This document shows, piece after piece, positions 1 to 64,000 of a DNA stretch of 64,000 bases (position 1 is the first letter of the stretch; every line of letters begins with the position of its first letter). Source of the DNA: a virus (lineage: Duplodnaviria; Heunggongvirae; Uroviricota; Caudoviricetes). The stretch lies in IMG/VR virus record IMGVR_UViG_3300030019_000007, one strand, 5' to 3'. The notes beneath the pieces are model-generated. The model saw only the letters and a program-made list of their open reading frames with translations. It was not told where the DNA came from and did not search any database. The translations under genes and the position numbers were made by a program.

Positions 1-72
1 GCCTTTTAAGAGGCTCCGAAAAGCATAAATCTACAATGATTGGAAAAGATCAATTAATTAATAATAAAGTAG

Positions 73-918
73 ATGGGCGAGTTAAAGGAAAAGTTGCAAA
101 AAGCACTTGAAGATAAAGAGAATGATATTACATCTTATGTTTGGAAATTTCCAAAAGTAAGAATAGGTGATAATTTTACACAAGAAGAGGTAAGATTAGT
201 AGATTGTGGAACATATGATTTACAGAAATTCTGGGATCACATACAATCAATGTTATACTCAAAAGATCGAAATAATTTAGGACGAGTATCCCTATTAAAA
301 GAAATACAACAACAACAACTTAAATGTGGTGTTGAGTTATTTTTAAGATACTCAGAAAGTATTGGCAGTAGTCGCACTGCCGTTCTTGATGCTATAAGAG
401 GTAGTATTAAGAAAAATAATATTAGTCCTGTGGATGTGAAGTTTATGTTGCTTTCTGACTTACTAAGTGTTCCTATTGAATATAGGAGTTTACCGATTGA
501 AATAGTCATGGAAGGATGTCTAGACAAACTAGGTAGGTTTGATAGAAGACATATAACACTCTCATTTATATTAAAGCAGGGTATATGGTTCTCTAAGGAA
601 GAGAACAAGGATCTTACAGAGAAAAATGAATCTGGAGATGAACGGGATAAAAAAGAGGTTATTAGAGAAAGGCTAAATCTTTCACAAAATATTAATCTAA
701 TATTGACTCCTACTGGATTAAGTTACACGCAATTTAGAGCGTTAATCACTCTAAAAAGTAAAAAATATAGTGAACTTACAAGTGAACAACTTAAAATTCT
801 AAGAAAGAGGATGTTATACACATTGGAAGATGATGTTAAGAAACATATTGATTTCTGGGAAAAGAAAGAGATTGAGCTTAAAAAAGTCACTGAAAGTAAA
901 GGGATTGATTTGAGATGA
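73..918 (+). CDS. hypothetical protein (281 aa) upstream of polA
   Basis: Long ORF; its TGA overlaps the polA ATG; no motif recognised. Confidence 0.8.
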   Translation: MGELKEKLQKALEDKENDITSYVWKFPKVRIGDNFTQEEVRLVDCGTYDLQKFWDHIQSMLYSKDRNNLGRVSLLKEIQQQQLKCGVELFLRYSESIGSSRTAVLDAIRGSIKKNNISPVDVKFMLLSDLLSVPIEYRSLPIEIVMEGCLDKLGRFDRRHITLSFILKQGIWFSKEENKDLTEKNESGDERDKKEVIRERLNLSQNINLILTPTGLSYTQFRALITLKSKKYSELTSEQLKILRKRMLYTLEDDVKKHIDFWEKKEIELKKVTESKGIDLR

Positions 919-2265
919 AGTATATCGTTTCAAATAGTCCAAAACTCTTCGGTTGGGAAATTGCCAAATCAATATCTATTAAGGAAGCCTTAGATATGCT
1001 CTTTAAAGAGCCTATCTTAGGTTTTGATACTGAAACAAGGGGATTGAATTGTTTTACAGACAAAATCTTATCAAGTCAATTTGGAACCCCAAAGTTCCAA
1101 ATTCTCTTTGACCATGAAACTGTTGATATTCAACTATTAAAACCTTTGTTAGAATCAGATATTCTATTTGTTGGGCAAAATCTAAAGTTTGATATACGTT
1201 ATTTATACTATTATGGTATAGTTCCTAAAAATGTATATGATACTTGGCTAGCAGAAATACTTATAACTAATGGTTTAAAGTATAATGGTAGAACACTAAA
1301 AGATTTAGCATTTAATTATTTAGGGGTAACTTTAGATAAGACAGTGCGAGGAGAGATTATTTATAATGGTCTAAATGAGGCAACTGTAAACTATGCTTTA
1401 CGAGATGTAGAATTTATTCTACCTATTCGTGAAAAACAAATGCTAATTATTAGACAATTTAACTTAGAAGTTGCTTTAAATTTAGAAAATTCGTTTGTTA
1501 AAGTTCTAGCTTATATAGAACATTGTGGTATTAAGTTAGACACTACCAAGTGGATGGCTAAATATGAACGTAATAAAAAGAATTTAATTGCTGCCGAGAA
1601 AGGTCTAAATCAGTATCTTGCAGACAATGGTTTTAAAGAGTACTTTGACGCTCAATTAAATCTATTTTCTGATGAAAAGATATGTCTTATGAATTGGAAT
1701 TCTTCTACACAGGTAGTACCTTTCTTTAATAAACTTGGTATTAATACTACTGAATTTAAAAAAGGAGAAGAACATGAGACAGTCAATGCTAAAGTACTTG
1801 ATAAACAAAAAAAAGAATTTCCTTTTATAGTTGATTATCTTAAATATAAGGAACTCTTTAAGGAATGTAGCACTTATGGGGAAAGTTGGTTGACATTTAG
1901 TGAAGCTTCTACTGGAAGAATTCATACAAATTTTACTCAATTAATGGATACCACTCGAATTTCCTCAGGAGATAAGAAAAGAGGTCTTCCAAATATGTGT
2001 AATTTACCATCAGATGCTGAGACAAGAAGTTGTTTTATATCTGAACCAGGGCAAGTCATGATTGATGCAGATTATTCAGGACAAGAAACTGTAGTACTAG
2101 CTAATCTTTCACAAGATAGAGGTATGATTGAGTTTTTTAGAAATGGTTTTGGAGATCAACATAGTTTTGTGGCAAGTAAAATGTTTGATGAGTTAAAAGA
2201 TTTAACAGCTGATGAAATTAAAACTTTACATAAGGATAAGAGACAGTTAGCCAAAGCTGCAGGGT
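915..2265 (+). CDS. polA: DNA polymerase family A, exon 1 (3'-5' exonuclease, motif A, start of motif B)
   Basis: GFDTET, GQNLKFD, YDT and YALRDV exonuclease motifs; DADYSGQE motif A; RQLAKAAG motif B cut after GGG T. Confidence 0.93.
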
Positions 2266-2318
2266 TGCAGCTAAAAAATAAACCTTATACAGAATTAGAT
2301 AGTTATCATTTAATTTAT

Positions 2319-2326
2319 TATATTTG
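2319..2326 (+). promoter_or_regulatory. Bacteroidota-type -7 promoter element (TATATTTG) for the intron endonuclease
   Basis: Matches TAnnTTTG, 21 nt upstream of ATG 2348. Confidence 0.6.
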
Positions 2327-2347
2327 TGTTTCACAAATAAATTAATA

Positions 2348-3172
2348 ATGAAAGCTACTAATGAATTAATTTTGAATTTTAATAATGGAGGTATTTATAA
2401 AATAGTAAATACTTCAAATAATAAGATCTATGTAGGATCTACAAAATCTTTTAAAAATAGATACATTCAGCATTTAAGTAAATTATCTACTAAAAAACAT
2501 TCTAATAAACATCTTTTATCTTCTTATGAACTAAATCCAGGAGAATTTAAGATGGACATTATTGAAGTTATTTCAGATTTCTCAACTCTTTTACAAAAAG
2601 AACAAGAGTATATTGTTAAATATAATTCCACCAATAATCTAATTGGATATAATTTAACCTCAACAACTACTTGTCCTTCACATTGTAAAATAGTTAAAGA
2701 AAAGATATCAGTAGCTGCTAAAAAATTAGTAGAAAAGGAAATTAAAGAGACAGGGGAATGGAGATTAACTAAATTTCAAATACAAAAAGGAGATGTTCCT
2801 TGGAATAAAGGTAAGAAAATCTTAAATACAACAAACTATCATACTAAAAAAACTAAAACAGCTGCTTTATTACAAGCTCATCTAAACACTTCAATAAGAG
2901 GAAGAGAAAAGAGTAACGTGATAGTATGTTTAGATAAAAATAAAAATGAATTATTTGTATTTAGAAGTCAGACTGATCTATTAGAATTGTTTAAATTGAC
3001 TGATTTTGGGTTTACTGTTAGTGAATCTAGATTATGTAAATCTATTAAAAATCAAAAATTGTATAAGGGGCATTATTTTATAATGCGAGCCCCTAATGAA
3101 AGTGATTTCATTAGAAAATCGGATGAACTCAGGGAAGGCTGTAATGCTAATCCTGAGCCAAGCGTGAAGTAA
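2348..3172 (+). CDS. intron-encoded GIY-YIG homing endonuclease
   Basis: GGIYKIVNT...IYVGST...RYIQH, EQEYI, YN, PWNKGKK (NUMOD-like). Start placed at ATG 2348, downstream of the promoter element. Confidence 0.88.
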   Translation: MKATNELILNFNNGGIYKIVNTSNNKIYVGSTKSFKNRYIQHLSKLSTKKHSNKHLLSSYELNPGEFKMDIIEVISDFSTLLQKEQEYIVKYNSTNNLIGYNLTSTTTCPSHCKIVKEKISVAAKKLVEKEIKETGEWRLTKFQIQKGDVPWNKGKKILNTTNYHTKKTKTAALLQAHLNTSIRGREKSNVIVCLDKNKNELFVFRSQTDLLELFKLTDFGFTVSESRLCKSIKNQKLYKGHYFIMRAPNESDFIRKSDELREGCNANPEPSVK

Positions 3173-3331
3173 ACTTCGCGAAGGTGCAACGACTACCTGA
3201 GCCATAAATTGGCTTAATAACAGGAAGTAACTATATGTAGTGATATAATGAAAAAGCGTCCGGCTCTTAGAGTAATCTAAGATGATGATATAGTCTAACC
3301 TTACATGAATGGATAAATGTAAGAAACAATG

Positions 3332-3942
3332 TCGCTATTGCTTATGGAGGAAATGGTACAACTATCGCAAGAAGTTGTAATATATCTGAGGCACAAGGAG
3401 AATTTGTGTTTAATGCTTATTTTAAAGCTTTTCCAGATTTACCTGCTTATTTTAAACTAGTTTATAAAAATGCTGTAAGAGATGGTTATATTGAATTTAA
3501 TGATGTAACTCGTCATAAATATTTTATTCCTCATTTTGAAGATTTTAAGGAGGTAGAATCAGAAACAAGAGATACTGACTTCTGGAAAAATTACAGAGAA
3601 AACAAAGATGATTTAGTTTTAAAAGCTAAAGTGAAAGGGTATTTTAAACTTAAAGGAGAAATCCAGAGAAAAGCCCAGAACTATAGAATTCAAGGAACTT
3701 CCGCATCTATAAGTAAATATGCATTAATTTTATTATTCAACACTATTATTTCGAGAAAGAGGTTCAATGAGATCAAAATTGTAAATTTTATTTATGATGA
3801 AATTCTTATGGAAGTTCCTGAAGCAGAAGGTGAAGAATGGAAAGTTATTTTGGAAACAGCAATGATTAAAGGTGGTGAGCCTTTCTGCAAAACTATCCCA
3901 TTAAAAGCTGATGCAGAAATTAATACATTTTGGAAACATTAA
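3332..3942 (+). CDS. polA: DNA polymerase family A, exon 2 (spliced product about 653 aa)
   Basis: In frame after omega-G: FAIAYGG, NYRIQGTSA, motif C FIYDE. Confidence 0.92.
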
Positions 3943-4026
3943 TGACTAGAGATGAAAGACAAACTGATGTCTTGAAGACTTGGGTGAATGCAAAATGTGT
4001 AGGGACAGTTACTGCTGCAACTGGTT
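3942..4026 (+). CDS. SF2 helicase, exon 1 (missed by the ORF track)
   Basis: ATG overlaps the polA TAA; MTRDERQTDVLKTWVNAKCVGTVTAATG gives the Q-motif and the first half of Walker A. Confidence 0.88.
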
Positions 4027-4067
4027 TAAATAAAATAAAAATAACTTGTTGATCCAAATAAATTTGT

Positions 4068-4075
4068 TATCTTTG
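4068..4075 (+). promoter_or_regulatory. Bacteroidota-type -7 promoter element (TATCTTTG)
   Basis: TAnnTTTG 19 nt upstream of endonuclease ATG 4095; TTG motifs lie further upstream. Confidence 0.65.
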
Positions 4076-4094
4076 TGTATAAATAATATACAAA

Positions 4095-4766
4095 ATGATA
4101 ACTATAAATTTTGAACAATTAAATGAAATTTCAGGCATTTATATAATAAATAACCTGAAAAACAAGAAATCCTATATAGGATCTAGTAAAAATCTTTATG
4201 ATAGATTACATCAACATTTTCATAATTTAAAATACAAAAAACATCATTCTTTACATCTTCAATCCTCATACAATAAATATGGGGAAGATGCATTTAATTT
4301 TAGTATTTTAGAATTATGTGAAGTTGAAGATTTAGAAATAAAAGAACAGTATTGGATAGATTTTTTAAAACCTACCTATAATAAACGACTAGATGCTACA
4401 AGAAATACAGGACTGCCGTGTTCAAAAGAAACAAAATTAAAAATTTCAAATACTTTAAAAGAAAAATATCAAAAAGGTATTATTACTACTTATAGACAAG
4501 ATCATTTACAAATCAAAACTAATTTATATGATGCTATTACACATCAACTTATAGATTCTTTTAATAGTATTGCAGATGCTCTTAGATCTATAGGAGTTAA
4601 TCACACTAAATCAATGGATAAGATAAAAGATAAAATTGTATATAATAAATACGTTTTTGTTTTTCAAGAAAACTTAGATATTGATCAATATATAAACTCT
4701 TTAAAAGTAAAAAAGAAATATTGGAGAAATAAGTTAAAATTCCTGGACCAGGATAAACCTATTTAA
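4095..4766 (+). CDS. intron-encoded GIY-YIG homing endonuclease
   Basis: SGIYIINN...SYIGSS...RLHQH, KEQYWID, YN, CSKETKLKIS (NUMOD3-like). Confidence 0.9.
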   Translation: MITINFEQLNEISGIYIINNLKNKKSYIGSSKNLYDRLHQHFHNLKYKKHHSLHLQSSYNKYGEDAFNFSILELCEVEDLEIKEQYWIDFLKPTYNKRLDATRNTGLPCSKETKLKISNTLKEKYQKGIITTYRQDHLQIKTNLYDAITHQLIDSFNSIADALRSIGVNHTKSMDKIKDKIVYNKYVFVFQENLDIDQYINSLKVKKKYWRNKLKFLDQDKPI

Positions 4767-4973
4767 AATTGGAACCCCTTCAAATCATGGGCAATCAATT
4801 ACGAACTATGTAAAAAGTATAATGTAACATAGACGTTTAACGACTAGTAGATAAGTAACTTAACTAATTCTACCACGAAATATAGGCACAGAAATGTGAT
4901 GAGATAGTCTAAACTATGAAGATGATAAATTCATAGAATCAGAGGATAAAGAGCCTTTGAGATAATATAATTG

Positions 4974-6103
4974 TCGGGAAGACTAGAGTCGCCTTACGTG
5001 CCATAAAGTGGTTTCTTGCTAAGAATCCCACCTCAAAAGTAATGATTGTTGTGCCAACAACATATCTTAAAACCCAATGGGTTAAACTTTTAGAAGAGTG
5101 GAAGTTAGAGGGAGTTGAAATATGGGTTATCAATTCAGTCGTGAAAACAGAACATAAAATAGATTTTCTAGTATTAGATGAAATTCATTCATTTGCTAGT
5201 GATTTATTTGTTCAAGTTTTTAGAAAAGTAGACTATAAGATAATCATGGGTTTAACTGCTACAATAGAGAGACTTGATGGTAAAGAGACAATTCTTAAAA
5301 GATTTGCCCCAATATGTGCAGAAGTACCTATTTCTGAATGTATTGAAAATAAATGGTTAGCACCTTTTAGAGAGTATAAAGTTCTCTTAGATGTAGATCT
5401 CACTGAATATCAAAAATTAAATGTGGAATTTATTTCTCATTTTTCTTTCTTTGATTTTAACTTTGAGTTAGCTATGTCTATGCTAGGAAATATAATTAAT
5501 AGAAGGAAATATGCTAAACAAAATAATTTAGAATACAAAGCAGTTGATTTACATGCGTTTGGGTTTAATCGTGCAATGCAGGCTAGGAAAAAGTTTATCT
5601 TTGACCATCCTTTTAAATCACAAATAGCCCAAGAAATTTTAGCTTTTAGACCAAATGCGAAAGCTATAACTTTCTCGCAAAGTATCCCAATGGCTGAGAG
5701 TATAGGAGTTGGATGGATTATTCATTCTAAGTTAACTGCTAAAAAAAGAACTAAAGTAGAAGATGAGTTTAATGTTGCAAAAACTGGAGTCCTAAATAGT
5801 ATTCGTACTATAGAATTAGGAGCAGACATTCAGGATGTTAATCTTGCCATAATATTATGTGGTACTTCTTCTGCAATTAGTAGTTATCAAAGAAAAGGAA
5901 GGGCAATTCGACTTGAAGGAGATAAAACTTCTGAGATTTTTCACCTTGTTCTAAGGGGAACTGTCGAGGAAGAGTGGTTCCGAAAAGCCTCTAAAGGTGC
6001 AGACATTATCACAATAGATGAGGAACAACTTAAAACTGTTTTAAATCATGGAGATATTGAAGAAAAGGAACACAAAGAGAATAAATTTTTATTTAGATTT
6101 TAA
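4974..6103 (+). CDS. SF2 (DEAH-type) helicase, exon 2 (spliced product about 404 aa)
   Basis: FGKTRVAL, VVPT, VLDEIH, GLTATIER, QRKGRAIR. Confidence 0.9.
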
Positions 6104-6108
6104 AATAA

Positions 6109-6237
6109 ATGAGTACCGATCAAGCAATTGCAGCAATAGAAGTTCTTACAAAACTTTTATCTGCAAACATTTTCTTTAAGGATGAAACTTACGAAAGAAT
6201 CATAAAAAAATTAGATTATTTACTGGATTTACTTTGA
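6109..6237 (+). CDS. small hypothetical protein (42 aa)
   Basis: MSTDQAIAAIEVLTKLL...; fills an intergenic gap; below the track cutoff. Confidence 0.55.
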   Translation: MSTDQAIAAIEVLTKLLSANIFFKDETYERIIKKLDYLLDLL

Positions 6238-6283
6238 GAAATCAAATTAATTTCTTAACTTTAACTTCTTACATCAAGAAATA

Positions 6284-6496
6284 ATGGCAGAATATAAACA
6301 ATATAGACGTAAAGGGCTCTCAGAAATGAAAGCATATACGCCTGGGGATGATCTAACTGGAGTTAGTATATCAGATGCGGATAAATTGTTACCCTCGTTA
6401 GAGGGCGGGTATATTGCACGTAATCCAAAAAATCATAATGATTTATGGTACGTAGCAAAAGCATATCACGATGATAATTTAGAAGCAGTGGATTAA
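6284..6496 (+). CDS. hypothetical protein (70 aa)
   Basis: ORF whose TAA overlaps the next ATG. Confidence 0.75.
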   Translation: MAEYKQYRRKGLSEMKAYTPGDDLTGVSISDADKLLPSLEGGYIARNPKNHNDLWYVAKAYHDDNLEAVD

Positions 6497-6771
6497 TGAT
6501 AGTAGAGTGCCCAAATTGTAAAAACTCGTTGAGAGTTAAAAAAGTAGATGATGAATTTATATGTTATAAATGTGGAACCATAATTTCTGGGGAAACTGTT
6601 ACACAAATAGGTGTAACTAACTATAAATTCAAAGATGATGACCAAGAGTACATCATTGTATTTAATGATGCAGAAGACTTACAAGAGTTTATGAAAATTG
6701 CTGAGGAAACAAAAGCAGGTTATAAACTATGTAAGATTACTACACCAACAGGAACTACAAAGATTGTATGA
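6496..6771 (+). CDS. zinc-ribbon protein
   Basis: CPNC...CYKC. Confidence 0.7.
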   Translation: MIVECPNCKNSLRVKKVDDEFICYKCGTIISGETVTQIGVTNYKFKDDDQEYIIVFNDAEDLQEFMKIAEETKAGYKLCKITTPTGTTKIV

Positions 6772-7388
6772 ATAAATTAAAGCTTGAACTAAATAAAGAA
6801 CTAGATGTAATGGTGGAACTGCAAATATCCGCTGAAGAGTGGCTGTTTATCCAGTTATTATACCTCTGTGAAGAAGGTGATACAGATAGTTTATTTAGAT
6901 ATTTTACTCAAGCAAAAAAAGATAGTATTCCCAAGGCGACTTTACAATCGCTTCAAGACAAAGGAATTATTAATCCTACTTATAAAATACCTGCAGAAGG
7001 AGAACGTTTTGATCCAACCAAGATAAAATTAACTGATAAATTCAGTAAAAAATACTTTAAAGTATCTGGTGAAATGGGTTTAGAACTTCTTCAAGCTTAT
7101 CCTTTATTTATTACTTCTGGTAATAGATCTTTTCCAATGAAAAACATAGCTAAACAATTTAAAAGTTTAGAAGATTTCTCATTCATGTACGCCAAAGCCA
7201 TTCGGTTTAGTCGTTTAAAGCATGAGGAGATTCTCTCAATTATAGAGTGGGCCAAAGAGAATGATCTTATTCAATTTGGTTTATCAGAATTTGTGATTTC
7301 AAGAAAATGGGATGATTTAGGAAAACTTAAATCTGGTGAACTTTCAGTAAACTTTGTACGAACTTTTGATAATTCAGAGTTAATATGA
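6768..7388 (+). CDS. hypothetical protein coupled to dnaB (possible helicase loader or initiator)
   Basis: ATGA overlaps at both ends; function inferred from position only. Confidence 0.65.
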   Translation: MNKLKLELNKELDVMVELQISAEEWLFIQLLYLCEEGDTDSLFRYFTQAKKDSIPKATLQSLQDKGIINPTYKIPAEGERFDPTKIKLTDKFSKKYFKVSGEMGLELLQAYPLFITSGNRSFPMKNIAKQFKSLEDFSFMYAKAIRFSRLKHEEILSIIEWAKENDLIQFGLSEFVISRKWDDLGKLKSGELSVNFVRTFDNSELI

Positions 7389-8470
7389 GTTATGCTGATA
7401 AGTTATTAGTAGAAGTAAATAGAGGAAAAGAAGGGTTAAATATAGGTATCTCTATGGGATTACCTAGACTAGAAGAACATATCTACGGATTAACTAAAGA
7501 AACTTATACAGTACTCTTTGGTAATACCGGTGGTGGAAAGACTTCAGTAGCCCTATATGCTTATATCTATAGACCTTTAATGGAGATGATTAAAGAGAAG
7601 AAAGATTTTAAAATAATCTATTTTTCTCTGGAAATGACTGGAGTTATGTTACTTGCTAAATTAGCGAGTATTTATATTCTAGAAACTTATGGAATTCAAA
7701 TCGGATATAAAGAGATTTTTTCTAAAAAAACAAGAATCTCTGAGGATCACTATAAATTAGTAGTGGATGCCATTAAATGGACAAAGACTATTGAGGAATA
7801 TTTTATTATTTATGATAAAACATTAAGCTCTAAAAGTTTATATTCCTTTTTAAAAAGTCATGCCGAGGATGAAGGAACATTTGAAATAGTTGGGAATTCT
7901 GAATTTTATGTCCCTAATAATCCAGAACAGATTAGATTGATTGTCACAGATCATATTGGACTAGTTCGTAGGACAGATGGGAGAACCAAAAAAGAAGAGA
8001 TTGACTTATGTTCATCTTATCTTCTATGGTTTAGGAATAAATGTAAGTATGCTATTTTAGTATTGATGCAAGTAAATAGAGGTCAGAATGCTATGGACAG
8101 GAGATCAGCAAATTTATTAGAGCCGACACTTGAGGATATCAAGGATACTGGGGCTCCAAGTGAAGATGCTGAGATAGTTATTGGGATTTTTAATCCTTTT
8201 AAAGAAAAACTCATGAAACATAGAAGCTATGATATTAAACAACTTCGAGATAATGTCAGATTTCTGTGCCTTCTAAAAAATAGATACGGAGAAGTACAAA
8301 AAGTTATTCCAATATCTTTCTACGGGAAAGTAAATTATGTCAAGGAACTTCCAGAATTAAATGGAGAAAATGACGATTCAAACTTGGATTATTCCATCTT
8401 TAACAACCCTTTATGGGTTGAGGACAACATATCACAAACAACAGCTGAGAAGCCTATGTTTGTAATGTAA
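7385..8470 (+). CDS. dnaB: DnaB-like replicative helicase
   Basis: GNTGGGKTS, FSLEM, IVTDHIGL, LMQVNR, LEDIKDTG, LKNRYG. Confidence 0.9.
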   Translation: MSYADKLLVEVNRGKEGLNIGISMGLPRLEEHIYGLTKETYTVLFGNTGGGKTSVALYAYIYRPLMEMIKEKKDFKIIYFSLEMTGVMLLAKLASIYILETYGIQIGYKEIFSKKTRISEDHYKLVVDAIKWTKTIEEYFIIYDKTLSSKSLYSFLKSHAEDEGTFEIVGNSEFYVPNNPEQIRLIVTDHIGLVRRTDGRTKKEEIDLCSSYLLWFRNKCKYAILVLMQVNRGQNAMDRRSANLLEPTLEDIKDTGAPSEDAEIVIGIFNPFKEKLMKHRSYDIKQLRDNVRFLCLLKNRYGEVQKVIPISFYGKVNYVKELPELNGENDDSNLDYSIFNNPLWVEDNISQTTAEKPMFVM

Positions 8471-8552
8471 AGTTAAACAATTCAGAGCAAACACCACATA
8501 AAAAGATGGCTCTGCCCATTGACTTGAATATTATTCAAGTCCGTGTTTAACT
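8471..8552 (+). other. putative three-way-junction structured RNA or leader
   Basis: AGTTAAAC/GTTTAACT closing stem encloses CAGAGC/GCTCTG and GACTTGAAT/ATTCAAGTC hairpins. Confidence 0.45.
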
Positions 8553-8567
8553 AATAAAATTATTACA

Positions 8568-9263
8568 ATGGCAAGATTAATTGCAGTAGGGGGCGCTAGT
8601 TCGTCAGGTAAATCAAGTAGCATCGTTAATTTGAATCCAAAAGAAACTTTTATCTTTAGTGTGGCAAATAAACCACTTCCTTTTAAAGGATCTAAGAAAA
8701 AATATACCAATTTTCTTCAAAATAAAGAAACTGGTAATCTTTTGAATACCGCGAATCCTGAGTCTATTACAAAAGTGTTGAACTTTATCAACACAAAACG
8801 ACCTGAAATTCTAAATGTGATTATTGATGATATGCAGTATGTAACTGTATTTGAAACATTTTCAAGAAGTGCAGAAAAAGGTTTTGAAAAATGGAGCCAA
8901 ATTGCTTCCAATTTTTATAATATCGTTGCAGCAGCAAAAGATATGAGGGATGACCTCAATCTAATTTTCATGATGCATACTGATACAGATGAAGTTGAGG
9001 CATTAGGTACCGCAAAAATTACTTTAAAAACTGGATCAAAGTCAATTAAGAACAACCTAGTGTTGGAGGGATTGATGACTTATGTATTCATAACTGAAGT
9101 AACAACAGATGAAGCTGGAGTGTCTAAATACGAATTTATTACCAACGATGGTATGAAGAGTGTTGCAAAGACTCCAAGAGGATGCTTCGATGAAAAAAGA
9201 ATTCCTAATGATTTAGCTTTAGTCCTTGAAAAGATTAAAGTTTATGAAGAAGACGAAGACTAA
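8568..9263 (+). CDS. AAA ATPase, Sak4/AAA_24-like recombination protein
   Basis: GGASSSGKSSS Walker A, IIDD Walker B, AKTPRG C-terminal motif. Confidence 0.75.
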   Translation: MARLIAVGGASSSGKSSSIVNLNPKETFIFSVANKPLPFKGSKKKYTNFLQNKETGNLLNTANPESITKVLNFINTKRPEILNVIIDDMQYVTVFETFSRSAEKGFEKWSQIASNFYNIVAAAKDMRDDLNLIFMMHTDTDEVEALGTAKITLKTGSKSIKNNLVLEGLMTYVFITEVTTDEAGVSKYEFITNDGMKSVAKTPRGCFDEKRIPNDLALVLEKIKVYEEDED

Positions 9264-9760
9264 TGAAAATAGTAATCGACTTTGATCCGATTTTACAAGA
9301 AGTAGTATCGGTTACCGTAGGTGATGTAATAAAAAACATTAAAGGTAAAAAACAGATAAACGAGAAGTTACAACTAACACTCGAAAGTAATAAGATAGTC
9401 TTATCTCCTAAACTTGTAGAACTTCTACAGGTTAAGGAAGGAGATAGATTAGTCGTTAGATATAAGGATGATGGTGGATTTATTCAACCTTTTTTAGCTC
9501 CGGCTAAAATCTTCTCAGAAGAAGGTGGGAATAAATTAACGAAAACATCAACCGTGTCCTTTAGAGGAGATCAGCAGACTAGTTTAGCACGTTTTGGCAA
9601 TATCTTTGAAATAGAAGATATGAAGGACGGAAGTGTTAAACTAGTAGTTACCAATAAGGTACAAGAAGCTCTCCCTAAGATGTCACAAGAGACGCTGGAT
9701 ATTATCGCCACTATTGGCGGTGATACATCATTGGTCCCAGCAAATTTTATAATTAATTAA
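9263..9760 (+). CDS. hypothetical protein
   Basis: 165 aa ORF, TAATG-coupled. Confidence 0.75.
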   Translation: MKIVIDFDPILQEVVSVTVGDVIKNIKGKKQINEKLQLTLESNKIVLSPKLVELLQVKEGDRLVVRYKDDGGFIQPFLAPAKIFSEEGGNKLTKTSTVSFRGDQQTSLARFGNIFEIEDMKDGSVKLVVTNKVQEALPKMSQETLDIIATIGGDTSLVPANFIIN

Positions 9761-9765
9761 GCATA

Positions 9766-10446
9766 ATGGCAGGATTTAATATTGATAACAGTGTAAATAC
9801 AAGCACTGGCAAACCTCTTTTAGAAGGTTTTAAAATACATGACGTAGAATTAAAAAACGTTGAAAAAGGTGAGTTTAAAAATGGTGAATTCAAGGTAATT
9901 GTTTGTACTTTCGAGAATGAACATGGTCAATTTAGACATACTATATTTGAACCAAAACCAGAGGATTACAAAAGAACTACATCTCAGTATGGCGAAAACC
10001 CTTCAAGAGTAGAAATCATTTTAGATACATTCAAACAATTAACTGCAGCCGTTAATCCTATATTCTACAAGGAAACTATAGAATCAGGAAAGGGCATCAA
10101 AGCAAATACTTGGGAAAATTTGAGAGACTTATTTGTTAGTGCCTGTAAACCAGGTCTTGGAACAAAAATTCAAATTAAATTGGATAAAAATAGTAAAGGT
10201 GAAGGACAGTTTTCTGGATTTCCTTTAGCAATCGGCAAAGAAGGTGGTGTATATCGTACAACTACTTATATTGGTGAAGGCTTAGGGTTTACTCCTAAAG
10301 AAATCAAGAGAATAGCTGCATTTGTAGCTGCAACTCCTACCACAATGAAAAAACAACCAGCAAATGATGGTTTAGGGGATTTAGACGATGTGCCTGTAAA
10401 GACATCATCTGAAGGATTAGCCTTAAATGATTTAGCTGATTATTGA
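9766..10446 (+). CDS. putative single-stranded DNA-binding protein
   Basis: Beta-rich N-terminus, acidic tail (GLGDLDDVP...DLADY), located between the Sak4-like ATPase and primase; inference. Confidence 0.5.
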   Translation: MAGFNIDNSVNTSTGKPLLEGFKIHDVELKNVEKGEFKNGEFKVIVCTFENEHGQFRHTIFEPKPEDYKRTTSQYGENPSRVEIILDTFKQLTAAVNPIFYKETIESGKGIKANTWENLRDLFVSACKPGLGTKIQIKLDKNSKGEGQFSGFPLAIGKEGGVYRTTTYIGEGLGFTPKEIKRIAAFVAATPTTMKKQPANDGLGDLDDVPVKTSSEGLALNDLADY

Positions 10447-10451
10447 AAATT

Positions 10452-10478
10452 AAAGGGGGGGGGAGTAATCCCCCTTTT
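10452..10478 (+). terminator. intrinsic terminator-like hairpin
   Basis: AAAGGGGG...CCCCCTTTT immediately after the stop codon. Confidence 0.6.
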
Positions 10479-10486
10479 AAAAAATA

Positions 10487-10508
10487 TATATCTAAATATT
10501 TAGATATA
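10487..10508. repeat. perfect 22-bp palindrome TATATCTAAATATTTAGATATA
   Basis: Read directly; 21 nt upstream of the primase ATG. Confidence 0.8.
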
Positions 10509-10529
10509 ACAAAATAAATAAACACATGA

Positions 10530-11570
10530 ATGTTCTCAATTGAAGCACCTATAACTAAAGATAGGTTACTTGCTGCATTTCCGGAAGAGCAATATATGAG
10601 TTACTATTTAGGAGTACCTATTACAAAGAAATTATTTAAATCTCCTCTTAGAGTTGATCATAGAGAGACTTGTAGTTTTTATAGAAGCGATAAAACAGGT
10701 TTACGTTTTAAAGATTTTGGTAATGGGGTAAATTGCAACTTTATAGATATAGTTATGGTTACCAATAACTGTAAATATCACACAGCTCTTAAAATTATTG
10801 CAAATGATTTTGGATTAACAAATACACCTTCTTTAGCAAAAAAACCAATTCCCTTAGAATATAAAGGAGAAGTACTAGATAACAAAGAATCTTGTAATAT
10901 TGGAATAGAAGTAAAGGATTTTACAGAGAAAGAATTACTATGGTGGAATAATTTTGGAGTTTCTCCTGAGTTGCTTCAGAAAGGTAGGGTTTACTCAGTA
11001 AAAACTGTATTTTTAAATAAGATTCCAGCCTTTTTTTCAAGTGACAAAGTTCCTATTTATGGTTATTTTTTCGGTCATGAAGAAGATAAAGAATTGTGGA
11101 AAATATATTTCCCAACAAAACAAAAATATAGATTTTTATTAAATACTTCTAAGTTACAAGGGTTACATATGTTACCTAAAACTGGTGAATTATTGATAAT
11201 TACAAAATCTATGAAGGATGTATTGGCTTTAAGAGGACTAGGTTATTATGCAATAGCTCCACAATCTGAAAATTCATATCCAAAGAAGGAACATTTTGAA
11301 GCACTTAGTAAAAGATTCACTAATATAGTGTTTTGGTATGATAATGATAGGCCTGGCCTCAAAAGTATGTCTACTTTAAGGAAGATGTATAGAGCAATGT
11401 TCTATTGGATACCACTATGTGACAAAGTAAAGGATATTTCCGACTACTATAAAAAATACGGAAGAGACAAAACTTCATTGCTTTTAAAGCAATTAGAAGA
11501 AAATATTAAAACAGGTAAACTTGATTATCATTTATTAAAATATGATAGAGCTCAAAAACAAGGGACCTAA
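10530..11570 (+). CDS. DNA primase (DnaG-like, TOPRIM)
   Basis: SPLRVD...CSF...FKDFG N-terminal domain; ITKSMKDV; YDNDRPG; KDISDY. Confidence 0.85.
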   Translation: MFSIEAPITKDRLLAAFPEEQYMSYYLGVPITKKLFKSPLRVDHRETCSFYRSDKTGLRFKDFGNGVNCNFIDIVMVTNNCKYHTALKIIANDFGLTNTPSLAKKPIPLEYKGEVLDNKESCNIGIEVKDFTEKELLWWNNFGVSPELLQKGRVYSVKTVFLNKIPAFFSSDKVPIYGYFFGHEEDKELWKIYFPTKQKYRFLLNTSKLQGLHMLPKTGELLIITKSMKDVLALRGLGYYAIAPQSENSYPKKEHFEALSKRFTNIVFWYDNDRPGLKSMSTLRKMYRAMFYWIPLCDKVKDISDYYKKYGRDKTSLLLKQLEENIKTGKLDYHLLKYDRAQKQGT

Positions 11571-11706
11571 AAAAAGTAAAATCAAGAAATTCCCTGAATG
11601 GGTTATATATGGCAATGCTGCCTCTCTAAAACTTTGGGAAGAAGCATGGCATCAAGCCTTTCTTGATTACATAAAGAGTCAGAATTTTGGTCAAGATAAA
11701 AAATAA
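11542..11706 (+). CDS. small hypothetical protein (54 aa)
   Basis: MIELKNKGPKKSKIKKFPEW...; fills the gap between primase and the nuclease. Confidence 0.5.
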   Translation: MIELKNKGPKKSKIKKFPEWVIYGNAASLKLWEEAWHQAFLDYIKSQNFGQDKK

Positions 11707-12175
11707 AAAAATAAAAAGTGATAAAGTTGTAATTCCAAGAGTTAAAAAATCTCGGTCTATTAAGTCAGAATATGATGGAATAAAGTTTCAAAGTAATTTA
11801 GAAGTATTTTGTTATAAAGCATTGAAAACCGCTGGATTAGCATTTGAATATGAACCTACTACTTATACTCTTATTCCATCTTTTAAGTCTATAGGAGTTT
11901 CTTATGAGGCTGATAAACGAAGTGGAAAACTTCTTACACCTAAATCACAGAATCTACAAAGTATAAAGTATACTCCTGACTTTGTTGGGCATAACTGGAT
12001 TATTGAGACAAAAGGAGCACAAACTGATGTATTTAATATGAGATTTAAACTTTTTAAAAAGTATCTTATGGATAATAAATTAGATTATACTCTATATATG
12101 CCTAAAAATCATTTACAAGTAGATCAAGTAATTAAATTAATTCAAAAACAAGATGGAGAAGAAGCTAGAACTTGA
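11687..12175 (+). CDS. PD-(D/E)XK endonuclease (resolvase-like)
   Basis: FQSNLE, FEYEP, YTPDF...IIETKG. Confidence 0.8.
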   Translation: MVKIKNKKIKSDKVVIPRVKKSRSIKSEYDGIKFQSNLEVFCYKALKTAGLAFEYEPTTYTLIPSFKSIGVSYEADKRSGKLLTPKSQNLQSIKYTPDFVGHNWIIETKGAQTDVFNMRFKLFKKYLMDNKLDYTLYMPKNHLQVDQVIKLIQKQDGEEART

Positions 12176-12332
12176 AATAAGTCCTTTAGAGTTAGCTAAT
12201 TTAACTTATGGTACAGATAAAAGAGTAATCAGTAAAATGACTGCTAATGATGCCATTGGTAGAAATATGGTAGCTACTGCTTTTATGAAGCACTTTAATA
12301 TAAAATTAAAGACAGATGAAAATAGGAAATAA
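12153..12332 (+). CDS. small hypothetical protein (59 aa)
   Basis: MEKKLELEISPLELANL...; co-directional ORF filling the gap. Confidence 0.55.
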   Translation: MEKKLELEISPLELANLTYGTDKRVISKMTANDAIGRNMVATAFMKHFNIKLKTDENRK

Positions 12333-12558
12333 TGTTGATATAGAATTCTTTGATCCTCAAGTAGATTTACCTGATGATCGTGAAATGGTTCTGGTAATAA
12401 TAAAAAAAGATGCTGTATGGAAAGGTACCCCACAACAAATGTGTATATGTACTATGTACAGACCTAGAAAAAGTCCTCCTAGATTTTCTGATGCTGAGGG
12501 ATATAAATGCTATACAGTTGATCATGTTGAATTGTGGGGTAAATTAAAAGAAAAATGA
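12316..12558 (+). CDS. tandem paralog 1 (EFFDP...WGxL family)
   Basis: IEFFDPQVDLP...VLVII...WGKLK. Confidence 0.75.
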   Translation: MKIGNNVDIEFFDPQVDLPDDREMVLVIIKKDAVWKGTPQQMCICTMYRPRKSPPRFSDAEGYKCYTVDHVELWGKLKEK

Positions 12559-12806
12559 GAGTATTTGAAAATATTGAAATAGAATTCTTCGATCCGCAGG
12601 ATCAAGTACCAAATTCTAGAGAAACAGTTATAATAATTTTAAAAACTGGAGTTTCAAGAAGACAAATGAATGTAAATGGTTTAATCCAATGTAGATTTTA
12701 TCAGTATAAAACTGTTAAATCAAAATTTGAACATATTGCTGGAGTTGGTTATGGAAAGTACTTACTATCAGAAGTAAAGTGTTGGGGAAGGTTGGTGAAA
12801 TCATGA
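12555..12806 (+). CDS. tandem paralog 2
   Basis: IEFFDPQDQVP...VIIIL...CWGRLV. Confidence 0.8.
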   Translation: MRVFENIEIEFFDPQDQVPNSRETVIIILKTGVSRRQMNVNGLIQCRFYQYKTVKSKFEHIAGVGYGKYLLSEVKCWGRLVKS

Positions 12807-13090
12807 AAATTTTTGAAGGAGTTGAAATAGAAATGTTTGATCCTCAAGATGAAAGTCCTATTGATGGAGAATTTGTTCTTATAGTTTTAAGAAAAGAAAT
12901 ACCTCAAAGAAGTTATGTGGATTATAAAAAAATCACTCAACTAATAGGTAATCCTCCATTTTCTCTTTTAAGAATTTGTAGAACTAAAGTTTATAGACAA
13001 AACAGAATTGTATTTTTTGATTCAGTCAATAAAGCACATGAACAACATACTATAGATGACATAATTTGTTGGGGGAGATTAAAACCATGA
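12803..13090 (+). CDS. tandem paralog 3
   Basis: IEMFDPQDESP...VLIVL...CWGRLK; start moved to the ATGA overlap. Confidence 0.8.
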   Translation: MKIFEGVEIEMFDPQDESPIDGEFVLIVLRKEIPQRSYVDYKKITQLIGNPPFSLLRICRTKVYRQNRIVFFDSVNKAHEQHTIDDIICWGRLKP

Positions 13091-13320
13091 GTATAAGAGT
13101 ATTTGAAGAATTAGAAATGGAGTTTTTTGACCCAAAAGACGAATTGCCTGCAAGTCATGAAAGAGTAATGATTATTTTAAAAGCTGGTAGCCCAGAATTT
13201 AAGTATGTTACTTTAGTTAAATATGCAACAGTTCCACCTAAATTTGTGGAATTCGAAAAATATCCTCTTAGATTTACAATAAATCAGGTTCGTTGCTGGG
13301 GTAGATTAAAAAAGAAATAA
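13087..13320 (+). CDS. tandem paralog 4
   Basis: MEFFDPKDELP...VMIIL...CWGRLK. Confidence 0.8.
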   Translation: MSIRVFEELEMEFFDPKDELPASHERVMIILKAGSPEFKYVTLVKYATVPPKFVEFEKYPLRFTINQVRCWGRLKKK

Positions 13321-14132
13321 TGGAAGATAATAAAGAAAAAGCATTACGATTTAATACGGATAAATTAAGGTATGATCTCATACCACCCTCAACTTTACAT
13401 GGCTTAGCACAAGTATTAACATACGGTGACAATAAGTATAAAAGTAAAGGAGGAGAGAGAAATTGGGAAAAAGGACTATCCTGGGAATCAGTAGGAGCTA
13501 GTTTATTTAGACACTTTGAATTATGGAGATCTGGTGAAGATTTCGATTCAGAAAGTGGATTGTTACATATAGATCATGTCTTGACTAATGCAGCATTTAT
13601 TAAAGAATACTATAGTACTCATCCTGAATTGGATAATCGCCCAAAACCATGGAGTAAATACAATAACAAAATTGCTTTAGACCTCGATGATTGTGTTTTC
13701 GATTGGAGTCCTACTTTTGCAAAAAGGTATGATATCAAAGAAAAAATGATGTGGTGGGATTTTAGTTATGCTACTCAGGACCAGTTGAAAGAACTGGAAA
13801 GTGATAAAGAATTTTGGGTTAATTTGCCTGTAAAGCATTTTCCAAAATTTGTGCCTCACTGTTATATTACGGCACGCTCTATTCCAATTGAATGGATTAA
13901 AGAGTCTTTAGAGAAGAATAATTTACCTTGTAGGCCTATTTATATAGTACCTTGGGGTCAATCAAAAAAAGAAGTACTGAAACAATCAGGTGCTAATATA
14001 TTGATTGATGATAAATTAGACAATATGATTGAAGCCGAAGAAATAGGAATCACTGCATATTTAATGGATACTCCTGCAAACCAAAAGTTTGATGTTGGAG
14101 CAAGAAGACTTTACAATTTAGATGGATTCTAA
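13320..14132 (+). CDS. DUF5664-like (dATP/dGTP diphosphohydrolase N-terminal domain) fused to a HAD-type 5'-deoxynucleotidase-like domain
   Basis: KLRYDLIPP...KY...NWEKG...RH...ESGLLHIDH, then ALDLDD...LIDDK. Confidence 0.72.
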   Translation: MEDNKEKALRFNTDKLRYDLIPPSTLHGLAQVLTYGDNKYKSKGGERNWEKGLSWESVGASLFRHFELWRSGEDFDSESGLLHIDHVLTNAAFIKEYYSTHPELDNRPKPWSKYNNKIALDLDDCVFDWSPTFAKRYDIKEKMMWWDFSYATQDQLKELESDKEFWVNLPVKHFPKFVPHCYITARSIPIEWIKESLEKNNLPCRPIYIVPWGQSKKEVLKQSGANILIDDKLDNMIEAEEIGITAYLMDTPANQKFDVGARRLYNLDGF

Positions 14133-14371
14133 TGAACTGGGATTTAATTCAAAAAATAACTAGTGTCTCTTATGATAATGATGGTGTAATTAAATATGCT
14201 TTATCAGAATTACAAAATGGTAGAATAGAATTATATCACAACCAAGGTAATCCACCTTATAATCATATGAGATATGTATGTAATCTAGAAAAAGAATATT
14301 TACCTATTATTATAGAATTAATTAACAACCCTGTAAAGTCAATAGATAAACAACAATTACAAAAATTATAG
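14132..14371 (+). CDS. hypothetical protein (79 aa)
   Basis: TAATG-coupled ORF ending in TAG. Confidence 0.7.
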   Translation: MNWDLIQKITSVSYDNDGVIKYALSELQNGRIELYHNQGNPPYNHMRYVCNLEKEYLPIIIELINNPVKSIDKQQLQKL

Positions 14372-14377
14372 ATACGG

Positions 14378-17029
14378 ATGGCTGTATTAAACCAAGAAGT
14401 TACCGAGGGTAAATCCGGGTACAAAAAAGAAATAGATGAAGGTGGACTTTCATTGTTATTAGATACTGTACAGATATATATATATCAGTTTCCAGTCAAA
14501 TCATCGACTAGAGAAGCAGTTTCAAATTCCATTGACTCTATAACAGAGAAGAACATAGCTAAGATTCTATTAAAGGACCCTCAACGGGTAAATGAATTTT
14601 ACGTAGAAAGAGAAGGAGACATATATAAGGATAGTAGATTCGATAAAGATTACTACGACCCAAATTGGCTATCCTCAGACGATACTGTTTATATCAATTA
14701 TAAAGAAACAGGCCCTACTGAATTGAGGGATAAAATATCAATCAAAGACAATGGTGTTGGGTTAGGAGCAAAAAGACTTGAAGGGTATATGAAGATTTCA
14801 TATAGTTCTAAACGACTTAGTACTAAAACTTTAGGCACCTTTGGATTAGGCTGTAAAGCTCCTTTATCAACTGGAGCAGATTTCTACTCGCTTAATACCG
14901 CACATAATGGAAAAGAATTCTCTTTCTTAATCTACAAAGATAAGATTGATAATGCTTATTCTAAATGGAATCCAGATGGTACAACTAATGATTTTATTGT
15001 TTTTGCTCAGGGAACTGATCATGAATATAAAGTTTACTATAGAAAGACCACTAAAAAGAACTATGCAGAAGTTTCTTGGGATGTTAAGAAACATCAAAAG
15101 AGAGATTACATAGATGCAATCAAATCACAGCTATTATATCTAAAAAATCCCATTCAATTTAAATTGGACCATGGAAATGGTTATGTGGAGAATATAGAAT
15201 TTCAAGCTAAGATTTTACATGAGACCGAAGACTATATTCTTGCTGAACAGCATTATTATTCTCGTCCCCACCTCATAATCAATGGAATCTGTTATGGTTT
15301 CATTGACTTTCGAGAATTAGAATTAGATGATAAATATGGGTCTATTGGATTAAAGATGAACATTGATGACATCAGTGTTACTCCATCCAGAGAATCATGT
15401 GTTTGGAATACTAAAACTAAAGATGCCACTCTTAAAACATACGATAATCTTGCAAAGAGTTCTGAGAAACTTATAAATGAAACTTTAAGTAACTTAGGAT
15501 TAATTGATTGGATTAAAGCATGTAAGTCTATTAATCAGATTAATTATGATGCTACTAAAGAGATTAAAGTATTAGCTAACTTAGCTAGTCTTACTGGCTT
15601 CTCTTCTATGTCTTTAAAGTATAAAGATACCTCTCTAAAATATAGTAATTCTATACCTACATTATGTGGGTCAACACAAATAGAAGCTCATTTAGTAAGG
15701 AGAATATCTGAGTACAATAGATCAAAAGGTAAGAGTATAACACGTTTAAATTCTACTCAAATCACTGATACTACTTCATTAGGTATCTCTGATGTTTACT
15801 TACAATATAGTGGAGGTAATTCATTAAAATCTTCCTATATTACTGCTAATGATAAAACAGCTGTAATAATCAAACCTGCTTCTAGAAGTGGAGATGAATT
15901 TAAAGAAATTGTTGGCAATCTCATTAATGGTGTAACTACTTATGATGAAGCAGCTGCTTTAATTCCTTTAATGGAAATTCTTAAAGCAACAGAAGATGCT
16001 ACTAAATTAAAGGATAAAATCAAAAATTATACTAAAGGACTTTATTTTGTGTCTCTATTATTAAAGGAAAAAACTTTAAAATATGAAGAAATAGATGTTC
16101 CGTTAACTTTTAAAGGGTTATTAGATAGTACAGAAGCTGAAGAATTAGTAGATACTACTGAGGAAATAGAAGCTGCTGAAAAAATTGATTATAGTAAACT
16201 AAGAAAGTTAAATGGAAAAGTTTTAATTCAGTATCCTAGAATTGAACAAGGTCCTCAAGTAATAGCAAGTAAAACAGAAATGAAATTATCAGATTTAGCA
16301 GATTGCCCAGATAAAATCGTATATGGCACTAAAGAAGATTTACCTCTTCTGCATTTCTTATATATGGTGAGTAAAGAGGATAAAAATCAAATTGATGATT
16401 CCTCTCTTAAGTTTAAAGGAAACCCTAGAGTATGTATTGTATCTCAACAAGTTGTAAAACACTTTAAACCATTTGATACAGTAAGTACTTATTTATTCGG
16501 AGCAGAGGGCAAAACTCTTTGTCCTGAATTAAAAAGAATCTTTACTGCCAGATGGATGGTGAACAAGATTGATGGGAAAAATAGATATTTTGGTAAACTT
16601 GCGGAATTTAGTGCAACTTTAGCTAGTACCTATACTGAGATTACTAAATATATAACAGATCACAATCGTGTATACGGTTGGGCAGATTTATTTGGTAAAT
16701 TACCTGCGGATAAACAAACTTTTATCACTAATAGTGTAGAAGTTCAAACATGGATATTAGTAGATGGTTTAGAAGAAGCCACTAAAAAATGTATTGAAAA
16801 ATACGGAACTGATAATTATATTAATGTTGAGGTATTTGATTCAGCTATAATTGAAAAAGCTGAATGGGTCTTAGATTTTGACAAAGTATTCGGTATCATC
16901 TTTGCAGAGATAGGTTCTTTGAACGACTATCATGCTAAAATTACTCCACAGCTTGCTATGGAGATTAAGGAAATAATTGAGTTTAAAAAGGATAGACTTG
17001 AAAAAGATTATCCAGACTTGTGTTGTTAA
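14378..17029 (+). CDS. rIIA-like protein (N-terminal GHKL ATPase)
   Basis: REAVSNSIDS, IKDNGVGL, GTFGLGCK, followed by the rIIB-like gene. Confidence 0.75.
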   Translation: MAVLNQEVTEGKSGYKKEIDEGGLSLLLDTVQIYIYQFPVKSSTREAVSNSIDSITEKNIAKILLKDPQRVNEFYVEREGDIYKDSRFDKDYYDPNWLSSDDTVYINYKETGPTELRDKISIKDNGVGLGAKRLEGYMKISYSSKRLSTKTLGTFGLGCKAPLSTGADFYSLNTAHNGKEFSFLIYKDKIDNAYSKWNPDGTTNDFIVFAQGTDHEYKVYYRKTTKKNYAEVSWDVKKHQKRDYIDAIKSQLLYLKNPIQFKLDHGNGYVENIEFQAKILHETEDYILAEQHYYSRPHLIINGICYGFIDFRELELDDKYGSIGLKMNIDDISVTPSRESCVWNTKTKDATLKTYDNLAKSSEKLINETLSNLGLIDWIKACKSINQINYDATKEIKVLANLASLTGFSSMSLKYKDTSLKYSNSIPTLCGSTQIEAHLVRRISEYNRSKGKSITRLNSTQITDTTSLGISDVYLQYSGGNSLKSSYITANDKTAVIIKPASRSGDEFKEIVGNLINGVTTYDEAAALIPLMEILKATEDATKLKDKIKNYTKGLYFVSLLLKEKTLKYEEIDVPLTFKGLLDSTEAEELVDTTEEIEAAEKIDYSKLRKLNGKVLIQYPRIEQGPQVIASKTEMKLSDLADCPDKIVYGTKEDLPLLHFLYMVSKEDKNQIDDSSLKFKGNPRVCIVSQQVVKHFKPFDTVSTYLFGAEGKTLCPELKRIFTARWMVNKIDGKNRYFGKLAEFSATLASTYTEITKYITDHNRVYGWADLFGKLPADKQTFITNSVEVQTWILVDGLEEATKKCIEKYGTDNYINVEVFDSAIIEKAEWVLDFDKVFGIIFAEIGSLNDYHAKITPQLAMEIKEIIEFKKDRLEKDYPDLCC

Positions 17030-17059
17030 GTGTAAATAAAAAATTAAAAATCAAATCAC

Positions 17060-18202
17060 ATGGAATTGTTGATTAACAAAATTGGAGAACGCCTCTCCGG
17101 AGTTATTGGCGACAAAAAGTATAACGTAGCATTTACAGCAGAACTGTATGCTAAATTACAAAATAGAGAAGCTGCATTTGCAAATGCTGACTCTATGGAG
17201 GAAGCTCAACAAATTATTGCTGATACTTTGCCTTTAATTCAAACAAATGTACAAGAGATTGTTACCACTACTTGCCCATTCTTAGTTTTCAATGGTAAAA
17301 CAAACAGGTATTACCTAAAAAATCGTGGTGTAACTTCTTCTCATCCGGTACCTACTCCACTTGTGGATTGGATCATCGAGAGCATTGAGAAAGGTATTAG
17401 CTACGAACCAGTTGTATTGGCTTGGGTTAGATTCCTAAGAAATCCTTTCTTCACTGAAGAAAAAGCAGAGAGATTTGCTAAATATCTAACTACTACTGTA
17501 GTAGATAATAAAGAAATGAAACGTTTAATGGAAGAAGACGGTCTTACCGCTGAAGTTGCCAAAGAACGTGCTACATTTAGAGATGTATCTCTAAGTAAAA
17601 CCGGTATGATTTCTACCTATAAATATGGTAAAATCAAATTTACCAAGTTTGATAAAACTACTGGTGATTCAGTAGATCGTTATGTTAAAACATACGATGA
17701 AGAATCTGGTAAAGTAACCGTAGCTCTTCCTTCTTGGGCTGAAGATTTTGTACTTATTCCACCTATTCAAGGTGAAAGTAATGATGCAGTCTCCATTAAT
17801 GGTGGTGTACCAGTACACAGAATTCAAGTTGGTGGTGTACACACTCTACCTGAGTGGAGTATGGTAAATACTCACAATGATAACATGTCTAAGGGCTTGT
17901 GGATCGGTGGTCTTTCCTATATCAAAGCTTACGATGCAGAAGATCGTCTTCTGATGAACTGTTTTGTGGATCCAGCAAATATTGGAGCTTTTTACCATGG
18001 TGATAACTTCGATGCTTTGATGGTGAAAGAATATTTTGTTCACTCTGCAGTTTTTGCTCCAAACAAAAATCTATACAGAGAATCTGATTATGCTTCTCAT
18101 ACAGAAGCAGAATGGGATAAACTACGTAGCGAGGCTATCAAACTTTCTGACAAGAAAATTGAGAAACTTAAAGCTCAACAAGCTGAGATCAATAGTCTAT
18201 AA
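17060..18202 (+). CDS. rIIB-like protein
   Basis: LVLAWVRFLRNP; C-terminal SKGLWIGGLSY...CFVDPANIG...KEY; adjacent to the rIIA-like gene. Confidence 0.65.
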   Translation: MELLINKIGERLSGVIGDKKYNVAFTAELYAKLQNREAAFANADSMEEAQQIIADTLPLIQTNVQEIVTTTCPFLVFNGKTNRYYLKNRGVTSSHPVPTPLVDWIIESIEKGISYEPVVLAWVRFLRNPFFTEEKAERFAKYLTTTVVDNKEMKRLMEEDGLTAEVAKERATFRDVSLSKTGMISTYKYGKIKFTKFDKTTGDSVDRYVKTYDEESGKVTVALPSWAEDFVLIPPIQGESNDAVSINGGVPVHRIQVGGVHTLPEWSMVNTHNDNMSKGLWIGGLSYIKAYDAEDRLLMNCFVDPANIGAFYHGDNFDALMVKEYFVHSAVFAPNKNLYRESDYASHTEAEWDKLRSEAIKLSDKKIEKLKAQQAEINSL

Positions 18203-18204
18203 AT

Positions 18205-18231
18205 AAAAGCCCGGGATTTCCGGGCTTTTTT
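18205..18231 (+). terminator. intrinsic terminator
   Basis: AAAAGCCCGG-GATTT-CCGGGCTTTTTT. Confidence 0.85.
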
Positions 18232-18243
18232 AATTTTAATTTA

Positions 18244-18672
18244 ATGCAAAAATTATTACAAAAAGCTGTAGCTAGTCTACAGAATACGAAAAAAGCAGAA
18301 GTTGCTGCAAATGTTAATACAACGGTAATTTCTCCTGAATTAGAGTATTACAATCAAGAAGACCCAGAAGAATGCGATTGTGAAGCAATCATGACTTTTT
18401 TAACTAATACTGAATTTGAAACACTTACTCTTACTGGAGAGTGTTACGATGAAATTGAATATCTATGTGATGATGAACGTCTATTTGACTATGTCACAGC
18501 TATTCTAGAAGATTTAAATGTTCCTGACGAAGAGATTGATAATTATATATGTGGTATTACCCTTGATGATTCATTTCTTGATTTTGATGAACAAATAGGT
18601 GGAGACATCTTAGTTAGTGTTAATACTCATGCACTTTATGAGTTTTTAATTGACATTCAAACAGCATATTAA
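18244..18672 (+). CDS. acidic hypothetical protein
   Basis: 142 aa, very D/E-rich. Confidence 0.7.
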   Translation: MQKLLQKAVASLQNTKKAEVAANVNTTVISPELEYYNQEDPEECDCEAIMTFLTNTEFETLTLTGECYDEIEYLCDDERLFDYVTAILEDLNVPDEEIDNYICGITLDDSFLDFDEQIGGDILVSVNTHALYEFLIDIQTAY

Positions 18673-19766
18673 TGTTTGAAAACATAGAACTTATCCCAAT
18701 TTTAGAAAGTGTTGAGAGAATTCAAATGGAAGATCCAGAATATTTTGCGTTAGAAGCAATAAGTAATAGTAAACTAGCACTTATTAATCCTGACCAAAAT
18801 GGGAGTCCACAGAAATTCTTTATGGAACGAAATAATTCGGAATCCAGTGCCTTAGAATTAGGATCAGCAGTTCATGCTTTGTTGCTTGAGAAAGGAAAGA
18901 ACTTTCTCTCGGAATTTGAGAAACCCAGCGGAAAGGTGGCTCTTCTTATTAAAACAGCTTATAATCTTAGTACTAGAGAGTCTAATCCATTAAATTATGA
19001 TGAGGCTCTTATGGTAGCATGTAAAACACATGATTACTACAGTACTAATCTAACTGAAAATAGAATAACCACACTAAAAGAAAAAGGTGCCGCTTATTTT
19101 GAATTTCTAAAAGAAGAGTCAAAACCAGGAATGGTGGTACTGACTACGGATCAAAGAGATAAATGTTTAAAGTGTGTAGGAGCTGTAATAGCTAATCCAC
19201 ATGCTCATGAACTACTATATCCAAAAGTATCTGAAACATTACTCTCTTTTGATGAGGATGTTATACTTATGGATGTAAAAGCTTTATTTAAAGATGAGGT
19301 ACTTTCAGAAGAAATTACTTTAAAAACTAAGGGAAAAATTGATAATTGGAGTATAAATCTTGAAACTAATACTATTATTATGAATGACCTAAAAACTACT
19401 GGTAAACCTTTGCAGTTCTTTCCAGGAAGATGGCAAGACGATAAGTACAAACCAGGAGAACAGATCTTTATAGAAGGTAGTTTTCAAAAGTATCACTATG
19501 ATAGACAATTAAGTTTCTATATGGCTATGCTTGTTGCATATTGCAATAAAGAATATGGTGAAAGAGCTTGGAATTTACGAATCAATATAGTAGCTGTGGA
19601 AACAATATATCCATATAGAGCACAAGTATTTAGACTAGGAGAACAATCCTTAAAACAAGGTATGGCAGAGTATAATGCTTTACTTAAAAGAGTTGCTTAC
19701 CACACTAAATATTCTTATTACAAAGTTCCTGAATTAGAAGGAATTGATGATTTTTTAATACCATGA
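18672..19766 (+). CDS. PD-(D/E)XK exonuclease (exonuclease VIII / DUF3799-like)
   Basis: ISNSKL, LGSAVHALLLE, KGKIDNW, NDLKTT, YDRQLSFY. Confidence 0.82.
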   Translation: MFENIELIPILESVERIQMEDPEYFALEAISNSKLALINPDQNGSPQKFFMERNNSESSALELGSAVHALLLEKGKNFLSEFEKPSGKVALLIKTAYNLSTRESNPLNYDEALMVACKTHDYYSTNLTENRITTLKEKGAAYFEFLKEESKPGMVVLTTDQRDKCLKCVGAVIANPHAHELLYPKVSETLLSFDEDVILMDVKALFKDEVLSEEITLKTKGKIDNWSINLETNTIIMNDLKTTGKPLQFFPGRWQDDKYKPGEQIFIEGSFQKYHYDRQLSFYMAMLVAYCNKEYGERAWNLRINIVAVETIYPYRAQVFRLGEQSLKQGMAEYNALLKRVAYHTKYSYYKVPELEGIDDFLIP

Positions 19767-20116
19767 AAATAGAGAGAATATCGTATGTAACTAATTTAGC
19801 AAAATTTTTGTTAAATTATGGTGTTATTATTGGAGTAGATAATAACCAAAGAATTAAGTTAACCATACTATTATGTAATATTACACAACAATTAAGGAAA
19901 AAAGATCCGAAAGTGTTAGTAATAGACTTATTAGAGAAAATTATTAAAGATAATGATGTAGGTGCAGGATTAGAAGAATTTCTAGTTAAAGTATCCTTTC
20001 AATGTGAGGCTTTATTAGCTGGAGATCAGGAACAATTTCCTGATTATGGATTAACAGAAACCAAAGAAAAAATAGATAAAATAAGGGAAATCGTAAATAA
20101 TTTTCTTCCATTTTAA
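19763..20116 (+). CDS. hypothetical protein
   Basis: ATGA-coupled ORF. Confidence 0.7.
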   Translation: MKIERISYVTNLAKFLLNYGVIIGVDNNQRIKLTILLCNITQQLRKKDPKVLVIDLLEKIIKDNDVGAGLEEFLVKVSFQCEALLAGDQEQFPDYGLTETKEKIDKIREIVNNFLPF

Positions 20117-20128
20117 ACATAAAATTAA

Positions 20129-20671
20129 ATGATAAATATTATATATGCCACTGGCATGCTATTAGATGAAGCCTTCAATGGTCAAGCTAATTATACAGTC
20201 GAAATCGACGCTACAGCCGCCTGGAAAAAAGTAGGAAAACCAGACGTATCAGAATTCGCATTAGAGTTCTTAAGAAAAAAAACTGCACTATCTGAAGGCT
20301 TAGGAGCTTTTATTATAGTGGAACCTGCTAAAAATAATACTCCTAAGAAACCTACAAAAGCAGAGAATATTGTGGGTGTTGGAACTCGTAAATGGAAAAC
20401 TGTTTACCAGTTTGTAGAATGTGCTGATAGTACAAAAACTCATGCATGTACAAGTGAAACAAAGGGTTCTGCTGTGAAAGCTGCAAAAGAATTTGTTTTA
20501 GGAACTGGTCTTGATGTTTTTGTAAGATTAAGTAAAGTTCTAGTTGAAGGAAATCAAGATGTTGCTGTAATTAAAGTACAGAAAGAAGTAAAAATTCCCG
20601 GTAGCTTTGTATTCTTTGGAGTAGAAGATACTGACGTCGCAGACCCTGATACTACTACAGTTAATGAGTAA
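20129..20671 (+). CDS. hypothetical protein
   Basis: 180 aa ORF. Confidence 0.75.
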   Translation: MINIIYATGMLLDEAFNGQANYTVEIDATAAWKKVGKPDVSEFALEFLRKKTALSEGLGAFIIVEPAKNNTPKKPTKAENIVGVGTRKWKTVYQFVECADSTKTHACTSETKGSAVKAAKEFVLGTGLDVFVRLSKVLVEGNQDVAVIKVQKEVKIPGSFVFFGVEDTDVADPDTTTVNE

Positions 20672-21287
20672 AATTAAAGCTTCCAAGAATTCAAGAGTAA
20701 TTGCAGAATGGAATAAAACCTGTTATAATAATAAGTTATATTCTTTAGAGCAACTTGAAGCTATTCAGTTAAATCCAGATGCTACTAAATTCGAGAAATT
20801 AGGCAAATTATCACCTTTATGGCCCAATTTAGAATTGTTTGGAAAAGATCATAAAATTGAGCCAAGAAACTGTACTAAATTAGTATATATGTTTTTAAAC
20901 TTAGATTATGAAGTAACTCCTTATAAAATTGCGGGTATAGAATTTCGTCATCCAATATTTTATATTGGAGAAGGGACTTTAGAAAGATGCCTAAGCCATA
21001 CAATTGTGACTAAGAAAGATTTAACACAAAGTGCTACTCTTTTAAAACAAATTATGCTTGACTTTAAATTAGGGGGTAAACCGATTGGTTTAGTGTTTGC
21101 AGCTGTTTCCACTAATGTGGATGGTGCTAAAGAAGTTGAGGCTGATTTAATTCAGACATTCTTCAATCTTCAACATTATACTAAAGGCATAGAATCTTTA
21201 CGTTATTGTCAAGGAATTCTAAATCAAAGAAGAGAAACAGCATGTGCTGGTAATATCTTTGAGAAAGGGGAACTTATAAATAAATGA
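20664..21287 (+). CDS. free-standing GIY-YIG-like (LEM-3-like) nuclease
   Basis: LVYMF...IFYIGEG..ERCLSH...EADLI...LNQ. Confidence 0.55.
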   Translation: MSKIKASKNSRVIAEWNKTCYNNKLYSLEQLEAIQLNPDATKFEKLGKLSPLWPNLELFGKDHKIEPRNCTKLVYMFLNLDYEVTPYKIAGIEFRHPIFYIGEGTLERCLSHTIVTKKDLTQSATLLKQIMLDFKLGGKPIGLVFAAVSTNVDGAKEVEADLIQTFFNLQHYTKGIESLRYCQGILNQRRETACAGNIFEKGELINK

Positions 21288-22033
21288 TTTATCAATTAGA
21301 CGAACTGCTAAAGGGCAAGTCTACAACAATCAAGGGTAAAAATTACTTTCAGACTGAAAAGTATGTGAGTCCTTTTATCGAAAAAATGTCTGCCTTTACA
21401 GACAAATTTGTCATTAATGCTATGTTACCCGCTCAGTTAACTACTGATCAAGCTGTTAAAGACATCACCTATAATAAGGTATGGGTACAAGCAATACTTC
21501 CTCCAGAAAATGCTGTGGAAGATCATGATGAAGTTATAGGGTTTATTTATGCCCTAGACGTAAGAAAACCTCTCTATAAAATATACAGAGGGTATCTAAA
21601 CCGGGCCTGCCTGAATCTTAGTGTGTTCGATCCCAAGTGGATAGAGGTACAGGAATTAGTAGCAGAGACACCGCTTAAATACAATATTAAAGAACTTCTA
21701 GAAATGGAAAGTACATTTGAGAGCGATATTAAGGCTCTTAAAACATCATTTTTAGACAGGTCTGAAGCTGTTAACCATTTAGGTAAATGGGTAGATGGCT
21801 GTCTTAGAAAATCACATAGTAATGCAATACACACTATAAAGCTATCCCCAGAGATTGCGATTTCAGCTTATAAGAGTATATTCATGGATGAAGAATCCAA
21901 ATATTATGTGCCAGAGGCAAAAGAAGTTTCTATGTTTAATGTATATAATGCTTTTACGCAGATAATTACAGACGACAAGAAAGAAATTATTAATCCTGCT
22001 GAAAGGACTTTATTAATTAATTCGATTTTATGA
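21284..22033 (+). CDS. hypothetical protein, possibly DUF932-like
   Basis: RGYLNRACLNL and FNVYNAFTQIIT resemble DUF932 motifs. Confidence 0.5.
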   Translation: MIYQLDELLKGKSTTIKGKNYFQTEKYVSPFIEKMSAFTDKFVINAMLPAQLTTDQAVKDITYNKVWVQAILPPENAVEDHDEVIGFIYALDVRKPLYKIYRGYLNRACLNLSVFDPKWIEVQELVAETPLKYNIKELLEMESTFESDIKALKTSFLDRSEAVNHLGKWVDGCLRKSHSNAIHTIKLSPEIAISAYKSIFMDEESKYYVPEAKEVSMFNVYNAFTQIITDDKKEIINPAERTLLINSIL

Positions 22034-22416
22034 ATTTGAATCAAGTATTTAAATATTTAGATAGTAATTTGTCTCCCGATAAAGGAGGTAAAGTACAGAT
22101 AAGTATTAACAAAGACACTAAAAAAGAGACTATTAGTATTTTTATCTTCAATAAAGAGATAAATTCATACTCTTATATCTTTGTGTTTACCAAAGAAAAC
22201 ATAGATAATATAGATACATTCAGTTCAGTCATTAAAAGTGGCTATAGCGGAATTGACTACAAACTAGGAATAGCCCTAGATGATGCTCTATATAATAGTA
22301 TAAAAGAAGCTGTAATAACTTCTGATGCTATCTATATGAAGTATTTAGAAGCCCAAATTGACGGTTTTGAAGAAGAAACTGTTCCAGTAATTGATGAGGT
22401 AGTTAATGCTGAGTAA
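22030..22416 (+). CDS. hypothetical protein
   Basis: ATGA-coupled ORF. Confidence 0.7.
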   Translation: MNLNQVFKYLDSNLSPDKGGKVQISINKDTKKETISIFIFNKEINSYSYIFVFTKENIDNIDTFSSVIKSGYSGIDYKLGIALDDALYNSIKEAVITSDAIYMKYLEAQIDGFEEETVPVIDEVVNAE

Positions 22417-24814
22417 ATTATCTGAAGAAATTTTTATTACAACTTACCAATACAAAGGTGAGGATATTCAAGGAATGTGGACTCGGGTAGCTAAAAAGCT
22501 ATCTGAGTCCGAAATTCTTTCTGAATTTACGTTTAAAGAATTTCAGTATGCATTAGAAGATTTTAAATTTATTCCTGGTGGAAGAATACTTTCTAATGCT
22601 GGAACAGATTACAAATCCACTAGTTATATTAATTGTTTTGTCTCTGGCTTTCGAGGAGAAGATCAGGATTCAATGGAAGGAATTCTAGCTGAATTAAGAA
22701 GACAAGCTTTAATATTAAAATCCGAGGGTGGTTATGGTTTTTGTGCTTCGGTTTTACGACCAAGAGGAACAATCATAAAAGGTATTGGAAGTGCAACTCC
22801 TGGAATGGTTAAGTTCTTAGAAATGTGGGATAAACAATCCCAAATCATTACTGAGGGCAGTGGCATGGAAAGTAAAGAAGGAAAAAAGAAAAACAGAAAA
22901 GGTGCTCAAATGGTAACTTCTTATGTTTGGCATCCTGATATTGAAGAGTTTATAACTGCTAAACAAACAGTAGGTAGACTAACTAAGTTCAATATGTCTG
23001 TCTTACTGACTGATAAATTTATGGAAGCCGTTGAGAGAGATCAATCTTGGAGTTTAATATTTCCTGATATTGAAGTAGATAAAGACTTTTATAAGAAAAC
23101 TTGGAATGGTGACATTGAAAAATGGATCTCTTCTGGAGGTACAGTTAGAGTTTATAAAACTTTACCTGCTCGTGAATTGTATGATCTCATTATGAAATCT
23201 ACCTATAATAGAGCTGAACCAGGCTGTTTATTTGTGGATACTATTAATAGGATGAATAATCTTACTAAGATTGAGATTATCAATGCAACTAACCCGTGTG
23301 GAGAACAACCTTTACCAATTGGTGGAGCTTGTTTACTAGGAAGTCTTAATGCTACACAATTTATTACACCTGATAGAACCGATTGGGATTACACTAGTTT
23401 AGCAAAAGTTATACCTTCTGTTGTAAGAATGTTAGATAATGTCATTGATGTTACCTATATGCCTCTTCCAGAACAGTATGAAGAAATTAAAAATAAGAGG
23501 AGAATTGGTATCGGTGTAACCGGTCTAGGCTCAGCTCTTATGATTATGCATGCTGAATATGGCGGAGAAAAGAGTAAACAATTAGTTAAAGATTATTTTG
23601 ATTTTGTTACTAATAAAATCTATCAAGCATCCGCATTATTGGCTAAAGAAAAAGGTGCATTTCCTTTATGGAATTATGAGAATTTCTTAGCTTCTAATTT
23701 CTGGAAAGGTGCCCTTAATGAAGAAACCATGACTCTTATTAAGATGTATGGTTTAAGAAACAGTCATTTAACTTCAGTACAACCAACCGGTAATACTGGA
23801 ATTTTGGCTAATAATATTTCTGGGGGATTTGAACCAGTCTTTATGACTGAATACCTTAGAACTCATGGTGTTGACTTCTTACCAGAAGGATTACCTACTC
23901 ATGATAAATGGGCTAGTACTCAAATGGAAGGAGATGTACTATTTAAAACTATTGTATTAGATGGTGTTATATATAAATGGTCTCAAACTGGAGGATATGT
24001 AAAAGAATCTTTAGTTGAGGATTATGCTGTGCATTATCTAAAATCCATTGGAGAATGGGATTCTACAGCTGATTGGTCTAAAACTACTGAACAACTGGGT
24101 GTTGATGCCCATTTAGATATCATGAAAATAGTGGCTACATATGTAGACGCTGCATTAAGCAAAACCATTAATTTACCAAACACATATCCTTATGAAGACT
24201 TCAAAAATCTTTATATTAATGCGTGGAAAACTGGTACTATTAAAGGATTAACAACTTATCGTGCAGGAACAATGTCCGCTGTTCTTAAGAAAGTTGATGA
24301 AGTAGTCACAATTACAGCTAAGAGACCAAAAGTATTACCTTGTGATATACATCACTTAAAAGCTTCTGGAGATGATTGGTTAGTAGTTGTAGGATTATTT
24401 AAAAATAAACCTTATGAAATCTTTGCTTTTAAAGAAATGGAAATCTCTTTAGGAAAGAATGTTAAGAAAGGTAACCTAGTAAAAGTAGGAAAGAATTATA
24501 ATTTAGAGACTGAATCAGTTACTATTAAAAATATTGCAAAGTATTTTGGTAGTGATGAGGAGCAGGCTTTAACAAGAATGATTTCTGTCTTAGGACTTAG
24601 ACAAAACATTGATCTTAACTTCATTGTGGATCAATTAGGTCAAGTCCCTACATCTGTAACTGCTTTTTGTAAAGCACTTACACGAACTCTTGCAAAATAT
24701 GCTGTTGAGAGTATTTTAGAGGAAACTTGCCCAGAATGTGGAAAGAAACTAATTCGTATAGAAGGATGTATTAAATGCTCCGATATTTCTTGCGGATATA
24801 ATAAATGTGGATAA
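22406..24814 (+). CDS. nrdJ: ribonucleotide reductase, class II (B12-dependent) with C-terminal TSCPD/zinc ribbon
   Basis: [48 protein letters not shown]-terminal CPECG...EGC..C; no nrdB nearby. Confidence 0.87.
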
Positions 24815-25253
24815 TATGAGAATAATAAATAATTCAAAATTTGATTTGCCCAAATACGAAACTAGATGGGCAGCTGGACTAGATATTAGAGCCAATATTG
24901 AGGAACCAATAATTCTCAATATGCTTGAGAGAGCTATTGTCCCTACAGGACTATTTCCAGAGGTTCCTAAGGGCTCTGAATTGCAGGTTAGACCTAGATC
25001 AGGTCTAGCTGCTAAACATGGTATAACAGTCTTAAATTCCCCAGGAACGATAGATGCTGATTATAGAGGAGAAATAAAAGTAATACTTGTAAATCTCTCA
25101 AAAGATCAGTTTACTATTAATCCAGGAGAACGCATAGCCCAGCTTGTTTGGGCTGAAGTAGGCTCTGTTGAATGGGAATCTGTAAAAGAGTTATCCATAA
25201 CTGACAGAGGTGCTGGAGGTTTAGGGCATACTGGAACTGATGGGCGCATTTAA
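24807..25253 (+). CDS. dut: trimeric dUTPase
   Basis: [38 protein letters not shown]. Confidence 0.95.
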
Positions 25254-25467
25254 AGGAGAAGTAGTAGGAAATAGAGGTACTGTATCAAGATTAGGTTCTA
25301 AAAAATCTGGTATGCAGTCTTATCTTAATTCCTACAACTTAGTATGTCATACTACGATGTCTTATAATATAAAAGAAGACCTCGAAGAAATACACATTAA
25401 CATTTCAGAGTATGGTTCAGGTCGTACTCTGAAAGTTTTTGATTATAAACAAGAAAGAAAAGATTAA
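25240..25467 (+). CDS. hypothetical protein, paralog of 25470..25724
   Basis: [10 protein letters not shown]...[10 protein letters not shown]. Confidence 0.7.
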
Positions 25468-25469
25468 AT

Positions 25470-25724
25470 ATGTTTCCAGATCCAATATTATATGGAACCG
25501 TTGACGGAAGTCATAATGAAATTACAAGGTCTGGTTCACGAAGATCAGGAATGACTACAACTATCCGTACGGATAAAATAGGTCCTGTAGATATAAAATG
25601 TGTTACTATTGCCACTTATGATAAAAGAAGAAATTTAATTGACTTTGTAGTAGTAGTTAGCGAAATCAAGACAGGGAAAGTACTTAAAACCCTTTCCTAT
25701 CAAAGTAATGAAAATGACGTTTGA
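25470..25724 (+). CDS. hypothetical protein, paralog of 25240..25467
   Basis: TRSGSRRSGM...SEIKTGKVLK. Confidence 0.7.
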   Translation: MFPDPILYGTVDGSHNEITRSGSRRSGMTTTIRTDKIGPVDIKCVTIATYDKRRNLIDFVVVVSEIKTGKVLKTLSYQSNENDV

Positions 25725-26650
25725 AATATGTTGACCCAAAATTTGAGTTAATTAAACTCCCAATCCTTGACAAGATAGAACTTGCCGGAAGAGTTTGTTA
25801 TCAGTCCGAAGATAAAATAAAAGAAGGAACAGATATTACTTTTATCAAAAGTATTTGTAAAAGAGGTCATACGAGTGTATTAGAACATAGTGGAATTTAT
25901 TTTACTATGGAGTTAGGAACAAGTATAAATTTAAGAAATGTTCTTCGAGAAATTGAAGATGAACATCTTATTGATTTGTTACCTTTTATTAAATTTAAAA
26001 AGCCTAGGTCTGGTAGACAAGTAATTGTTTCTACTAACTTAAGACTTTTACATACTTTATTATCACATACTGCTTATATAATTATTAGAAATTTTCTATT
26101 TGCAATTTTAGAAAAATTTCCAGAATTACATCCATTTTTACAATTTGAAAGAATCGCTTATGATGATCATATTCCTATACATATTATACGTATTGAGGAT
26201 GCTGGAGAGTTAAATATTGAGACTTTTAATATAGTATGTGACAGAGCTATTCAGAATGAACTAGTTAGACATAGAACAATGTCTTTCTCAGTTGAATCTA
26301 CACGATATTGTAATTATAGTAAGGATGCATTTAACAGTGAGATCTCTATAATTACACCAGAAACAATGAGAGAAAATTCTTTACAAGAATTAATCTATCA
26401 TGAAGGAGTACAAGCAGCTGAAGAAAACTACTTCAAATTATTAGCTGCAGGAAATACAGCACAAATCGCTAGAAAAGTATTACCTCTCGGATTAAAAACA
26501 GAGTTTTACATGAGTGGGTATGTATTCAATTGGAATAAAGTGTTCAAGCTAAGAAGTGTCAGCGGAGCACACCCAGAAGTGAGAGTTATCTCACAGGGCA
26601 TAAATCAGGCACTAAACAATAAATATGGAGACTTAGTTCCCATAGTTTAA
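25721..26650 (+). CDS. thyX: flavin-dependent thymidylate synthase
   Basis: GHTSVLEH, NELVRHRTMSFSVESTRY, ARKVLP. Confidence 0.93.
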   Translation: MKYVDPKFELIKLPILDKIELAGRVCYQSEDKIKEGTDITFIKSICKRGHTSVLEHSGIYFTMELGTSINLRNVLREIEDEHLIDLLPFIKFKKPRSGRQVIVSTNLRLLHTLLSHTAYIIIRNFLFAILEKFPELHPFLQFERIAYDDHIPIHIIRIEDAGELNIETFNIVCDRAIQNELVRHRTMSFSVESTRYCNYSKDAFNSEISIITPETMRENSLQELIYHEGVQAAEENYFKLLAAGNTAQIARKVLPLGLKTEFYMSGYVFNWNKVFKLRSVSGAHPEVRVISQGINQALNNKYGDLVPIV

Positions 26651-26665
26651 AAAATATAAAAGATC

Positions 26666-27127
26666 ATGGAACAACAATCAGTATTCGTAAAAGAATTCTC
26701 AATCACAGATGAATTGGGAACTGAACACAAAGCAATTTTAGCAGCAGTGTTGAATGTATCTAAATACGTTGAAACATTTGAGGATGTCAAATACAGTTCA
26801 GCAAAGGGTAAGGATTCCCGCACAGTCACTTCTTGGCAAGAAAAGAAAGTGTTTAAGACACTATCTTTAGGTTTAGCTATCTCTAATCCAGTTGATATCT
26901 ACAATTACGATAAAGGCCTAGGAATGGCAACAGGCAGGGCACTTAAACCCTCAAAACAATTATTAGAAATTGACACTGAATCTAGAGGTGCCCTTGGAAA
27001 AGAAATGATTGAGGCCATCTTAGAACAACAGATGAATTTCATCAAAAAGAATTACAGTTTATTCTTAGTAATTACTAATAAACCGGTTGTTGCCAAACAA
27101 ACAACAGGTTCAAATCAAGAACATTAA
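26666..27127 (+). CDS. hypothetical protein
   Basis: 153 aa ORF followed by a terminator. Confidence 0.75.
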   Translation: MEQQSVFVKEFSITDELGTEHKAILAAVLNVSKYVETFEDVKYSSAKGKDSRTVTSWQEKKVFKTLSLGLAISNPVDIYNYDKGLGMATGRALKPSKQLLEIDTESRGALGKEMIEAILEQQMNFIKKNYSLFLVITNKPVVAKQTTGSNQEH

Positions 27128-27147
27128 TTACCAAAGTTTCCACTATT

Positions 27148-27182
27148 AATAGCGAGTTGGGAAACCAATTCGCTATTTTTTT
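27148..27182 (+). terminator. intrinsic terminator
   Basis: AATAGCGAGTTGG-GAAA-CCAATTCGCTATTTTTTT. Confidence 0.85.
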
Positions 27183-27193
27183 AAATCAAATTT

Positions 27194-27688
27194 ATGGCAA
27201 AGAAAGCAGTCGCAACAGTTAACTCCAATGGAACAGTGAGTTTTAATAATTCTGTAGGAATAACAACAAATAATACTACTGTTGTTCCTATGAATATGAG
27301 CCCTAATATTACAAGTAGTAACACCCCAGCGGCATCTACATATCTTTTCCCTTCGGGAATTGGATCTAGTAATGTTGCTCAAAAAATAGCTTCAACTCAT
27401 ACTTGGCCTAAAAGGCATACTCATAGATGTGGTGTTTACCATCATAATATTATGAAGATGCATCAAAAATTTACTACTATAGAAATGGAAATAAATCTTC
27501 ATAAAAAAGATCCAAAGGTTCATTTAAAATATTGGTCAAATCATGAAATAGAAGTATTTATGAGAATTAAAAAAGACTTAGAAGATCTATATAATAATAG
27601 ATTTATTGAGTACACGAAAATGATTGCCGAGGAAAAAGGATATGATGTACCTAATCTTGAGAGTACTACTAAATTTAAATTGAAATGA
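27194..27688 (+). CDS. hypothetical protein with a WPKRHxHRCGV domain and a low-complexity N-terminus
   Basis: TWPKRHTHRCGVY...YWSNHEI...DLYNNRFI. Confidence 0.7.
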   Translation: MAKKAVATVNSNGTVSFNNSVGITTNNTTVVPMNMSPNITSSNTPAASTYLFPSGIGSSNVAQKIASTHTWPKRHTHRCGVYHHNIMKMHQKFTTIEMEINLHKKDPKVHLKYWSNHEIEVFMRIKKDLEDLYNNRFIEYTKMIAEEKGYDVPNLESTTKFKLK

Positions 27689-28005
27689 GTTGGCCTAAAA
27701 GACATTTACATAGATGTGGGGTATTCTGGCAAATGAATAATGCCTTAAGCATGTGTAAACGAGTTAATAATGATGCCTACTGGGGAGCATTCCAACAAAT
27801 TGCAAATCCTCAGATGGCTAATTCTGGAATTGCTGTATTTAAAGCTAATGCTAGGGTTACTGCACCACTTGGTGTAACATATTGGACACCTCATGAAATA
27901 TCAGAATTTGCTATCATTGAGGAAAAGCTTAGAGATTTATATCAAAATAGGTATATAGCTTATAGAGAAATGGTTAAAGAAGAGTATAAAAATAAACATA
28001 ATTAA
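27685..28005 (+). CDS. hypothetical protein, paralog of the preceding gene
   Basis: SWPKRHLHRCGVF...YWTPHEI...DLYQNRYI. Confidence 0.72.
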   Translation: MSWPKRHLHRCGVFWQMNNALSMCKRVNNDAYWGAFQQIANPQMANSGIAVFKANARVTAPLGVTYWTPHEISEFAIIEEKLRDLYQNRYIAYREMVKEEYKNKHN

Positions 28006-28006
28006 A

Positions 28007-29155
28007 ATGAACCAGATAATAACAAGTTTCATAGACAATGACGTGTACAAGTTTACAATGTTGAATGCAGTACTAAAAACTTACCCTGGTAGACAGGTTG
28101 AGTACACCTTTCATAATAGAGATGGTAGAATAATCTCTGAAGAAGTAAGTGGAGAAATTCGTAATCAAGTAAGACTGATGTCTACTGTGAAACTAACTCA
28201 AGTAGAAGAAATTTACTTAAGAAAGAAGTTTCCAATGTTTGATGAGGAATTTTTTGAATTTATCAAAAATTATAGATTTGATCCTTTCGATGTTACTATT
28301 ACAGGGTTACATGGAGATTTTAGTGTAACTTATAAAGGTTTATGGGAAAATACTATTTTATGGGAAGTTCCATTAATGGGTATAATTTCAGAGACTTACT
28401 TTGGGATTAATCACCCAAATACCAGTTTAAGTCAATTTAAAACTAATACTGCGGAAAAAGGAAAATTAATTTTTAGTGAAAAACTAGAAGTAATTGAATT
28501 TGGCACAAGAAGAAGATTTTCTAAATTAACTCAATCGTTAGCTATAAGTATCTTAAAAATGAATAAAGCTATTGTTGGGACAAGCAACATGTACTTTGGT
28601 ATGATTCATAATCTTGATGTTAAAGGTACTACTGCTCATGAATGGACTATGGCTCATGGTGCTATGTTTGGGTATAAAGATGCTAATAATAAAGCATTAC
28701 GTGCTTGGCAAAAAGTTTATGGCACCAGTTTAAATGTGGCTTTAACTGACACGTACTCCTCAAAAGTTTTCTTTGAAGGCTTTAATAAAGAGGATGCTAT
28801 TTCAGTTAGTGGATTACGACAAGATAGTGGTAATCCTATAGAATACACTGACTTAGCTTTACAATACTATAAGGATAAAAACATTCCTAGTAGAAATAAA
28901 ACTATTATGTATAGTGATTCTTTAAATATAGAGAAAGCTATTATAATTAAAAAGCATAGACCTGATGAAAATCATAAAGTCTATGGTATAGGAACTTATT
29001 TTACCAATGATATTGAAGGGATTAAACCTTTAAATATTGTTATTAAAATGTCTTCATTTGAGGGGAAACCCACAGTTAAAATATCTGATGATCTAGGTAA
29101 AAATACCGGTGATTCTCAGGAAATACTAACATGTAAAAAAGAATTAAATTTATGA
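28007..29155 (+). CDS. pncB: nicotinate phosphoribosyltransferase
   Basis: DNDVYKFTM, EFGTRRRFS, GTTAHEW (phospho-His), LTDTY, RQDSG, GIGTYFTND, KISDD. Confidence 0.92.
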   Translation: MNQIITSFIDNDVYKFTMLNAVLKTYPGRQVEYTFHNRDGRIISEEVSGEIRNQVRLMSTVKLTQVEEIYLRKKFPMFDEEFFEFIKNYRFDPFDVTITGLHGDFSVTYKGLWENTILWEVPLMGIISETYFGINHPNTSLSQFKTNTAEKGKLIFSEKLEVIEFGTRRRFSKLTQSLAISILKMNKAIVGTSNMYFGMIHNLDVKGTTAHEWTMAHGAMFGYKDANNKALRAWQKVYGTSLNVALTDTYSSKVFFEGFNKEDAISVSGLRQDSGNPIEYTDLALQYYKDKNIPSRNKTIMYSDSLNIEKAIIIKKHRPDENHKVYGIGTYFTNDIEGIKPLNIVIKMSSFEGKPTVKISDDLGKNTGDSQEILTCKKELNL

Positions 29156-30027
29156 TAACACCGTATATTAAAACACTTGGTGATGATTGGAAAATGCACA
29201 CCAATTACGAAGATATGGTTCGTAATATCCAGAATGAACTAGAAACTTATATTGTTAAAGCAAAATTGAAATCTTTAGTTCTTGGTATTTCCGGAGGTAT
29301 TGATTCAGCATTATGTGCTGCTTTAGCTAAACCAATTTGTGATAAACTAGGAATTCCTTTAATTGGAATAAGTATTCCAATTCAAAGTAACCATAAAGAT
29401 GAAATTAATAGAGCTTTAGGTATTGGAAAGCACTTTTGTACTAAATTTCATGAAGCAGATCTTGGAGTTATATACCAAGAGGTATCTTTTAAATATAAAG
29501 GACCTTACACTTCAAATATAGTTGAAACTGAGGTGGAAAGAAAAATTCGTATGGGTAATATTAAAGCTCGTATGAGAATGATCTATTTATATAATCAAGC
29601 ACAAATGAATAAAGGTATGGTTCTCTCTACAGATAATTATACTGAGTTTTTATTAGGTTTCTGGACATTACATGGGGATGTTGGTGATTATGGTATGATC
29701 CAAAGACTTTGGAAAACTGAAGTTTATGGATTAACTGACTATATAGTAAATAAATATGTAATCTCTCATGAACCTTATAAAGCATATGCTCTACAAATGT
29801 GTATTGATGCAGTTCCTACTGATGGTTTAGGTATCACAAATAGTGATCTTGATCAATTAGGAGTAGAATCTTATGAGGAAGTAGATGCAATCTTACAAAG
29901 ATTATGTCTAATTTCATCTGAAACTGATGTAATAGCTAATGATCCAGTAACAAAAAGGCATATTCAATCAGAATTTAAAAGGAATAATCCTTTTAACATA
30001 GAACGTAAAACAATTTTACAATCGTGA
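29152..30027 (+). CDS. nadE: NH3-dependent NAD+ synthetase (no glutaminase domain)
   Basis: VLGISGGIDSA, GNIKARMRM, STDNYTE..LGFWTLHGD, LWKTEVY, PTDGL. Confidence 0.93.
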   Translation: MITPYIKTLGDDWKMHTNYEDMVRNIQNELETYIVKAKLKSLVLGISGGIDSALCAALAKPICDKLGIPLIGISIPIQSNHKDEINRALGIGKHFCTKFHEADLGVIYQEVSFKYKGPYTSNIVETEVERKIRMGNIKARMRMIYLYNQAQMNKGMVLSTDNYTEFLLGFWTLHGDVGDYGMIQRLWKTEVYGLTDYIVNKYVISHEPYKAYALQMCIDAVPTDGLGITNSDLDQLGVESYEEVDAILQRLCLISSETDVIANDPVTKRHIQSEFKRNNPFNIERKTILQS

Positions 30028-31190
30028 CAAAAATATTATACAATGTTGACAGTAAAGGAAAGACACGTTATGTGACTTTCCATACTGCAACAAGATTATT
30101 AGGAGGATATGAGATTAAAAGAGACTCCGGATTAGTTGGAGGAACGAATGTATCCCAACCTACTATTACCATTGATAAAGGAAAAGCAAAAAGAACTCTT
30201 GAACAACAAGTTCAATTAGAATTTGATTCTTTAGTAAATAAAGCTAGAGATAAAGGGTATAAAGATACTGTTGAGGAATTAACTACTTATAAGACAGATG
30301 CTAATGGTAATAAAAAACCACAATTAGCTAAGGATCCTAGAGGTAAATTACCTCATACTATTACTGAGGAAGAAGCTAGAGAAGTGATTCTCTCAAGAAT
30401 TCAGAAGATTATTAAGGGCAAGAAAGGATATATATCTAAAAAGTTAGATGGTGTTCGTATGCTTCAAGGTATGAAATCGAATAAAATTAATTCTACTAGT
30501 CGTAGTGGAAAAAGTTATAATCCAATAACTAAAGAAATTGTTAAAGATCCCTGTATCCGAGAATTTTTTGATAAATATCCTAACTATCAATTAGATGGTG
30601 AACTATATGTACATGGTGTACTTTTAGAAGAACTCTCTGGTGATGCACGTAAACATGAGTGGATTGAATCTAGACATGCAAAATTACAATATTGGATATT
30701 TGATATTGTAGCTGAAGGACTTACTTTTGAAGAAAGACTAGAAATTCTTAAAACTATCCAACCTAAAACAGAAAAAGTAGTAATAGTTGAGCATGTTGCT
30801 GTAACAGACAACATTGATATTATTATGGCCTATTATGATAAGTGGATTGAAGAGGGTTATGAAGGAGGAATCTGGAGAGAAGCCTCAAGTCTTTACAAAG
30901 AAGGTAAAGATAATAGAATGATTAAAATCAAACTAATGCAAGATGACGAGTTTGAAATCACAGGTATTGCAGAAGGACTACGTCCTGAAGATATGGTATT
31001 TGAGATGAAAACTGCTGATGGTGTTGCTTTTGAGGCAAAACCGAAAGGTACTGTAGAACAAAGACTATGGTATCTTGCTAATATTAAAGACTTAATTGGA
31101 AAATTTGGAACCGTTAAGTTCTTTCATTATTCTGTTAGTGGAGCCCCTAATCTTCCATCATTTAAATCCTTAAGAGAAGATGGTGAGTAA
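30024..31190 (+). CDS. ATP-dependent DNA ligase with a WGR-like N-terminus
   Basis: KKLDGVR, LDGELY, FDI, EGGIWR, MIKIK, OB-fold tail. Confidence 0.88.
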   Translation: MTKILYNVDSKGKTRYVTFHTATRLLGGYEIKRDSGLVGGTNVSQPTITIDKGKAKRTLEQQVQLEFDSLVNKARDKGYKDTVEELTTYKTDANGNKKPQLAKDPRGKLPHTITEEEAREVILSRIQKIIKGKKGYISKKLDGVRMLQGMKSNKINSTSRSGKSYNPITKEIVKDPCIREFFDKYPNYQLDGELYVHGVLLEELSGDARKHEWIESRHAKLQYWIFDIVAEGLTFEERLEILKTIQPKTEKVVIVEHVAVTDNIDIIMAYYDKWIEEGYEGGIWREASSLYKEGKDNRMIKIKLMQDDEFEITGIAEGLRPEDMVFEMKTADGVAFEAKPKGTVEQRLWYLANIKDLIGKFGTVKFFHYSVSGAPNLPSFKSLREDGE

Positions 31191-32430
31191 ACTTCTAAAA
31201 AATCAATTGCTTTTACCTTCTGGTATTTTAATAACATTAAATTATCAGCAAGTAGAAGCAATTGAAAAAATTAGAGAATGGCTAAAATCTACCGAATCAA
31301 TGTTCGTGTTAGAAGGTTTCGCTGGAACAGGTAAAAGTTGTTCTATAAAGAAATTGCTAGACTCTACAAAACTAGATGTTACAGTATCAGCTCCAACTCA
31401 TAAAGCACTAAAAGTTATCTCAAGATTTACTGGGAAAACAGGAAGGACCTTACAAGCTCTTCTAGGATTTTCTCCTAATGTAAATGTGGATAATTTTGAT
31501 ATAAATAATATACAATTTGATCCATTAGGTAAGGAAGAAATTTCCTTATATGACCTTATCATAATAGATGAGGCTTCTATGATCAATGCAGATCTTTTTG
31601 CTTATTTAGAAAGAGTAACAAAAAGAACAAAGGTTAAAATAATATTCTTAGGAGACAAACGACAGATTCCACCAGTAGGTGAGAAACTTAGTCCTGTCTT
31701 CTCTGCTAAAATATCACGGTTTACCCTAACTAAGATTGAGAGGCAGAATGATGGAAATCCATTACTGCTTCTCAATGATAAACTAAGGGATTCTGTAGAA
31801 ACTCTTGAAGATATCGAGATTGAAACTATTTTAAATTATAAAGATGAAGGTACTGAAGCACTTAGCTTTGAGGAATTTAAAAAAAAGTTAAACTTTACTT
31901 TCAATTCTGAAGAATACCTAAAAGATCCTCTTTATGCTAAAATGTTAACGTGGACAAATGTCTCTGTTAAACAATGGAATAGTGCTATAAGACAAATGAG
32001 ATTCCCAGGTATAATTGACCCATTAGTTGTGGGTGATGTACTTATGAGTTATGCTAATATTGGTAGAACTCCTCTTGGAGAGGCAATGATTAAAAATTCA
32101 GAAGATTATTTAGTTACTTATGTAGAATCTTTTACTAGTAACTTTGGTGTTCCTGGATATATTATTGGTCTTAAAGAAATTGATAGTATTAATGTATTTC
32201 AAATTTTTGTGGTAGAACCTACTCTACAAGGAGAATGGTTATATTTAAAAACACACGATAAAATTTTACAAAAAGCTTTATCTTACCAACCGGGTAAGTT
32301 AAGAAGTAAAGTTTTTTCTCAAGAATATTTTCCCTTTAAAGAATCACACACCTTAATGCGTGACTGCCAAACTGGTAGTAAAAAGACAAAGGATATAGAT
32401 TATGGTTATGCTGTATCTATTCATAAGAGT
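31180..32430 (+). CDS. SF1B Dda/RecD-like helicase, exon 1
   Basis: GFAGTGKS, SAPTHKA, IIDEASM, LGDKRQIPPV, LTKIERQ; ends YAVSIHKS. Confidence 0.9.
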
Positions 32431-32696
32431 TAGGTAATATTGGCTCTTAAAAAACTCATTAAATTGCGGGGATCTCCTAAAGTTTATTTAACCAAACTAT
32501 AATAGAAATATTATAGTGGCTTTCAGTAATGATGGAAGGTATGGTAAAATCAAATAAAATTGGACAATCCGCAGCCAAGTCTCTTTTAGTCAGAGAGAAA
32601 GGTTCAGAGACTATCTCGAAAGAGAGTACATTTATTATATTTTATAATATTTGGAAAAAGTGAGGTATTTTATACTGACTTATGACTTATTTTTTG

Positions 32697-32704
32697 TACA
32701 TTTG
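32697..32704 (+). promoter_or_regulatory. Bacteroidota-type -7 promoter element (TACATTTG)
   Basis: TAnnTTTG 22 nt upstream of ATG 32727. Confidence 0.62.
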
Positions 32705-32726
32705 TGGCTTATTAATAAACACAATT

Positions 32727-33455
32727 ATGTCAAACTTTAATGATCAGACTAGTAAGTTAGTGGACTTAGGATTTATTTATTGTTTAAAGAATCCAACAAC
32801 AGATGAAATTTTTTATATAGGTGCTACAGAATCAACACCTAAAGATCGATTAGCAGCACATTATTCCCAGTTTAAAGAGTATTTACAAGGTAAAAGAAAT
32901 TCAACTAAAAAATTTGAATATTTTGAAAAAATATTCCCAGAAGTAGTTAAAATTGAAATTTTAGAAATTGTACAAAATGATTATCTATACCAAATAGAAA
33001 TTAAATACATTTCTGAGTACTCAAATAAAGGAATAGTTAATCAAACAAAAGGTGGAACAGGGGGAGATACATTTACTCAACAACAATCTGTTGATAAATC
33101 AAATATATCTCAATTGATTGCATTAAAAAATGCAAGTAAAACTAGAACAGAGGTTTATAAAGAAAACTTAAGAAAATTACGTTTAGGAAGTAATAATCCT
33201 ATGGCAGGATTATCTTCTATGCCTAGTTGTATAGTTTTTGATATAAACAATACTCCTCTTAAGAAATTTATAGCGCCTTTTGAAATTACTACTTTTTTTG
33301 ATAATATTTATGGGGAAGAAAACCATAAAATACATGCAGGAAGAGTAGGAAATATAACTAAAGCTTTAAAGAAAGCAGATAGTGCTAAAAGTTCTAATTA
33401 TACATTTAAAAAATTTGATCTATGTCCTAAAGAAATACAAGATATAGTCCAGTGA
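32727..33455 (+). CDS. intron-encoded GIY-YIG homing endonuclease
   Basis: GFIYCLKNP...FYIGAT...RLAAH, EIKYI, NQTKGG; the ORF end overlaps the 3' strand of P7. Confidence 0.85.
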   Translation: MSNFNDQTSKLVDLGFIYCLKNPTTDEIFYIGATESTPKDRLAAHYSQFKEYLQGKRNSTKKFEYFEKIFPEVVKIEILEIVQNDYLYQIEIKYISEYSNKGIVNQTKGGTGGDTFTQQQSVDKSNISQLIALKNASKTRTEVYKENLRKLRLGSNNPMAGLSSMPSCIVFDINNTPLKKFIAPFEITTFFDNIYGEENHKIHAGRVGNITKALKKADSAKSSNYTFKKFDLCPKEIQDIVQ

Positions 33456-33478
33456 ATTATGAAAGTAATTCAAAAACG

Positions 33479-33610
33479 CAAGGTAGCACCTACAATACTA
33501 CTTTTATTAGTGAACCAAATATTAACAAGAATAGGAATATTGAGGAACGTAACAAGATTAAGTATGTAGCTTATTCTCGTGCTTCTCATAAAGCCTTTGT
33601 ATATCAGTAA
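33479..33610 (+). CDS. Dda/RecD-like helicase, exon 2 (spliced product about 460 aa)
   Basis: QGSTY...KYVAYSRA (motifs V/VI); missed by the ORF track. Confidence 0.9.
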   Translation, partial: QGSTYNTTFISEPNINKNRNIEERNKIKYVAYSRASHKAFVYQ

Positions 33611-33611
33611 A

Positions 33612-33875
33612 ATGCCAGAAATAAATCACTTATCACGTGATATAGATTTAGGTGATCGTCAACCAGATATAGATTATACATCTTTTTCTAGTGCTTCCCC
33701 ACATAAAGAATCTATCTCAATAGAAGATATTCATAAAAGTAAAGAAGATTTTAATCAAATGATTGAAACTATGGAGAAATTTAAAACTTTTCCAAGGAAA
33801 CAAAGAAGAAAAATTATAAAACCAAGTTTTTCTTCAACAGTGAAAAAATCTTTCAAAAAAGAAATCGAAAAATAA
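33612..33875 (+). CDS. hypothetical protein with a basic C-terminus
   Basis: ATG 1 nt after the helicase stop; followed by a terminator. Confidence 0.6.
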   Translation: MPEINHLSRDIDLGDRQPDIDYTSFSSASPHKESISIEDIHKSKEDFNQMIETMEKFKTFPRKQRRKIIKPSFSSTVKKSFKKEIEK

Positions 33876-33877
33876 TT

Positions 33878-33920
33878 ATAGCCTATGTGAGACGAAAGTC
33901 TTGCATAGGCTATTTTTTTT
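33878..33920 (+). terminator. intrinsic terminator
   Basis: ATAGCCTATGTGAGAC-GAAA-GTCTTGCATAGGCTAT followed by a T run. Confidence 0.85.
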
Positions 33921-33923
33921 CTG

Positions 33924-33931
33924 TAACTTTG
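33924..33931 (+). promoter_or_regulatory. Bacteroidota-type -7 promoter element (TAACTTTG)
   Basis: TAnnTTTG 18 nt upstream of ATG 33950. Confidence 0.6.
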
Positions 33932-33949
33932 TGGTTAAAATTATACAAT

Positions 33950-34699
33950 ATGGAATTATTTAATAAAACAGCAAAAGAAAAAATTGACAATTATAATAAT
34001 GGTACTCAACCTATTGCCACTAGAATGGCTGATGATCAGCCAAATACTTATATAAAAGAATATATGAATTTTATGGCAAATCTTCCATATGGAAATGATG
34101 TGACTCCAGAAGCTTCTCAAGAAGATTCTCAAGAAGATTCTAAGATACCTAGTAAACCTATTAGAAAAGATTATGTTACAAGACAAAGTCCTGCATTTTC
34201 AGATATAGATGTAAGTAACCCTAATGGACATGCTAAATATACAGAAATTAGTCAAAAATTTATTGATTCTAAAAATCCAAAGGCAGGAGTAACTGGTAAA
34301 ATGTTAGCAGACTCTGCCAAAGCTACTTATAATAAATATGGTATATATGTACCTCCAGAGTTAGCATTGGCACAATTATATACAGAAGGAGGACTTGGTA
34401 AGGATCCTAAAAAAAGACCTATATATACTAATAATCCTTTTAATGTAGGAAATACAGATGATAACAAAAATAGATATTTTCCTACAATTAAAGAAGCTGT
34501 TGATAAATATTTTGATTTAGTAGCAACTGCATATTTAGGAAAAAATAAAACAGCAAATGATTTAATGAATAATTATGTTGATTTAAAAAATCGTAGATAT
34601 GCTTCAGCTAAAAATTATGAAGAAGTACTAAGACAAGTAACTGCACAAATTCATAATAATTTTTCTTCACCCATACTAAATGCAGGACAAAATGTATAA
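33950..34699 (+). CDS. GH73/glucosaminidase-like peptidoglycan hydrolase
   Basis: LAQLYTEGGLG, NPFNVG, RYASAKNY; low-complexity linker (ASQEDSQEDSK) before the domain. Confidence 0.65.
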   Translation: MELFNKTAKEKIDNYNNGTQPIATRMADDQPNTYIKEYMNFMANLPYGNDVTPEASQEDSQEDSKIPSKPIRKDYVTRQSPAFSDIDVSNPNGHAKYTEISQKFIDSKNPKAGVTGKMLADSAKATYNKYGIYVPPELALAQLYTEGGLGKDPKKRPIYTNNPFNVGNTDDNKNRYFPTIKEAVDKYFDLVATAYLGKNKTANDLMNNYVDLKNRRYASAKNYEEVLRQVTAQIHNNFSSPILNAGQNV

Positions 34700-34829
34700 T
34701 ACTCAATTAGATATAGAAATAGATAAGAAAACTCGATCTCAGTTAAAGAAATTATTTGAATATCACGAATGGTGTGTAGAACATGACATCATTGTTATTT
34801 TTAAATGTGGTCCTATATTTCTGAATTAA
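34692..34829 (+). CDS. small hypothetical protein (45 aa)
   Basis: MYNTQLDIEIDKK...; overlaps the hydrolase stop codon. Confidence 0.45.
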   Translation: MYNTQLDIEIDKKTRSQLKKLFEYHEWCVEHDIIVIFKCGPIFLN

Positions 34830-34832
34830 AAT

Positions 34833-34871
34833 AAAAGCCCCTCTAGAGAAATCTAGAGGGGCTATTTTTTT
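34833..34871. terminator. bidirectional terminator between the convergent genome arms
   Basis: AAAAGCCCCTCTAGA-GAAA-TCTAGAGGGGCTATTTTTTT. Confidence 0.88.
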
Positions 34872-34874
34872 GTC

Positions 34875-37800
34875 TTAGTTGTTTGTGAATAAAGGAGCAA
34901 AAGGTCGAGCAAATCCAATGTTAGAAGTAATAGCTTTTCCAACTGATTCACTTCCAGAGGTTGCTTTTAAGAAACTATCCTTTACATCTTTTCCATAACT
35001 TAATGCTGCAAAAGGTTCTGCGCTTAATCCTGTACCTACTAAACTAAATACATTTAAATCATTACCTGATCGAAGTATTGCTTTATAAATTGCTGCAGCG
35101 TATTCATCATCTTTTTGGACAGTAGGCCAATCAATTAATCCAGCTATAGCTAATAAACATGAAACAATACCCATATCCCAAGCTAATAATTTCATATTAG
35201 CTGTACGTTCAGGCCTATCTTTTAATAGATTCCAAAAAGTGTCTATTTTGTTTTCACTGTGGGTTACTTCAGTAAACATATGAGCCATAGATATTAAAAT
35301 ACCCTCCATATATTTTCCTTTCCAAACTTTGATTGGAGTTCCAGTATTAGTAGTAGTGTGTTCTCCATTGCTGTCTACATAATACTTAACACCATCGACT
35401 TCTAAATCAACATAATCTCCTTGAGCATAAGATCCAGGTTTTAAAATATATTGATCTTTTTTAGAAGTTAACCAACGTTTAAATTGTAAAAACATCATAC
35501 CAACAATATTATTATTAAACATGATTTTAGTTTCATGATCATAATAACCGTGAATTCCATCAGCAAACATCTTCATACTCTCTCTTTGTTTTAAAGTGTA
35601 AGCTCTAGGAAGAGCTTCTCCTTCAGCAATGTTTTCGCCAAATTTATTAAAATCTGAACGCATTACATCATACAAAGCTTTTTGTTCTCCATATTTAGGA
35701 TTAGAAGTTTTACCCTCGGCAAATACATCAAAACGTTTATCTTTTTTAAAATCATACACCATTTTGCCATCTACTACACTATGAGCATCAAAGCATCCAT
35801 CATGTTTCATTTGAGCTGTAAATATCAACATACGATTAAAGTAGTCAGGTGCTGAAGAAGTCCAGTACATACCCCCTGATCTAAACCCTAATAGTCCTCC
35901 TCTATTTCTAGTCATTAATTCTGGAAGCATGTTAACATCCATATTATTTAGACCATACTCCATATTTAAAGCATCGGCTAAACCATGGTTATCTACGGAT
36001 TGGCTTAAACCTGTCATAAACTTTATAGCAGAGAAATACTCACTTTTATTAAACATATTCTCTCCATAGCTTCTGGACATTAATCGGGTTAAATTTCCCC
36101 ACTGTCCTTGAAATAAAGCCATAACTCCCGTGATAGGGTTTAATCCAATATTTGCAATACTAGCTACTTGTTTAATAGCATTCATTCCTTGGTGAAGTGC
36201 TTCAATTCCCGGGAGTATACTATTATCAGAGTAAATACTACTCTTAACATATTCTTTAATAAATGTCTCTGTATTAGGTATTTCAATATTTAATTCAAAA
36301 GCTTGCCAAGACATTGCTACTTTTAAAGCATTAACTACTGGTAAAATCTTATTATATTCTTCTTGTCTATTATAGGCAAATACAAAAGTGTCTAATACAG
36401 TTTCTAAGTTAGTTTCAAATGCTCCTAAGGTTTCCTCTTGTATAAGTTTATTTCTGCCTTCCATATCAGAATGAAATTCAAAGGAATTAAACATCTCAAA
36501 CATACCATTAGCATATCTATCTAGTTGAGTTTTATCTTGATCAAATATATTATTGATATTTAATAAACCATTGTACCATTCTTTAATACCTGAAGTAACA
36601 TTTTTATTTATCATTTTAGTAACCGCTGATCCTCTTAATAATGGCACCTGAAACCATTCTTGTGTATCTTGTTTTTGAAGTCCAACTTCTGAGGTAGGAT
36701 CTGAGGTACCATAACGTAGTTTGTTAATCTTATCTAAAAAGTATATAGAGAATTTACGTTCTTCTGGAGATAATTTAGAAGTAGGATCATAAGGATTCTT
36801 TAAAATTAATCTAGAATCTATATCTCCATCTGTTTGTACAAATAGATTTTTATAGGCATTAGCTTGATCTCCAATTGTTTTTATTCTAGCATAAGTAAAA
36901 CCTTGATTTTTTAAAAATTCATCTACTATGCCTTTACTTCCTTCTTTAAATTTACTTTGATTTATCTTAATTTGATTCATCGCAGCTTTTGTTAATTCTA
37001 CTAAAGATAATAGATTTTTAGAGGGCATACTAGTAGGATTCGTTGCTTGGGCCGTAATGTAAGAGATGTCTTGTTCAAAAGTTAAGGGTATACCTCCTTC
37101 ATAAACTATAGCATCATTTACCATTCCATAGAGTTTTTCCTCAGGAGTAGTGAATTTGTTAATATCATTGATATTACCCTGTTTCATAACAACATCTCGT
37201 AATTCCTGCTCTATTTGTCGTAAAGCAATCAATTTGCCTGTGCCTCTTTTATCTCCTAAAACAGTGATAAATCTCTCTATTTTAGACTTAGTTTTATCAG
37301 TAAAACTGTCTTCTTGCATCAATGTAGCAAATCTACTTAGCAATAAATCAGTCTTACTAGCCATAGGTATGTTACTAATATTGTTATCTATTTTCATCTT
37401 TTTAGTGATATAATCAAAGTTAAACATCAATTTATCACTATTTTGGGTATAAAAAGAAGAATCTACTGGATTAAAACTCATTATTCTACCAATATTATAA
37501 TTTTTAGCCGTAAATACATCAATATTATCATTTATGTAGAACAATGTCTTCATTAACTCAATATTACCATTTGTAGCCGCTAATAAGTTAGGTTCTCTCT
37601 CAGCAATAACATCTGAGGTAAAATTACCTAAAATTGAGTTACCTGTACTAAGTTTTACTTTGTTATTAAGTCTATTAACAGTATATGATACAAATTCAGC
37701 CGTCTTAGTGTTATTATTCACAAACATTAAGATACCTAAACTATCTAATGCCCCATCATTCATTATTAAGGACCAATCTCCTCCCACATACTTACTAAAT

Positions 37801-39317
37801 GCCCTCACTAATGTTTCTTTTCTTCTAATATCTTCATTTTTACCCCCTAGAGTAGTATCATCAAAAGATTTTTTCTTCTCAATAATATCATTTAAGTAAT
37901 CTTTAAAACTAACTAAAGCAGAGTAAGAATTTTCACTTTCTCTTTTAAAATACGCTTCTACTTCTTCTCTAATTTTATCTTTAGGAGCAGAAATATATTT
38001 TCTGGCAGTAATATCAAAGAAAGCTAATTTATTAGGGTCACGAATATCAGATTTAACTTTATTTGGATCTTTCATAAATTCATCAACATTAGATTTAGAG
38101 ATTTTCATCTTTAAATTATAGTTAAATGCTGATTTTAACTGTTCTGTGACATTTGTAGAAGCAGATTGTGATTCATAAAAAGCAGAGTTGTCTACTTTTA
38201 CAATTTGATTAATATTATAATTCATTTGAGGAGACATATCACTATCAGCAATCTCCGCAATCTTATATGGTGTAACACTAGAGATGGTTTGTCTTTCAAA
38301 GTCAATATCATCCATAGTTAATGGTATAATGTATTTACCTTTAACATTTATACCTTTATTTCTTAACATATTGGCATAAGTACCTAATTGATACTTAAAT
38401 GTAGTTACTTTTCCTGAATTCCAGGATTGGGGATCTTTATAAGAAGTTTTATAGTCATATATATGAGCTTTACCCTCAGAATCTATAACAAGTAAGTCAA
38501 TTACCCCTACTAATTTAGATGCTTCGTCATATACTTTGTATTCTGGAAGAATTACACAGTCTTCCCCATGTTTATCTCTTAGAGTTGTTTCTAGACTCTT
38601 TAAAAAATCTAAATAGTTTACTTTACCTTGATGACCTAGGTCTCGTATATCAGCTGGAAACATAGCAGTAGTAAAGGTAGAGTCATCTGGACTTAATACA
38701 TGTTTAAAGTAAACTTCCGCAAGTTTATGTATGTTTGTTCCAATACCTGCTAGCTTTTTCCAGTTAGCTAAATCTTGTGTAATAGTACTCTCGGCTAATG
38801 CTGAGAGTTTTGTATTAAATTCCTCATCAGTAATTAAATGTCTTTTATTATCGGACTTTAGTTTAGCATACTCTAAAGATAAATCTTGAAAATGTTCTAC
38901 ACCTGCTGGATCATTTAATTGTAATTGCTTAATAATATAATCTTTTCTACTTTCTCGATAATTTTCTTCATCAAAATAGATTAAACCTTTAGTTTCCCCA
39001 GATTTAGCTACTTCATTAAGATACTTTAAAACAGATTTATACCATTTACTTTTAGGAGTAACAAGTTTCTCTCCCATATCAGTAATAGCAGTAGTAACTT
39101 CTGGACCTTTGTGAGATATATTCATAAGTTTAGTTACTGTTTTCTGAGTAGGAGTATCTTCCTCATCATTTAAAACTTTAGAATATTCTATATCAGAGAT
39201 TTCCCTCCCTGATGATAGAATATCATAATGTTTTTCTAAAAATTTGTTTAACTCTATTTCTGAGTTAAATTCTATGTTTTTACCTTTGAAATTTAAATTA
39301 AATTTACATTTTCCCAT
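34875..39317 (-). CDS. giant putative virion cargo protein with a PD-(D/E)XK nuclease domain (1480 aa)
   Basis: GTNIHKLAE...GVIDLL...IYDYKTS...QLGTY; hydrophobic C-terminus. Confidence 0.75.
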   Translation of the reverse strand: MGKCKFNLNFKGKNIEFNSEIELNKFLEKHYDILSSGREISDIEYSKVLNDEEDTPTQKTVTKLMNISHKGPEVTTAITDMGEKLVTPKSKWYKSVLKYLNEVAKSGETKGLIYFDEENYRESRKDYIIKQLQLNDPAGVEHFQDLSLEYAKLKSDNKRHLITDEEFNTKLSALAESTITQDLANWKKLAGIGTNIHKLAEVYFKHVLSPDDSTFTTAMFPADIRDLGHQGKVNYLDFLKSLETTLRDKHGEDCVILPEYKVYDEASKLVGVIDLLVIDSEGKAHIYDYKTSYKDPQSWNSGKVTTFKYQLGTYANMLRNKGINVKGKYIIPLTMDDIDFERQTISSVTPYKIAEIADSDMSPQMNYNINQIVKVDNSAFYESQSASTNVTEQLKSAFNYNLKMKISKSNVDEFMKDPNKVKSDIRDPNKLAFFDITARKYISAPKDKIREEVEAYFKRESENSYSALVSFKDYLNDIIEKKKSFDDTTLGGKNEDIRRKETLVRAFSKYVGGDWSLIMNDGALDSLGILMFVNNNTKTAEFVSYTVNRLNNKVKLSTGNSILGNFTSDVIAEREPNLLAATNGNIELMKTLFYINDNIDVFTAKNYNIGRIMSFNPVDSSFYTQNSDKLMFNFDYITKKMKIDNNISNIPMASKTDLLLSRFATLMQEDSFTDKTKSKIERFITVLGDKRGTGKLIALRQIEQELRDVVMKQGNINDINKFTTPEEKLYGMVNDAIVYEGGIPLTFEQDISYITAQATNPTSMPSKNLLSLVELTKAAMNQIKINQSKFKEGSKGIVDEFLKNQGFTYARIKTIGDQANAYKNLFVQTDGDIDSRLILKNPYDPTSKLSPEERKFSIYFLDKINKLRYGTSDPTSEVGLQKQDTQEWFQVPLLRGSAVTKMINKNVTSGIKEWYNGLLNINNIFDQDKTQLDRYANGMFEMFNSFEFHSDMEGRNKLIQEETLGAFETNLETVLDTFVFAYNRQEEYNKILPVVNALKVAMSWQAFELNIEIPNTETFIKEYVKSSIYSDNSILPGIEALHQGMNAIKQVASIANIGLNPITGVMALFQGQWGNLTRLMSRSYGENMFNKSEYFSAIKFMTGLSQSVDNHGLADALNMEYGLNNMDVNMLPELMTRNRGGLLGFRSGGMYWTSSAPDYFNRMLIFTAQMKHDGCFDAHSVVDGKMVYDFKKDKRFDVFAEGKTSNPKYGEQKALYDVMRSDFNKFGENIAEGEALPRAYTLKQRESMKMFADGIHGYYDHETKIMFNNNIVGMMFLQFKRWLTSKKDQYILKPGSYAQGDYVDLEVDGVKYYVDSNGEHTTTNTGTPIKVWKGKYMEGILISMAHMFTEVTHSENKIDTFWNLLKDRPERTANMKLLAWDMGIVSCLLAIAGLIDWPTVQKDDEYAAAIYKAILRSGNDLNVFSLVGTGLSAEPFAALSYGKDVKDSFLKATSGSESVGKAITSNIGFARPFAPLFTNN

Positions 39318-39326
39318 CGATTCTTA

Positions 39327-42300
39327 TTATTTAAAGCATATTGACGTTAATGTTTCATCTTTCATTAATTCAGCATGCAAGTTTTTTATTTTTCTACTAA
39401 CCACATTATCATATTGATGTAACGCGTGATTAAATTTACCCTCTAATAAGTTATCTCCAAATCTATTTAATAATTGATCTAAGGATAGATTCATAAAATC
39501 TTTATCACTGTAATCTAGTATTTTAGGAGAATTAAAAGTATCTGAGAATATTTTCTTTACAAAGTTAAGAATTTTTTGGAATAATCCAGTATTTTCATCG
39601 TTCCACTGTTTGGTATACTTATTTTTATCTAAATTACCTCTATAGTGTTCCCCAAAAAGAGTAGCAAATACTTCTTCATCTAAAGTATCTTTAGGTCTTC
39701 CAGGATAAGATTTTGCTATATTATCATAATCTGGATGAGATTCTACAGAAGCAATCATTTCCTTATATAGGTCTAAATTTCGAGACTTAATACTACTTAA
39801 TACTAAGTGTGCCATCTCATGTAAAGGTTCGGCAGATGAAGCCAAATCAAGGTTAATATAGATTTTACCATCGGAGATGAACGCCCGTTCTTTTGAAGGA
39901 GTTCCCTCAACAGTACTATTAAACCTCTCTGCAATTTCATCTGATCTTAATAATTCAATATCAACATCATACATAGATTTTAATAAATCACTAACTTGTT
40001 CTATTTTAGCAGACCCATCTCTACTCTTTGTAAAAGCAGTAGTTTCTCTAGAAAATCTAGCTGAAGCTTTTCTAGGTTTAGGCTGAGTAGTTGCTTCCGG
40101 AGTAGTAGGAGAATCTTCCCTTGAGGTTTTTAGACTATCTATAAGTTGTTTTGTGCCTTTCATTCCTCTTCCTTTTTTCTCAAACTTAATGGCATTAATT
40201 CCAGGATATTCTACTACAGCTTCTTCTCCTGCTTTAGGAAATTTTCTTAAAACAGTTGCATTAGAGAATGTTAACATTTTACTTTCTTCCTTATTATCAA
40301 AACGAAGTATATTTAAACTTCCTTTATTTTTCTTGATAATAATTCCATCCATGTATATTTTTTTTCCTTGATAATCCCAAGTTTCTGTAATAATATCTCC
40401 TACTTTTAAACTATCGTGAATTTTTCCTTTAACTCTATATGGATACCATAATTCATCATACCCAGATTGACCTTCAGTATAGAATTTACCATTTTTTTCT
40501 ACGGCATATTTCATTTGTGTAACTCCTTCTGGAAGTTTGTCATATACCTTATCCAAGTATTTTTCACTAACAGCCCAGGTAGCTTTACCATTTTTTTCAC
40601 CGTATATAGCATCTTTTACTTGTCTTACTTTGGCAAATCCTGCTGTAGTGGCTTCTTCTGGGGTAAAAAACTTAGGAGTTTTAAATGCTTTGAATTTCTC
40701 TTGATAATTCTTAATAGTATCTAACATATCTTGATTACCGTGAACTTCATTTTCTGCATCTGGTTTAATATTGATACCCAAAGCTCTAATATTCTCTAAT
40801 TGAATAGGGTATACTTTATAACCAGGTTTTGTAGTAAACTCTTTACCAGAGGTAAATTGTTTATTGTAAGAGCCAGTAAAAGTCACACATAAAGGAAGTC
40901 CTTCCTCATTGACATCTGTGATTACATGCCATTTTTCTATGTCTTTTCCAGATTTATCAGTAAATACTTTACCTTTAAGTATATCTCCACGAGTTAATTT
41001 GGAGACTGCGTCTTTTAATTCTCCAGAATTATTTGGATCATAATCAGAGTACTCAGTTAAGTAATATTCTTCTTGTAATTCAGTAGATTCCTTAGCTTTT
41101 AAAGCTTTAATCCTATTTTCACTTCTATAATCTTTATCATCAAAGATTTCTTGATATTTTTTCTTTTTAACATCAAAAGCATCAAATAATTTAGCTTCAC
41201 TAATATTGTTATGGGCAATTGCAGCAAGACTTGATTCATCTCCAAATGATTTTGAAATATTCACATGCATAATATTACCTTCTTTTCCATAAAAATAAAC
41301 GGTATTAGCTGTAGTTGCAATTACTGGATACCATCCGGAAACAGGTTTTGCAATTTTAGTAACTTTATCTTTAATATTCCAAGCAACCTTAATTAAATCT
41401 CCAGTTTTTAAATTTTCTATAAGTCTTCTTCTTCTTCCTAATACTTCTTTAAAAGCATCTTTAGTGGCTTGAGTTTGTGTTAAAGGTTTAGGACCAAAAC
41501 TATAATAATCTTTTGTTTGAGAAGTATTAGTCTCAGGGTTATACTGATCTAAATACTCTGTTTTAAACATATTATTAATAGTTTTTTCACCAGCAGTATC
41601 TTCTACATAAAAATAACTTTTAACATCAACAGTTTTACCTTCTTTATCTAAAAGGGCCTTAAATTCTGGATGATTTTCATTCTGATAAATGATTTCTCTT
41701 AAATCATTTAATCCTACATACTGTACTTTACCAGCAGTTGACACTATTTCAAGTGAATTGGCTAATTTTCTAAGTACTATACCACGAAAAGGAGAATATT
41801 TTTTATTTTTTGAAGTAAATAAAACTTTAACAACATCTCCTGTGACAATTCCATCAAATAGAGTTTGAGCGGCTTCTCCATTAGTAAAAGCAAATCCCAT
41901 ACTATTTTTATTAGAAGGAATAAACTTTTCATAAGATTCTTCATCTCCATTTTCATTCTTATACTTAGATTTAAAACTACGTAAAACAGATTCTGGATCC
42001 ATACCTGTTTCTGGATCTGGATAATAAGAAATTAGTTTATCAAAAGCTGTTTTAACTAATTTAGGATCATGATGTTGTTCTTTTAAGTCTCCCTCATAAT
42101 ATCTATAACCGGTTACATATTTCCCCTCAATATCATAGTTATTAGCTCCATCAGCTGATGGAACTCTAACCATCATTACTCCATTTTTACGAAAAGTTTT
42201 AATAATTGGTCTAAAAGAAGATCCAGCAAATTTCTTTTCAGTGGGTTCTACATGTTCCCATGATTTAGAAGATTTATCAAATCTTAAACTCATAGGAAGA

Positions 42301-43688
42301 AGGACCAAGTCATTTTGTCTCAGTCTTTGTAATTGTACATCAGAACTTGTTTCTGACATCTCATAAGTTTTGCTATAATTAGTATTAAACTTATGATATT
42401 TATCAGTTTGTTGTAATTCTTTAGTATTATCAATAAATCTATCTCTAACTTTATTAGATTGTTCTACATAACCTGTTCTATCATATCTTTCTGGGTCAAT
42501 AGTGGCACGTACAAGAGAAGCAGTGGATTCATGACCAAAAGGAGAATTTGTAGATTCTAAAAAATCTCCCTCTTTTAAAGTTATTGAATCTCCATTATAA
42601 CTTGTTGCAGTAATTTCTGAAGGAGTTACCTTATCAATAGTAACTAATAGTGCATATGAAGGGTCAATATTTCTAATATAAAAACTCTCTCCCTCTTTAA
42701 TTTTAGGATCAATCGGGAACATTCCAGGAGTTTTTATTTCTATAATAGAACCATCGTTGATTCCCTTATCTAAATATTGTTGCATAGAAACAGGTTCTTC
42801 TCTTACTTCATTATTACTATATCTTTGAAAAACATTATTTAATGACTGTACAGAACCTTGTCTATTTTGAACTTCTTTAATTAATGCATCTAAAATAGGG
42901 ATAGGTTGACCTTTTTCTACATCATTTGCAAATTTTTGAAAATCTGAATTAGTAAGAGCATAAGCTAAAATTTCTTCTAATTTACTATCTCCTTCTTTTC
43001 TTGCAATAGCTTTAAGTACTCCATTCATAGCAGGATAAGCAGTTTCTAATTGTTTTCCTCCTTTACCCCATTTAGCTTTAATTAAATCATAACCATTTAG
43101 TAATAAATCTCTTATCTTACCATCTTTATAGATACCATCACTCAAATACTTATGAATTAATTCATGAGAGAGTAATTCTATCTTTTCAGGAGAATTTATA
43201 CTTTCTTTCTCCCCAACATGTATATAAATATGTCCAGTAGTATTATCAAAGAAACCTTGTGCAGTACCTCCATTGGTTGTACGTATAGGTTGTGATAAAA
43301 AAGAAATTTCCCTCCCATCATCTGAGAGAGTTCTAGTAATAAAACTAGCTAATGGAGAAGTATTTGTACCTCTCTCATTAAGCAAGTTTATCACATCAAT
43401 ATTATTTTGATTTGGTGGTAACGGATTACCAATTAAATCATTTAATGGTACAGCTGCAGTATATGTATATTTTGTTTCTGTTTTTGCTTTATTTTCAGCT
43501 AAAAGAGTAGAACTAAAATGTTTAAGAGCAGTTGGGTCCAATAGACTAACTACTTTCATAAGGTCATCTACTGTATCTATGTGTGTTGATTTTCCTTCTT
43601 TGGCCCTTTGTGCCATATAATCGTCTAAAGGGAGATCGCCTATTTTGTAGACGATCCCATTTATAGTAAAATTTACTGTACAACTCAT
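39327..43688 (-). CDS. giant putative virion cargo protein with two zincin-like HExxH domains (1453 aa)
   Basis: HELIH...EEILAY and HEMAH...EEVFATLFG. Confidence 0.72.
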   Translation of the reverse strand: MSCTVNFTINGIVYKIGDLPLDDYMAQRAKEGKSTHIDTVDDLMKVVSLLDPTALKHFSSTLLAENKAKTETKYTYTAAVPLNDLIGNPLPPNQNNIDVINLLNERGTNTSPLASFITRTLSDDGREISFLSQPIRTTNGGTAQGFFDNTTGHIYIHVGEKESINSPEKIELLSHELIHKYLSDGIYKDGKIRDLLLNGYDLIKAKWGKGGKQLETAYPAMNGVLKAIARKEGDSKLEEILAYALTNSDFQKFANDVEKGQPIPILDALIKEVQNRQGSVQSLNNVFQRYSNNEVREEPVSMQQYLDKGINDGSIIEIKTPGMFPIDPKIKEGESFYIRNIDPSYALLVTIDKVTPSEITATSYNGDSITLKEGDFLESTNSPFGHESTASLVRATIDPERYDRTGYVEQSNKVRDRFIDNTKELQQTDKYHKFNTNYSKTYEMSETSSDVQLQRLRQNDLVLLPMSLRFDKSSKSWEHVEPTEKKFAGSSFRPIIKTFRKNGVMMVRVPSADGANNYDIEGKYVTGYRYYEGDLKEQHHDPKLVKTAFDKLISYYPDPETGMDPESVLRSFKSKYKNENGDEESYEKFIPSNKNSMGFAFTNGEAAQTLFDGIVTGDVVKVLFTSKNKKYSPFRGIVLRKLANSLEIVSTAGKVQYVGLNDLREIIYQNENHPEFKALLDKEGKTVDVKSYFYVEDTAGEKTINNMFKTEYLDQYNPETNTSQTKDYYSFGPKPLTQTQATKDAFKEVLGRRRRLIENLKTGDLIKVAWNIKDKVTKIAKPVSGWYPVIATTANTVYFYGKEGNIMHVNISKSFGDESSLAAIAHNNISEAKLFDAFDVKKKKYQEIFDDKDYRSENRIKALKAKESTELQEEYYLTEYSDYDPNNSGELKDAVSKLTRGDILKGKVFTDKSGKDIEKWHVITDVNEEGLPLCVTFTGSYNKQFTSGKEFTTKPGYKVYPIQLENIRALGINIKPDAENEVHGNQDMLDTIKNYQEKFKAFKTPKFFTPEEATTAGFAKVRQVKDAIYGEKNGKATWAVSEKYLDKVYDKLPEGVTQMKYAVEKNGKFYTEGQSGYDELWYPYRVKGKIHDSLKVGDIITETWDYQGKKIYMDGIIIKKNKGSLNILRFDNKEESKMLTFSNATVLRKFPKAGEEAVVEYPGINAIKFEKKGRGMKGTKQLIDSLKTSREDSPTTPEATTQPKPRKASARFSRETTAFTKSRDGSAKIEQVSDLLKSMYDVDIELLRSDEIAERFNSTVEGTPSKERAFISDGKIYINLDLASSAEPLHEMAHLVLSSIKSRNLDLYKEMIASVESHPDYDNIAKSYPGRPKDTLDEEVFATLFGEHYRGNLDKNKYTKQWNDENTGLFQKILNFVKKIFSDTFNSPKILDYSDKDFMNLSLDQLLNRFGDNLLEGKFNHALHQYDNVVSRKIKNLHAELMKDETLTSICFK

Positions 43689-43689
43689 A

Positions 43690-46600
43690 TTAATCGCAAT
43701 TTATTTGTATGTTTTTGATATTCCTCAAAGTTAACAATTTTTCCTTGATCAAATCGTAAAGATTCGTTTTTAATTTGTTCACTTTATCAAGTGCTCTAGG
43801 AGAATCAGTACTAAAAGGCATTGCTCTTGAATCCATAAAATGAGAATATTCATCATAACTTTCAGAAGCCTCATCCCATTTATAATATTGAATTGACCTT
43901 GTGTCATCAGCATTACTTGTTACAGAATAAGCATATTTTCCTCTAAATTTATCTAATTCACTAGGGAAAATTTTCTCAGCAAATCCTTTTATGATGATCT
44001 CATCAATATCATAATCTCCTTTAGCTCCTACTTTAGATATTTCGGTTAGATTCTCATTATTATAATCCATTTTACCAATAGTATTAATAAAATCGTATAG
44101 TAATGAGTCGGTAGAGTAGTTATTATCATACTCAAATAATTTACCTAATGATTCTCTATTTACTTTGCCTTTATGTACTAAAGTATCATATAAATAAAAG
44201 AGATCTTTAACTTTCATTCTTGTTTTAGGCTCTACATCGTAAGTTAAATCATTAAATGAGAGTACATAAGAATTAAATGCTCCTCTATTATAATCATTTA
44301 CAGAAAGTATATTAATTGGAAGTTTATAGAACTGATATTCTTCTCCTGTGAGATTATCCATTTTCCAGTCAACTCTTAATGCTTGTAGAAATGAATTTTG
44401 TAAATATTTTGGATCTCTTTTAAAATCAATCATTAAATCATGGAATATATCAATAAATCCTCTTCTTCCCTCAATTGTAGAGAGATCAATTTTTACAGTA
44501 GTAGGGCCATTTTCAAAAGGAACATAATTTAATTCATTTTTATCATTAAATTTATATGCTCCATTAGCTTCATAATCAAATGAACTCTTTTCTTCTGGAA
44601 GTTGTCTCAACCACTTTAAAATTAATATATCATTACAGAAATCTGAGATTTTAATATAATTTTTATCACTAATAGTAGGTTTTCTTTCAAATTCTATCTC
44701 TCCAGTAGCCTCATTTTTAACTACTTTCTTAGCTAAGATATTATTATCAAAAATTTCCTCAATCATATTGTTAATAGAACGTGCTTTAACTGAGAGAGTA
44801 TCTTTAATATCTTCCATTAAACCAGGAACTTTAAGCATTTCTTTAAAATGAGGTGCTGTATCTATAATATCAAAGATATTAAAGGTTGCTTTTATTTTAT
44901 TGTATACAAATTTTACAACATCTCTTTCAATACCATCACTTGCCAAGTATCTTTTGAAGTTAAATCTTCCCATAGTCTCATTTAATAGTTTTTGGGCATC
45001 TAATCTTGTTATACCAAATTTATTTGCAATTTGTCCAGATAAAATTTGTTGTTTTTCTTGAGTAGTTTCTGTATCAAAAGGTTTTTTAGGGTCACCATAC
45101 ATAAACATAGCATATCTATCTAATACAAATCCATCAACTGCTTGATGAAAAGAATATTGAGTATATGGATTTGTTTTAATTCCTTGATTTGCATTTAAAA
45201 TTCTTCCTAAAGTTTTTACTTCTTCTGAATCTTTATAAATTTGGTCAAATTCATCTACTCTGCTTTGTCTATTTCCGGAAGTAGTATCCCCTACTTCTTC
45301 TAAGTATCTCTCTACAGTATCAAAATGTTTATGTATATCTTTACTAATACCTCTTATTACTGTACCAATAGATTGTCCAAATTCATCTCCAAGTTCTTCT
45401 GCAGCAAATGAATCTTCTTCTGAGAGAGCTCCTTTAGCTACTGGAGATAGATTTTCTGGAAATCCTAATTTACGTAAATCTTTAAAATACTTTTGAATTT
45501 TTTCAAATGGCACTTGTGGAATATTACCTTCACTATCGGCATCTTGTCCTGCTAATAATTTTCTAACACCTTGTACTGATAATACATCTATTGGGGGTTC
45601 TCCCTTTTTTATAGATATAAATTTTTTCTGCCAAGGAGTTAACTCCATTATTTTAGGAATATTAGTTCTAGCCCAATCTTCAATTGCAAAGAATTTATCA
45701 ATTTTATCTACTGTATTGAATAAACTTGGTCCATTAGTCCAGGCTTTTGTCGCATTTTTAACGTTATTAAATATAGTAGATTTATCATAGATATCTGTAC
45801 GTGAATTTTTTACAATCCATTTAATATCAGGAGTAATCATCATATCTGAAATTTCATTAAAAGGAACACCAAGCATAGTTAAATAAACATATACTCCAGC
45901 AGTAAGTGGACCGGCATTGATCTTTGAGAGAGCCAATTCTTTAGCATTATCTGTAGCAGCTGATAGTATAGCACTTAATACTAAACTTTGGTCATAATTT
46001 AAATTAAACTGATCTTTTGTTTCTTTAATCACTTGATCTATAGCTTCTTTAGATTCCCCTAAAAGTTCAAGTTTATTTATGACAAAATTCATAAATTTCT
46101 CTTTAGCCACTTCTTCATGTTCTGAGTTATGGTTACCAAAATTTAAGTTAGCTATTATTGGGAAAGTATGTTTTTTACCATTAATAGTAACTTCTTTATT
46201 GATAAAAGCATCCTCTAAATTATTATTGACTAATTTATTATTCCCCCAATAAGATAATACACTCCATACTTTTAATCCTACAGCTGCAATACCAATTACT
46301 TGTTTTCCAACCATATTAGCATCTTGTAATAAATACTTAAGTGCTGGATTATATGGATTTAATATCTCAGAGGAAGAACTCTTAGCCGCGGCTTCTTGTA
46401 CATCTCCTAAAGTAATAGGAGACTCAGCATGTACTTGATTTAAAGGAGAAGCAATCATATGGAACATTGAGCGAGATATTTTATTTTTCACACCATCTTC
46501 CATGGTTTTCTCATCTAATTGTTCTGAGAAATAATTATCTACACTTTCACTTATTTGGCTATATTCTTCACTAGACAATCCTGCAATATCATAAGTATCA

Positions 46601-49600
46601 ACTCTTGCTATTTTATTAAGAGCATCTACCTTTTGTCTTGTTAAAATAGGATTTAATATACTTAATCCTTCTTCAGGGGATAAAGTAATTTCTGGTTGAT
46701 GTTCTGTGAATTTTTTAGGATTTCCATCTGGTATTGGTAATCTTGTAGATAATCTAAGTTGATCTGGAGTAGAGTAATCAAACAATATAGACCATCCAAC
46801 GTATTTACCTTGTTTATTAATGGTACTTCCTAACCAAAAACCTTTATCAATATCATAATCCTCACCTTTTAACCATGTGGTAAAATGGTTTGTCATAACT
46901 GTATTAGCCTCAGTATGTAAAAATTCTACAATACGTAAAGCAGTAAAAGACTGAGGTCCCTGACCAGGGATACGTGCTGAAGTAAATTCATTAGCTATAT
47001 GAAAACTAGAATATACATGTTGAGCATTAAGTTTATTTAGTGCCAACATATCTCTTTTACCTAAATCATCATTTGGAGTGGCTCCTTTGAAGTATTTCTG
47101 TATAGTTTCTGGACTATCTACAACTACAGCATCTAAAAGTTCTCCTTTTAAACTTTTATATTTAAAAATCTGAGTTCCTTCATCTACTTTGTATTCTTTA
47201 TCTCCAAAATCATCTACTACCCAATTTTCTCCATCAATGTTCTGTACGTTAAGATCTGAAGGTAAAAAATTATCTTTATTAGCTTCATATGATAACTCAT
47301 TAAATATATACACATGATTCCCATCATTTCTTACTAAATATAAATCAGCATCGTCTGTTTTAGGCATGCTTTTAAGATTTAGACGATTTTCTATATATTC
47401 AGGAGTCACATCATCTAATGATAGACCTTCTGGAAGTCCAAATTTACTTCTATAGATATGTGGGCCTAAAGCTTCTCCAGGAATAGTATTTACCTCAGAA
47501 ACTTCTACCCATTTACCATCTATCATTATTCTAGAGTTTTTATCAAGTTCTCTGTAGATATTTCTCATTCTATTTTTAAATATCTGTGAAATTTTATTCC
47601 CTTGAGATTTAAATGATAGTGGATTAGACATAAGTAATTTTAAAGCCTCTGGAGTATAAGATTTAGAAAGAATTTCTGTAAATAGTTGTGAATCAAAATC
47701 TTTACTAGCCATTAAAGCTTTAATATTCTTTACTTTCTGAACATCATTTATTTGAGCATTATCAATTATTTTTTGGATATCTAAAAATGACATAACTACT
47801 CCAAAGTCTTTAGTTTCAAAAATAGTCATAGATTGCCCTTTCCCAGGAATGTTAAATTTAACCTCTTCTGGTTTTAGATCTCTGGCCATACCATACATTT
47901 TCATCACATCGTCACCTAAATTAGCTTTTTTAAAGGCTCTTAATTTATAAGTAGTATCTAAATAGATGTTTACTCCATCTTTTCCAGTAACCCAGTCAAA
48001 TAAAGACGCATCATCTGCTTTCATAGCAACTGAGGAGATTTGACTCTTGTATTTATTACGGAAAACATCAGAGGTAACTGTTCTTATATTAGTAACTCCA
48101 TTATTATCAACTGTAGGAATATCATACACTTGTACTATACCTCCTGAAGGCTTAATAACCGCAGACATCCCAGGATGTTTTCTTTTTATAGCACTTTTAT
48201 TTAGATTATTAGAGAGAAGTGAGACAAATGAGTTGTATAAATTAGAACTAAATGGCATTTTTGCTCCCATTTCTAATAAAGAATTCATTTTATCGGAATC
48301 ACCTTCCTCCTCTGCTAAATTTCTAAGAGCTTCTGTTTGAATTTCTTCTTTTGCAACTGGTAAAGCAGAAGCAGAATTAATCATATCTCTTTTTGCAAGA
48401 CTTGCAATAAATCCAGCAATAGATTGTTGATCTTTTGATTCAAAGGTTTTTACTAAAAATTTAGTAACTTCTTTGTATAGTTTATCTTTATTTTTAAATT
48501 GTTTAAACTCATCAATACCATTAATAAGTTTTTGAAGTTTTACTCCAACTAATTTGCCTAAAGAAGAATATGCATCATTAGCAATAGAATAAGTTTCTCC
48601 GTTAAAAATAAGAGCAGACACAATCTGACTCATCTCTGTTAACTCTGAATTTTCTACGTGATGCTCATAGTCTAATAATAGACCAGTAGATAAGATAGAA
48701 ACTTTAGAATGTACCATAGGATTCTCAGCATCTCTTATAGAAAAAGCTCTATCTACTGATTGAATAGATTGTGCTCCTGCCTTTTGAGCTGAAGAGAAAA
48801 CAAATTTACCAATAAAGTTATCTTTTAAAGGTTGCCATACTTCATTTTGTGTTGGAATTTTTCCTACACGAGTTTTATCAAATTTCCTAGTAGGCATCCA
48901 TTCCATAATTTGACTATCAGTTAAATTATATCTTTCTTTAAGATATCTTTTTCCTTTTTCATCTTGCCATACTCCAACTCTATTCATTACCTCAGCTAAA
49001 GCATAATGAGAAGTATCAGAATAAGAATAGGATGCCTGAATAGCTCCATCTGGATTATAAGATACTGAATTTTCAGCTCCTAGATTCTGCCACAGATCAA
49101 ATAATGTATTAATAGGTGTTGGAGGAGTATCTATAGTCTCTCCTGTAATTGTATTTTTAATTGAAAAGATATAATTAGGACTTAAAGCATCTTCCAGGGC
49201 TCTTTTTCCTCCAGTAATAGTCTGTTCATGAGCCATTTTAGTAACTTGAAAAACAGTGTTATCTTTATAGTAAAATAGTCCATCAGGGGCTATAGTATTA
49301 ATAGTGATAGGTCTTCCATTAAAATCTGTTAATAAATTTGGTCTAAATTCCACACCATTTGGTAAAGTTGAGGTAAATGGTATTCCATAAGCATTTGAAT
49401 ATAAATTTCTTAAATCAAATCTTCCATTAACACTTCTACGAGTCCATTCATTAGTAGCTCCGAATTCAGCATGTTTCATTAAACCAAATGAGTTATAATA
49501 TGGATCCATACTAAATCCTAAAGTTTTCATGTTATGCCCTACTTTATTATCTAATAAAGCATTATTTTGCATGATCATTTGTGCCATAGGTACAATAGAT

Positions 49601-52600
49601 ACCCCATCAGAAGTTTTCATAAAATCTTCTGTACCAAAAGAATTGAATACAGGTAAATTAACATCAGTTAAATATGCGATATTAGTTTTATCAGTAACTC
49701 CGGTGATATGCCCTTGTAATAAGGGTTTAAAAGGTGAACCTTGTGATTGTCTCTTAGCCATCATAGCTGTTTGGAGAGAAGTAACTTGAGTTAATCTATC
49801 TTTCTTGCTATCTATTTTTCCTTTTGCAGGATGTGAATGGATAGTCCCCATTGTTGCTTGTTGATAACTATCTGACATAAGAACATCTGTCCAAAAATAA
49901 TGATTAAATAAAGGATTTAAATCATTATTTTCATTTCTAATTTTTAAGTAACCACTAGGAGTAACCCAATTTTTTTCAAATTCTGTTTGATTCTCTCCAA
50001 TTTTATCTAAAGCTTGAGAAAGAAGTTCGTCTGCTTTTCCAAATTTTGTATATTGAATTCTAACACCAAATTCTTTTAAACTTTCTGCAAATTCATTAAT
50101 ACTTTTAGACATTACTTTCTCAAACTTCTCAGAAGTTTCTTTAGCTGTTCCGCTATATATTTTTGAGTACTCTATAAGAGTTTCTGGTAATCCTATGTAT
50201 TTATTGCCATTTTCATCTTTAAAGTTTCTAATACCTAAATCTTCTACTAAACTGAATTTACTACCATTTGCTTTTGCAAAAGCTGAGCGAAAGACATTCT
50301 CTGGAATAACTTTCATCCATTTATCAATTACCTCAATTTTATTCTTAGTACTTTGATTTAAAGTAGGTAATTTGTGCATAAGTGCAAAATCTTCTAAAGT
50401 TGAGAGAGAGGATTCTGCATGATTAGTAAATGCACTTAAATAAGGCACAAGCATTCTTTCCCCTAAATTTTTATAATATTTTCTATTACTATAAAATAGA
50501 GATTCTTTCAGTCTTTGTGGACCGGCTTCTAATAATGTATAGTCACTTTCTTGACCAAACGGGCCATTTAAAGTAACTTTAACATTTAAAGGTATTTTTA
50601 ATGTGTTATGTGTGCTTTTATCTGTGAATACAGTAGGTTGAGTAAAAACAGTATCTGATTTTACCATTGACCCAAAATATTCATGTAAAATCATGGTTTG
50701 GGCTAATTCTGAGGGAGATAAATCACTTGAATGTTTTATTTGATCACCTACTTTAACATAAGTTCGGATCGACGGATCCAATACCATATGTGGATTATTC
50801 AAGAAAAAATTATTTTCTAAAGGTAATCCCTTAGTATGTCCTCCATTGTCTTTAACCATCATTTTTAAATGATCTCCTGTTAAGTACATGTGTCGTACTT
50901 CTGCTTGTAAAGGCATATTAGTACCATTAGCTACCTTGACAACAGCTCTATACATACTACCATTTATTAAGGCAATGGCTTTCGCTACTAAATTAATATC
51001 ATCACTCATTTTACTATATAAACTAGTAGTAAGAACTTCTCCATTACCACGTTTTTCATTTATAATAGTAAACCCATTATCTTTTCTTGCTTTTAAAAAT
51101 TTATTCTTCTTTGCTTCTTCTATATCTCCGCCAGTTTCTGACATTAATTTTTTTACAAAAATACATGAAGCAGCCATCTTACTAAGAGTTTCTGTAGTAC
51201 TAAGGTAACTATTATTAAGAGTATCAACTTTTAAATGAATAGCCTCTAATAAATCAGTATCTGTTTTAACATTAATGGTGGGAAGATTTTTCTCAACATA
51301 ATCTGCTAATACTGAATCCATACTTGTTAATAAATCATTATCCAAACTAGGATCTAATTTATTATTACCTAAAGTAACAACACCATTCTTTAAGTCTACA
51401 GATAAATCTTTTCCATCTTTTACTTTTGTAAAAGTAACAGTTCCGGTATTTAGATTTACTTTTATTCCTTTTAAGTCTGTGGCTATTTGGTCTTCAGAAT
51501 ATGAATAATTTGAGAGAGTATTCATACTATTTCTTAATGTAGCAGCATCTCCCTCATACAATTTAGAATCAGGATTATTAATAGTTACTTGTTTTAGGTC
51601 ATTATCATAGGTAACTTCAGTATAATTATTAAAATAAGTTTTATTGAAGTTAGAAGTTATTACACTAGTGTAATCTAAACCAAAATTTTCAGTATCTGAG
51701 TAAGTTTTTGCCGATAATTGATAATAGGAAGGCCCTATAAATGAAAGAATACTTTCCCCATTTAAATAGGGTTGTTTCTCATTTAATATTCTATAGAAGT
51801 TATCTCCTATAATGGCTTTTAATTCAGCTCCATCGCTATGTCTGTAAAAAGTAAGATATGTAGAGAGCAATACATCCAATTCTGAGGAATTACACCATTC
51901 ATCTGAAAGTAATCTTACTTTATCTGGGTTAACATGCTCTTTAACAAAAAATTCAAGTACTTCTTTTAATGTGGAAGTTGGACTACTTCTGTCATAATTA
52001 GGAATTTTACTTTTCTTTCCTAATATATTATTTGCAGTTTTAACAAAACTAAGCATTCTTGCTACTGTTGAGTCAATGGTTACACCATCTATTTCTTTCG
52101 TAACGTCAATTCTTCCATTTTTACTAATAAAAGGCATAGAACCCATTAACATTTTATATAGAGGAGTTTTTTCTTCTGAGAGTCCAAAAACTTCCTGAGC
52201 AGAAAAAACATTTCCACTTATATTATTTTTTATACTTACTGCATACTTTGGAGTTTCTCTAGATTCAAGAGGATTATTTGCTTGAGTATCTGCTACATGA
52301 AATACATCCTCACCATATATTTTAAGTAAGTTATCAAAGTTAGCGGAAATAACAAAGTCAATATAATTTTTTCTCTCCATTTGACTATTGACACTAATTC
52401 CTTTACTCCAAGCTTCTAATGTAGTATTTTTTACTTTAGCTACTTTAGTGTAATAATCAGAAATCTTTTCAATAATATTTTGATAATTTGGATTTAAATT
52501 ATTTACTGAAGGATCTGCATTATAAATATATAGTTGATTATCAGTATCAGCAAATTCAATGCCAGGGGCATTCTTTGATTTAATGAATTCCACTAAATCA

Positions 52601-53313
52601 AAGAATGTCTTTGCTTTATAGTCTTTAATAGTTCTATCTATATCAGAGTTAGTAGTATTGTAAATTCCTTTTTCTTTATTTACCATGAATCTACGAACTA
52701 TATTTAAGTTCATAGTTTTTTCCATAATAGTTTTAGCAGAAAGAGATCCCATAAATACTTTATTGAGGTCATTTGCAGTTTTTAAACCTGTAAAGGAAGT
52801 AATAGCAACCTCTGGTGATAATATAATAGTCTTTGCAGGGCTTTCGTCCACCGGTGGATTAACAGGAACAAGAGAAGATCCTATAGGAACATCTTCAGAG
52901 GGCATAAATGCTCTCATACTTTTGTTTAAAGAATTTTTATCGAAAAGATTAGTTCCAAATCTGCTTGAAAAATCATTATAAAATTTAGCAGTTTCTGTTA
53001 AATTTTTATTTTCTATTCCAACATTTGGGTCAAAATTTCTAGCTAAACCTCTATAAATAGCAGCCATATTAAGTGCCATTCCACCTAATCTACTATTTAT
53101 AAATTCCATTTCATCATGAGTAATTTCTCTACCATAACGGTTAGCCAGATCACTGGCTAACACATGGTTTACGAATTCATCTACATTATCTTTTATAAAA
53201 TCATTGGATCCAAATTTCTTTAGATCCAAATTATTTATGGCAAATTTAGAGAGTAATTCTTTAAATATTAAAGCTTCTCTACCACTTATTAATGAACAAT
53301 TATTTTTACTCAT
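43690..53313 (-). CDS. crAss-type virion RNA polymerase (double-psi beta-barrel, 3207 aa)
   Basis: ARIPGQGPQSF (about 46950-46980) and GEDYDIDK (46843-46866), matching the DxDxD motif of crAss-like vRNAP (DFDID in phi14:2 gp66). Confidence 0.85.
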   Translation of the reverse strand: MSKNNCSLISGREALIFKELLSKFAINNLDLKKFGSNDFIKDNVDEFVNHVLASDLANRYGREITHDEMEFINSRLGGMALNMAAIYRGLARNFDPNVGIENKNLTETAKFYNDFSSRFGTNLFDKNSLNKSMRAFMPSEDVPIGSSLVPVNPPVDESPAKTIILSPEVAITSFTGLKTANDLNKVFMGSLSAKTIMEKTMNLNIVRRFMVNKEKGIYNTTNSDIDRTIKDYKAKTFFDLVEFIKSKNAPGIEFADTDNQLYIYNADPSVNNLNPNYQNIIEKISDYYTKVAKVKNTTLEAWSKGISVNSQMERKNYIDFVISANFDNLLKIYGEDVFHVADTQANNPLESRETPKYAVSIKNNISGNVFSAQEVFGLSEEKTPLYKMLMGSMPFISKNGRIDVTKEIDGVTIDSTVARMLSFVKTANNILGKKSKIPNYDRSSPTSTLKEVLEFFVKEHVNPDKVRLLSDEWCNSSELDVLLSTYLTFYRHSDGAELKAIIGDNFYRILNEKQPYLNGESILSFIGPSYYQLSAKTYSDTENFGLDYTSVITSNFNKTYFNNYTEVTYDNDLKQVTINNPDSKLYEGDAATLRNSMNTLSNYSYSEDQIATDLKGIKVNLNTGTVTFTKVKDGKDLSVDLKNGVVTLGNNKLDPSLDNDLLTSMDSVLADYVEKNLPTINVKTDTDLLEAIHLKVDTLNNSYLSTTETLSKMAASCIFVKKLMSETGGDIEEAKKNKFLKARKDNGFTIINEKRGNGEVLTTSLYSKMSDDINLVAKAIALINGSMYRAVVKVANGTNMPLQAEVRHMYLTGDHLKMMVKDNGGHTKGLPLENNFFLNNPHMVLDPSIRTYVKVGDQIKHSSDLSPSELAQTMILHEYFGSMVKSDTVFTQPTVFTDKSTHNTLKIPLNVKVTLNGPFGQESDYTLLEAGPQRLKESLFYSNRKYYKNLGERMLVPYLSAFTNHAESSLSTLEDFALMHKLPTLNQSTKNKIEVIDKWMKVIPENVFRSAFAKANGSKFSLVEDLGIRNFKDENGNKYIGLPETLIEYSKIYSGTAKETSEKFEKVMSKSINEFAESLKEFGVRIQYTKFGKADELLSQALDKIGENQTEFEKNWVTPSGYLKIRNENNDLNPLFNHYFWTDVLMSDSYQQATMGTIHSHPAKGKIDSKKDRLTQVTSLQTAMMAKRQSQGSPFKPLLQGHITGVTDKTNIAYLTDVNLPVFNSFGTEDFMKTSDGVSIVPMAQMIMQNNALLDNKVGHNMKTLGFSMDPYYNSFGLMKHAEFGATNEWTRRSVNGRFDLRNLYSNAYGIPFTSTLPNGVEFRPNLLTDFNGRPITINTIAPDGLFYYKDNTVFQVTKMAHEQTITGGKRALEDALSPNYIFSIKNTITGETIDTPPTPINTLFDLWQNLGAENSVSYNPDGAIQASYSYSDTSHYALAEVMNRVGVWQDEKGKRYLKERYNLTDSQIMEWMPTRKFDKTRVGKIPTQNEVWQPLKDNFIGKFVFSSAQKAGAQSIQSVDRAFSIRDAENPMVHSKVSILSTGLLLDYEHHVENSELTEMSQIVSALIFNGETYSIANDAYSSLGKLVGVKLQKLINGIDEFKQFKNKDKLYKEVTKFLVKTFESKDQQSIAGFIASLAKRDMINSASALPVAKEEIQTEALRNLAEEEGDSDKMNSLLEMGAKMPFSSNLYNSFVSLLSNNLNKSAIKRKHPGMSAVIKPSGGIVQVYDIPTVDNNGVTNIRTVTSDVFRNKYKSQISSVAMKADDASLFDWVTGKDGVNIYLDTTYKLRAFKKANLGDDVMKMYGMARDLKPEEVKFNIPGKGQSMTIFETKDFGVVMSFLDIQKIIDNAQINDVQKVKNIKALMASKDFDSQLFTEILSKSYTPEALKLLMSNPLSFKSQGNKISQIFKNRMRNIYRELDKNSRIMIDGKWVEVSEVNTIPGEALGPHIYRSKFGLPEGLSLDDVTPEYIENRLNLKSMPKTDDADLYLVRNDGNHVYIFNELSYEANKDNFLPSDLNVQNIDGENWVVDDFGDKEYKVDEGTQIFKYKSLKGELLDAVVVDSPETIQKYFKGATPNDDLGKRDMLALNKLNAQHVYSSFHIANEFTSARIPGQGPQSFTALRIVEFLHTEANTVMTNHFTTWLKGEDYDIDKGFWLGSTINKQGKYVGWSILFDYSTPDQLRLSTRLPIPDGNPKKFTEHQPEITLSPEEGLSILNPILTRQKVDALNKIARVDTYDIAGLSSEEYSQISESVDNYFSEQLDEKTMEDGVKNKISRSMFHMIASPLNQVHAESPITLGDVQEAAAKSSSSEILNPYNPALKYLLQDANMVGKQVIGIAAVGLKVWSVLSYWGNNKLVNNNLEDAFINKEVTINGKKHTFPIIANLNFGNHNSEHEEVAKEKFMNFVINKLELLGESKEAIDQVIKETKDQFNLNYDQSLVLSAILSAATDNAKELALSKINAGPLTAGVYVYLTMLGVPFNEISDMMITPDIKWIVKNSRTDIYDKSTIFNNVKNATKAWTNGPSLFNTVDKIDKFFAIEDWARTNIPKIMELTPWQKKFISIKKGEPPIDVLSVQGVRKLLAGQDADSEGNIPQVPFEKIQKYFKDLRKLGFPENLSPVAKGALSEEDSFAAEELGDEFGQSIGTVIRGISKDIHKHFDTVERYLEEVGDTTSGNRQSRVDEFDQIYKDSEEVKTLGRILNANQGIKTNPYTQYSFHQAVDGFVLDRYAMFMYGDPKKPFDTETTQEKQQILSGQIANKFGITRLDAQKLLNETMGRFNFKRYLASDGIERDVVKFVYNKIKATFNIFDIIDTAPHFKEMLKVPGLMEDIKDTLSVKARSINNMIEEIFDNNILAKKVVKNEATGEIEFERKPTISDKNYIKISDFCNDILILKWLRQLPEEKSSFDYEANGAYKFNDKNELNYVPFENGPTTVKIDLSTIEGRRGFIDIFHDLMIDFKRDPKYLQNSFLQALRVDWKMDNLTGEEYQFYKLPINILSVNDYNRGAFNSYVLSFNDLTYDVEPKTRMKVKDLFYLYDTLVHKGKVNRESLGKLFEYDNNYSTDSLLYDFINTIGKMDYNNENLTEISKVGAKGDYDIDEIIIKGFAEKIFPSELDKFRGKYAYSVTSNADDTRSIQYYKWDEASESYDEYSHFMDSRAMPFSTDSPRALDKVNKLKTNLYDLIKEKLLTLRNIKNIQINCD

Positions 53314-53316
53314 ATT

Positions 53317-56300
53317 TTATGATTTACAGGTTTTATTATCAGTTGTAGTAAGATAATCTTTTAACATTTCTAGAGTCTTTGCATTTTTTGGTAACATTAA
53401 TAAATCTGTGGCATTCTCATAATTAACATTTGGTTGCTTTCCCTCTGCAATATCAATCAATGCTTGTCTATCTCCTTTAATATAAGTTAAGAGAACTTGT
53501 AATTCTGCATTTCTCGGATTATCTTGTATTAATTGGGTGACACTTTCCCCTAAATTTGTTTGTAATTCTATCATTTGTTCAAAAGTTGGTGGCTCGAATT
53601 TAGGAGCCTTGGTTACTACATTTAATTCTTTTGTGATTGGATCATATGATCCTTCTACTACAAAAGTACTATTTTCTGCCTTAAAATCAAACCTTTTAGT
53701 GTTTTTATTGTAAACAATAGAATCTTCGTCTATCTTACTATCTTTTATTTCTGGGATAAGTGATTGAGATTCTATAGCATTAGTTATGTCCTCTGGATTT
53801 ACAGTATCAGTATGTATTATTTCTTTAGGTGTTAAAACTGTTGCTATAGAAGTCATATTATCTTTCATAGTAGTTACTTCTTTTACAATTTCATCATCTG
53901 ACATACCTTTAAATGATTTATTCTCAATACTTTCCATTCCTTCTGTCATAAATTCATGTATATCATCTTTTCCAACATTTTTACCCGCTTCAATCAAATG
54001 TTCTTTAAGAGTTTGTTTTGCCAAATTTTCAGAATCTATACTTTTAGCATTCTTTTGTTCTGAAGTTACTACATGGTCTAAATCTAAGATCGAATCAAAC
54101 ATAGTTGGAAGTACATTTGTAGTAAACTTACCTGCCGCAATTTCAACATAGTCCGTTATAGGAGTGGTATCCGGTTTTCCACCTAAATTTCTCTCATAAA
54201 TAGCATGTGTAAAAATACCATGAGGGTATTCTACTTTAAGATAATCATTAAAACCATCAAAAAATTGTTTTCTAAGATCAGGTCCTGCAAATTCTCCAAG
54301 TTGAGCATAGTATTTTCCATTTTCCATACCTCCGTCAATTGCAACTCCTAGAGCTACTAATAATCTATAAGTATGGTTATACTTAAAGTTATATCTCATC
54401 CCTACTCCATTTACTTTAGCTGTTGGATCTGAATTTAATCCGGTAATTATTCTACTAATTTCAGAAATTTTAGCTTCTTGATATTTAGCAGACTTAAGAG
54501 TATCAATTACTAAAGGATCCGCTTGAAACATTTCATGAATTCTCGTTAAGATTTCTTTACCTCCACGATATAATACTTTCTCTGTAGCAGTTGCTGTTTT
54601 TTCGTCTATTTTATTTTTAGTAATAGCAACCATATTGGTAATTGAATTATAAATTCTGGCAGCCATTTCGGGTGACGAACTTAATCCAATTGGTTTTGCT
54701 GTTCCTTTAGGTTTTCTAACTTCCTCCATTAGATTTGAAATCCATTGACTTGGTTCCACTCCTGATTCATCTAAAACTACTAATTTAACTCTAGGAACTG
54801 GAAGATCTGAAATAGCAACTCCTTCTTTCATAAGTCTTCTATTCTCAATCATCTGTGATATGTACATATTCTTTAATTCAGAGGAATCTCTAATTGTAGG
54901 ATCAAAAGTGCTGAAATATATAGTCCTTCCGATAAGTTTTCTATCTTTAGCCCATTGTACAAAAGCAGAATCTCCATCAGTATCTTTAATTGGTGCATGT
55001 CCTGTAATTAAATAAGTTGGAGAAGATAACCCAGTTTCTCTATCTTTTTTAACATCATCAAAAGTCATTCTTTCTTTGTAATAACGTAATTGAGCATTAG
55101 TCATTACTTCTAAAGCATCAAAAGTATTATCCTTATCAATCATCAAATTTACTGGACCTGTTTCCACTTTACTTTTAAGATCTGCTGTCATTTTAGAAAA
55201 TGTTGTATCTAACATACTACCCTCTTTGTGTTCTTTAATTCTCTTTAAAGAACTAAATGGAGCTAAAGTAAAGTATACAGGAGATAAATCTTCATTAGTC
55301 TCTTGGTCTACTCTAGGAATTTCTAAAGCCATTCTAAAGAATGGTTCATTTTTATTTTCTAAAGTAGAATCATAATTAGCTGTATGAGTTCTATCAAATT
55401 TAGAATCATATTTAGAAACTCTAATTACTATTTGAGCTTTATTAAATTGAAGAGAACTATCTATTTCACCAATAAGTTTCTCAACCATATCCATGTCTTT
55501 ATAGTAAAATAAAGAGGCTTTAATATTTTTTAAAATATTCTCAAATCGATCTTGATATTTAGAAGGGTCACTCACAGTACTTAATAAATACCCCATATCC
55601 TCATTTCCCTCTCCTAAATCCCATTTTTTAGTTTGTTTATCATAGGATGCTGACCATCTATTATAAAATGGATAAGTTATAATCTTATTATTAACATATT
55701 TATTAGGATCTGATTCATAAGAACGTACTACTCCTCCTCTATTATCTATAATTTGACGAGTATTTTGTAGTTCATCAAAAATATTAGAGAGTAAAGATAC
55801 TTCCGGAACACTTGGACTTGAAGTATTAGCAACTTGTGCTGCTTTAGTAGCCTTAGGTTCTGGTTGATCAAATGGAAATGATGCAGCAAGTTGATTTAAA
55901 ATAGTAACTCTACCATCTTTATAATCTTGTACTAATTTAGGATCTAATTCTGTAGGCAAAACATCTTTCTCTATCATATGAGTTACACTAAATAGTTTAT
56001 TTTTAGTTAATCCATTATCAGAGATTAAAGTACCTGAACGAGAACGAGAAGTTAAAGTATATATATTTGAGATCAAATTACTTATCCCAAAATTTGGGTC
56101 AGTGGTAAATTTTTCCCAATTAACATCAATTACAGTATTATCATATTCTTTACCTTGAACTTCACCAATAGATTTAATCTCTATCTTATCACTTAAAATA
56201 GGATCATTTGCAATTTCTTTAGCAAGTCTAGACTCTAAATTATCAGTGATAAATCCTATTTTGCCTTTAGCTGTACTGGCCAATTTTCGTAGAGTTGCAG

Positions 56301-59300
56301 AAGTTAATTCTGACTGATCAATGATTTTTTCCCCATAAATTGCACCGCCTTCTCCAGTAAAACTAGCTAATTTAAATTCATTTCCGGAAGTACCAGTAAA
56401 TTTCATTAAATCTGCAATAACATTCGTGTAAGTATAATCGCTAGTAACTTCTACTTTTCTATATAACTCATCTATATAATTATATAAGTTTACTACTCCA
56501 ATGAGATTCTTTCTTTTAATATTATTAGAATTACGTAAGGAAGACCCTAATTTAGGAGTTCTCCAAACATGGAATAGATTAAGATTATGCTTCTCATTAT
56601 TTATTAATGCTCCATTTTGTCTAGTATCCCCTAATAATACTAATCTTGGAGGATTACTCATATTATCAAAAGTTTGTTTAACTAATTGTAACTCAATATT
56701 AGAGAGATGGGTTGCCTCATCTATAAAGATAACATCTGGAAGATTTTTTCTCTCAGCGTCCCCATTTAATAAAGAAGTATCAACTTTATTTAATTTCCAG
56801 AAAGCGAATTTTTTATAACCTTTACCTTCTTCTAAACCTTTAATATCAGTTTGGGCAGGTTTTCCATCATTTGTTGGTATAAAATAAGTGTCCTCTATTT
56901 TTGAGATATATTTTGAATTTTTAGCGGATTTACTATCCATAGTTGTAGTGGCCATTATCTCATCCACTATTCCGGATTGTTTTTTATCTCCAACAATAGC
57001 TTTTAATAAAGTAGCTTTATCCATTACTTTGGTAGCTCTACCTTCTAAACTATCTTGTAATTGTTCTGCTTGACTTAAATGAGGAGCAGATGCCCAAAAA
57101 GTTAATCCTCTAGCTTTTAATAATTTTCCTAATGCATTTCCTAAAGCTGAAGTTTTTCCTGCGCCTGGTACACCATCTGCAGCAACTGTATTAGTTAAAG
57201 GTTCAATAATTTTAGATAAATAAGCTCCCTCAGTATTTCCAATTTTTGAGATAGCCATGTTCATCCATGTAGGATCTATAATAGCTCCATAAGCAATTTT
57301 TACAGAGTACTCTTGACTATAAAATGGAGCATATTTGCCAGCTTCAATTCCATCATAGTGTCCTCCTCCTAAATCGTTTCCTCTTAATGCATTAATAAAC
57401 TCAGAAGGATTTACCATAAAACTGGTATTTAACCATATATATGTGTCTAAAGGTTGAATAGTGTCGGCTGTAGAAGAAAAATCAGTTAATTTTGGATGTG
57501 ATAATGCTATTGGAGAAAATATGTCTTGTGTATCTTTTGACATAACACCGTTAGCATCTATACCAAATAGTTTATTAAATACATATTCTTTACCTCCATT
57601 TTTCATATTCTTATCTACTAAATCTTGAACTCTATTATATAGAGTCTGTTGAATAGTGTTTCTTTGAATTTCAAAGTTCAATAAATCTTCAGGAGAAGAA
57701 GGTAAAGCTTGTTTATTAGTACCTCTTTTTGACGTAATAATGTTTTGTAAAACAGAAGCATTGGCTATTGCTGCGGTAATGGAACTATCAAAGAATTTCT
57801 CACCATCAATAGATACATTATCTAATAATTTAAATAAAGGGGCATTAGGAGTTAGTTGTTCATAGAACATAGCTTCCATATTAAGACCCGATTCTCTCGC
57901 ATCTTTTATTTTATCCTCAGAATTTAATTTACTTAGTCTAAGTAAAAAATCTATTTTTTGACCTATTATTCCAATCTCATTTCCTAATGCTGTGAATTGA
58001 TCTTGAGAAATAGTACCTAAGTTACTATCTTTAAAACTGTTATTAATAACATTATTATAGCCATTAAACCCATCAGTTTTATAATCATAATTAGTTGAGG
58101 CATTCATTACACTAACAACTTGACTTAATAAATCCATGGCATGTTCCAAATTTTGATGAACATCTGGTTTATTAATTTCATAATCTGTCATTTTTTCTAA
58201 TTTCTCAATAGAATCAAATTCAGAAGTTAATAGTGTTAAGATATCTGAGGGTTTTCCATCGTGAATGATCGCATATTTTTTAAGTAATTCATTTAGAGTA
58301 TCTATAGATTTACTTTTAGTAATATTATCGAAAGTAGCAAGTTGTTGTAAAACATCTTGTGCTTCATTTGAAGCAATTAATTGGTCAAAATATTCATTTA
58401 TAGTTTGTTTATCAACAGCAGGATCAGTAGAATCAGTCTTTGCTTTTTCTAAATATTTCTTTCTTAGATTGTCTAGTTCTGAAATTTTACTCGCGTAAGT
58501 GTCATTAGCAATTTGTTCTAAAGTTCCATCACCAAAACCTAAAAGTTTAGTATCTCCATCTTGGAAATTACCATCTTCATCTAAAGATGAAGGTCCTTTT
58601 GTTAAGTCATAAGCTTCCCTGTCTAATCCCACATCTTTAAGAGTAAAACTAGTCATGACATTTCTCATATCTTTCACTACTGAGGCATCCAATCTTTGAT
58701 ATTCTGGATTAGCAATGACATTCATGATTTCATCTCTTGCGGCAACTCTTGGTCCTATTTCATTTGCAGCAGTAACATTAAGTAATTGACTAGCATAGTT
58801 ATTTCTATTTAAAAATAACTTTTCTTGAGCCAAAACATCCATGGTATCTTTAGAGAGAAAAGAAAGTGTTCTTAAAGTTCCATGATCTTGAAAAGTTGGG
58901 GGTGGCGAAGGTAACCCAGGTATTACAATTGATGGATTGAAAGTTCTTTCCATGTTTATAAGACTATAATGCCCTTCTCTTTGATCTGCATATACAGCTA
59001 AATCTCTTAAAACCGTAGAGAACTTTTCATTAACTTGGGTAAATCTTTTATAGGCTACTTTAATTTTATCTTTCCACTCTAAGTCTTTCCAAACATTATA
59101 TTCTTTTGAGGTCTCTTGTTTTTGTATTTCAGTAAGATTTGCATATTCAGTTCCTTTCGTACTCATTGCATAATCCTCTAAAGAGAGTTTAGCAAAAGAT
59201 CTATTAATCATAGGACTGATTCCAAAGATTGCAAATTTTTGATAATCTACAAATTTCTCTCCACTAGTGATTAATCGTAATTCTTCTTTTTTCTGACCTA

Positions 59301-61686
59301 ATTGTACATTCAAATCTTGTACAGCTCTTGCTGCAGTTTCGACTGCAGAAACAGGATCAGATTCTTTAACTTCACTTGCTTTAGTGATCTTACTTTTGAT
59401 GTCTATTATATCGTTTATTATATTACCAAAATCCTCAAAGAGTGGAGAATTGGCTTTTAAATCAATTAACATATCAGTACGAGCATCTAATATTTTAGAA
59501 AGAGACATATCACTTACAGGGCCTTCTTGAAATATTTGATTTTGCATATTCTTCATCATACCAACAAGTAAATCTCCTGTAGCATCATTTTGAGATGTTC
59601 TTCCATCGCTCATAGGTAAAAATATAGATTGTTTACCTAAACCTTTAATATCTAAAGTCACAATATCTGTAGATAAACTTGTACTTCCTAATTGTCCTTT
59701 ATCTTTTCTTTTGAGAACTTCTTTAATATATCTTTCTCCTAAACCATTTCTAGCAATATAATATAATTCTTTTTTAGTGGGGTCGTCAAGACTTTCTTTT
59801 ACAGGATTCATTATCTGATCGTGTATTTTAAATACTGCCCCACCGATAGCACCTCCTAATAAACTCATTCCATATCTAGAAGATATTTGTCCTAAGTTTC
59901 CGAATTCAAAATCTTTATCTTTAGAAGAAGTTATACCTAAAGCAGACATACCATTATATATCCCTTTAATAGCATCTTGCATAACATCTTGTGCTCCCAT
60001 TTCTAAACCTTGAGCTATCATAGCACTAGGAATATCAGTTACGTTACCTTTAAAAGTGGTACTAATTTTAGTTCCAATACTTTTACCTAAAGTAAATAAT
60101 TTATTATATCGAGAAGTGGAAGCTTCTTTAGTAGCATCTGTACTACCTTTTTCAAAAATTGTAGAGAATTTTTCAGATTGCTGTTTAATTTGAGTTTCTA
60201 ATGCTTTACCTGCCTCATCTAATCCCATACCATTTAAAATCCAATGTCCTATAGGAAGAGCTGTCATCATACCAAAGAAACCTAAACTGGTTCCTAAAAA
60301 TAATGCTGCAGTATCTCTTTCATCCATTCCTCTTTCTTTAGCTACCTCAGTTATACTTGTGGCCATAGAAGCTGCTAAGTAACTAGTACCTAATCCATGA
60401 CCTAACTTAGTACTGGAAGCTATTTTACCCATAAGTTTTGCAGCTCCAGGAATAGTTCCCATAATCTCTGCTTGTTTTCCTACTGCTAAGGTTCCATCTA
60501 ACATTCCTTTAGCAGCATCTGCACCAAAAGAAGTTTCTATTGCTTTTAAAATTGGTTTACTCTCAGAACCAACTCCTAATAATTTTGGGATACTTGAGAT
60601 AAGTTTTTGAGAATACATTAAAGGAAACAAATCTCCTACCATAGCAGCCAATCCCTCAGGATTAATAGATTTAAGCTTTGCATTATCAGAGGTTCCATTA
60701 GAAGACATGGTTTTACCAAAACTTTGTACTTTATTTAAAGTTTTCCAGTAATCTTTATCAACATCATCATCCCCAACAAATAAAGCTGCTCCAGACTTAA
60801 TTAAAGTTGGAGCTAATTCAGTTAATTCTAGCCCTATTAAACCTGCAGCATACACTTGTCCTACATATGGGATGAAAAAAGGAATTGTCTTTACAAACGT
60901 TTTAGTAACTACTCCAGCAATAGATTTATCTATGCCATCAGAGTCCATGAAATCATACTTATTTGCCCATGAACCATCCTTGGTTAATGTATCCGCCCAA
61001 CTTAAAACTTCTTTGCCATGTGAGGGTCTATCTCCTAAAGTTTCATAGAAGAAATTACCATCACTATCAGTTTTATAATCTCCAGCATGATGTACTACTT
61101 TTCTTCCTTGTTGAGCATCATAATGTGTACCTTCCTTATCATATTGGCCAAGTACTAATGTAGGTTTTTTCCAAAAATTCCATAGACCTCTTGAATCATC
61201 ATCATCTGGACTCCAATTTAATGCTTTACCTGTTACTCCATCATACACACTATTCATCTGAGCCACTTCTCTAATTGAAAATTCTGGTTTTGAAGTCTCA
61301 TTAAAGTCAGAAATACCAGTTTTTTGATGAAATGGATTACTTACTTTATCAGTTTTATATAAATCAGTTTCAATTTTTGCATCTTTAGGTGCATATGAAT
61401 TGTAGGGATTATATTCAAAGTCATTTATTGCTTTTTTTGAATAATCATCTTTTGCAAACTCATTATATGAGTATAACAAAGCATTATAATATTGTCCATA
61501 TTTATCATCATTAAAAGTACCTGTTGTAGGATCTTTAAACATATCTTGGACTACAGGACTTGCTTTATAATAGTCTTTATCCTTAAGAGTTGTGTTTTCT
61601 GGATTTACATCATTTGCTTGAAAATCATCATGAGTAGCATCTGGAAGATTCATATTTGCTACTAACCAGTCATTAGTATTTGCCAT
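53317..61686 (-). CDS. giant putative virion cargo protein with N-terminal hydrophobic segments and a central SF1 helicase-like domain (2789 aa)
   Basis: DGVPGAGKTS, SAPH, IFIDEATH, LLGDTRQ, QGKEY, YTLTSRSR; Gly-rich hydrophobic stretches such as SLLGGAIGGAVF. Confidence 0.75.
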   Translation of the reverse strand: MANTNDWLVANMNLPDATHDDFQANDVNPENTTLKDKDYYKASPVVQDMFKDPTTGTFNDDKYGQYYNALLYSYNEFAKDDYSKKAINDFEYNPYNSYAPKDAKIETDLYKTDKVSNPFHQKTGISDFNETSKPEFSIREVAQMNSVYDGVTGKALNWSPDDDDSRGLWNFWKKPTLVLGQYDKEGTHYDAQQGRKVVHHAGDYKTDSDGNFFYETLGDRPSHGKEVLSWADTLTKDGSWANKYDFMDSDGIDKSIAGVVTKTFVKTIPFFIPYVGQVYAAGLIGLELTELAPTLIKSGAALFVGDDDVDKDYWKTLNKVQSFGKTMSSNGTSDNAKLKSINPEGLAAMVGDLFPLMYSQKLISSIPKLLGVGSESKPILKAIETSFGADAAKGMLDGTLAVGKQAEIMGTIPGAAKLMGKIASSTKLGHGLGTSYLAASMATSITEVAKERGMDERDTAALFLGTSLGFFGMMTALPIGHWILNGMGLDEAGKALETQIKQQSEKFSTIFEKGSTDATKEASTSRYNKLFTLGKSIGTKISTTFKGNVTDIPSAMIAQGLEMGAQDVMQDAIKGIYNGMSALGITSSKDKDFEFGNLGQISSRYGMSLLGGAIGGAVFKIHDQIMNPVKESLDDPTKKELYYIARNGLGERYIKEVLKRKDKGQLGSTSLSTDIVTLDIKGLGKQSIFLPMSDGRTSQNDATGDLLVGMMKNMQNQIFQEGPVSDMSLSKILDARTDMLIDLKANSPLFEDFGNIINDIIDIKSKITKASEVKESDPVSAVETAARAVQDLNVQLGQKKEELRLITSGEKFVDYQKFAIFGISPMINRSFAKLSLEDYAMSTKGTEYANLTEIQKQETSKEYNVWKDLEWKDKIKVAYKRFTQVNEKFSTVLRDLAVYADQREGHYSLINMERTFNPSIVIPGLPSPPPTFQDHGTLRTLSFLSKDTMDVLAQEKLFLNRNNYASQLLNVTAANEIGPRVAARDEIMNVIANPEYQRLDASVVKDMRNVMTSFTLKDVGLDREAYDLTKGPSSLDEDGNFQDGDTKLLGFGDGTLEQIANDTYASKISELDNLRKKYLEKAKTDSTDPAVDKQTINEYFDQLIASNEAQDVLQQLATFDNITKSKSIDTLNELLKKYAIIHDGKPSDILTLLTSEFDSIEKLEKMTDYEINKPDVHQNLEHAMDLLSQVVSVMNASTNYDYKTDGFNGYNNVINNSFKDSNLGTISQDQFTALGNEIGIIGQKIDFLLRLSKLNSEDKIKDARESGLNMEAMFYEQLTPNAPLFKLLDNVSIDGEKFFDSSITAAIANASVLQNIITSKRGTNKQALPSSPEDLLNFEIQRNTIQQTLYNRVQDLVDKNMKNGGKEYVFNKLFGIDANGVMSKDTQDIFSPIALSHPKLTDFSSTADTIQPLDTYIWLNTSFMVNPSEFINALRGNDLGGGHYDGIEAGKYAPFYSQEYSVKIAYGAIIDPTWMNMAISKIGNTEGAYLSKIIEPLTNTVAADGVPGAGKTSALGNALGKLLKARGLTFWASAPHLSQAEQLQDSLEGRATKVMDKATLLKAIVGDKKQSGIVDEIMATTTMDSKSAKNSKYISKIEDTYFIPTNDGKPAQTDIKGLEEGKGYKKFAFWKLNKVDTSLLNGDAERKNLPDVIFIDEATHLSNIELQLVKQTFDNMSNPPRLVLLGDTRQNGALINNEKHNLNLFHVWRTPKLGSSLRNSNNIKRKNLIGVVNLYNYIDELYRKVEVTSDYTYTNVIADLMKFTGTSGNEFKLASFTGEGGAIYGEKIIDQSELTSATLRKLASTAKGKIGFITDNLESRLAKEIANDPILSDKIEIKSIGEVQGKEYDNTVIDVNWEKFTTDPNFGISNLISNIYTLTSRSRSGTLISDNGLTKNKLFSVTHMIEKDVLPTELDPKLVQDYKDGRVTILNQLAASFPFDQPEPKATKAAQVANTSSPSVPEVSLLSNIFDELQNTRQIIDNRGGVVRSYESDPNKYVNNKIITYPFYNRWSASYDKQTKKWDLGEGNEDMGYLLSTVSDPSKYQDRFENILKNIKASLFYYKDMDMVEKLIGEIDSSLQFNKAQIVIRVSKYDSKFDRTHTANYDSTLENKNEPFFRMALEIPRVDQETNEDLSPVYFTLAPFSSLKRIKEHKEGSMLDTTFSKMTADLKSKVETGPVNLMIDKDNTFDALEVMTNAQLRYYKERMTFDDVKKDRETGLSSPTYLITGHAPIKDTDGDSAFVQWAKDRKLIGRTIYFSTFDPTIRDSSELKNMYISQMIENRRLMKEGVAISDLPVPRVKLVVLDESGVEPSQWISNLMEEVRKPKGTAKPIGLSSSPEMAARIYNSITNMVAITKNKIDEKTATATEKVLYRGGKEILTRIHEMFQADPLVIDTLKSAKYQEAKISEISRIITGLNSDPTAKVNGVGMRYNFKYNHTYRLLVALGVAIDGGMENGKYYAQLGEFAGPDLRKQFFDGFNDYLKVEYPHGIFTHAIYERNLGGKPDTTPITDYVEIAAGKFTTNVLPTMFDSILDLDHVVTSEQKNAKSIDSENLAKQTLKEHLIEAGKNVGKDDIHEFMTEGMESIENKSFKGMSDDEIVKEVTTMKDNMTSIATVLTPKEIIHTDTVNPEDITNAIESQSLIPEIKDSKIDEDSIVYNKNTKRFDFKAENSTFVVEGSYDPITKELNVVTKAPKFEPPTFEQMIELQTNLGESVTQLIQDNPRNAELQVLLTYIKGDRQALIDIAEGKQPNVNYENATDLLMLPKNAKTLEMLKDYLTTTDNKTCKS

Positions 61687-61702
61687 ATTTGTTTTATTAT
61701 TA

Positions 61703-63511
61703 TTATTTTATAAGTAGTTGGTCTATAGAGTTATTACCTGCTAGTCCACTTCTAACTTCAGTCGGGCCTTCATTAAATCCTAAACCTACTTGATTAAAAT
61801 GTTGAACACTATTATTGTACTCGCTAGTTTTAACTTTTAACTTATCTGAGTACATAGAAGCTTTCTTAGCTCCTTCAGTCATAGGTATATAGACTAATCC
61901 TTCTACCATATCTGAACGCCATGTAAGATCGTCATTTTTTACGTCTTCTTTACCATTTGCAGAGGTTTTTGTGTAAACTTTTTTATACCAATTTTTAAGA
62001 TCATCATCTGAGGAAACTACTACTTTATCTGTGGGATTTTTAACTACATTAGTAGTAGTTGTACCATGTACTATTACAAAAGGTCTAAGCATTGTTCCTG
62101 CAGGGTCTCCTTTAGGAGTTAAATCACTGATATTATTTTTCTCATAAATGCCTATCTTCACATCAAGTGGTATATTAGGTCCATAAGCAGCTATTGCTTT
62201 CTGTGCATTCACTATATCATTTTGTCTATCAAGATCCGGTTGTATATGACCATCTATTGTTTTAAAAGGCAATAATGCAGCAGCTACTTCTCCACCATCG
62301 TATACTAAAGAAGATAATTTTTCCTTTGGAATTCTAGTATCTCCCATGACCAAGTCATTCATATCTACTATTCCATTAAGAGCTTTTAAATCAGTAAATT
62401 TAGAGATACCAGCAAAATTTTCTCCCTCCATTAATCCCGGCATCATAGATGCTTTAACAGTGGCTCTTGCATTAGTTCCGGTATTTAAATGTAAGTCTTT
62501 CATTCTCCCATCAAAGTTTGCTATAGCGCCGTAATAACCTTCCTCACCTTTGTAATCTCCACTTCCAGTTTTTCCACCACTTTTACCAGGAGTTTCTCCC
62601 GATTTTTCTATAATTCTCTCAGATATACTAGGTTTAAGTAATGCCATAGCTAACCCCATTGCAGCACCTTCTATTTGCTCAGGTTTATATCCAGCATGAA
62701 TAGCTTTAACCCTCAATAGATCTTTTGAGGCTCCATCCAAATTAGCCCACATAGCATTACCGGCCATTTTAATATTCTCAGCATTGGATTGTTTAGATTC
62801 TCCCTCAGAAGTTTTAACATATGAGAGACCTTGATTTAATGCAGCATTTGCTCCATCTTCAATTTTCTGTTGTTCAAATGAAACATTAGATTGTCCTTTA
62901 CTAAAACTTCCTAAACCAGTTAATGATTTACGAACTCTTTCAACCACTTCATCTGTAGAAGTAGCACTTTTAAGAATTCCCACTAAATTATCATTAAATG
63001 CAAATCTTGGATCATTCTCTCTTAATTGTGCAATATCAGAATTAGTTAAAGCTTGATATTTATTTGGATCTGCAGAGTGTGCTTGGGCATATTGTCCTAA
63101 AGATAAATTTGAGAGATTTCCTTGCTCATCTCTTACTATTACTTTACCCTGACTAACAGCAGTTTCATCTAATGCTTTTTCTTTTTGAGTAAGAATTTTA
63201 TCAAAGTCTTGTTTATTTCTTTTAATAGCATTTAATTTTGCAGGATCTCCCTTTAAAGTTCTACGAATCATTTGTCCTTGATAAGAAGTTCTAAGATCTT
63301 CCGGGAGCATACTATATGCCTGATAAGCTTGATTAACTTGATCAGAGTATGACATAACATCATTTGTAATTCCTTCACCAATCATACCTTCTAATAGATC
63401 TTTCTCTAAAGGGGCTTCAGGTTGTTTTGGAGCTTGTTCTCTAGTAGGAAGCATAGGAAGGGGTTTATAAACAACCCCTCCTATTTGTAATTTCTGTATG
63501 TTAACTTTCAT
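61703..63511 (-). CDS. putative virion/cargo protein (602 aa)
   Basis: Starts MKVNIQKLQIGG; lies in the structural arm; function inferred from context. Confidence 0.6.
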   Translation of the reverse strand: MKVNIQKLQIGGVVYKPLPMLPTREQAPKQPEAPLEKDLLEGMIGEGITNDVMSYSDQVNQAYQAYSMLPEDLRTSYQGQMIRRTLKGDPAKLNAIKRNKQDFDKILTQKEKALDETAVSQGKVIVRDEQGNLSNLSLGQYAQAHSADPNKYQALTNSDIAQLRENDPRFAFNDNLVGILKSATSTDEVVERVRKSLTGLGSFSKGQSNVSFEQQKIEDGANAALNQGLSYVKTSEGESKQSNAENIKMAGNAMWANLDGASKDLLRVKAIHAGYKPEQIEGAAMGLAMALLKPSISERIIEKSGETPGKSGGKTGSGDYKGEEGYYGAIANFDGRMKDLHLNTGTNARATVKASMMPGLMEGENFAGISKFTDLKALNGIVDMNDLVMGDTRIPKEKLSSLVYDGGEVAAALLPFKTIDGHIQPDLDRQNDIVNAQKAIAAYGPNIPLDVKIGIYEKNNISDLTPKGDPAGTMLRPFVIVHGTTTTNVVKNPTDKVVVSSDDDLKNWYKKVYTKTSANGKEDVKNDDLTWRSDMVEGLVYIPMTEGAKKASMYSDKLKVKTSEYNNSVQHFNQVGLGFNEGPTEVRSGLAGNNSIDQLLIK

Positions 63512-64000
63512 TTATTTTAAAATTTTAGATATATAATCGGTAAGTTTTTTAGAGGCAATAATAGAAAATTTAGTAGCATTTTCATCTTGCTTATTTAACC
63601 ATTTATTTCCTATTTGACTATCATATACATTAGATTTACTTCTTGATTTATATAAGGCTAAATCTGCTTTATTTTGTTCTTTTTCTATAGATCCTCCTTC
63701 TTTTGAGAAAGCAATTTGTCTACTTCCTGCATCTAATTCATCTTGATATTTTTGTAAATCTGAACTTATTTCTGGAGTTATTCCACCTGGAGTAAGACGT
63801 GCTTGATAAGCTCTCCATGATAAGTTTGGATATTTCATATCTAAAGTACGTTGTAAATTTCTAGTTCTAAAGTCTTTATCCATAGCAGTTTTTCTATCCA
63901 AATCTGCTTTACTCTGCATAGTTTGGGAAGATAAGAAAGCATCCCAATTATTAGCAATTTGTGATTGTTTAGCATTTTCTCCTTGTCTTTGCCCTTGTAC
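63512..64000 (-). CDS. putative virion protein, 5'-truncated by the window edge
   Basis: The frame stays open upstream of the track ATG to position 64000 (VQGQRQGENAKQSQ...). Confidence 0.65.
   Translation of the reverse strand, partial: VQGQRQGENAKQSQIANNWDAFLSSQTMQSKADLDRKTAMDKDFRTRNLQRTLDMKYPNLSWRAYQARLTPGGITPEISSDLQKYQDELDAGSRQIAFSKEGGSIEKEQNKADLALYKSRSKSNVYDSQIGNKWLNKQDENATKFSIIASKKLTDYISKILK

Follow-up and report, generated by a model that had tools for sequence, protein, structure and literature searches.

The window analysed here is a stretch of 64,000 nucleotides (64 kb) of phage DNA. The features of the locus are listed in Table 1, together with two genes that lie upstream of the window on the same genome. 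A terminator-like hairpin just precedes a string of genes in the order WPxRH-WPxRH-pncB-nadE-ligase-helicase, and the genes after the hairpin overlap or abut one another up to position 32433. A first, sequence-only reading of this DNA had described an intact, overlapping pncB-nadE pair. Both open reading frames are indeed intact, and the start of nadE overlaps the end of pncB by ATGA at 29152-29155. The same reading had called the neighbouring ligase ATP-type, and the match to PF01068 agrees with this; a comparison with the NAD-type ligase families gave no match. The ligase gene is the next one after nadE in four related sequences (L001, L002, L027 and L050). The RNR/dUTPase/ThyX block lies directly upstream of the string, and L027, L050 and L051 have the same neighbours. 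A scan for sigma-70 promoters returned as many sites as expected from shuffled sequence and is uninformative.

Table 1. Features of the NAD gene region. Positions refer to the window unless a contig is named.
Feature	Position	Strand	Description
RNR large subunit, dUTPase, two small ORFs, ThyX	22406..26650	+	Ribonuc_red_lgC, dUTPase (PHROG 135), Thy1
Terminator-like hairpin and T run	27148..27177	+	13 pairs, then TTTTT; consensus match only
Small WPxRH ... LYNNRFIEY domain protein	27194..27688	+	164 aa; opens the unit; paralogous to the gene after it
Second WPxRH-domain paralogue	27685..28005	+	106 aa; stops 1 nt ahead of the pncB start codon
pncB	28007..29155	+	Predicted nicotinate phosphoribosyltransferase, 382 aa; TIGR01514, NF003704, PF17767, PF04095
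nadE	29152..30027	+	Predicted single-domain (ammonia-type) NAD synthetase, 291 aa; PF02540, TIGR00552
ATP-dependent DNA ligase	30024..31190	+	388 aa; PF01068 (E 1e-18); coupled to the nadE stop codon (GTGA)
RecD/Pif1-like SF1 helicase	31180..32433	+	AAA_30, AAA_19 and PIF1 matches; final gene of the string
pncA	L031:8503-9288		Predicted nicotinamidase, 261 aa; 39 kb upstream of pncB, ~11 kb ahead of the window start
nadM-type gene	L043:1401-1964		Putative NMN/NaMN adenylyltransferase, 187 aa; PF01467; 65.6 kb upstream of pncB, ~37.5 kb before window base 1

PncB matches the Pfam families NAPRTase_N (PF17767, E 2e-27) and NAPRTase (PF04095, E 9e-46). It also scores above the curated NCBIfam equivalog cut-offs of TIGR01514 (340.8 vs 269.55 bits) and NF003704 (382.5 vs 379 bits), and its N-terminus carries the motif DNDVYKFTM. 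These features uphold the earlier description of the enzyme as nicotinate-type. As judged from family membership only, its substrate would be nicotinate and not nicotinamide. The closest solved relative is 2IM5, the enzyme of Porphyromonas gingivalis (E 3e-70). His211, located in the motif GTTAHEW, aligns with GTHPHEW and GTQAHEW of the nicotinate phosphoribosyltransferase structures 2IM5 and 3OS4, and is presumably the phosphorylated histidine of the ATP-coupled enzymes. A PHROGs search with PncB gave no match.

NadE matches the Pfam family NAD_synthase (PF02540, E 2e-37), which is the only family covering residues 23-278. The score is above the cut-off of TIGR00552 (125.5 vs 63.65 bits) and below that of the full-length equivalog NF010587 (127.4 vs 255 bits). 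The ATP pyrophosphatase loop (P-loop) SGGIDS occupies residues 47-52. A nitrilase-type glutaminase domain is absent from the 291 residues, which makes the protein type N by domain content and agrees with its earlier annotation as an NH3-dependent enzyme. The nearest cellular homologues are the single-domain NadE proteins of Bacteroidota, with 55-58% identity. The matches to solved structures are nearly tied: 3FIU scores 65 bits, and 3P52, 2E18 and 1XNG follow with 63.5-59 bits.

The two WPxRH genes ahead of pncB are represented by a single copy directly 5' of pncB in L001, L002 and L027. The first of the two proteins has no match in Pfam or PHROGs, and the Atlas model of the second, of low confidence (pLDDT 0.48), gave no usable structural look-alike. 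The idea that these proteins are an overlooked pathway enzyme (a nicotinamidase or an adenylyltransferase) was considered and rejected in view of the missing Pfam match, the poor Atlas model and the His/Cys pattern. A role as metal enzymes is unlikely, because the relatives do not share the His and Cys residues seen in the window copies.

A search of the genome for nadD, nadM and pncA had been proposed in the sequence-only reading. Identical metagenome contigs were walked by exact-protein look-ups, in all covering 112 kb, and both pncA and a NadM-type gene were found upstream. The contigs form the chain L043-L039-L031-L029-window, with overlaps of 100, 100, 100 and 99.98% nucleotide identity. 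The longest contig listed for each of PncB, NadE and NadM is the same length, 170,868 bases. The genes pncA, pncB, nadM and nadE are thus linked on one phage genome of ~171 kb; all are on its early/replication arm, where they are scattered over 67 kb and do not form one operon.

The genome is assigned to the crAss-like phages on the basis of its crAss muzzle protein and its giant cargo genes, which form a block, and the host is probably a member of the Bacteroidota. The muzzle family (PF25731, crAss_MUZ) is matched by a 1783-aa protein encoded just past the end of the window. The giant ORFs (1480, 1453, 3207 and 2789 aa) are on the minus strand and gave no PHROGs match except for an exonuclease-type domain in the 1480-aa protein. 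A tblastn search of a 602-aa protein against phages found no match, nor did a megablast search of 50,697 phage records with the locus as query. The 112 kb also encode an 88-aa PQ-loop/SemiSWEET protein. In support of an NAD/ADP-ribose theme, the same phage encodes a 170-aa Nudix protein whose nearest match is the ADP-ribose pyrophosphatase domain found in NadM-Nudix enzymes. Many counter-defence-type genes, with an RNA repair set among them, are present on the genome arm that carries the NAD genes.

The upstream pncA adjoins a VWA-PP2C-kinase triad. Its product is 50% identical (E 7e-92) to that of the first gene of a Bacteroidota operon with the order pncA-pncB-nadE-nrtR-TonB receptor-pnuC-nadR. 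The best-ranking solved relatives are the nicotinamidases 2H0R, 3R2J, 3PL1 and 1ILW. Residues D10, D52, H54, H119, K153 and C204 align with the corresponding positions of yeast Pnc1 (2H0R), which we take to be the catalytic Asp-Lys-Cys triad and the metal ligands. The sole NCBIfam match is nicotinamidase/pyrazinamidase (NF008623), at 38.9 bits against a cut-off of 174, and the Pfam score is just under its cut-off (25.6 vs 27 bits). With family scores below cut-off, the assignment as PncA draws on the top hits, the conserved residues and the fold.

The assignment of the putative NadM has the same basis. The best NCBIfam hits of this protein are NMN adenylyltransferase models; it passes TIGR00125 and falls below the curated cut-offs of NF002243 (61.9 vs 127 bits) and TIGR01527 (53 vs 181 bits). 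The motifs GRxQPxHxGH and SxTxxR are present. The best solved relatives are archaeal NMNATs (E 1e-10), and R10, H15, H18 and R153 align with R11, H16, H19 and R136 of the Methanobacterium NMNAT. An AlphaFold model (pLDDT 89) has the same archaeal NMNATs and Synechocystis NadM as top folds (TM 0.64-0.72), with phosphopantetheine adenylyltransferases (PPAT) scoring almost equal to the NMNATs. A search of IMG/VR for close relatives of the gene returned distant partial matches only.

The main proposal of the sequence-only reading was a two-gene booster, pncB and nadE, that relies on NadD and PncA of the host. This is now very unlikely. A PF01467 gene is absent from the 64-kb window and from a 115.6-kb relative (G001), as such a booster would predict, and on the latter ground a phage without its own adenylyltransferase was considered and rejected: G001 stops ~4 kb past its own pncA and ~26 kb short of the expected nadM site, and it lacks a PF01467 match because the record ends before that position. 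In the window phage both the putative NadM-type adenylyltransferase and the predicted PncA are encoded outside the window on the same genome. As the source of the adenylyl step the earlier reading had offered host NadD or a gene beyond the window; a candidate for the second has been found, and the first would then not be needed. The corrected gene list gives a candidate system of four phage genes (pncA, pncB, nadM and nadE) in place of two. Judging such modules from one window or from one truncated contig leads to false calls of a missing step.

It is likely that pncB and nadE provide the second and fourth steps of a route that leads from nicotinamide to NAD+ and for which the phage encodes every enzyme. 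In the first step, PncA would deamidate nicotinamide to nicotinate with release of NH3. PncB would then form NaMN out of nicotinate, PRPP and ATP, the NadM-type adenylyltransferase would form NaAD, and NadE would amidate NaAD to NAD+ using ammonia. The four steps would cost PRPP and three ATP. We infer the substrates and the order of the third and fourth steps. At the level of gene content, the phage-borne deamidated route to NAD+ proposed earlier is borne out.

An order of the last two steps as in Francisella is improbable. NadE would in that case act as an NMN synthetase (NaMN to NMN), and the NadM-type enzyme would convert NMN to NAD+. Among solved structures the phage NadE is matched best by 3FIU, the Francisella enzyme, which is barely ahead of the other three. 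The phage NadE groups with the NAD synthetases of Bacteroidota, unlike the NMN synthetase NadE of Francisella tularensis, and its 55-58% identity is to Bacteroidota proteins encoded in pncA-pncB-nadE operons. Francisella tularensis, like the phage, combines a NadE homologue with NadM in place of NadD, and there the swap accompanies a NaMN-adapted NadE (PMC3376133). Archaeal NadM, however, takes NaMN, and Acinetobacter pairs a conventional NAD synthetase with NadM (PMC3376133). The sequence-only reading had also allowed the adenylyl step to be bypassed by a Francisella-like NadE. Such a bypass is impossible because NMN too must be adenylylated, in Francisella by NadM (PMC3376133).

In phylogenetic trees, the phage PncB proteins form a clade of 22 rows (SH-aLRT 98) and the phage NadE proteins one of 18 rows (SH-aLRT 97). 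The two clades have matching sub-clades and are placed beside Bacteroidota sequences. At least five related phage lineages carry the pair pncB-nadE in this order, a recurrence far beyond chance, and the slot (dUTPase/ThyX ... pncB-nadE-ligase) is the same in five sub-lineages. The PncB motifs FGTRRR, GT.AHEW (with His211) and RQDSG are unchanged in all 22 phage-clade proteins, as are SGGIDS, STDNxTE and GFWTLHGD of NadE in 17 clade members. The dN/dS values are 0.12-0.32 for PncB and 0.13-0.26 for NadE (0.08-0.32 overall), similar to the values for these phages' ligase and RNR, and show that the pair is under purifying selection. The clear bacterial (Bacteroidota) origin of the genes could in principle reflect contaminating bacterial DNA, an assembly error or passenger genes in decay that do nothing for the phage. 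This is hardly credible, as several samples independently yielded the identical sequence, in assembled contigs of 148-171 kb, the frames are intact with invariant catalytic motifs and dN/dS well below 1, and the position within the phage replication module is conserved, with the crAss muzzle protein downstream.

Probably the pair was acquired as one block out of a pncA-pncB-nadE-nrtR salvage operon of a host, which would leave the phage copy free of the host NrtR repressor, and was then inherited vertically. The Bacteroidota operon mentioned above (L028, a metagenome contig) has pncB and nadE in the same order and adjacency as the phage, and in the trees the sister groups of the phage clades include its NadE and PncB. 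It differs in that the phage copy comes without NrtR, PnuC and NadR, the phage pncA is displaced by 39 kb, and the phage adds its own NadM. A second comparison is offered by the human-gut phage MT835470.1 (117 kb), of similar size, which has the same four enzyme families. There they form a compact pncA-pncB-nadE-(gap)-PF01467 cluster within 5 kb, whereas the genes of the window phage are scattered. PncB and NadE of MT835470.1 share only 33-36% identity with the window proteins and lie outside the window clades, and its set is therefore regarded as a separate acquisition. Phage Phosso encodes three of the enzymes (nadE, pncB and NMNAT) and a MutT-like Nudix protein.

NAD+ depletion is among the commonest anti-phage strategies of bacteria. 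The benefit of the route to the phage would be an NAD+ pool held up during infection, including its rebuilding from the nicotinamide that is released by TIR/SIR2-type NADases. Because PncA is encoded by the phage, the route would begin at nicotinamide, the NADase product, and this makes it a better fit to the idea of anti-defence. A counter-defence role is, on sequence evidence, close to an even call, tilting slightly against.

The genes may instead be ordinary auxiliary metabolic genes that enlarge the NAD(P)(H) pool for phage nucleotide synthesis under host transcription shut-off, with no link to NADase defences; we regard this as a serious possibility, somewhat short of even. ThyX needs NAD(P)H, which it consumes, and RNR needs reducing power. 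The pair directly follows the genes of RNR, dUTPase and ThyX, is strung with a ligase and a helicase, and keeps its position in five sub-lineages; a location among genes of dNTP synthesis and replication fits a metabolic role as well as it fits counter-defence. NARP2, too, raises NAD+ constitutively (PMC13728456). Against a purely metabolic role, the only use of the phage PncA is the recycling of nicotinamide, which is the product of NAD+ cleavage. The phage also carries the Nudix protein nearest to ADP-ribose pyrophosphatases, an NAD kinase was not found in the 112 kb examined, and genes of counter-defence type, the RNA repair set among them, are abundant on the same arm. The metabolic and counter-defence readings are compatible and not mutually exclusive.

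A more specific model adds regulation. The phage pncA heads a conserved cassette with the TerY-P-like triad of VWA, PP2C and Ser/Thr kinase proteins, and a phosphorylation signal might switch recycling on only during NAD+ destruction. The full proposal, that PncA, PncB, NadM and NadE, though encoded at scattered sites, make up a working fourth, deamidated pathway of NAD+ reconstitution with which a lineage of Bacteroidota crAss-like phages would survive TIR/SIR2-type depletion, and in which the triad would gate the PncA step, appears rather unlikely as a whole.

To our knowledge, three phage pathways for rebuilding NAD+ are proven, and none proceeds via nicotinate. The crAss-like phages of Bacteroidota are a dominant phage group with few tractable examples of counter-defence. 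If the counter-defence role is true, the route described here would be a fourth pathway and the first one linked to crAss-like phages with Bacteroidota hosts.

Among the known pathways, NARP2 of Vibrio phage KVP40 reportedly consists of Nampt/NadV and Nmnat/NatV and defeats NADase defences, a finding attributed to Osterman et al. 2024. The window phage resembles it in using classical salvage enzymes to make NAD+ from nicotinamide and PRPP with an adenylyltransferase of the NadM family. NARP2 is amidated and takes two steps (nicotinamide to NMN to NAD+), whereas the route of the window phage would pass via nicotinate in four. The Nampt of NARP2 (PF18127 and PF04095) is absent; the phage phosphoribosyltransferase is nicotinate-type (PF17767, TIGR01514), so that only the adenylyltransferase half is shared. 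For NARP1, composed of Adps (Prs-like) and Namat, no such Pfam family was found in the ORFs of the window or in the genes called 39 kb upstream and 10 kb downstream of it. NARP3 consists of PnuC and NadR (Sci Adv 2026; PMC13464706), and the 112 kb examined contain neither PnuC (PF04973) nor NadR. NARP1 and NARP3 share the proposed end, restoration of NAD+ in infection, but differ from the present route in chemistry and substrates. With NARP3 published in August 2026 (PMC13464706), the place of a third pathway, for which the sequence-only reading had named a candidate, is taken.

The novelty of PncB and NadE in a phage had likewise been overstated, as this kind of gene set is already known from phage sequences. 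Preiss-Handler clusters of pncB-nadD-nadE were described in silico for the 'NAD-jumbo phages' such as Kuafu_71 (Microbiome 2024; PMC11662467), viral pncA, pncB, nadD and nadE genes are listed in gut viromes (PMC11780533), and a counter-defence role, which is plausible here as well, was previously suggested for phage Preiss-Handler clusters (PMC13384950). Like the window phage, the NAD-jumbo phages encode PncB, NadE and an adenylyltransferase, with a sequence-predicted route from nicotinate to NAD+ (PMC11662467). They are larger than 200 kb, with clustered genes and NadD, whereas the window phage has a genome of ~171 kb with a crAss-like virion module, a spread of 67 kb and an adenylyltransferase of the NadM type. 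The enzyme content is otherwise equivalent, and unlike the NAD-jumbo phage clusters the window phage adds PncA and, with it, a predicted start from nicotinamide.

The window has a G+C content of about 31% and is phage-like in overall character. Its plus-strand arm (1-34.7 kb) is devoted to replication and nucleotide metabolism, and a minus-strand block contains giant ORFs of 1480, 1453, 3207 and 2789 amino acids (aa). RNR, dUTPase and ThyX are encoded upstream of a gene string that follows a terminator-like hairpin; its members, which overlap or abut one another, are two WPxRH paralogues, pncB, nadE, a DNA ligase and a RecD/Pif1-like helicase. The coordinates of all features are compiled in the table. 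Elsewhere on the arm, the family A DNA polymerase is encoded in two pieces with a GIY-YIG endonuclease ORF between them, and a second GIY-YIG ORF precedes an SF2 helicase. A 270-aa protein matches PF18909 (E 3e-25), the N-terminal domain of dATP/dGTP diphosphohydrolases, a type of enzyme linked to phage genomes with modified bases (2-aminoadenine).

Features of the phage genome and of related phages. Coordinates without prefix are window positions; L029, L031, L039 and L043 are pieces of the same genome upstream of the window, and distances to the window are given relative to its base 1; L001, L002 and L027 are related uncultured phages.
Feature	Location	Strand	Remarks
Family A DNA polymerase	915-2345 and 3406-3942		two pieces
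GIY-YIG endonuclease ORF	2324-3172
Second GIY-YIG ORF	4095-4766
SF2 helicase	region 3942-6103
Diphosphohydrolase-domain protein	13320-14132		PF18909, 270 aa
Terminator-like hairpin	27148-27177		before the pncB-nadE gene string
WPxRH small proteins	27194-28005 (two copies); L001:4512-4949; L002:9489-10004; L027:9218-9625		directly before pncB
pncB	28007-29155	+	382 aa, intact; Pfam NAPRTase_N and NAPRTase
nadE	29152-30027	+	291 aa, intact; PF02540, single-domain NAD synthetase
ATP-type DNA ligase	directly 3' of nadE		PF01068
Strain differences	31180-33455 vs L006:13201-15449		L006, near-identical assembly
nadM-like gene	L043:1401-1964		187 aa; ~37.6 kb before window, 65.6 kb upstream of pncB
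RNA-repair-type set	L043:4597-10732 and L039:8708-11066		six members
PQ-loop/MtN3 protein	L039:6476-6742		88 aa
pncA	L031:8503-9288		261 aa; ~11.2-10.4 kb before window, 39 kb upstream of pncB
pncA cassette	L031:8503-12647		~11.2 to 7.1 kb before window
Ferritin-like protein	L029:3682-4215		177 aa; ~6.2 kb before window
PF01693 (Cauli_VI) protein	L029:5316-5885		189 aa; ~4.6 kb before window

PncB begins with DNDVYKFTM, exceeds both curated NCBIfam cut-offs (TIGR01514, 340.8 vs 269.55 bits; NF003704, 382.5 vs 379 bits) and can be aligned over its full length with the solved enzyme of Porphyromonas gingivalis (2IM5, E 3e-70); the alignment takes in the His of GTTAHEW. NadE scores 125.5 bits on TIGR00552 (cut-off 63.65) and carries the SGGIDS loop; no glutaminase domain was found in its 291 aa. 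The two genes overlap by ATGA. Coordinates, family scores and motifs thus bear out in all details what the sequence-only reading had described, namely an intact, overlapping pair of nicotinate-type pncB and nadE next to an ATP-type ligase. The WPxRH gene lies immediately 5' of pncB in the window, L001, L002 and L027, and is duplicated in the window's phage. Its product has a Ser/Thr/Asn-rich N-terminus and a conserved core (GWPxRH ... HEIE ... LYNNRFIEY), and matched no known family; the His/Cys pattern of the window copies is not kept in the relatives. Downstream, strain differences occur within the otherwise identical assemblies of the window and L006, with called lengths of 417 or 408 aa for the helicase and 257 or 242 aa for the ORF after it. 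The 257-aa version shows weak similarity to AbiH and to a homing endonuclease.

A common layout (dUTPase/ThyX, small ORFs, pncB overlapping nadE, ligase, and a giant PD-(D/E)XK ORF on the opposite strand) is conserved in the related phages L001 and L002 (PncB 65% identity), L027 (51%), L050 (54%) and L051. In protein trees the window PncB falls into a clade of 22 clusters (SH-aLRT 98) and NadE into one of 18 clusters (SH-aLRT 97); their sub-clades agree, and both clades adjoin Bacteroidota sequences. Pairwise dN/dS values, with synonymous sites near saturation, are 0.12-0.32 for pncB and 0.13-0.26 for nadE, the range also seen for ligase and RNR. FGTRRR, GT.AHEW and RQDSG are unchanging throughout the PncB clade, as are SGGIDS, STDNxTE and GFWTLHGD throughout the NadE clade. 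The shared layout, matching sub-clades, low dN/dS and invariant motifs together argue that the pair is an old, vertically inherited and selected feature of this phage lineage.

The nearest cellular PncB proteins are from Bacteroidales (42-47% identity), and the nearest cellular NadE proteins (55-58%) are single-domain and come from Bacteroidales and Marinilabiliales. Both genes occur on L028, a Bacteroidota metagenome contig, in an operon of a pncA-like gene, pncB, nadE, an NrtR-type Nudix regulator, a TonB-dependent receptor, pnuC and nadR. The phage pair keeps the order and adjacency of pncB and nadE in this operon but lacks the regulator; the simplest history would therefore be joint capture of both genes from a host salvage operon, minus the regulator. 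The origin of the pair points to a probable Bacteroidota host.

No member of the PF01467 (NadD/NMNAT) family was detected in any sizeable window ORF, nor in the 115.6-kb relative G001; for G001 the missing match is explained by the end of the record, about 4 kb past its pncA. The genome was walked outward from the window via exact-protein matches on 148-171 kb contigs carrying the same phage. Overlaps of the pieces with each other and with the window were 100, 100, 100 and 99.98% identical in nucleotide sequence, and PncB, NadE and a NadM-like protein share one longest contig of 170,868 bases. The walk recovered genes for a probable NadM-type adenylyltransferase and a probable PncA, both outside the window. 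The lack of a PF01467 match, taken by itself, would have spoken for host NadD as the source of the adenylyl step, one of the options of the sequence-only reading; this view is superseded by the NadM-like gene on the same genome.

The NadM-like protein matches PF01467 strongly and exceeds the cut-off of the general TIGR00125 model; its top NCBIfam matches are NMN adenylyltransferase models, under cut-off (NF002243, 61.9 vs 127 bits; TIGR01527, 53 vs 181 bits). The best solved relatives are archaeal NMNATs (1EJ2/1HYB, 1F9A; E 1e-10). The Methanobacterium motifs that contain R11, H16, H19 and R136 have their aligned counterparts in ARMQPIHNGH and SATKVR; from the titles of 1M8F, 1M8G, 1M8J and 1M8K, mutants were made of R11, H19 and R136. 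The top fold matches of an AlphaFold model (pLDDT 89.3; 42 homologues in the alignment) are the same archaeal NMNATs and Synechocystis NadM (TM 0.64-0.72), with phosphopantetheine adenylyltransferases a close second in fold at lower identity.

PncA is 50% identical to the first gene product of the L028 operon (E 7e-92). Its best solved relatives are all nicotinamidases (yeast Pnc1 2H0R, Leishmania 3R2J, M. tuberculosis PncA 3PL1, Pyrococcus 1ILW), and its sole NCBIfam match is nicotinamidase/pyrazinamidase; on the Pfam isochorismatase model it scores 25.6 bits, slightly below the cut-off of 27. D10, D52, H54, H119, K153 and C204 align with the catalytic-triad and metal-ligand positions of Pnc1. 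The G001 copy (82% identity, dN/dS 0.08) has the same relative position. The gene heads a closely packed cassette encoding PncA (261 aa), a VWA protein (233 aa), a PP2C phosphatase (236 aa), an 89-aa ORF and a Ser/Thr kinase (553 aa), in an order common to G001 (piece L041) and, after pncB, the 469-kb phage L003. VWA, PP2C and kinase form a triad of the TerY-P type (PMC11090510), which may regulate the nicotinamidase; no literature linking the two was found. Near pncA, a 170-aa Nudix protein is encoded that most resembles the ADP-ribose pyrophosphatase domain found in NadM-Nudix enzymes and could conceivably convert ADP-ribose to AMP and ribose 5-phosphate. A ferritin-like protein and a PF01693-domain protein are encoded between this region and the window.

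All four steps of the classical salvage of nicotinamide by way of nicotinate are probably encoded by the phage, which would make the pathway complete. Gene identities, linkage on one genome and selection are demonstrated; in the predicted route that follows, enzyme substrates and the order of the last two steps are inferred. PncA would convert nicotinamide to nicotinate and NH3; PncB would form NaMN from nicotinate, PRPP and ATP; NadM would form NaAD from NaMN and ATP; and NadE would yield NAD+ from NaAD, ATP and NH3. In a Francisella-like order, NadE would make NMN and NadM would then make NAD+. The presence of NadM rather than NadD would suit this order, and the best solved match of the phage NadE is, by a small margin, 3FIU; it is nevertheless improbable, and the phage NadE is more likely an ordinary NAD synthetase, because of its 55-58% identity to NadE of the Bacteroidota pncA-pncB-nadE operons. 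Both orders end at NAD+. Adenylylation is needed in either (PMC3376133), so that a Francisella-like NadE would not bypass this step as had been suggested.

NADase effectors set free nicotinamide and ADP-ribose (PMC13728456), and a route that starts with nicotinamidase and is freed of the host NrtR repressor fits what is expected of an NAD+ rebuilding system. The same genome arm carries other likely counter-defence genes, an RNA-repair-type set of an ATP RNA ligase (453 aa), a PNK/PSTK-like kinase (136), a MutT-like Nudix protein (125), a CCA-adding/poly(A) polymerase-like protein (243), a calcineurin-like phosphoesterase (228) and a cREC cyclic-phosphate-processing domain (130), which probably counters tRNA-cutting defences. 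Alternatively, the NAD pool may simply feed phage nucleotide synthesis, in keeping with the position of pncB-nadE in the dNTP/replication module next to the genes of two enzymes that depend on reducing power, ThyX and RNR. The two readings are compatible and the computed evidence cannot separate them; that counter-defence is the main benefit is given slightly less than an even chance.

NARP1 (Adps and Namat) and NARP2 (Nampt and Nmnat) were demonstrated by Osterman et al. 2024, and the place of a third NAD+ pathway, proposed for pncB-nadE in the sequence-only reading, is already held by NARP3 (PnuC and NadR; August 2026, PMC13464706). Except for an Nmnat, none of the genes defining these pathways is present in the 112 kb of the phage examined. 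An 88-aa PQ-loop/MtN3 (SemiSWEET-type) membrane protein, encoded beside a YqeY-domain protein, is not PnuC by Pfam. Iyer et al. 2022, who surveyed the NAD systems of viruses, mention neither PncB nor NadE. In gut jumbo phages, clustered pncB, nadD and nadE were described in 2024, from sequence only, as a phage Preiss-Handler pathway (PMC11662467), viral pncA, pncB, nadD and nadE are listed for the gut virome (PMC11780533), and a 2026 phage genome paper suggested that NAD+ depletion may be countered by such genes (PMC13384950). PncB occurs in 14 of 50,697 GenBank phage records, mostly of huge phages; a limited search found no papers tying these NAD genes to crAss-like phages. In Sinorhizobium phage Phosso, nadE and pncB are grouped with genes for a Nudix protein and an NMNAT. 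In the 117-kb human-gut phage MT835470.1, pncA, pncB, nadE and a 195-aa PF01467 gene lie compactly within 5 kb (22.9-27.8 kb; L021/L022/L024/L034), a set acquired independently of the window's clade. The phage pathway is a further case of a described kind, not a new kind. Distinctive here are the crAss-like lineage with a genome under the jumbo limit, the replacement of NadD by NadM, the scattered genes, a capture traceable to a Bacteroidota operon, and a cassette that begins with the nicotinamidase gene and continues with VWA, PP2C and Ser/Thr kinase genes.

Follow-up and report, generated by a model that had tools for sequence, protein, structure and literature searches.

Paired terminal cysteines in the giant cargo proteins of a crass-like phage and their possible role in a disulfide-linked ejection chain

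Introduction

How are several giant proteins, encoded one after another, carried together out of a phage particle? Members of the Crassvirales, the most abundant phages of the human gut, raise this question acutely. Their particles must pack and inject ~0.7-1 MDa of protein, among it the polymerase with which infection begins, by a route that earlier papers describe as unresolved (PMC10172136; PMC13434306). Virion packaging and injection of such cargo are established for phi14:2 and crAss001 only (PMC10172136; bioRxiv 10.1101/2020.03.07.982082), and fused forms of the cargo proteins are known in some phages (bioRxiv 10.1101/2020.03.07.982082). The window analysed here, a 64,000-nucleotide stretch of the virus record IMGVR_UViG_3300030019_000007, encodes four giant proteins, termed A to D, with cysteines at the ends that face one another. 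An initial annotation had proposed a bond from each C-terminal Cys to the N-terminal Cys of the product that follows; here we consider what the placement and conservation of these residues imply.

Results

The features of the four-gene block are collected in Table 1. The proteins sum to 8929 residues, close to the ~8900 of the initial annotation, and contain 13 Cys in total (A 1, B 5, C 3, D 4), agreeing with its figure of 1-5 per protein; the gaps A|B, B|C and C|D measure 3, 1 and 9 nt, where 1-9 nt had been given. The ORF translations bear out the terminal motifs that it listed. The sole Cys of A, as it had stated, is Cys2787 (...KTCKS), 3 residues from the C-end; B has Cys6 (MSKNNC) and Cys3206 (...INCD), C has Cys3 (MSC) and Cys1451 (...SICFK), and D has Cys4 (MGKC). 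The two outer ends are free of Cys, again as claimed: the N-end of A has a conserved 'NDW' motif, and the final Cys of D is located 93 residues before its C-end. Cys placement in the window thus gives a facing pair at 3/3 junctions and a Cys at 0/2 outer ends. The protein encoded upstream of A is outside the Cys rule, its homologues in the related loci L001, L006 and L068 having 0 Cys each; it may be a small cargo protein. To judge from its sequence, the hairpin and T run 3' of D is likely a terminator closing the four-gene block. The replication genes are on the plus strand, opposite to the block.

Table 1. Coordinates of the giant proteins, their terminal Cys codons and neighbouring features in the window
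Feature	Position	Strand	Description
602-aa protein	61703..63511	-	directly upstream of the proposed chain; 0 Cys
Protein A	53317..61686	-	2789 aa; first link of the proposed chain
P-loop, SF1-helicase-like domain of A	56614..57189	-	residues 1500-1691; Pfam AAA_30, E 3.1e-9
Cys2787 codon TGT of A	53326..53328	-	C-terminal half of A|B pair
Protein B	43690..53313	-	3207 aa; crass-type two-barrel RNA polymerase
Cys6 codon TGT of B	53296..53298	-	N-terminal half of A|B pair
DYDID catalytic motif of B	46846..46860	-	residues 2152-2156
Cys3206 codon TGC of B	43696..43698	-	C-terminal half of B|C pair
Protein C	39327..43688	-	1453 aa; Cys at both ends
Cys3 codon TGT of C	43680..43682	-	
HEMAH motif of C	39807..39821	-	residues 1290-1294; zincin match at motif level only
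Cys1451 codon TGC of C	39336..39338	-	C-terminal half of C|D pair
Protein D	34875..39317	-	1480 aa; last link of the proposed chain
Cys4 codon TGT of D	39306..39308	-	
PD-(D/E)XK nuclease-like domain of D	38346..38747	-	residues 191-324; Pfam PDDEXK_1, E 6.1e-8
GC-rich hairpin, then T run	34828..34863	-	directly after D stop codon; sequence only

In this phage, A to D represent the set of giant proteins known in Crassvirales as the 'transcription block'. Giant co-directed genes lie beside an RNA polymerase (RNAP), with a PDDEXK_1 domain in D and an HExxH motif in C, in a gene order common to 83 related loci. The classical blocks (phi14:2 g067-g066-g065; crAss001 gp47-gp50-gp49) likewise consist of giant genes that end the late module (PMC10172136), and they share with the window the GSD(F/Y)D(I/V)DK motif of the RNAP, a PD-(D/E)XK domain, an HExxH motif and the terminal-Cys rule itself. 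By contrast, the classical block has three proteins and the window four, A has an SF1-helicase-like P-loop (with GVPGAGKTS within the domain), and the nuclease-like D (1480 aa) stands as a protein of its own. No similarity of the window's proteins to classical crass proteins was detected with BLAST, PHROGs or PDB sequence searches. By its synteny with the classical blocks, the cargo A to D of this phage is probably carried in the virion and injected.

The initial labelling of the 3207-aa protein as an RNAP proved well founded. The DYDID of B is invariant among 18 homologues, and the DxDxD is present in the GSD(F/Y)D(I/V)DK context, preceded by a RIPxQ..QS strand. Comparison by hhalign with the classical crass virion RNAPs (phi14:2, crAss001, LMMB, FpV4) gave 97.9% probability (E 3.3e-13) over 60 columns. 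This likeness is confined to the catalytic barrel segment: whole-protein similarity of B to gp66 was not found in PHROG, PDB (phmmer, profile) or classical-protein BLASTP searches. The phi14:2 g066 product gp66 (virion RNA polymerase) is that of PDB 6VR4. D matches PHROG exonuclease families; the PHROGs search returned nothing for A, B or C, and Pfam at E <= 0.01 returned no family in B or C. The HExxH of C is conserved, ~160 residues before the C-end. An AF2 model of the last 170 aa of C gave no fold match in the PDB at E <= 0.001, so the zincin reading of C is that of the HExxH motif by itself.

The position of the Cys residues is difficult to ascribe to chance. Of the 13 Cys in A to D, six are found no more than 6 residues from an end, and these ends are precisely the six that face another protein of the block. 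Under a null model in which Cys are placed uniformly inside each protein, the joint P for six terminal Cys is 5.8e-14 with zones of 6 residues at the start and 3 at the end, and 9.7e-12 with 10-residue zones; the exact counts and positional test that the initial annotation had suggested thus put chance placement at P ~1e-11 to 1e-13. The giant proteins are otherwise poor in Cys, with a share of 0.146% vs 1.05% in 36 plus-strand ORFs of the same window, a 7-fold depletion. Among those ORFs, a Cys is present within the first 6 residues in 2/36 and within the last 3 residues in 2/36.

Neither a megablast search of INPHARED phages with the RNAP region nor an IMG/VR scan with protein C as single query returned anything, and tblastn matched only two unannotated gut phage records; relatives in IMG/VR were reached only through an alignment of B homologues, and were grouped into 29 clusters at 50% identity or less. 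Conservation of the terminal Cys, likewise suggested at the outset as a check, was found both in these relatives and in classical Crassvirales. Among the relatives, the Cys pair is present in 79/88 tight junctions, those lacking it being two odd loci and the outer junctions, where no pair is expected; the terminal zones of the giant proteins have 157 Cys observed vs 4.6 expected. In L002, L004, L028 and L033, all Cys of all the giant proteins are terminal; L060 and L081 break the rule. All 18 of the aligned B homologues (20-76% identity) have a Cys at position 3-6 and another as the last or second-last residue, and Cys6 and Cys3206 are the sole invariant Cys of B, belonging to only ~55 invariant columns of the alignment. 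Similarly, Cys4 of D is the sole invariant residue within the N-terminal 200 aa of 27 homologues. The pair is kept at 20-35% identity and, at the protein ends, Cys is the only invariant residue.

The sequence flanking the Cys is strand-like on both sides of the junction. In AF2 models, Cys4 of D is directly ahead of a confident beta-hairpin (pLDDT 81-92) and Cys1451 of C is within a 10-residue tail past the last helix. Prediction of a complex of the last 150 aa of B with the first 150 aa of C, made with 12-row alignments and at low fold confidence, scored 0.31 vs a mark of 0.32, a value that weighs on neither side of the question of binding.

It may be asked whether each terminal Cys has chemistry of its own, e.g. 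in acylation or as an N-terminal nucleophile, a zincin cysteine switch or a redox sensor, with the head-to-tail pattern arising as a by-product. The N-ends are most often MAC, MGC or MSC, which leave Cys at position 2 after removal of Met, and a Cys could in principle cap the HExxH of C. Such a reading is nevertheless highly improbable, in that it fails to explain why an N-terminal Cys is found in 0/10 A proteins and a C-terminal Cys in 0/24 D proteins, or the joint loss at fusions and joint gain at splits described below, and the Cys-bearing proteins have unrelated domains (helicase-like, RNAP, HExxH, nuclease). A lipobox was also considered and rejected: all that precedes the Cys, itself at position 3-6, is Met with 1-4 polar or small residues, and there is no signal peptide.

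The terminal-Cys rule is also obeyed in phi14:2, crAss001, crAss002, a p-crAssphage relative, FpV4 and 41 further clusters; in the latter, a pair is present at 35/37 RNAP|next junctions and at 17/19 previous|RNAP junctions. In phi14:2, g067, g066 and g065, all annotated as MS-detected virion proteins, have 1, 2 and 1 Cys, respectively, i.e. four in 5398 aa, every one terminal. In crAss001, gp47 has one Cys, at -3, gp50 has Cys5 and a Cys at -9, and gp49 has one, at 5; in gp50 and in two other cases, 8 residues separate the C-terminal Cys from the protein end. Some crass phages have smaller cargo genes with an unpaired C-terminal Cys.

These phages bear on whether the TGY codons are instead a nucleotide signal at gene junctions, i.e. 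for translational coupling or as a processing site, as the window's three pairs, which flank gaps of 1-9 nt, might suggest. The proposal is refuted by the gene arrangement of crAss001, where gp47 is encoded convergently to gp50 and gp49, therefore shares no junction with them, and still obeys the rule. Moreover, the pair crosses spacers of 130-170 nt in LMMB and crAss002, one with a terminator hairpin, the distance of the Cys from the stop or start codon is variable, the codons include TGT as well as TGC, and the tight junctions between the 602-aa protein and A, and between D and the next gene, have no pair. We give a nucleotide signal practically no weight; persistence of the pair in non-adjacent genes indicates a protein-level feature.

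The number of terminal Cys is 2, 4, 6 and 8 in systems of 2, 3, 4 and 5 proteins, respectively, the two-protein systems being LMMB (1957 aa and 4070 aa) and FpV4 (4287 aa and 1596 aa). This scaling is relevant to the possibility, raised as a shared metal site in the initial annotation, that a metal ion (Zn, Fe, Cu) is held between the Cys of each facing pair or that these form a cluster, the ends being joined by coordination. The complex is likely metal-binding somewhere because C has a conserved HExxH; three-protein systems have exactly four terminal Cys, enough for a Cys4 site; and such a link needs no oxidant in an anoxic habitat. Two Cys per junction is, however, unlike a single hub, no conserved His, Asp, Glu or second Cys is present beside either Cys, and two thiolates alone make a poor Zn or Fe site. 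Metal coordination in general is thus unlikely, if deserving of consideration. A single Cys4 or cluster hub was rejected, since Cys numbers scale with junction number.

Comparison of split and fused forms reveals that, at the level of sequence, the Cys pair follows protein boundaries. Where B is split at residue ~2380-2390 (L006/L007), a new Cys pair is present at the split. Where B and C are fused (L033; 3111 aa), only 2 Cys are present, both terminal, and the internal pair is absent, as it is in A-B fusions (FpV4 gp32 and many IMG/VR loci). RNAP genes interrupted by inserts that bear LAGLIDADG homing endonuclease genes have no Cys at the pseudo-ends; a search of five such loci with Rfam gave no intron model at gathering score. 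The initial annotation had offered a split ancestral polyprotein as an alternative to a Cys link. It is not a rival: fused forms do exist and lack the Cys pair, so the two ideas are compatible. Split inteins are similar in that one protein of relatives is translated in separate pieces with Cys at the joining ends; unlike these, however, the giant proteins have no intein fragments. Split inteins or trans-splicing were rejected, as no Hint fragment was found (Pfam, B and C) and only 0-5 residues follow each Cys on the way to the protein end.

The same comparison distinguishes between ways of connecting the ends. B and C might each form a ring through their own N- and C-ends, with A joined to D, or the ends might attach to the portal or capsid interior. 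The N- and C-terminal Cys counts balance for rings too, and the lone C-terminal Cys of smaller cargo must have some other partner. Yet LMMB and FpV4, as two-protein systems, permit only an inter-protein head-to-tail pair; each fusion removes exactly the partners of a chain, with rings needing a partner swap every time; and the split ends in L006 are natural neighbours because they are peptide-bonded in unsplit relatives. Stub lengths, too, correlate across junctions but not inside a protein, weakly (rho 0.21 vs 0.10, phylogeny uncorrected). Cys counts alone fit both topologies; parsimony over the fusions and the weak stub-length correlation lead us to favour a chain, and these other topologies appear quite unlikely.

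Discussion

The available evidence, i.e. conservation of the terminal Cys, their tracking of splits and fusions, and the Cys-free outer ends, strongly supports the core of the initial proposal, a partnership between each C-terminal Cys and the N-terminal Cys of the following product. Our preferred reading, which we hold with slightly better than even confidence, is that disulfide staples would link the proteins into a single linear chain, in which form they are packaged and ejected. Each of the four would be made separately and, in the particle, bonds would form from A-2787 to B-6, B-3206 to C-3 and C-1451 to D-4, a disulfide being the most likely chemistry. Since the stubs past the Cys are short (C-side 0-2 residues, N-side 2-5), the product would amount to a single linear thread of ~8900 residues. 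In this form A to D would be packaged together at 1:1:1:1 and could move through the narrow portal and tail channel in single file; reduction in the host cytoplasm would afterwards release the separate proteins. The initial annotation likewise pictured a chain that would leave the capsid in gene order and come apart in the reducing cytoplasm. Our proposals on a covalent bond and its chemistry, on chain topology and on a role in ejection are all inferences from sequence patterns.

Previous work has shown that crAss001 virions hold inter-subunit disulfides, in the gp57 dimer, tail hubs and ring proteins, and that gp47, gp49 and gp50 are in the virion, with partial unfolding needed at constrictions (PMC10172136). 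In that study (Bayfield 2023), LC-MS/MS of crAss001 virions covered both reduced and non-reduced samples. By analogy, disulfide-linked cargo is plausible. The crAss001 bonds are likewise between separate polypeptides, but they staple a fixed lattice via internal residues; those proposed here would involve the extreme ends of mobile cargo, with one pair per consecutive protein giving a linear hetero-chain.

The N4-like phages (Schitoviridae) also inject a giant virion RNA polymerase with helpers (gp50 vRNAP, gp51 and gp52). These proteins have 0 Cys in 4294 residues and, being without terminal Cys, can have no such link; the N4 RNAP is of a different polymerase family (PMC13434306).

Some observations weigh against the preferred reading. 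The cytoplasm of the Bacteroidota hosts is reducing, and many of these bacteria inhabit the anoxic gut. The loci L060 and L081 break the rule, the C-terminal Cys of crAss001 gp50 and of two other cases is not quite terminal, and smaller cargo proteins of some crass phages have an unpaired C-terminal Cys.

In the literature on crass cargo, no mention of terminal cysteines or disulfides was found; the cargo block itself is already known, and for the terminal-Cys link we found no published description. Should the link prove real, this would be, to our knowledge, the first example of different phage proteins strung together by their ends for ejection. A strict sequence rule leads here to a concrete model that is testable in cultured phi14:2 and crAss001, and perhaps in existing mass-spectrometry data. 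The rule is also of practical use, in that it indicates where proteins truly begin and end in genomes whose gene calling is hampered by recoding, introns and frameshifts, and tells real gene splits from intron interruptions; e.g. by this rule the start given for crAss002 gp33 is probably wrong.

More generally, it may be that the Crassvirales and their relatives carry their separately translated giant cargo proteins as one covalent hetero-polymer of 5,000 to 9,000+ residues, joined by disulfides at the extreme ends, threaded through the tail and undone by the reducing cytoplasm, a proposal to which we assign a little less than an even chance. If true, it would represent a new principle for the packaging and injection of phage proteins, that of a 'post-translational polyprotein'.

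Cysteine placement in the giant proteins

The giant proteins A, B (the RNA polymerase, RNAP), C and D are encoded co-directionally with intergenic gaps of 3, 1 and 9 nt, and the exact positions of their cysteines bear out all that the initial annotation had stated of them from the sequence. Of the 13 cysteines, six lie within 6 residues of a protein end, and these are exactly the six ends adjoining another protein of the run; neither the N-end of A nor the C-end of D has one, and the 602-aa protein upstream of A is cysteine-free throughout. Assuming uniform placement, the joint probability of the six terminal cysteines is 5.8e-14 with zones of 6 and 3 residues and 9.7e-12 with 10-residue zones, i.e. 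the arrangement is far beyond chance. Cysteine comprises 0.146% of the giant proteins, versus 1.05% of the window's 36 other ORFs.

Giant-protein genes of the window, with all their cysteines, and the hairpin that follows them
Feature	Coordinates	Strand	Details
A	61686..53317	minus	2789 aa; Cys2787 alone
B	53313..43690	minus	3207 aa; Cys 6, 474, 717, 2893, 3206
C	43688..39327	minus	1453 aa; Cys 3, 934, 1451
D	39317..34875	minus	1480 aa; Cys 4, 254, 1175, 1387
Hairpin and T run	34863..34828		3' of D, following the A-D run

Conservation in relatives and classical Crassvirales

Conservation of the terminal cysteines was examined in 83 loci, which had their genes called under the best-fitting code for each and were clustered into 29 groups at 50% identity; the relatives lie on contigs of 40-220 kb, with genetic code 11, a TAG=Q code or a TGA=W code. 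Among representatives of the groups, 79/88 tight junctions carry a cysteine on each side no more than 10 residues from the protein end, the unpaired ones being those between a small protein and A (4, as in the window), one between D and the next gene, and those of the odd loci L060 and L081. In 73 of the 79 paired junctions, 0, 1 or 2 residues come after the C-terminal cysteine, and in 63 the N-terminal one occupies position 3 or 4. Cysteine is absent from the N-ends of A (0/10) and the C-ends of D (0/24); overall, terminal zones contain 157 cysteines against 4.6 expected, and in L002, L004, L028 and L033 every cysteine of the giant proteins is terminal. All 18 aligned full-length B homologues, down to 20% identity, have cysteine at position 3-6 and as the last or second-last residue, C6 and C3206 being among only ~55 invariant columns of 3207.

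In L060, gene C harbours a 631-aa ORF (L060:17735-19630) that encodes a YkuD L,D-transpeptidase domain, and the flanking pieces violate the cysteine rule, the 884-aa piece having no C-terminal cysteine and the 699-aa piece an MSC start with no partner. In one lineage (L037:17816-18805, L017, L018) B and C are parted by a ~990-nt insert without a long ORF, both facing cysteines being retained.

The same rule is obeyed by classical Crassvirales. In phi14:2, the sole cysteine of g067 is its last residue, the two of the RNAP g066 are its third and its second-last residue, and the sole one of g065 is at position 3, i.e. 4 cysteines in 5398 residues. In crAss001, gp47 has its sole cysteine at -3, gp50 has Cys5, one internal cysteine and one 8 residues before its end, and gp49 has its sole cysteine at position 5. 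The 1957-aa protein of CrAssphage LMMB ends ...SFSCM and its 4070-aa RNAP fusion starts MSC; Flavobacterium phage FpV4 gp32 (4287 aa) has its sole cysteine second-last, and gp33 starts MAC. The sole cysteine of crAss002 gp32 is in ...SFVCS, and since an internal Met-Ser-Cys at residues 33-35 of gp33 (L086:17088-17190), downstream of a terminator-like hairpin, fits the family rule, the annotated start of gp33 is probably 32 codons too early. Across 41 further IMG/VR clusters, the junction of RNAP with the next protein is paired in 35/37 cases and that with the previous protein in 17/19; the unpaired junctions look like interrupted genes.

In classical crass phages, lone C-terminal cysteines also occur in smaller genes that lie upstream of the giant block (L085:4662-8161; L086:6393-8066), e.g. 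second-last in an 861-aa LMMB protein with one cysteine; an R-C-G-G motif ends both a 264-aa LMMB protein and crAss002 gp30. No N-terminal partner is evident for these small-gene cysteines of LMMB and crAss002.

Splits, fusions and gene order

The cysteine pair tracks protein boundaries. In L006/L007, B is split at about residue 2380-2390 into 2534-aa and 835-aa genes overlapping by 8 nt, and a new pair (...EENCNG and MDKGC...) is present at the cut, where unsplit window B has no cysteine. Conversely, the internal pair is missing in L033, L035 and L005, in which B and the C-terminal part of C form a single protein; the 3111-aa L033 fusion has two cysteines in all, both terminal. Fusions of the first protein with RNAP keep the C-terminal cysteine only (FpV4 gp32 and many IMG/VR loci; in the latter, the ORFs are 3900-5100 aa long and have one cysteine each).

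The RNAP gene of many relatives is interrupted inside the GSDYDIDK (DxDxD) catalytic motif by inserts of 0.2-2 kb (L032:14209-15300, L030:14448-16025; also L061, L064, L070, L076), two of which encode LAGLIDADG endonucleases (E 5e-32 and 8e-17). Disruptions of this kind were reported by Yutin et al. (PMC7886860), and an Rfam search of the inserts gave no intron model. The pseudo-ends at these interruptions have no cysteine, as expected if the interrupted RNAP is made whole.

A nucleotide signal at the junctions was considered and is ruled out. Both cysteine codons are used, and their distance from the stop or start codon is not constant. The crAss001 genes for gp47 and for gp50-gp49 are convergent, so the gp47 C-terminal and gp50 N-terminal cysteines share no junction; between the paired genes of LMMB and crAss002 lie 130-170 nt, which in crAss002 include the terminator-like hairpin. 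The pair is thus a feature of the proteins rather than a junction signal.

Identity of the proteins

The domain recognised in A is an SF1-helicase-like P-loop one (AAA_30, E 3e-9), and that in D is of PD-(D/E)XK type (E 6e-8). Pfam, PHROG and PDB sequence searches gave no match for B, but the motif G(S/E)D(Y/F)D(I/V)D is invariant across its family, and the motif-region profile matches the virion RNAP catalytic barrel of phi14:2, crAss001, CrAssphage LMMB and FpV4 (97.9% probability over 60 columns, E 3e-13). B also has KGDYDIDE, a second DYDID-like motif, ~100 residues before its C-end (residues 3100-3104; window 44002-44016, minus), two of the motif's Asp positions being nearly invariant among 12 homologues. 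C has a conserved HExxH motif ~160 residues before its C-end, for which a fold search gave no confirmation of a zincin fold. The plus-strand replication module encodes DNA polymerase, DnaB-like and Dda-like helicases, primase, ribonucleotide reductase and a rIIA-like protein. The layout matches the crAss-like phage 'transcription gene block' of Yutin et al. 2021 (PMC7886860), in a divergent form with four proteins; according to the Drobysheva preprint (bioRxiv 10.1101/2020.03.07.982082), three giant proteins are fused in some phages.

The proposed link between cargo proteins

A linkage of each cargo protein to the next by way of the terminal cysteines, as first suggested for the window, is well supported by the sequence comparisons; the disulfide chemistry and a role in packaging and ejection are inferred. 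For two lone cysteines linking proteins, a disulfide would be the simplest chemistry; its plausibility comes from crAss001 virions, which have several disulfides between subunits and carry gp47, gp49 and gp50 (PMC10172136). Two observations speak against a single metal hub: neither terminal cysteine has another conserved potential metal ligand nearby, and the number of terminal cysteines grows by two per junction.

Cysteine counts alone also fit rings, with B and C each self-closed and A joined to D. However, two-protein systems permit an inter-protein pair only, every fusion loses exactly the two cysteines that are partners in a chain, and the new ends at a split are natural neighbours; for these reasons a chain is preferred over rings. 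Stub lengths (residues beyond the terminal cysteine, out to the protein end) show a weak correlation across junctions (rho 0.21, p 0.007, with no correction for phylogeny) and none within proteins (rho 0.10).

According to Bayfield 2023 (PMC10172136), the cargo has to unfold in part to get through constrictions narrower than 50 A; N-to-C ejection is proposed there for gp45. A linear thread would require cysteines at the extreme termini, and with stubs of 0-5 residues an end-to-end bond would be hardly wider in cross-section than one chain. The sequence around both cysteines is strand-like, with hydrophobic residues at -4 and -2 ahead of the C-terminal one and, past the N-terminal one, at +2, +4 and +6, then Gly at +8. 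In AF2 models, D Cys4 immediately precedes a confident beta-hairpin and helix, and C Cys1451 is in a free 10-residue tail past the last helix. The N-end of A has a conserved (K)NDW(L/F/I) motif (window 61645-61686, minus), which most complete homologues carry among their first 12 residues (seen in L003, L007, L028, L061 and L064); the proposed chain may have this end at its front.

Terminal cysteines are unmentioned in Bayfield 2023 (PMC10172136), the Drobysheva preprint, Yutin 2021 (PMC7886860) and a 2026 N4 paper, which calls the crassvirus ejection proteins unresolved (PMC13434306), and targeted literature searches for terminal cysteines of crass cargo found nothing. The three ejected proteins of phage N4, its virion RNAP gp50 and the helper proteins gp51 and gp52 (L090:12523-25523), have no cysteine in 4294 residues, whereas the giant proteins of the crass lineage are cysteine-poor with terminal pairs. 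Therefore, cysteine poverty seems to be common to injected proteins, and the terminal pairs special to the crass lineage.
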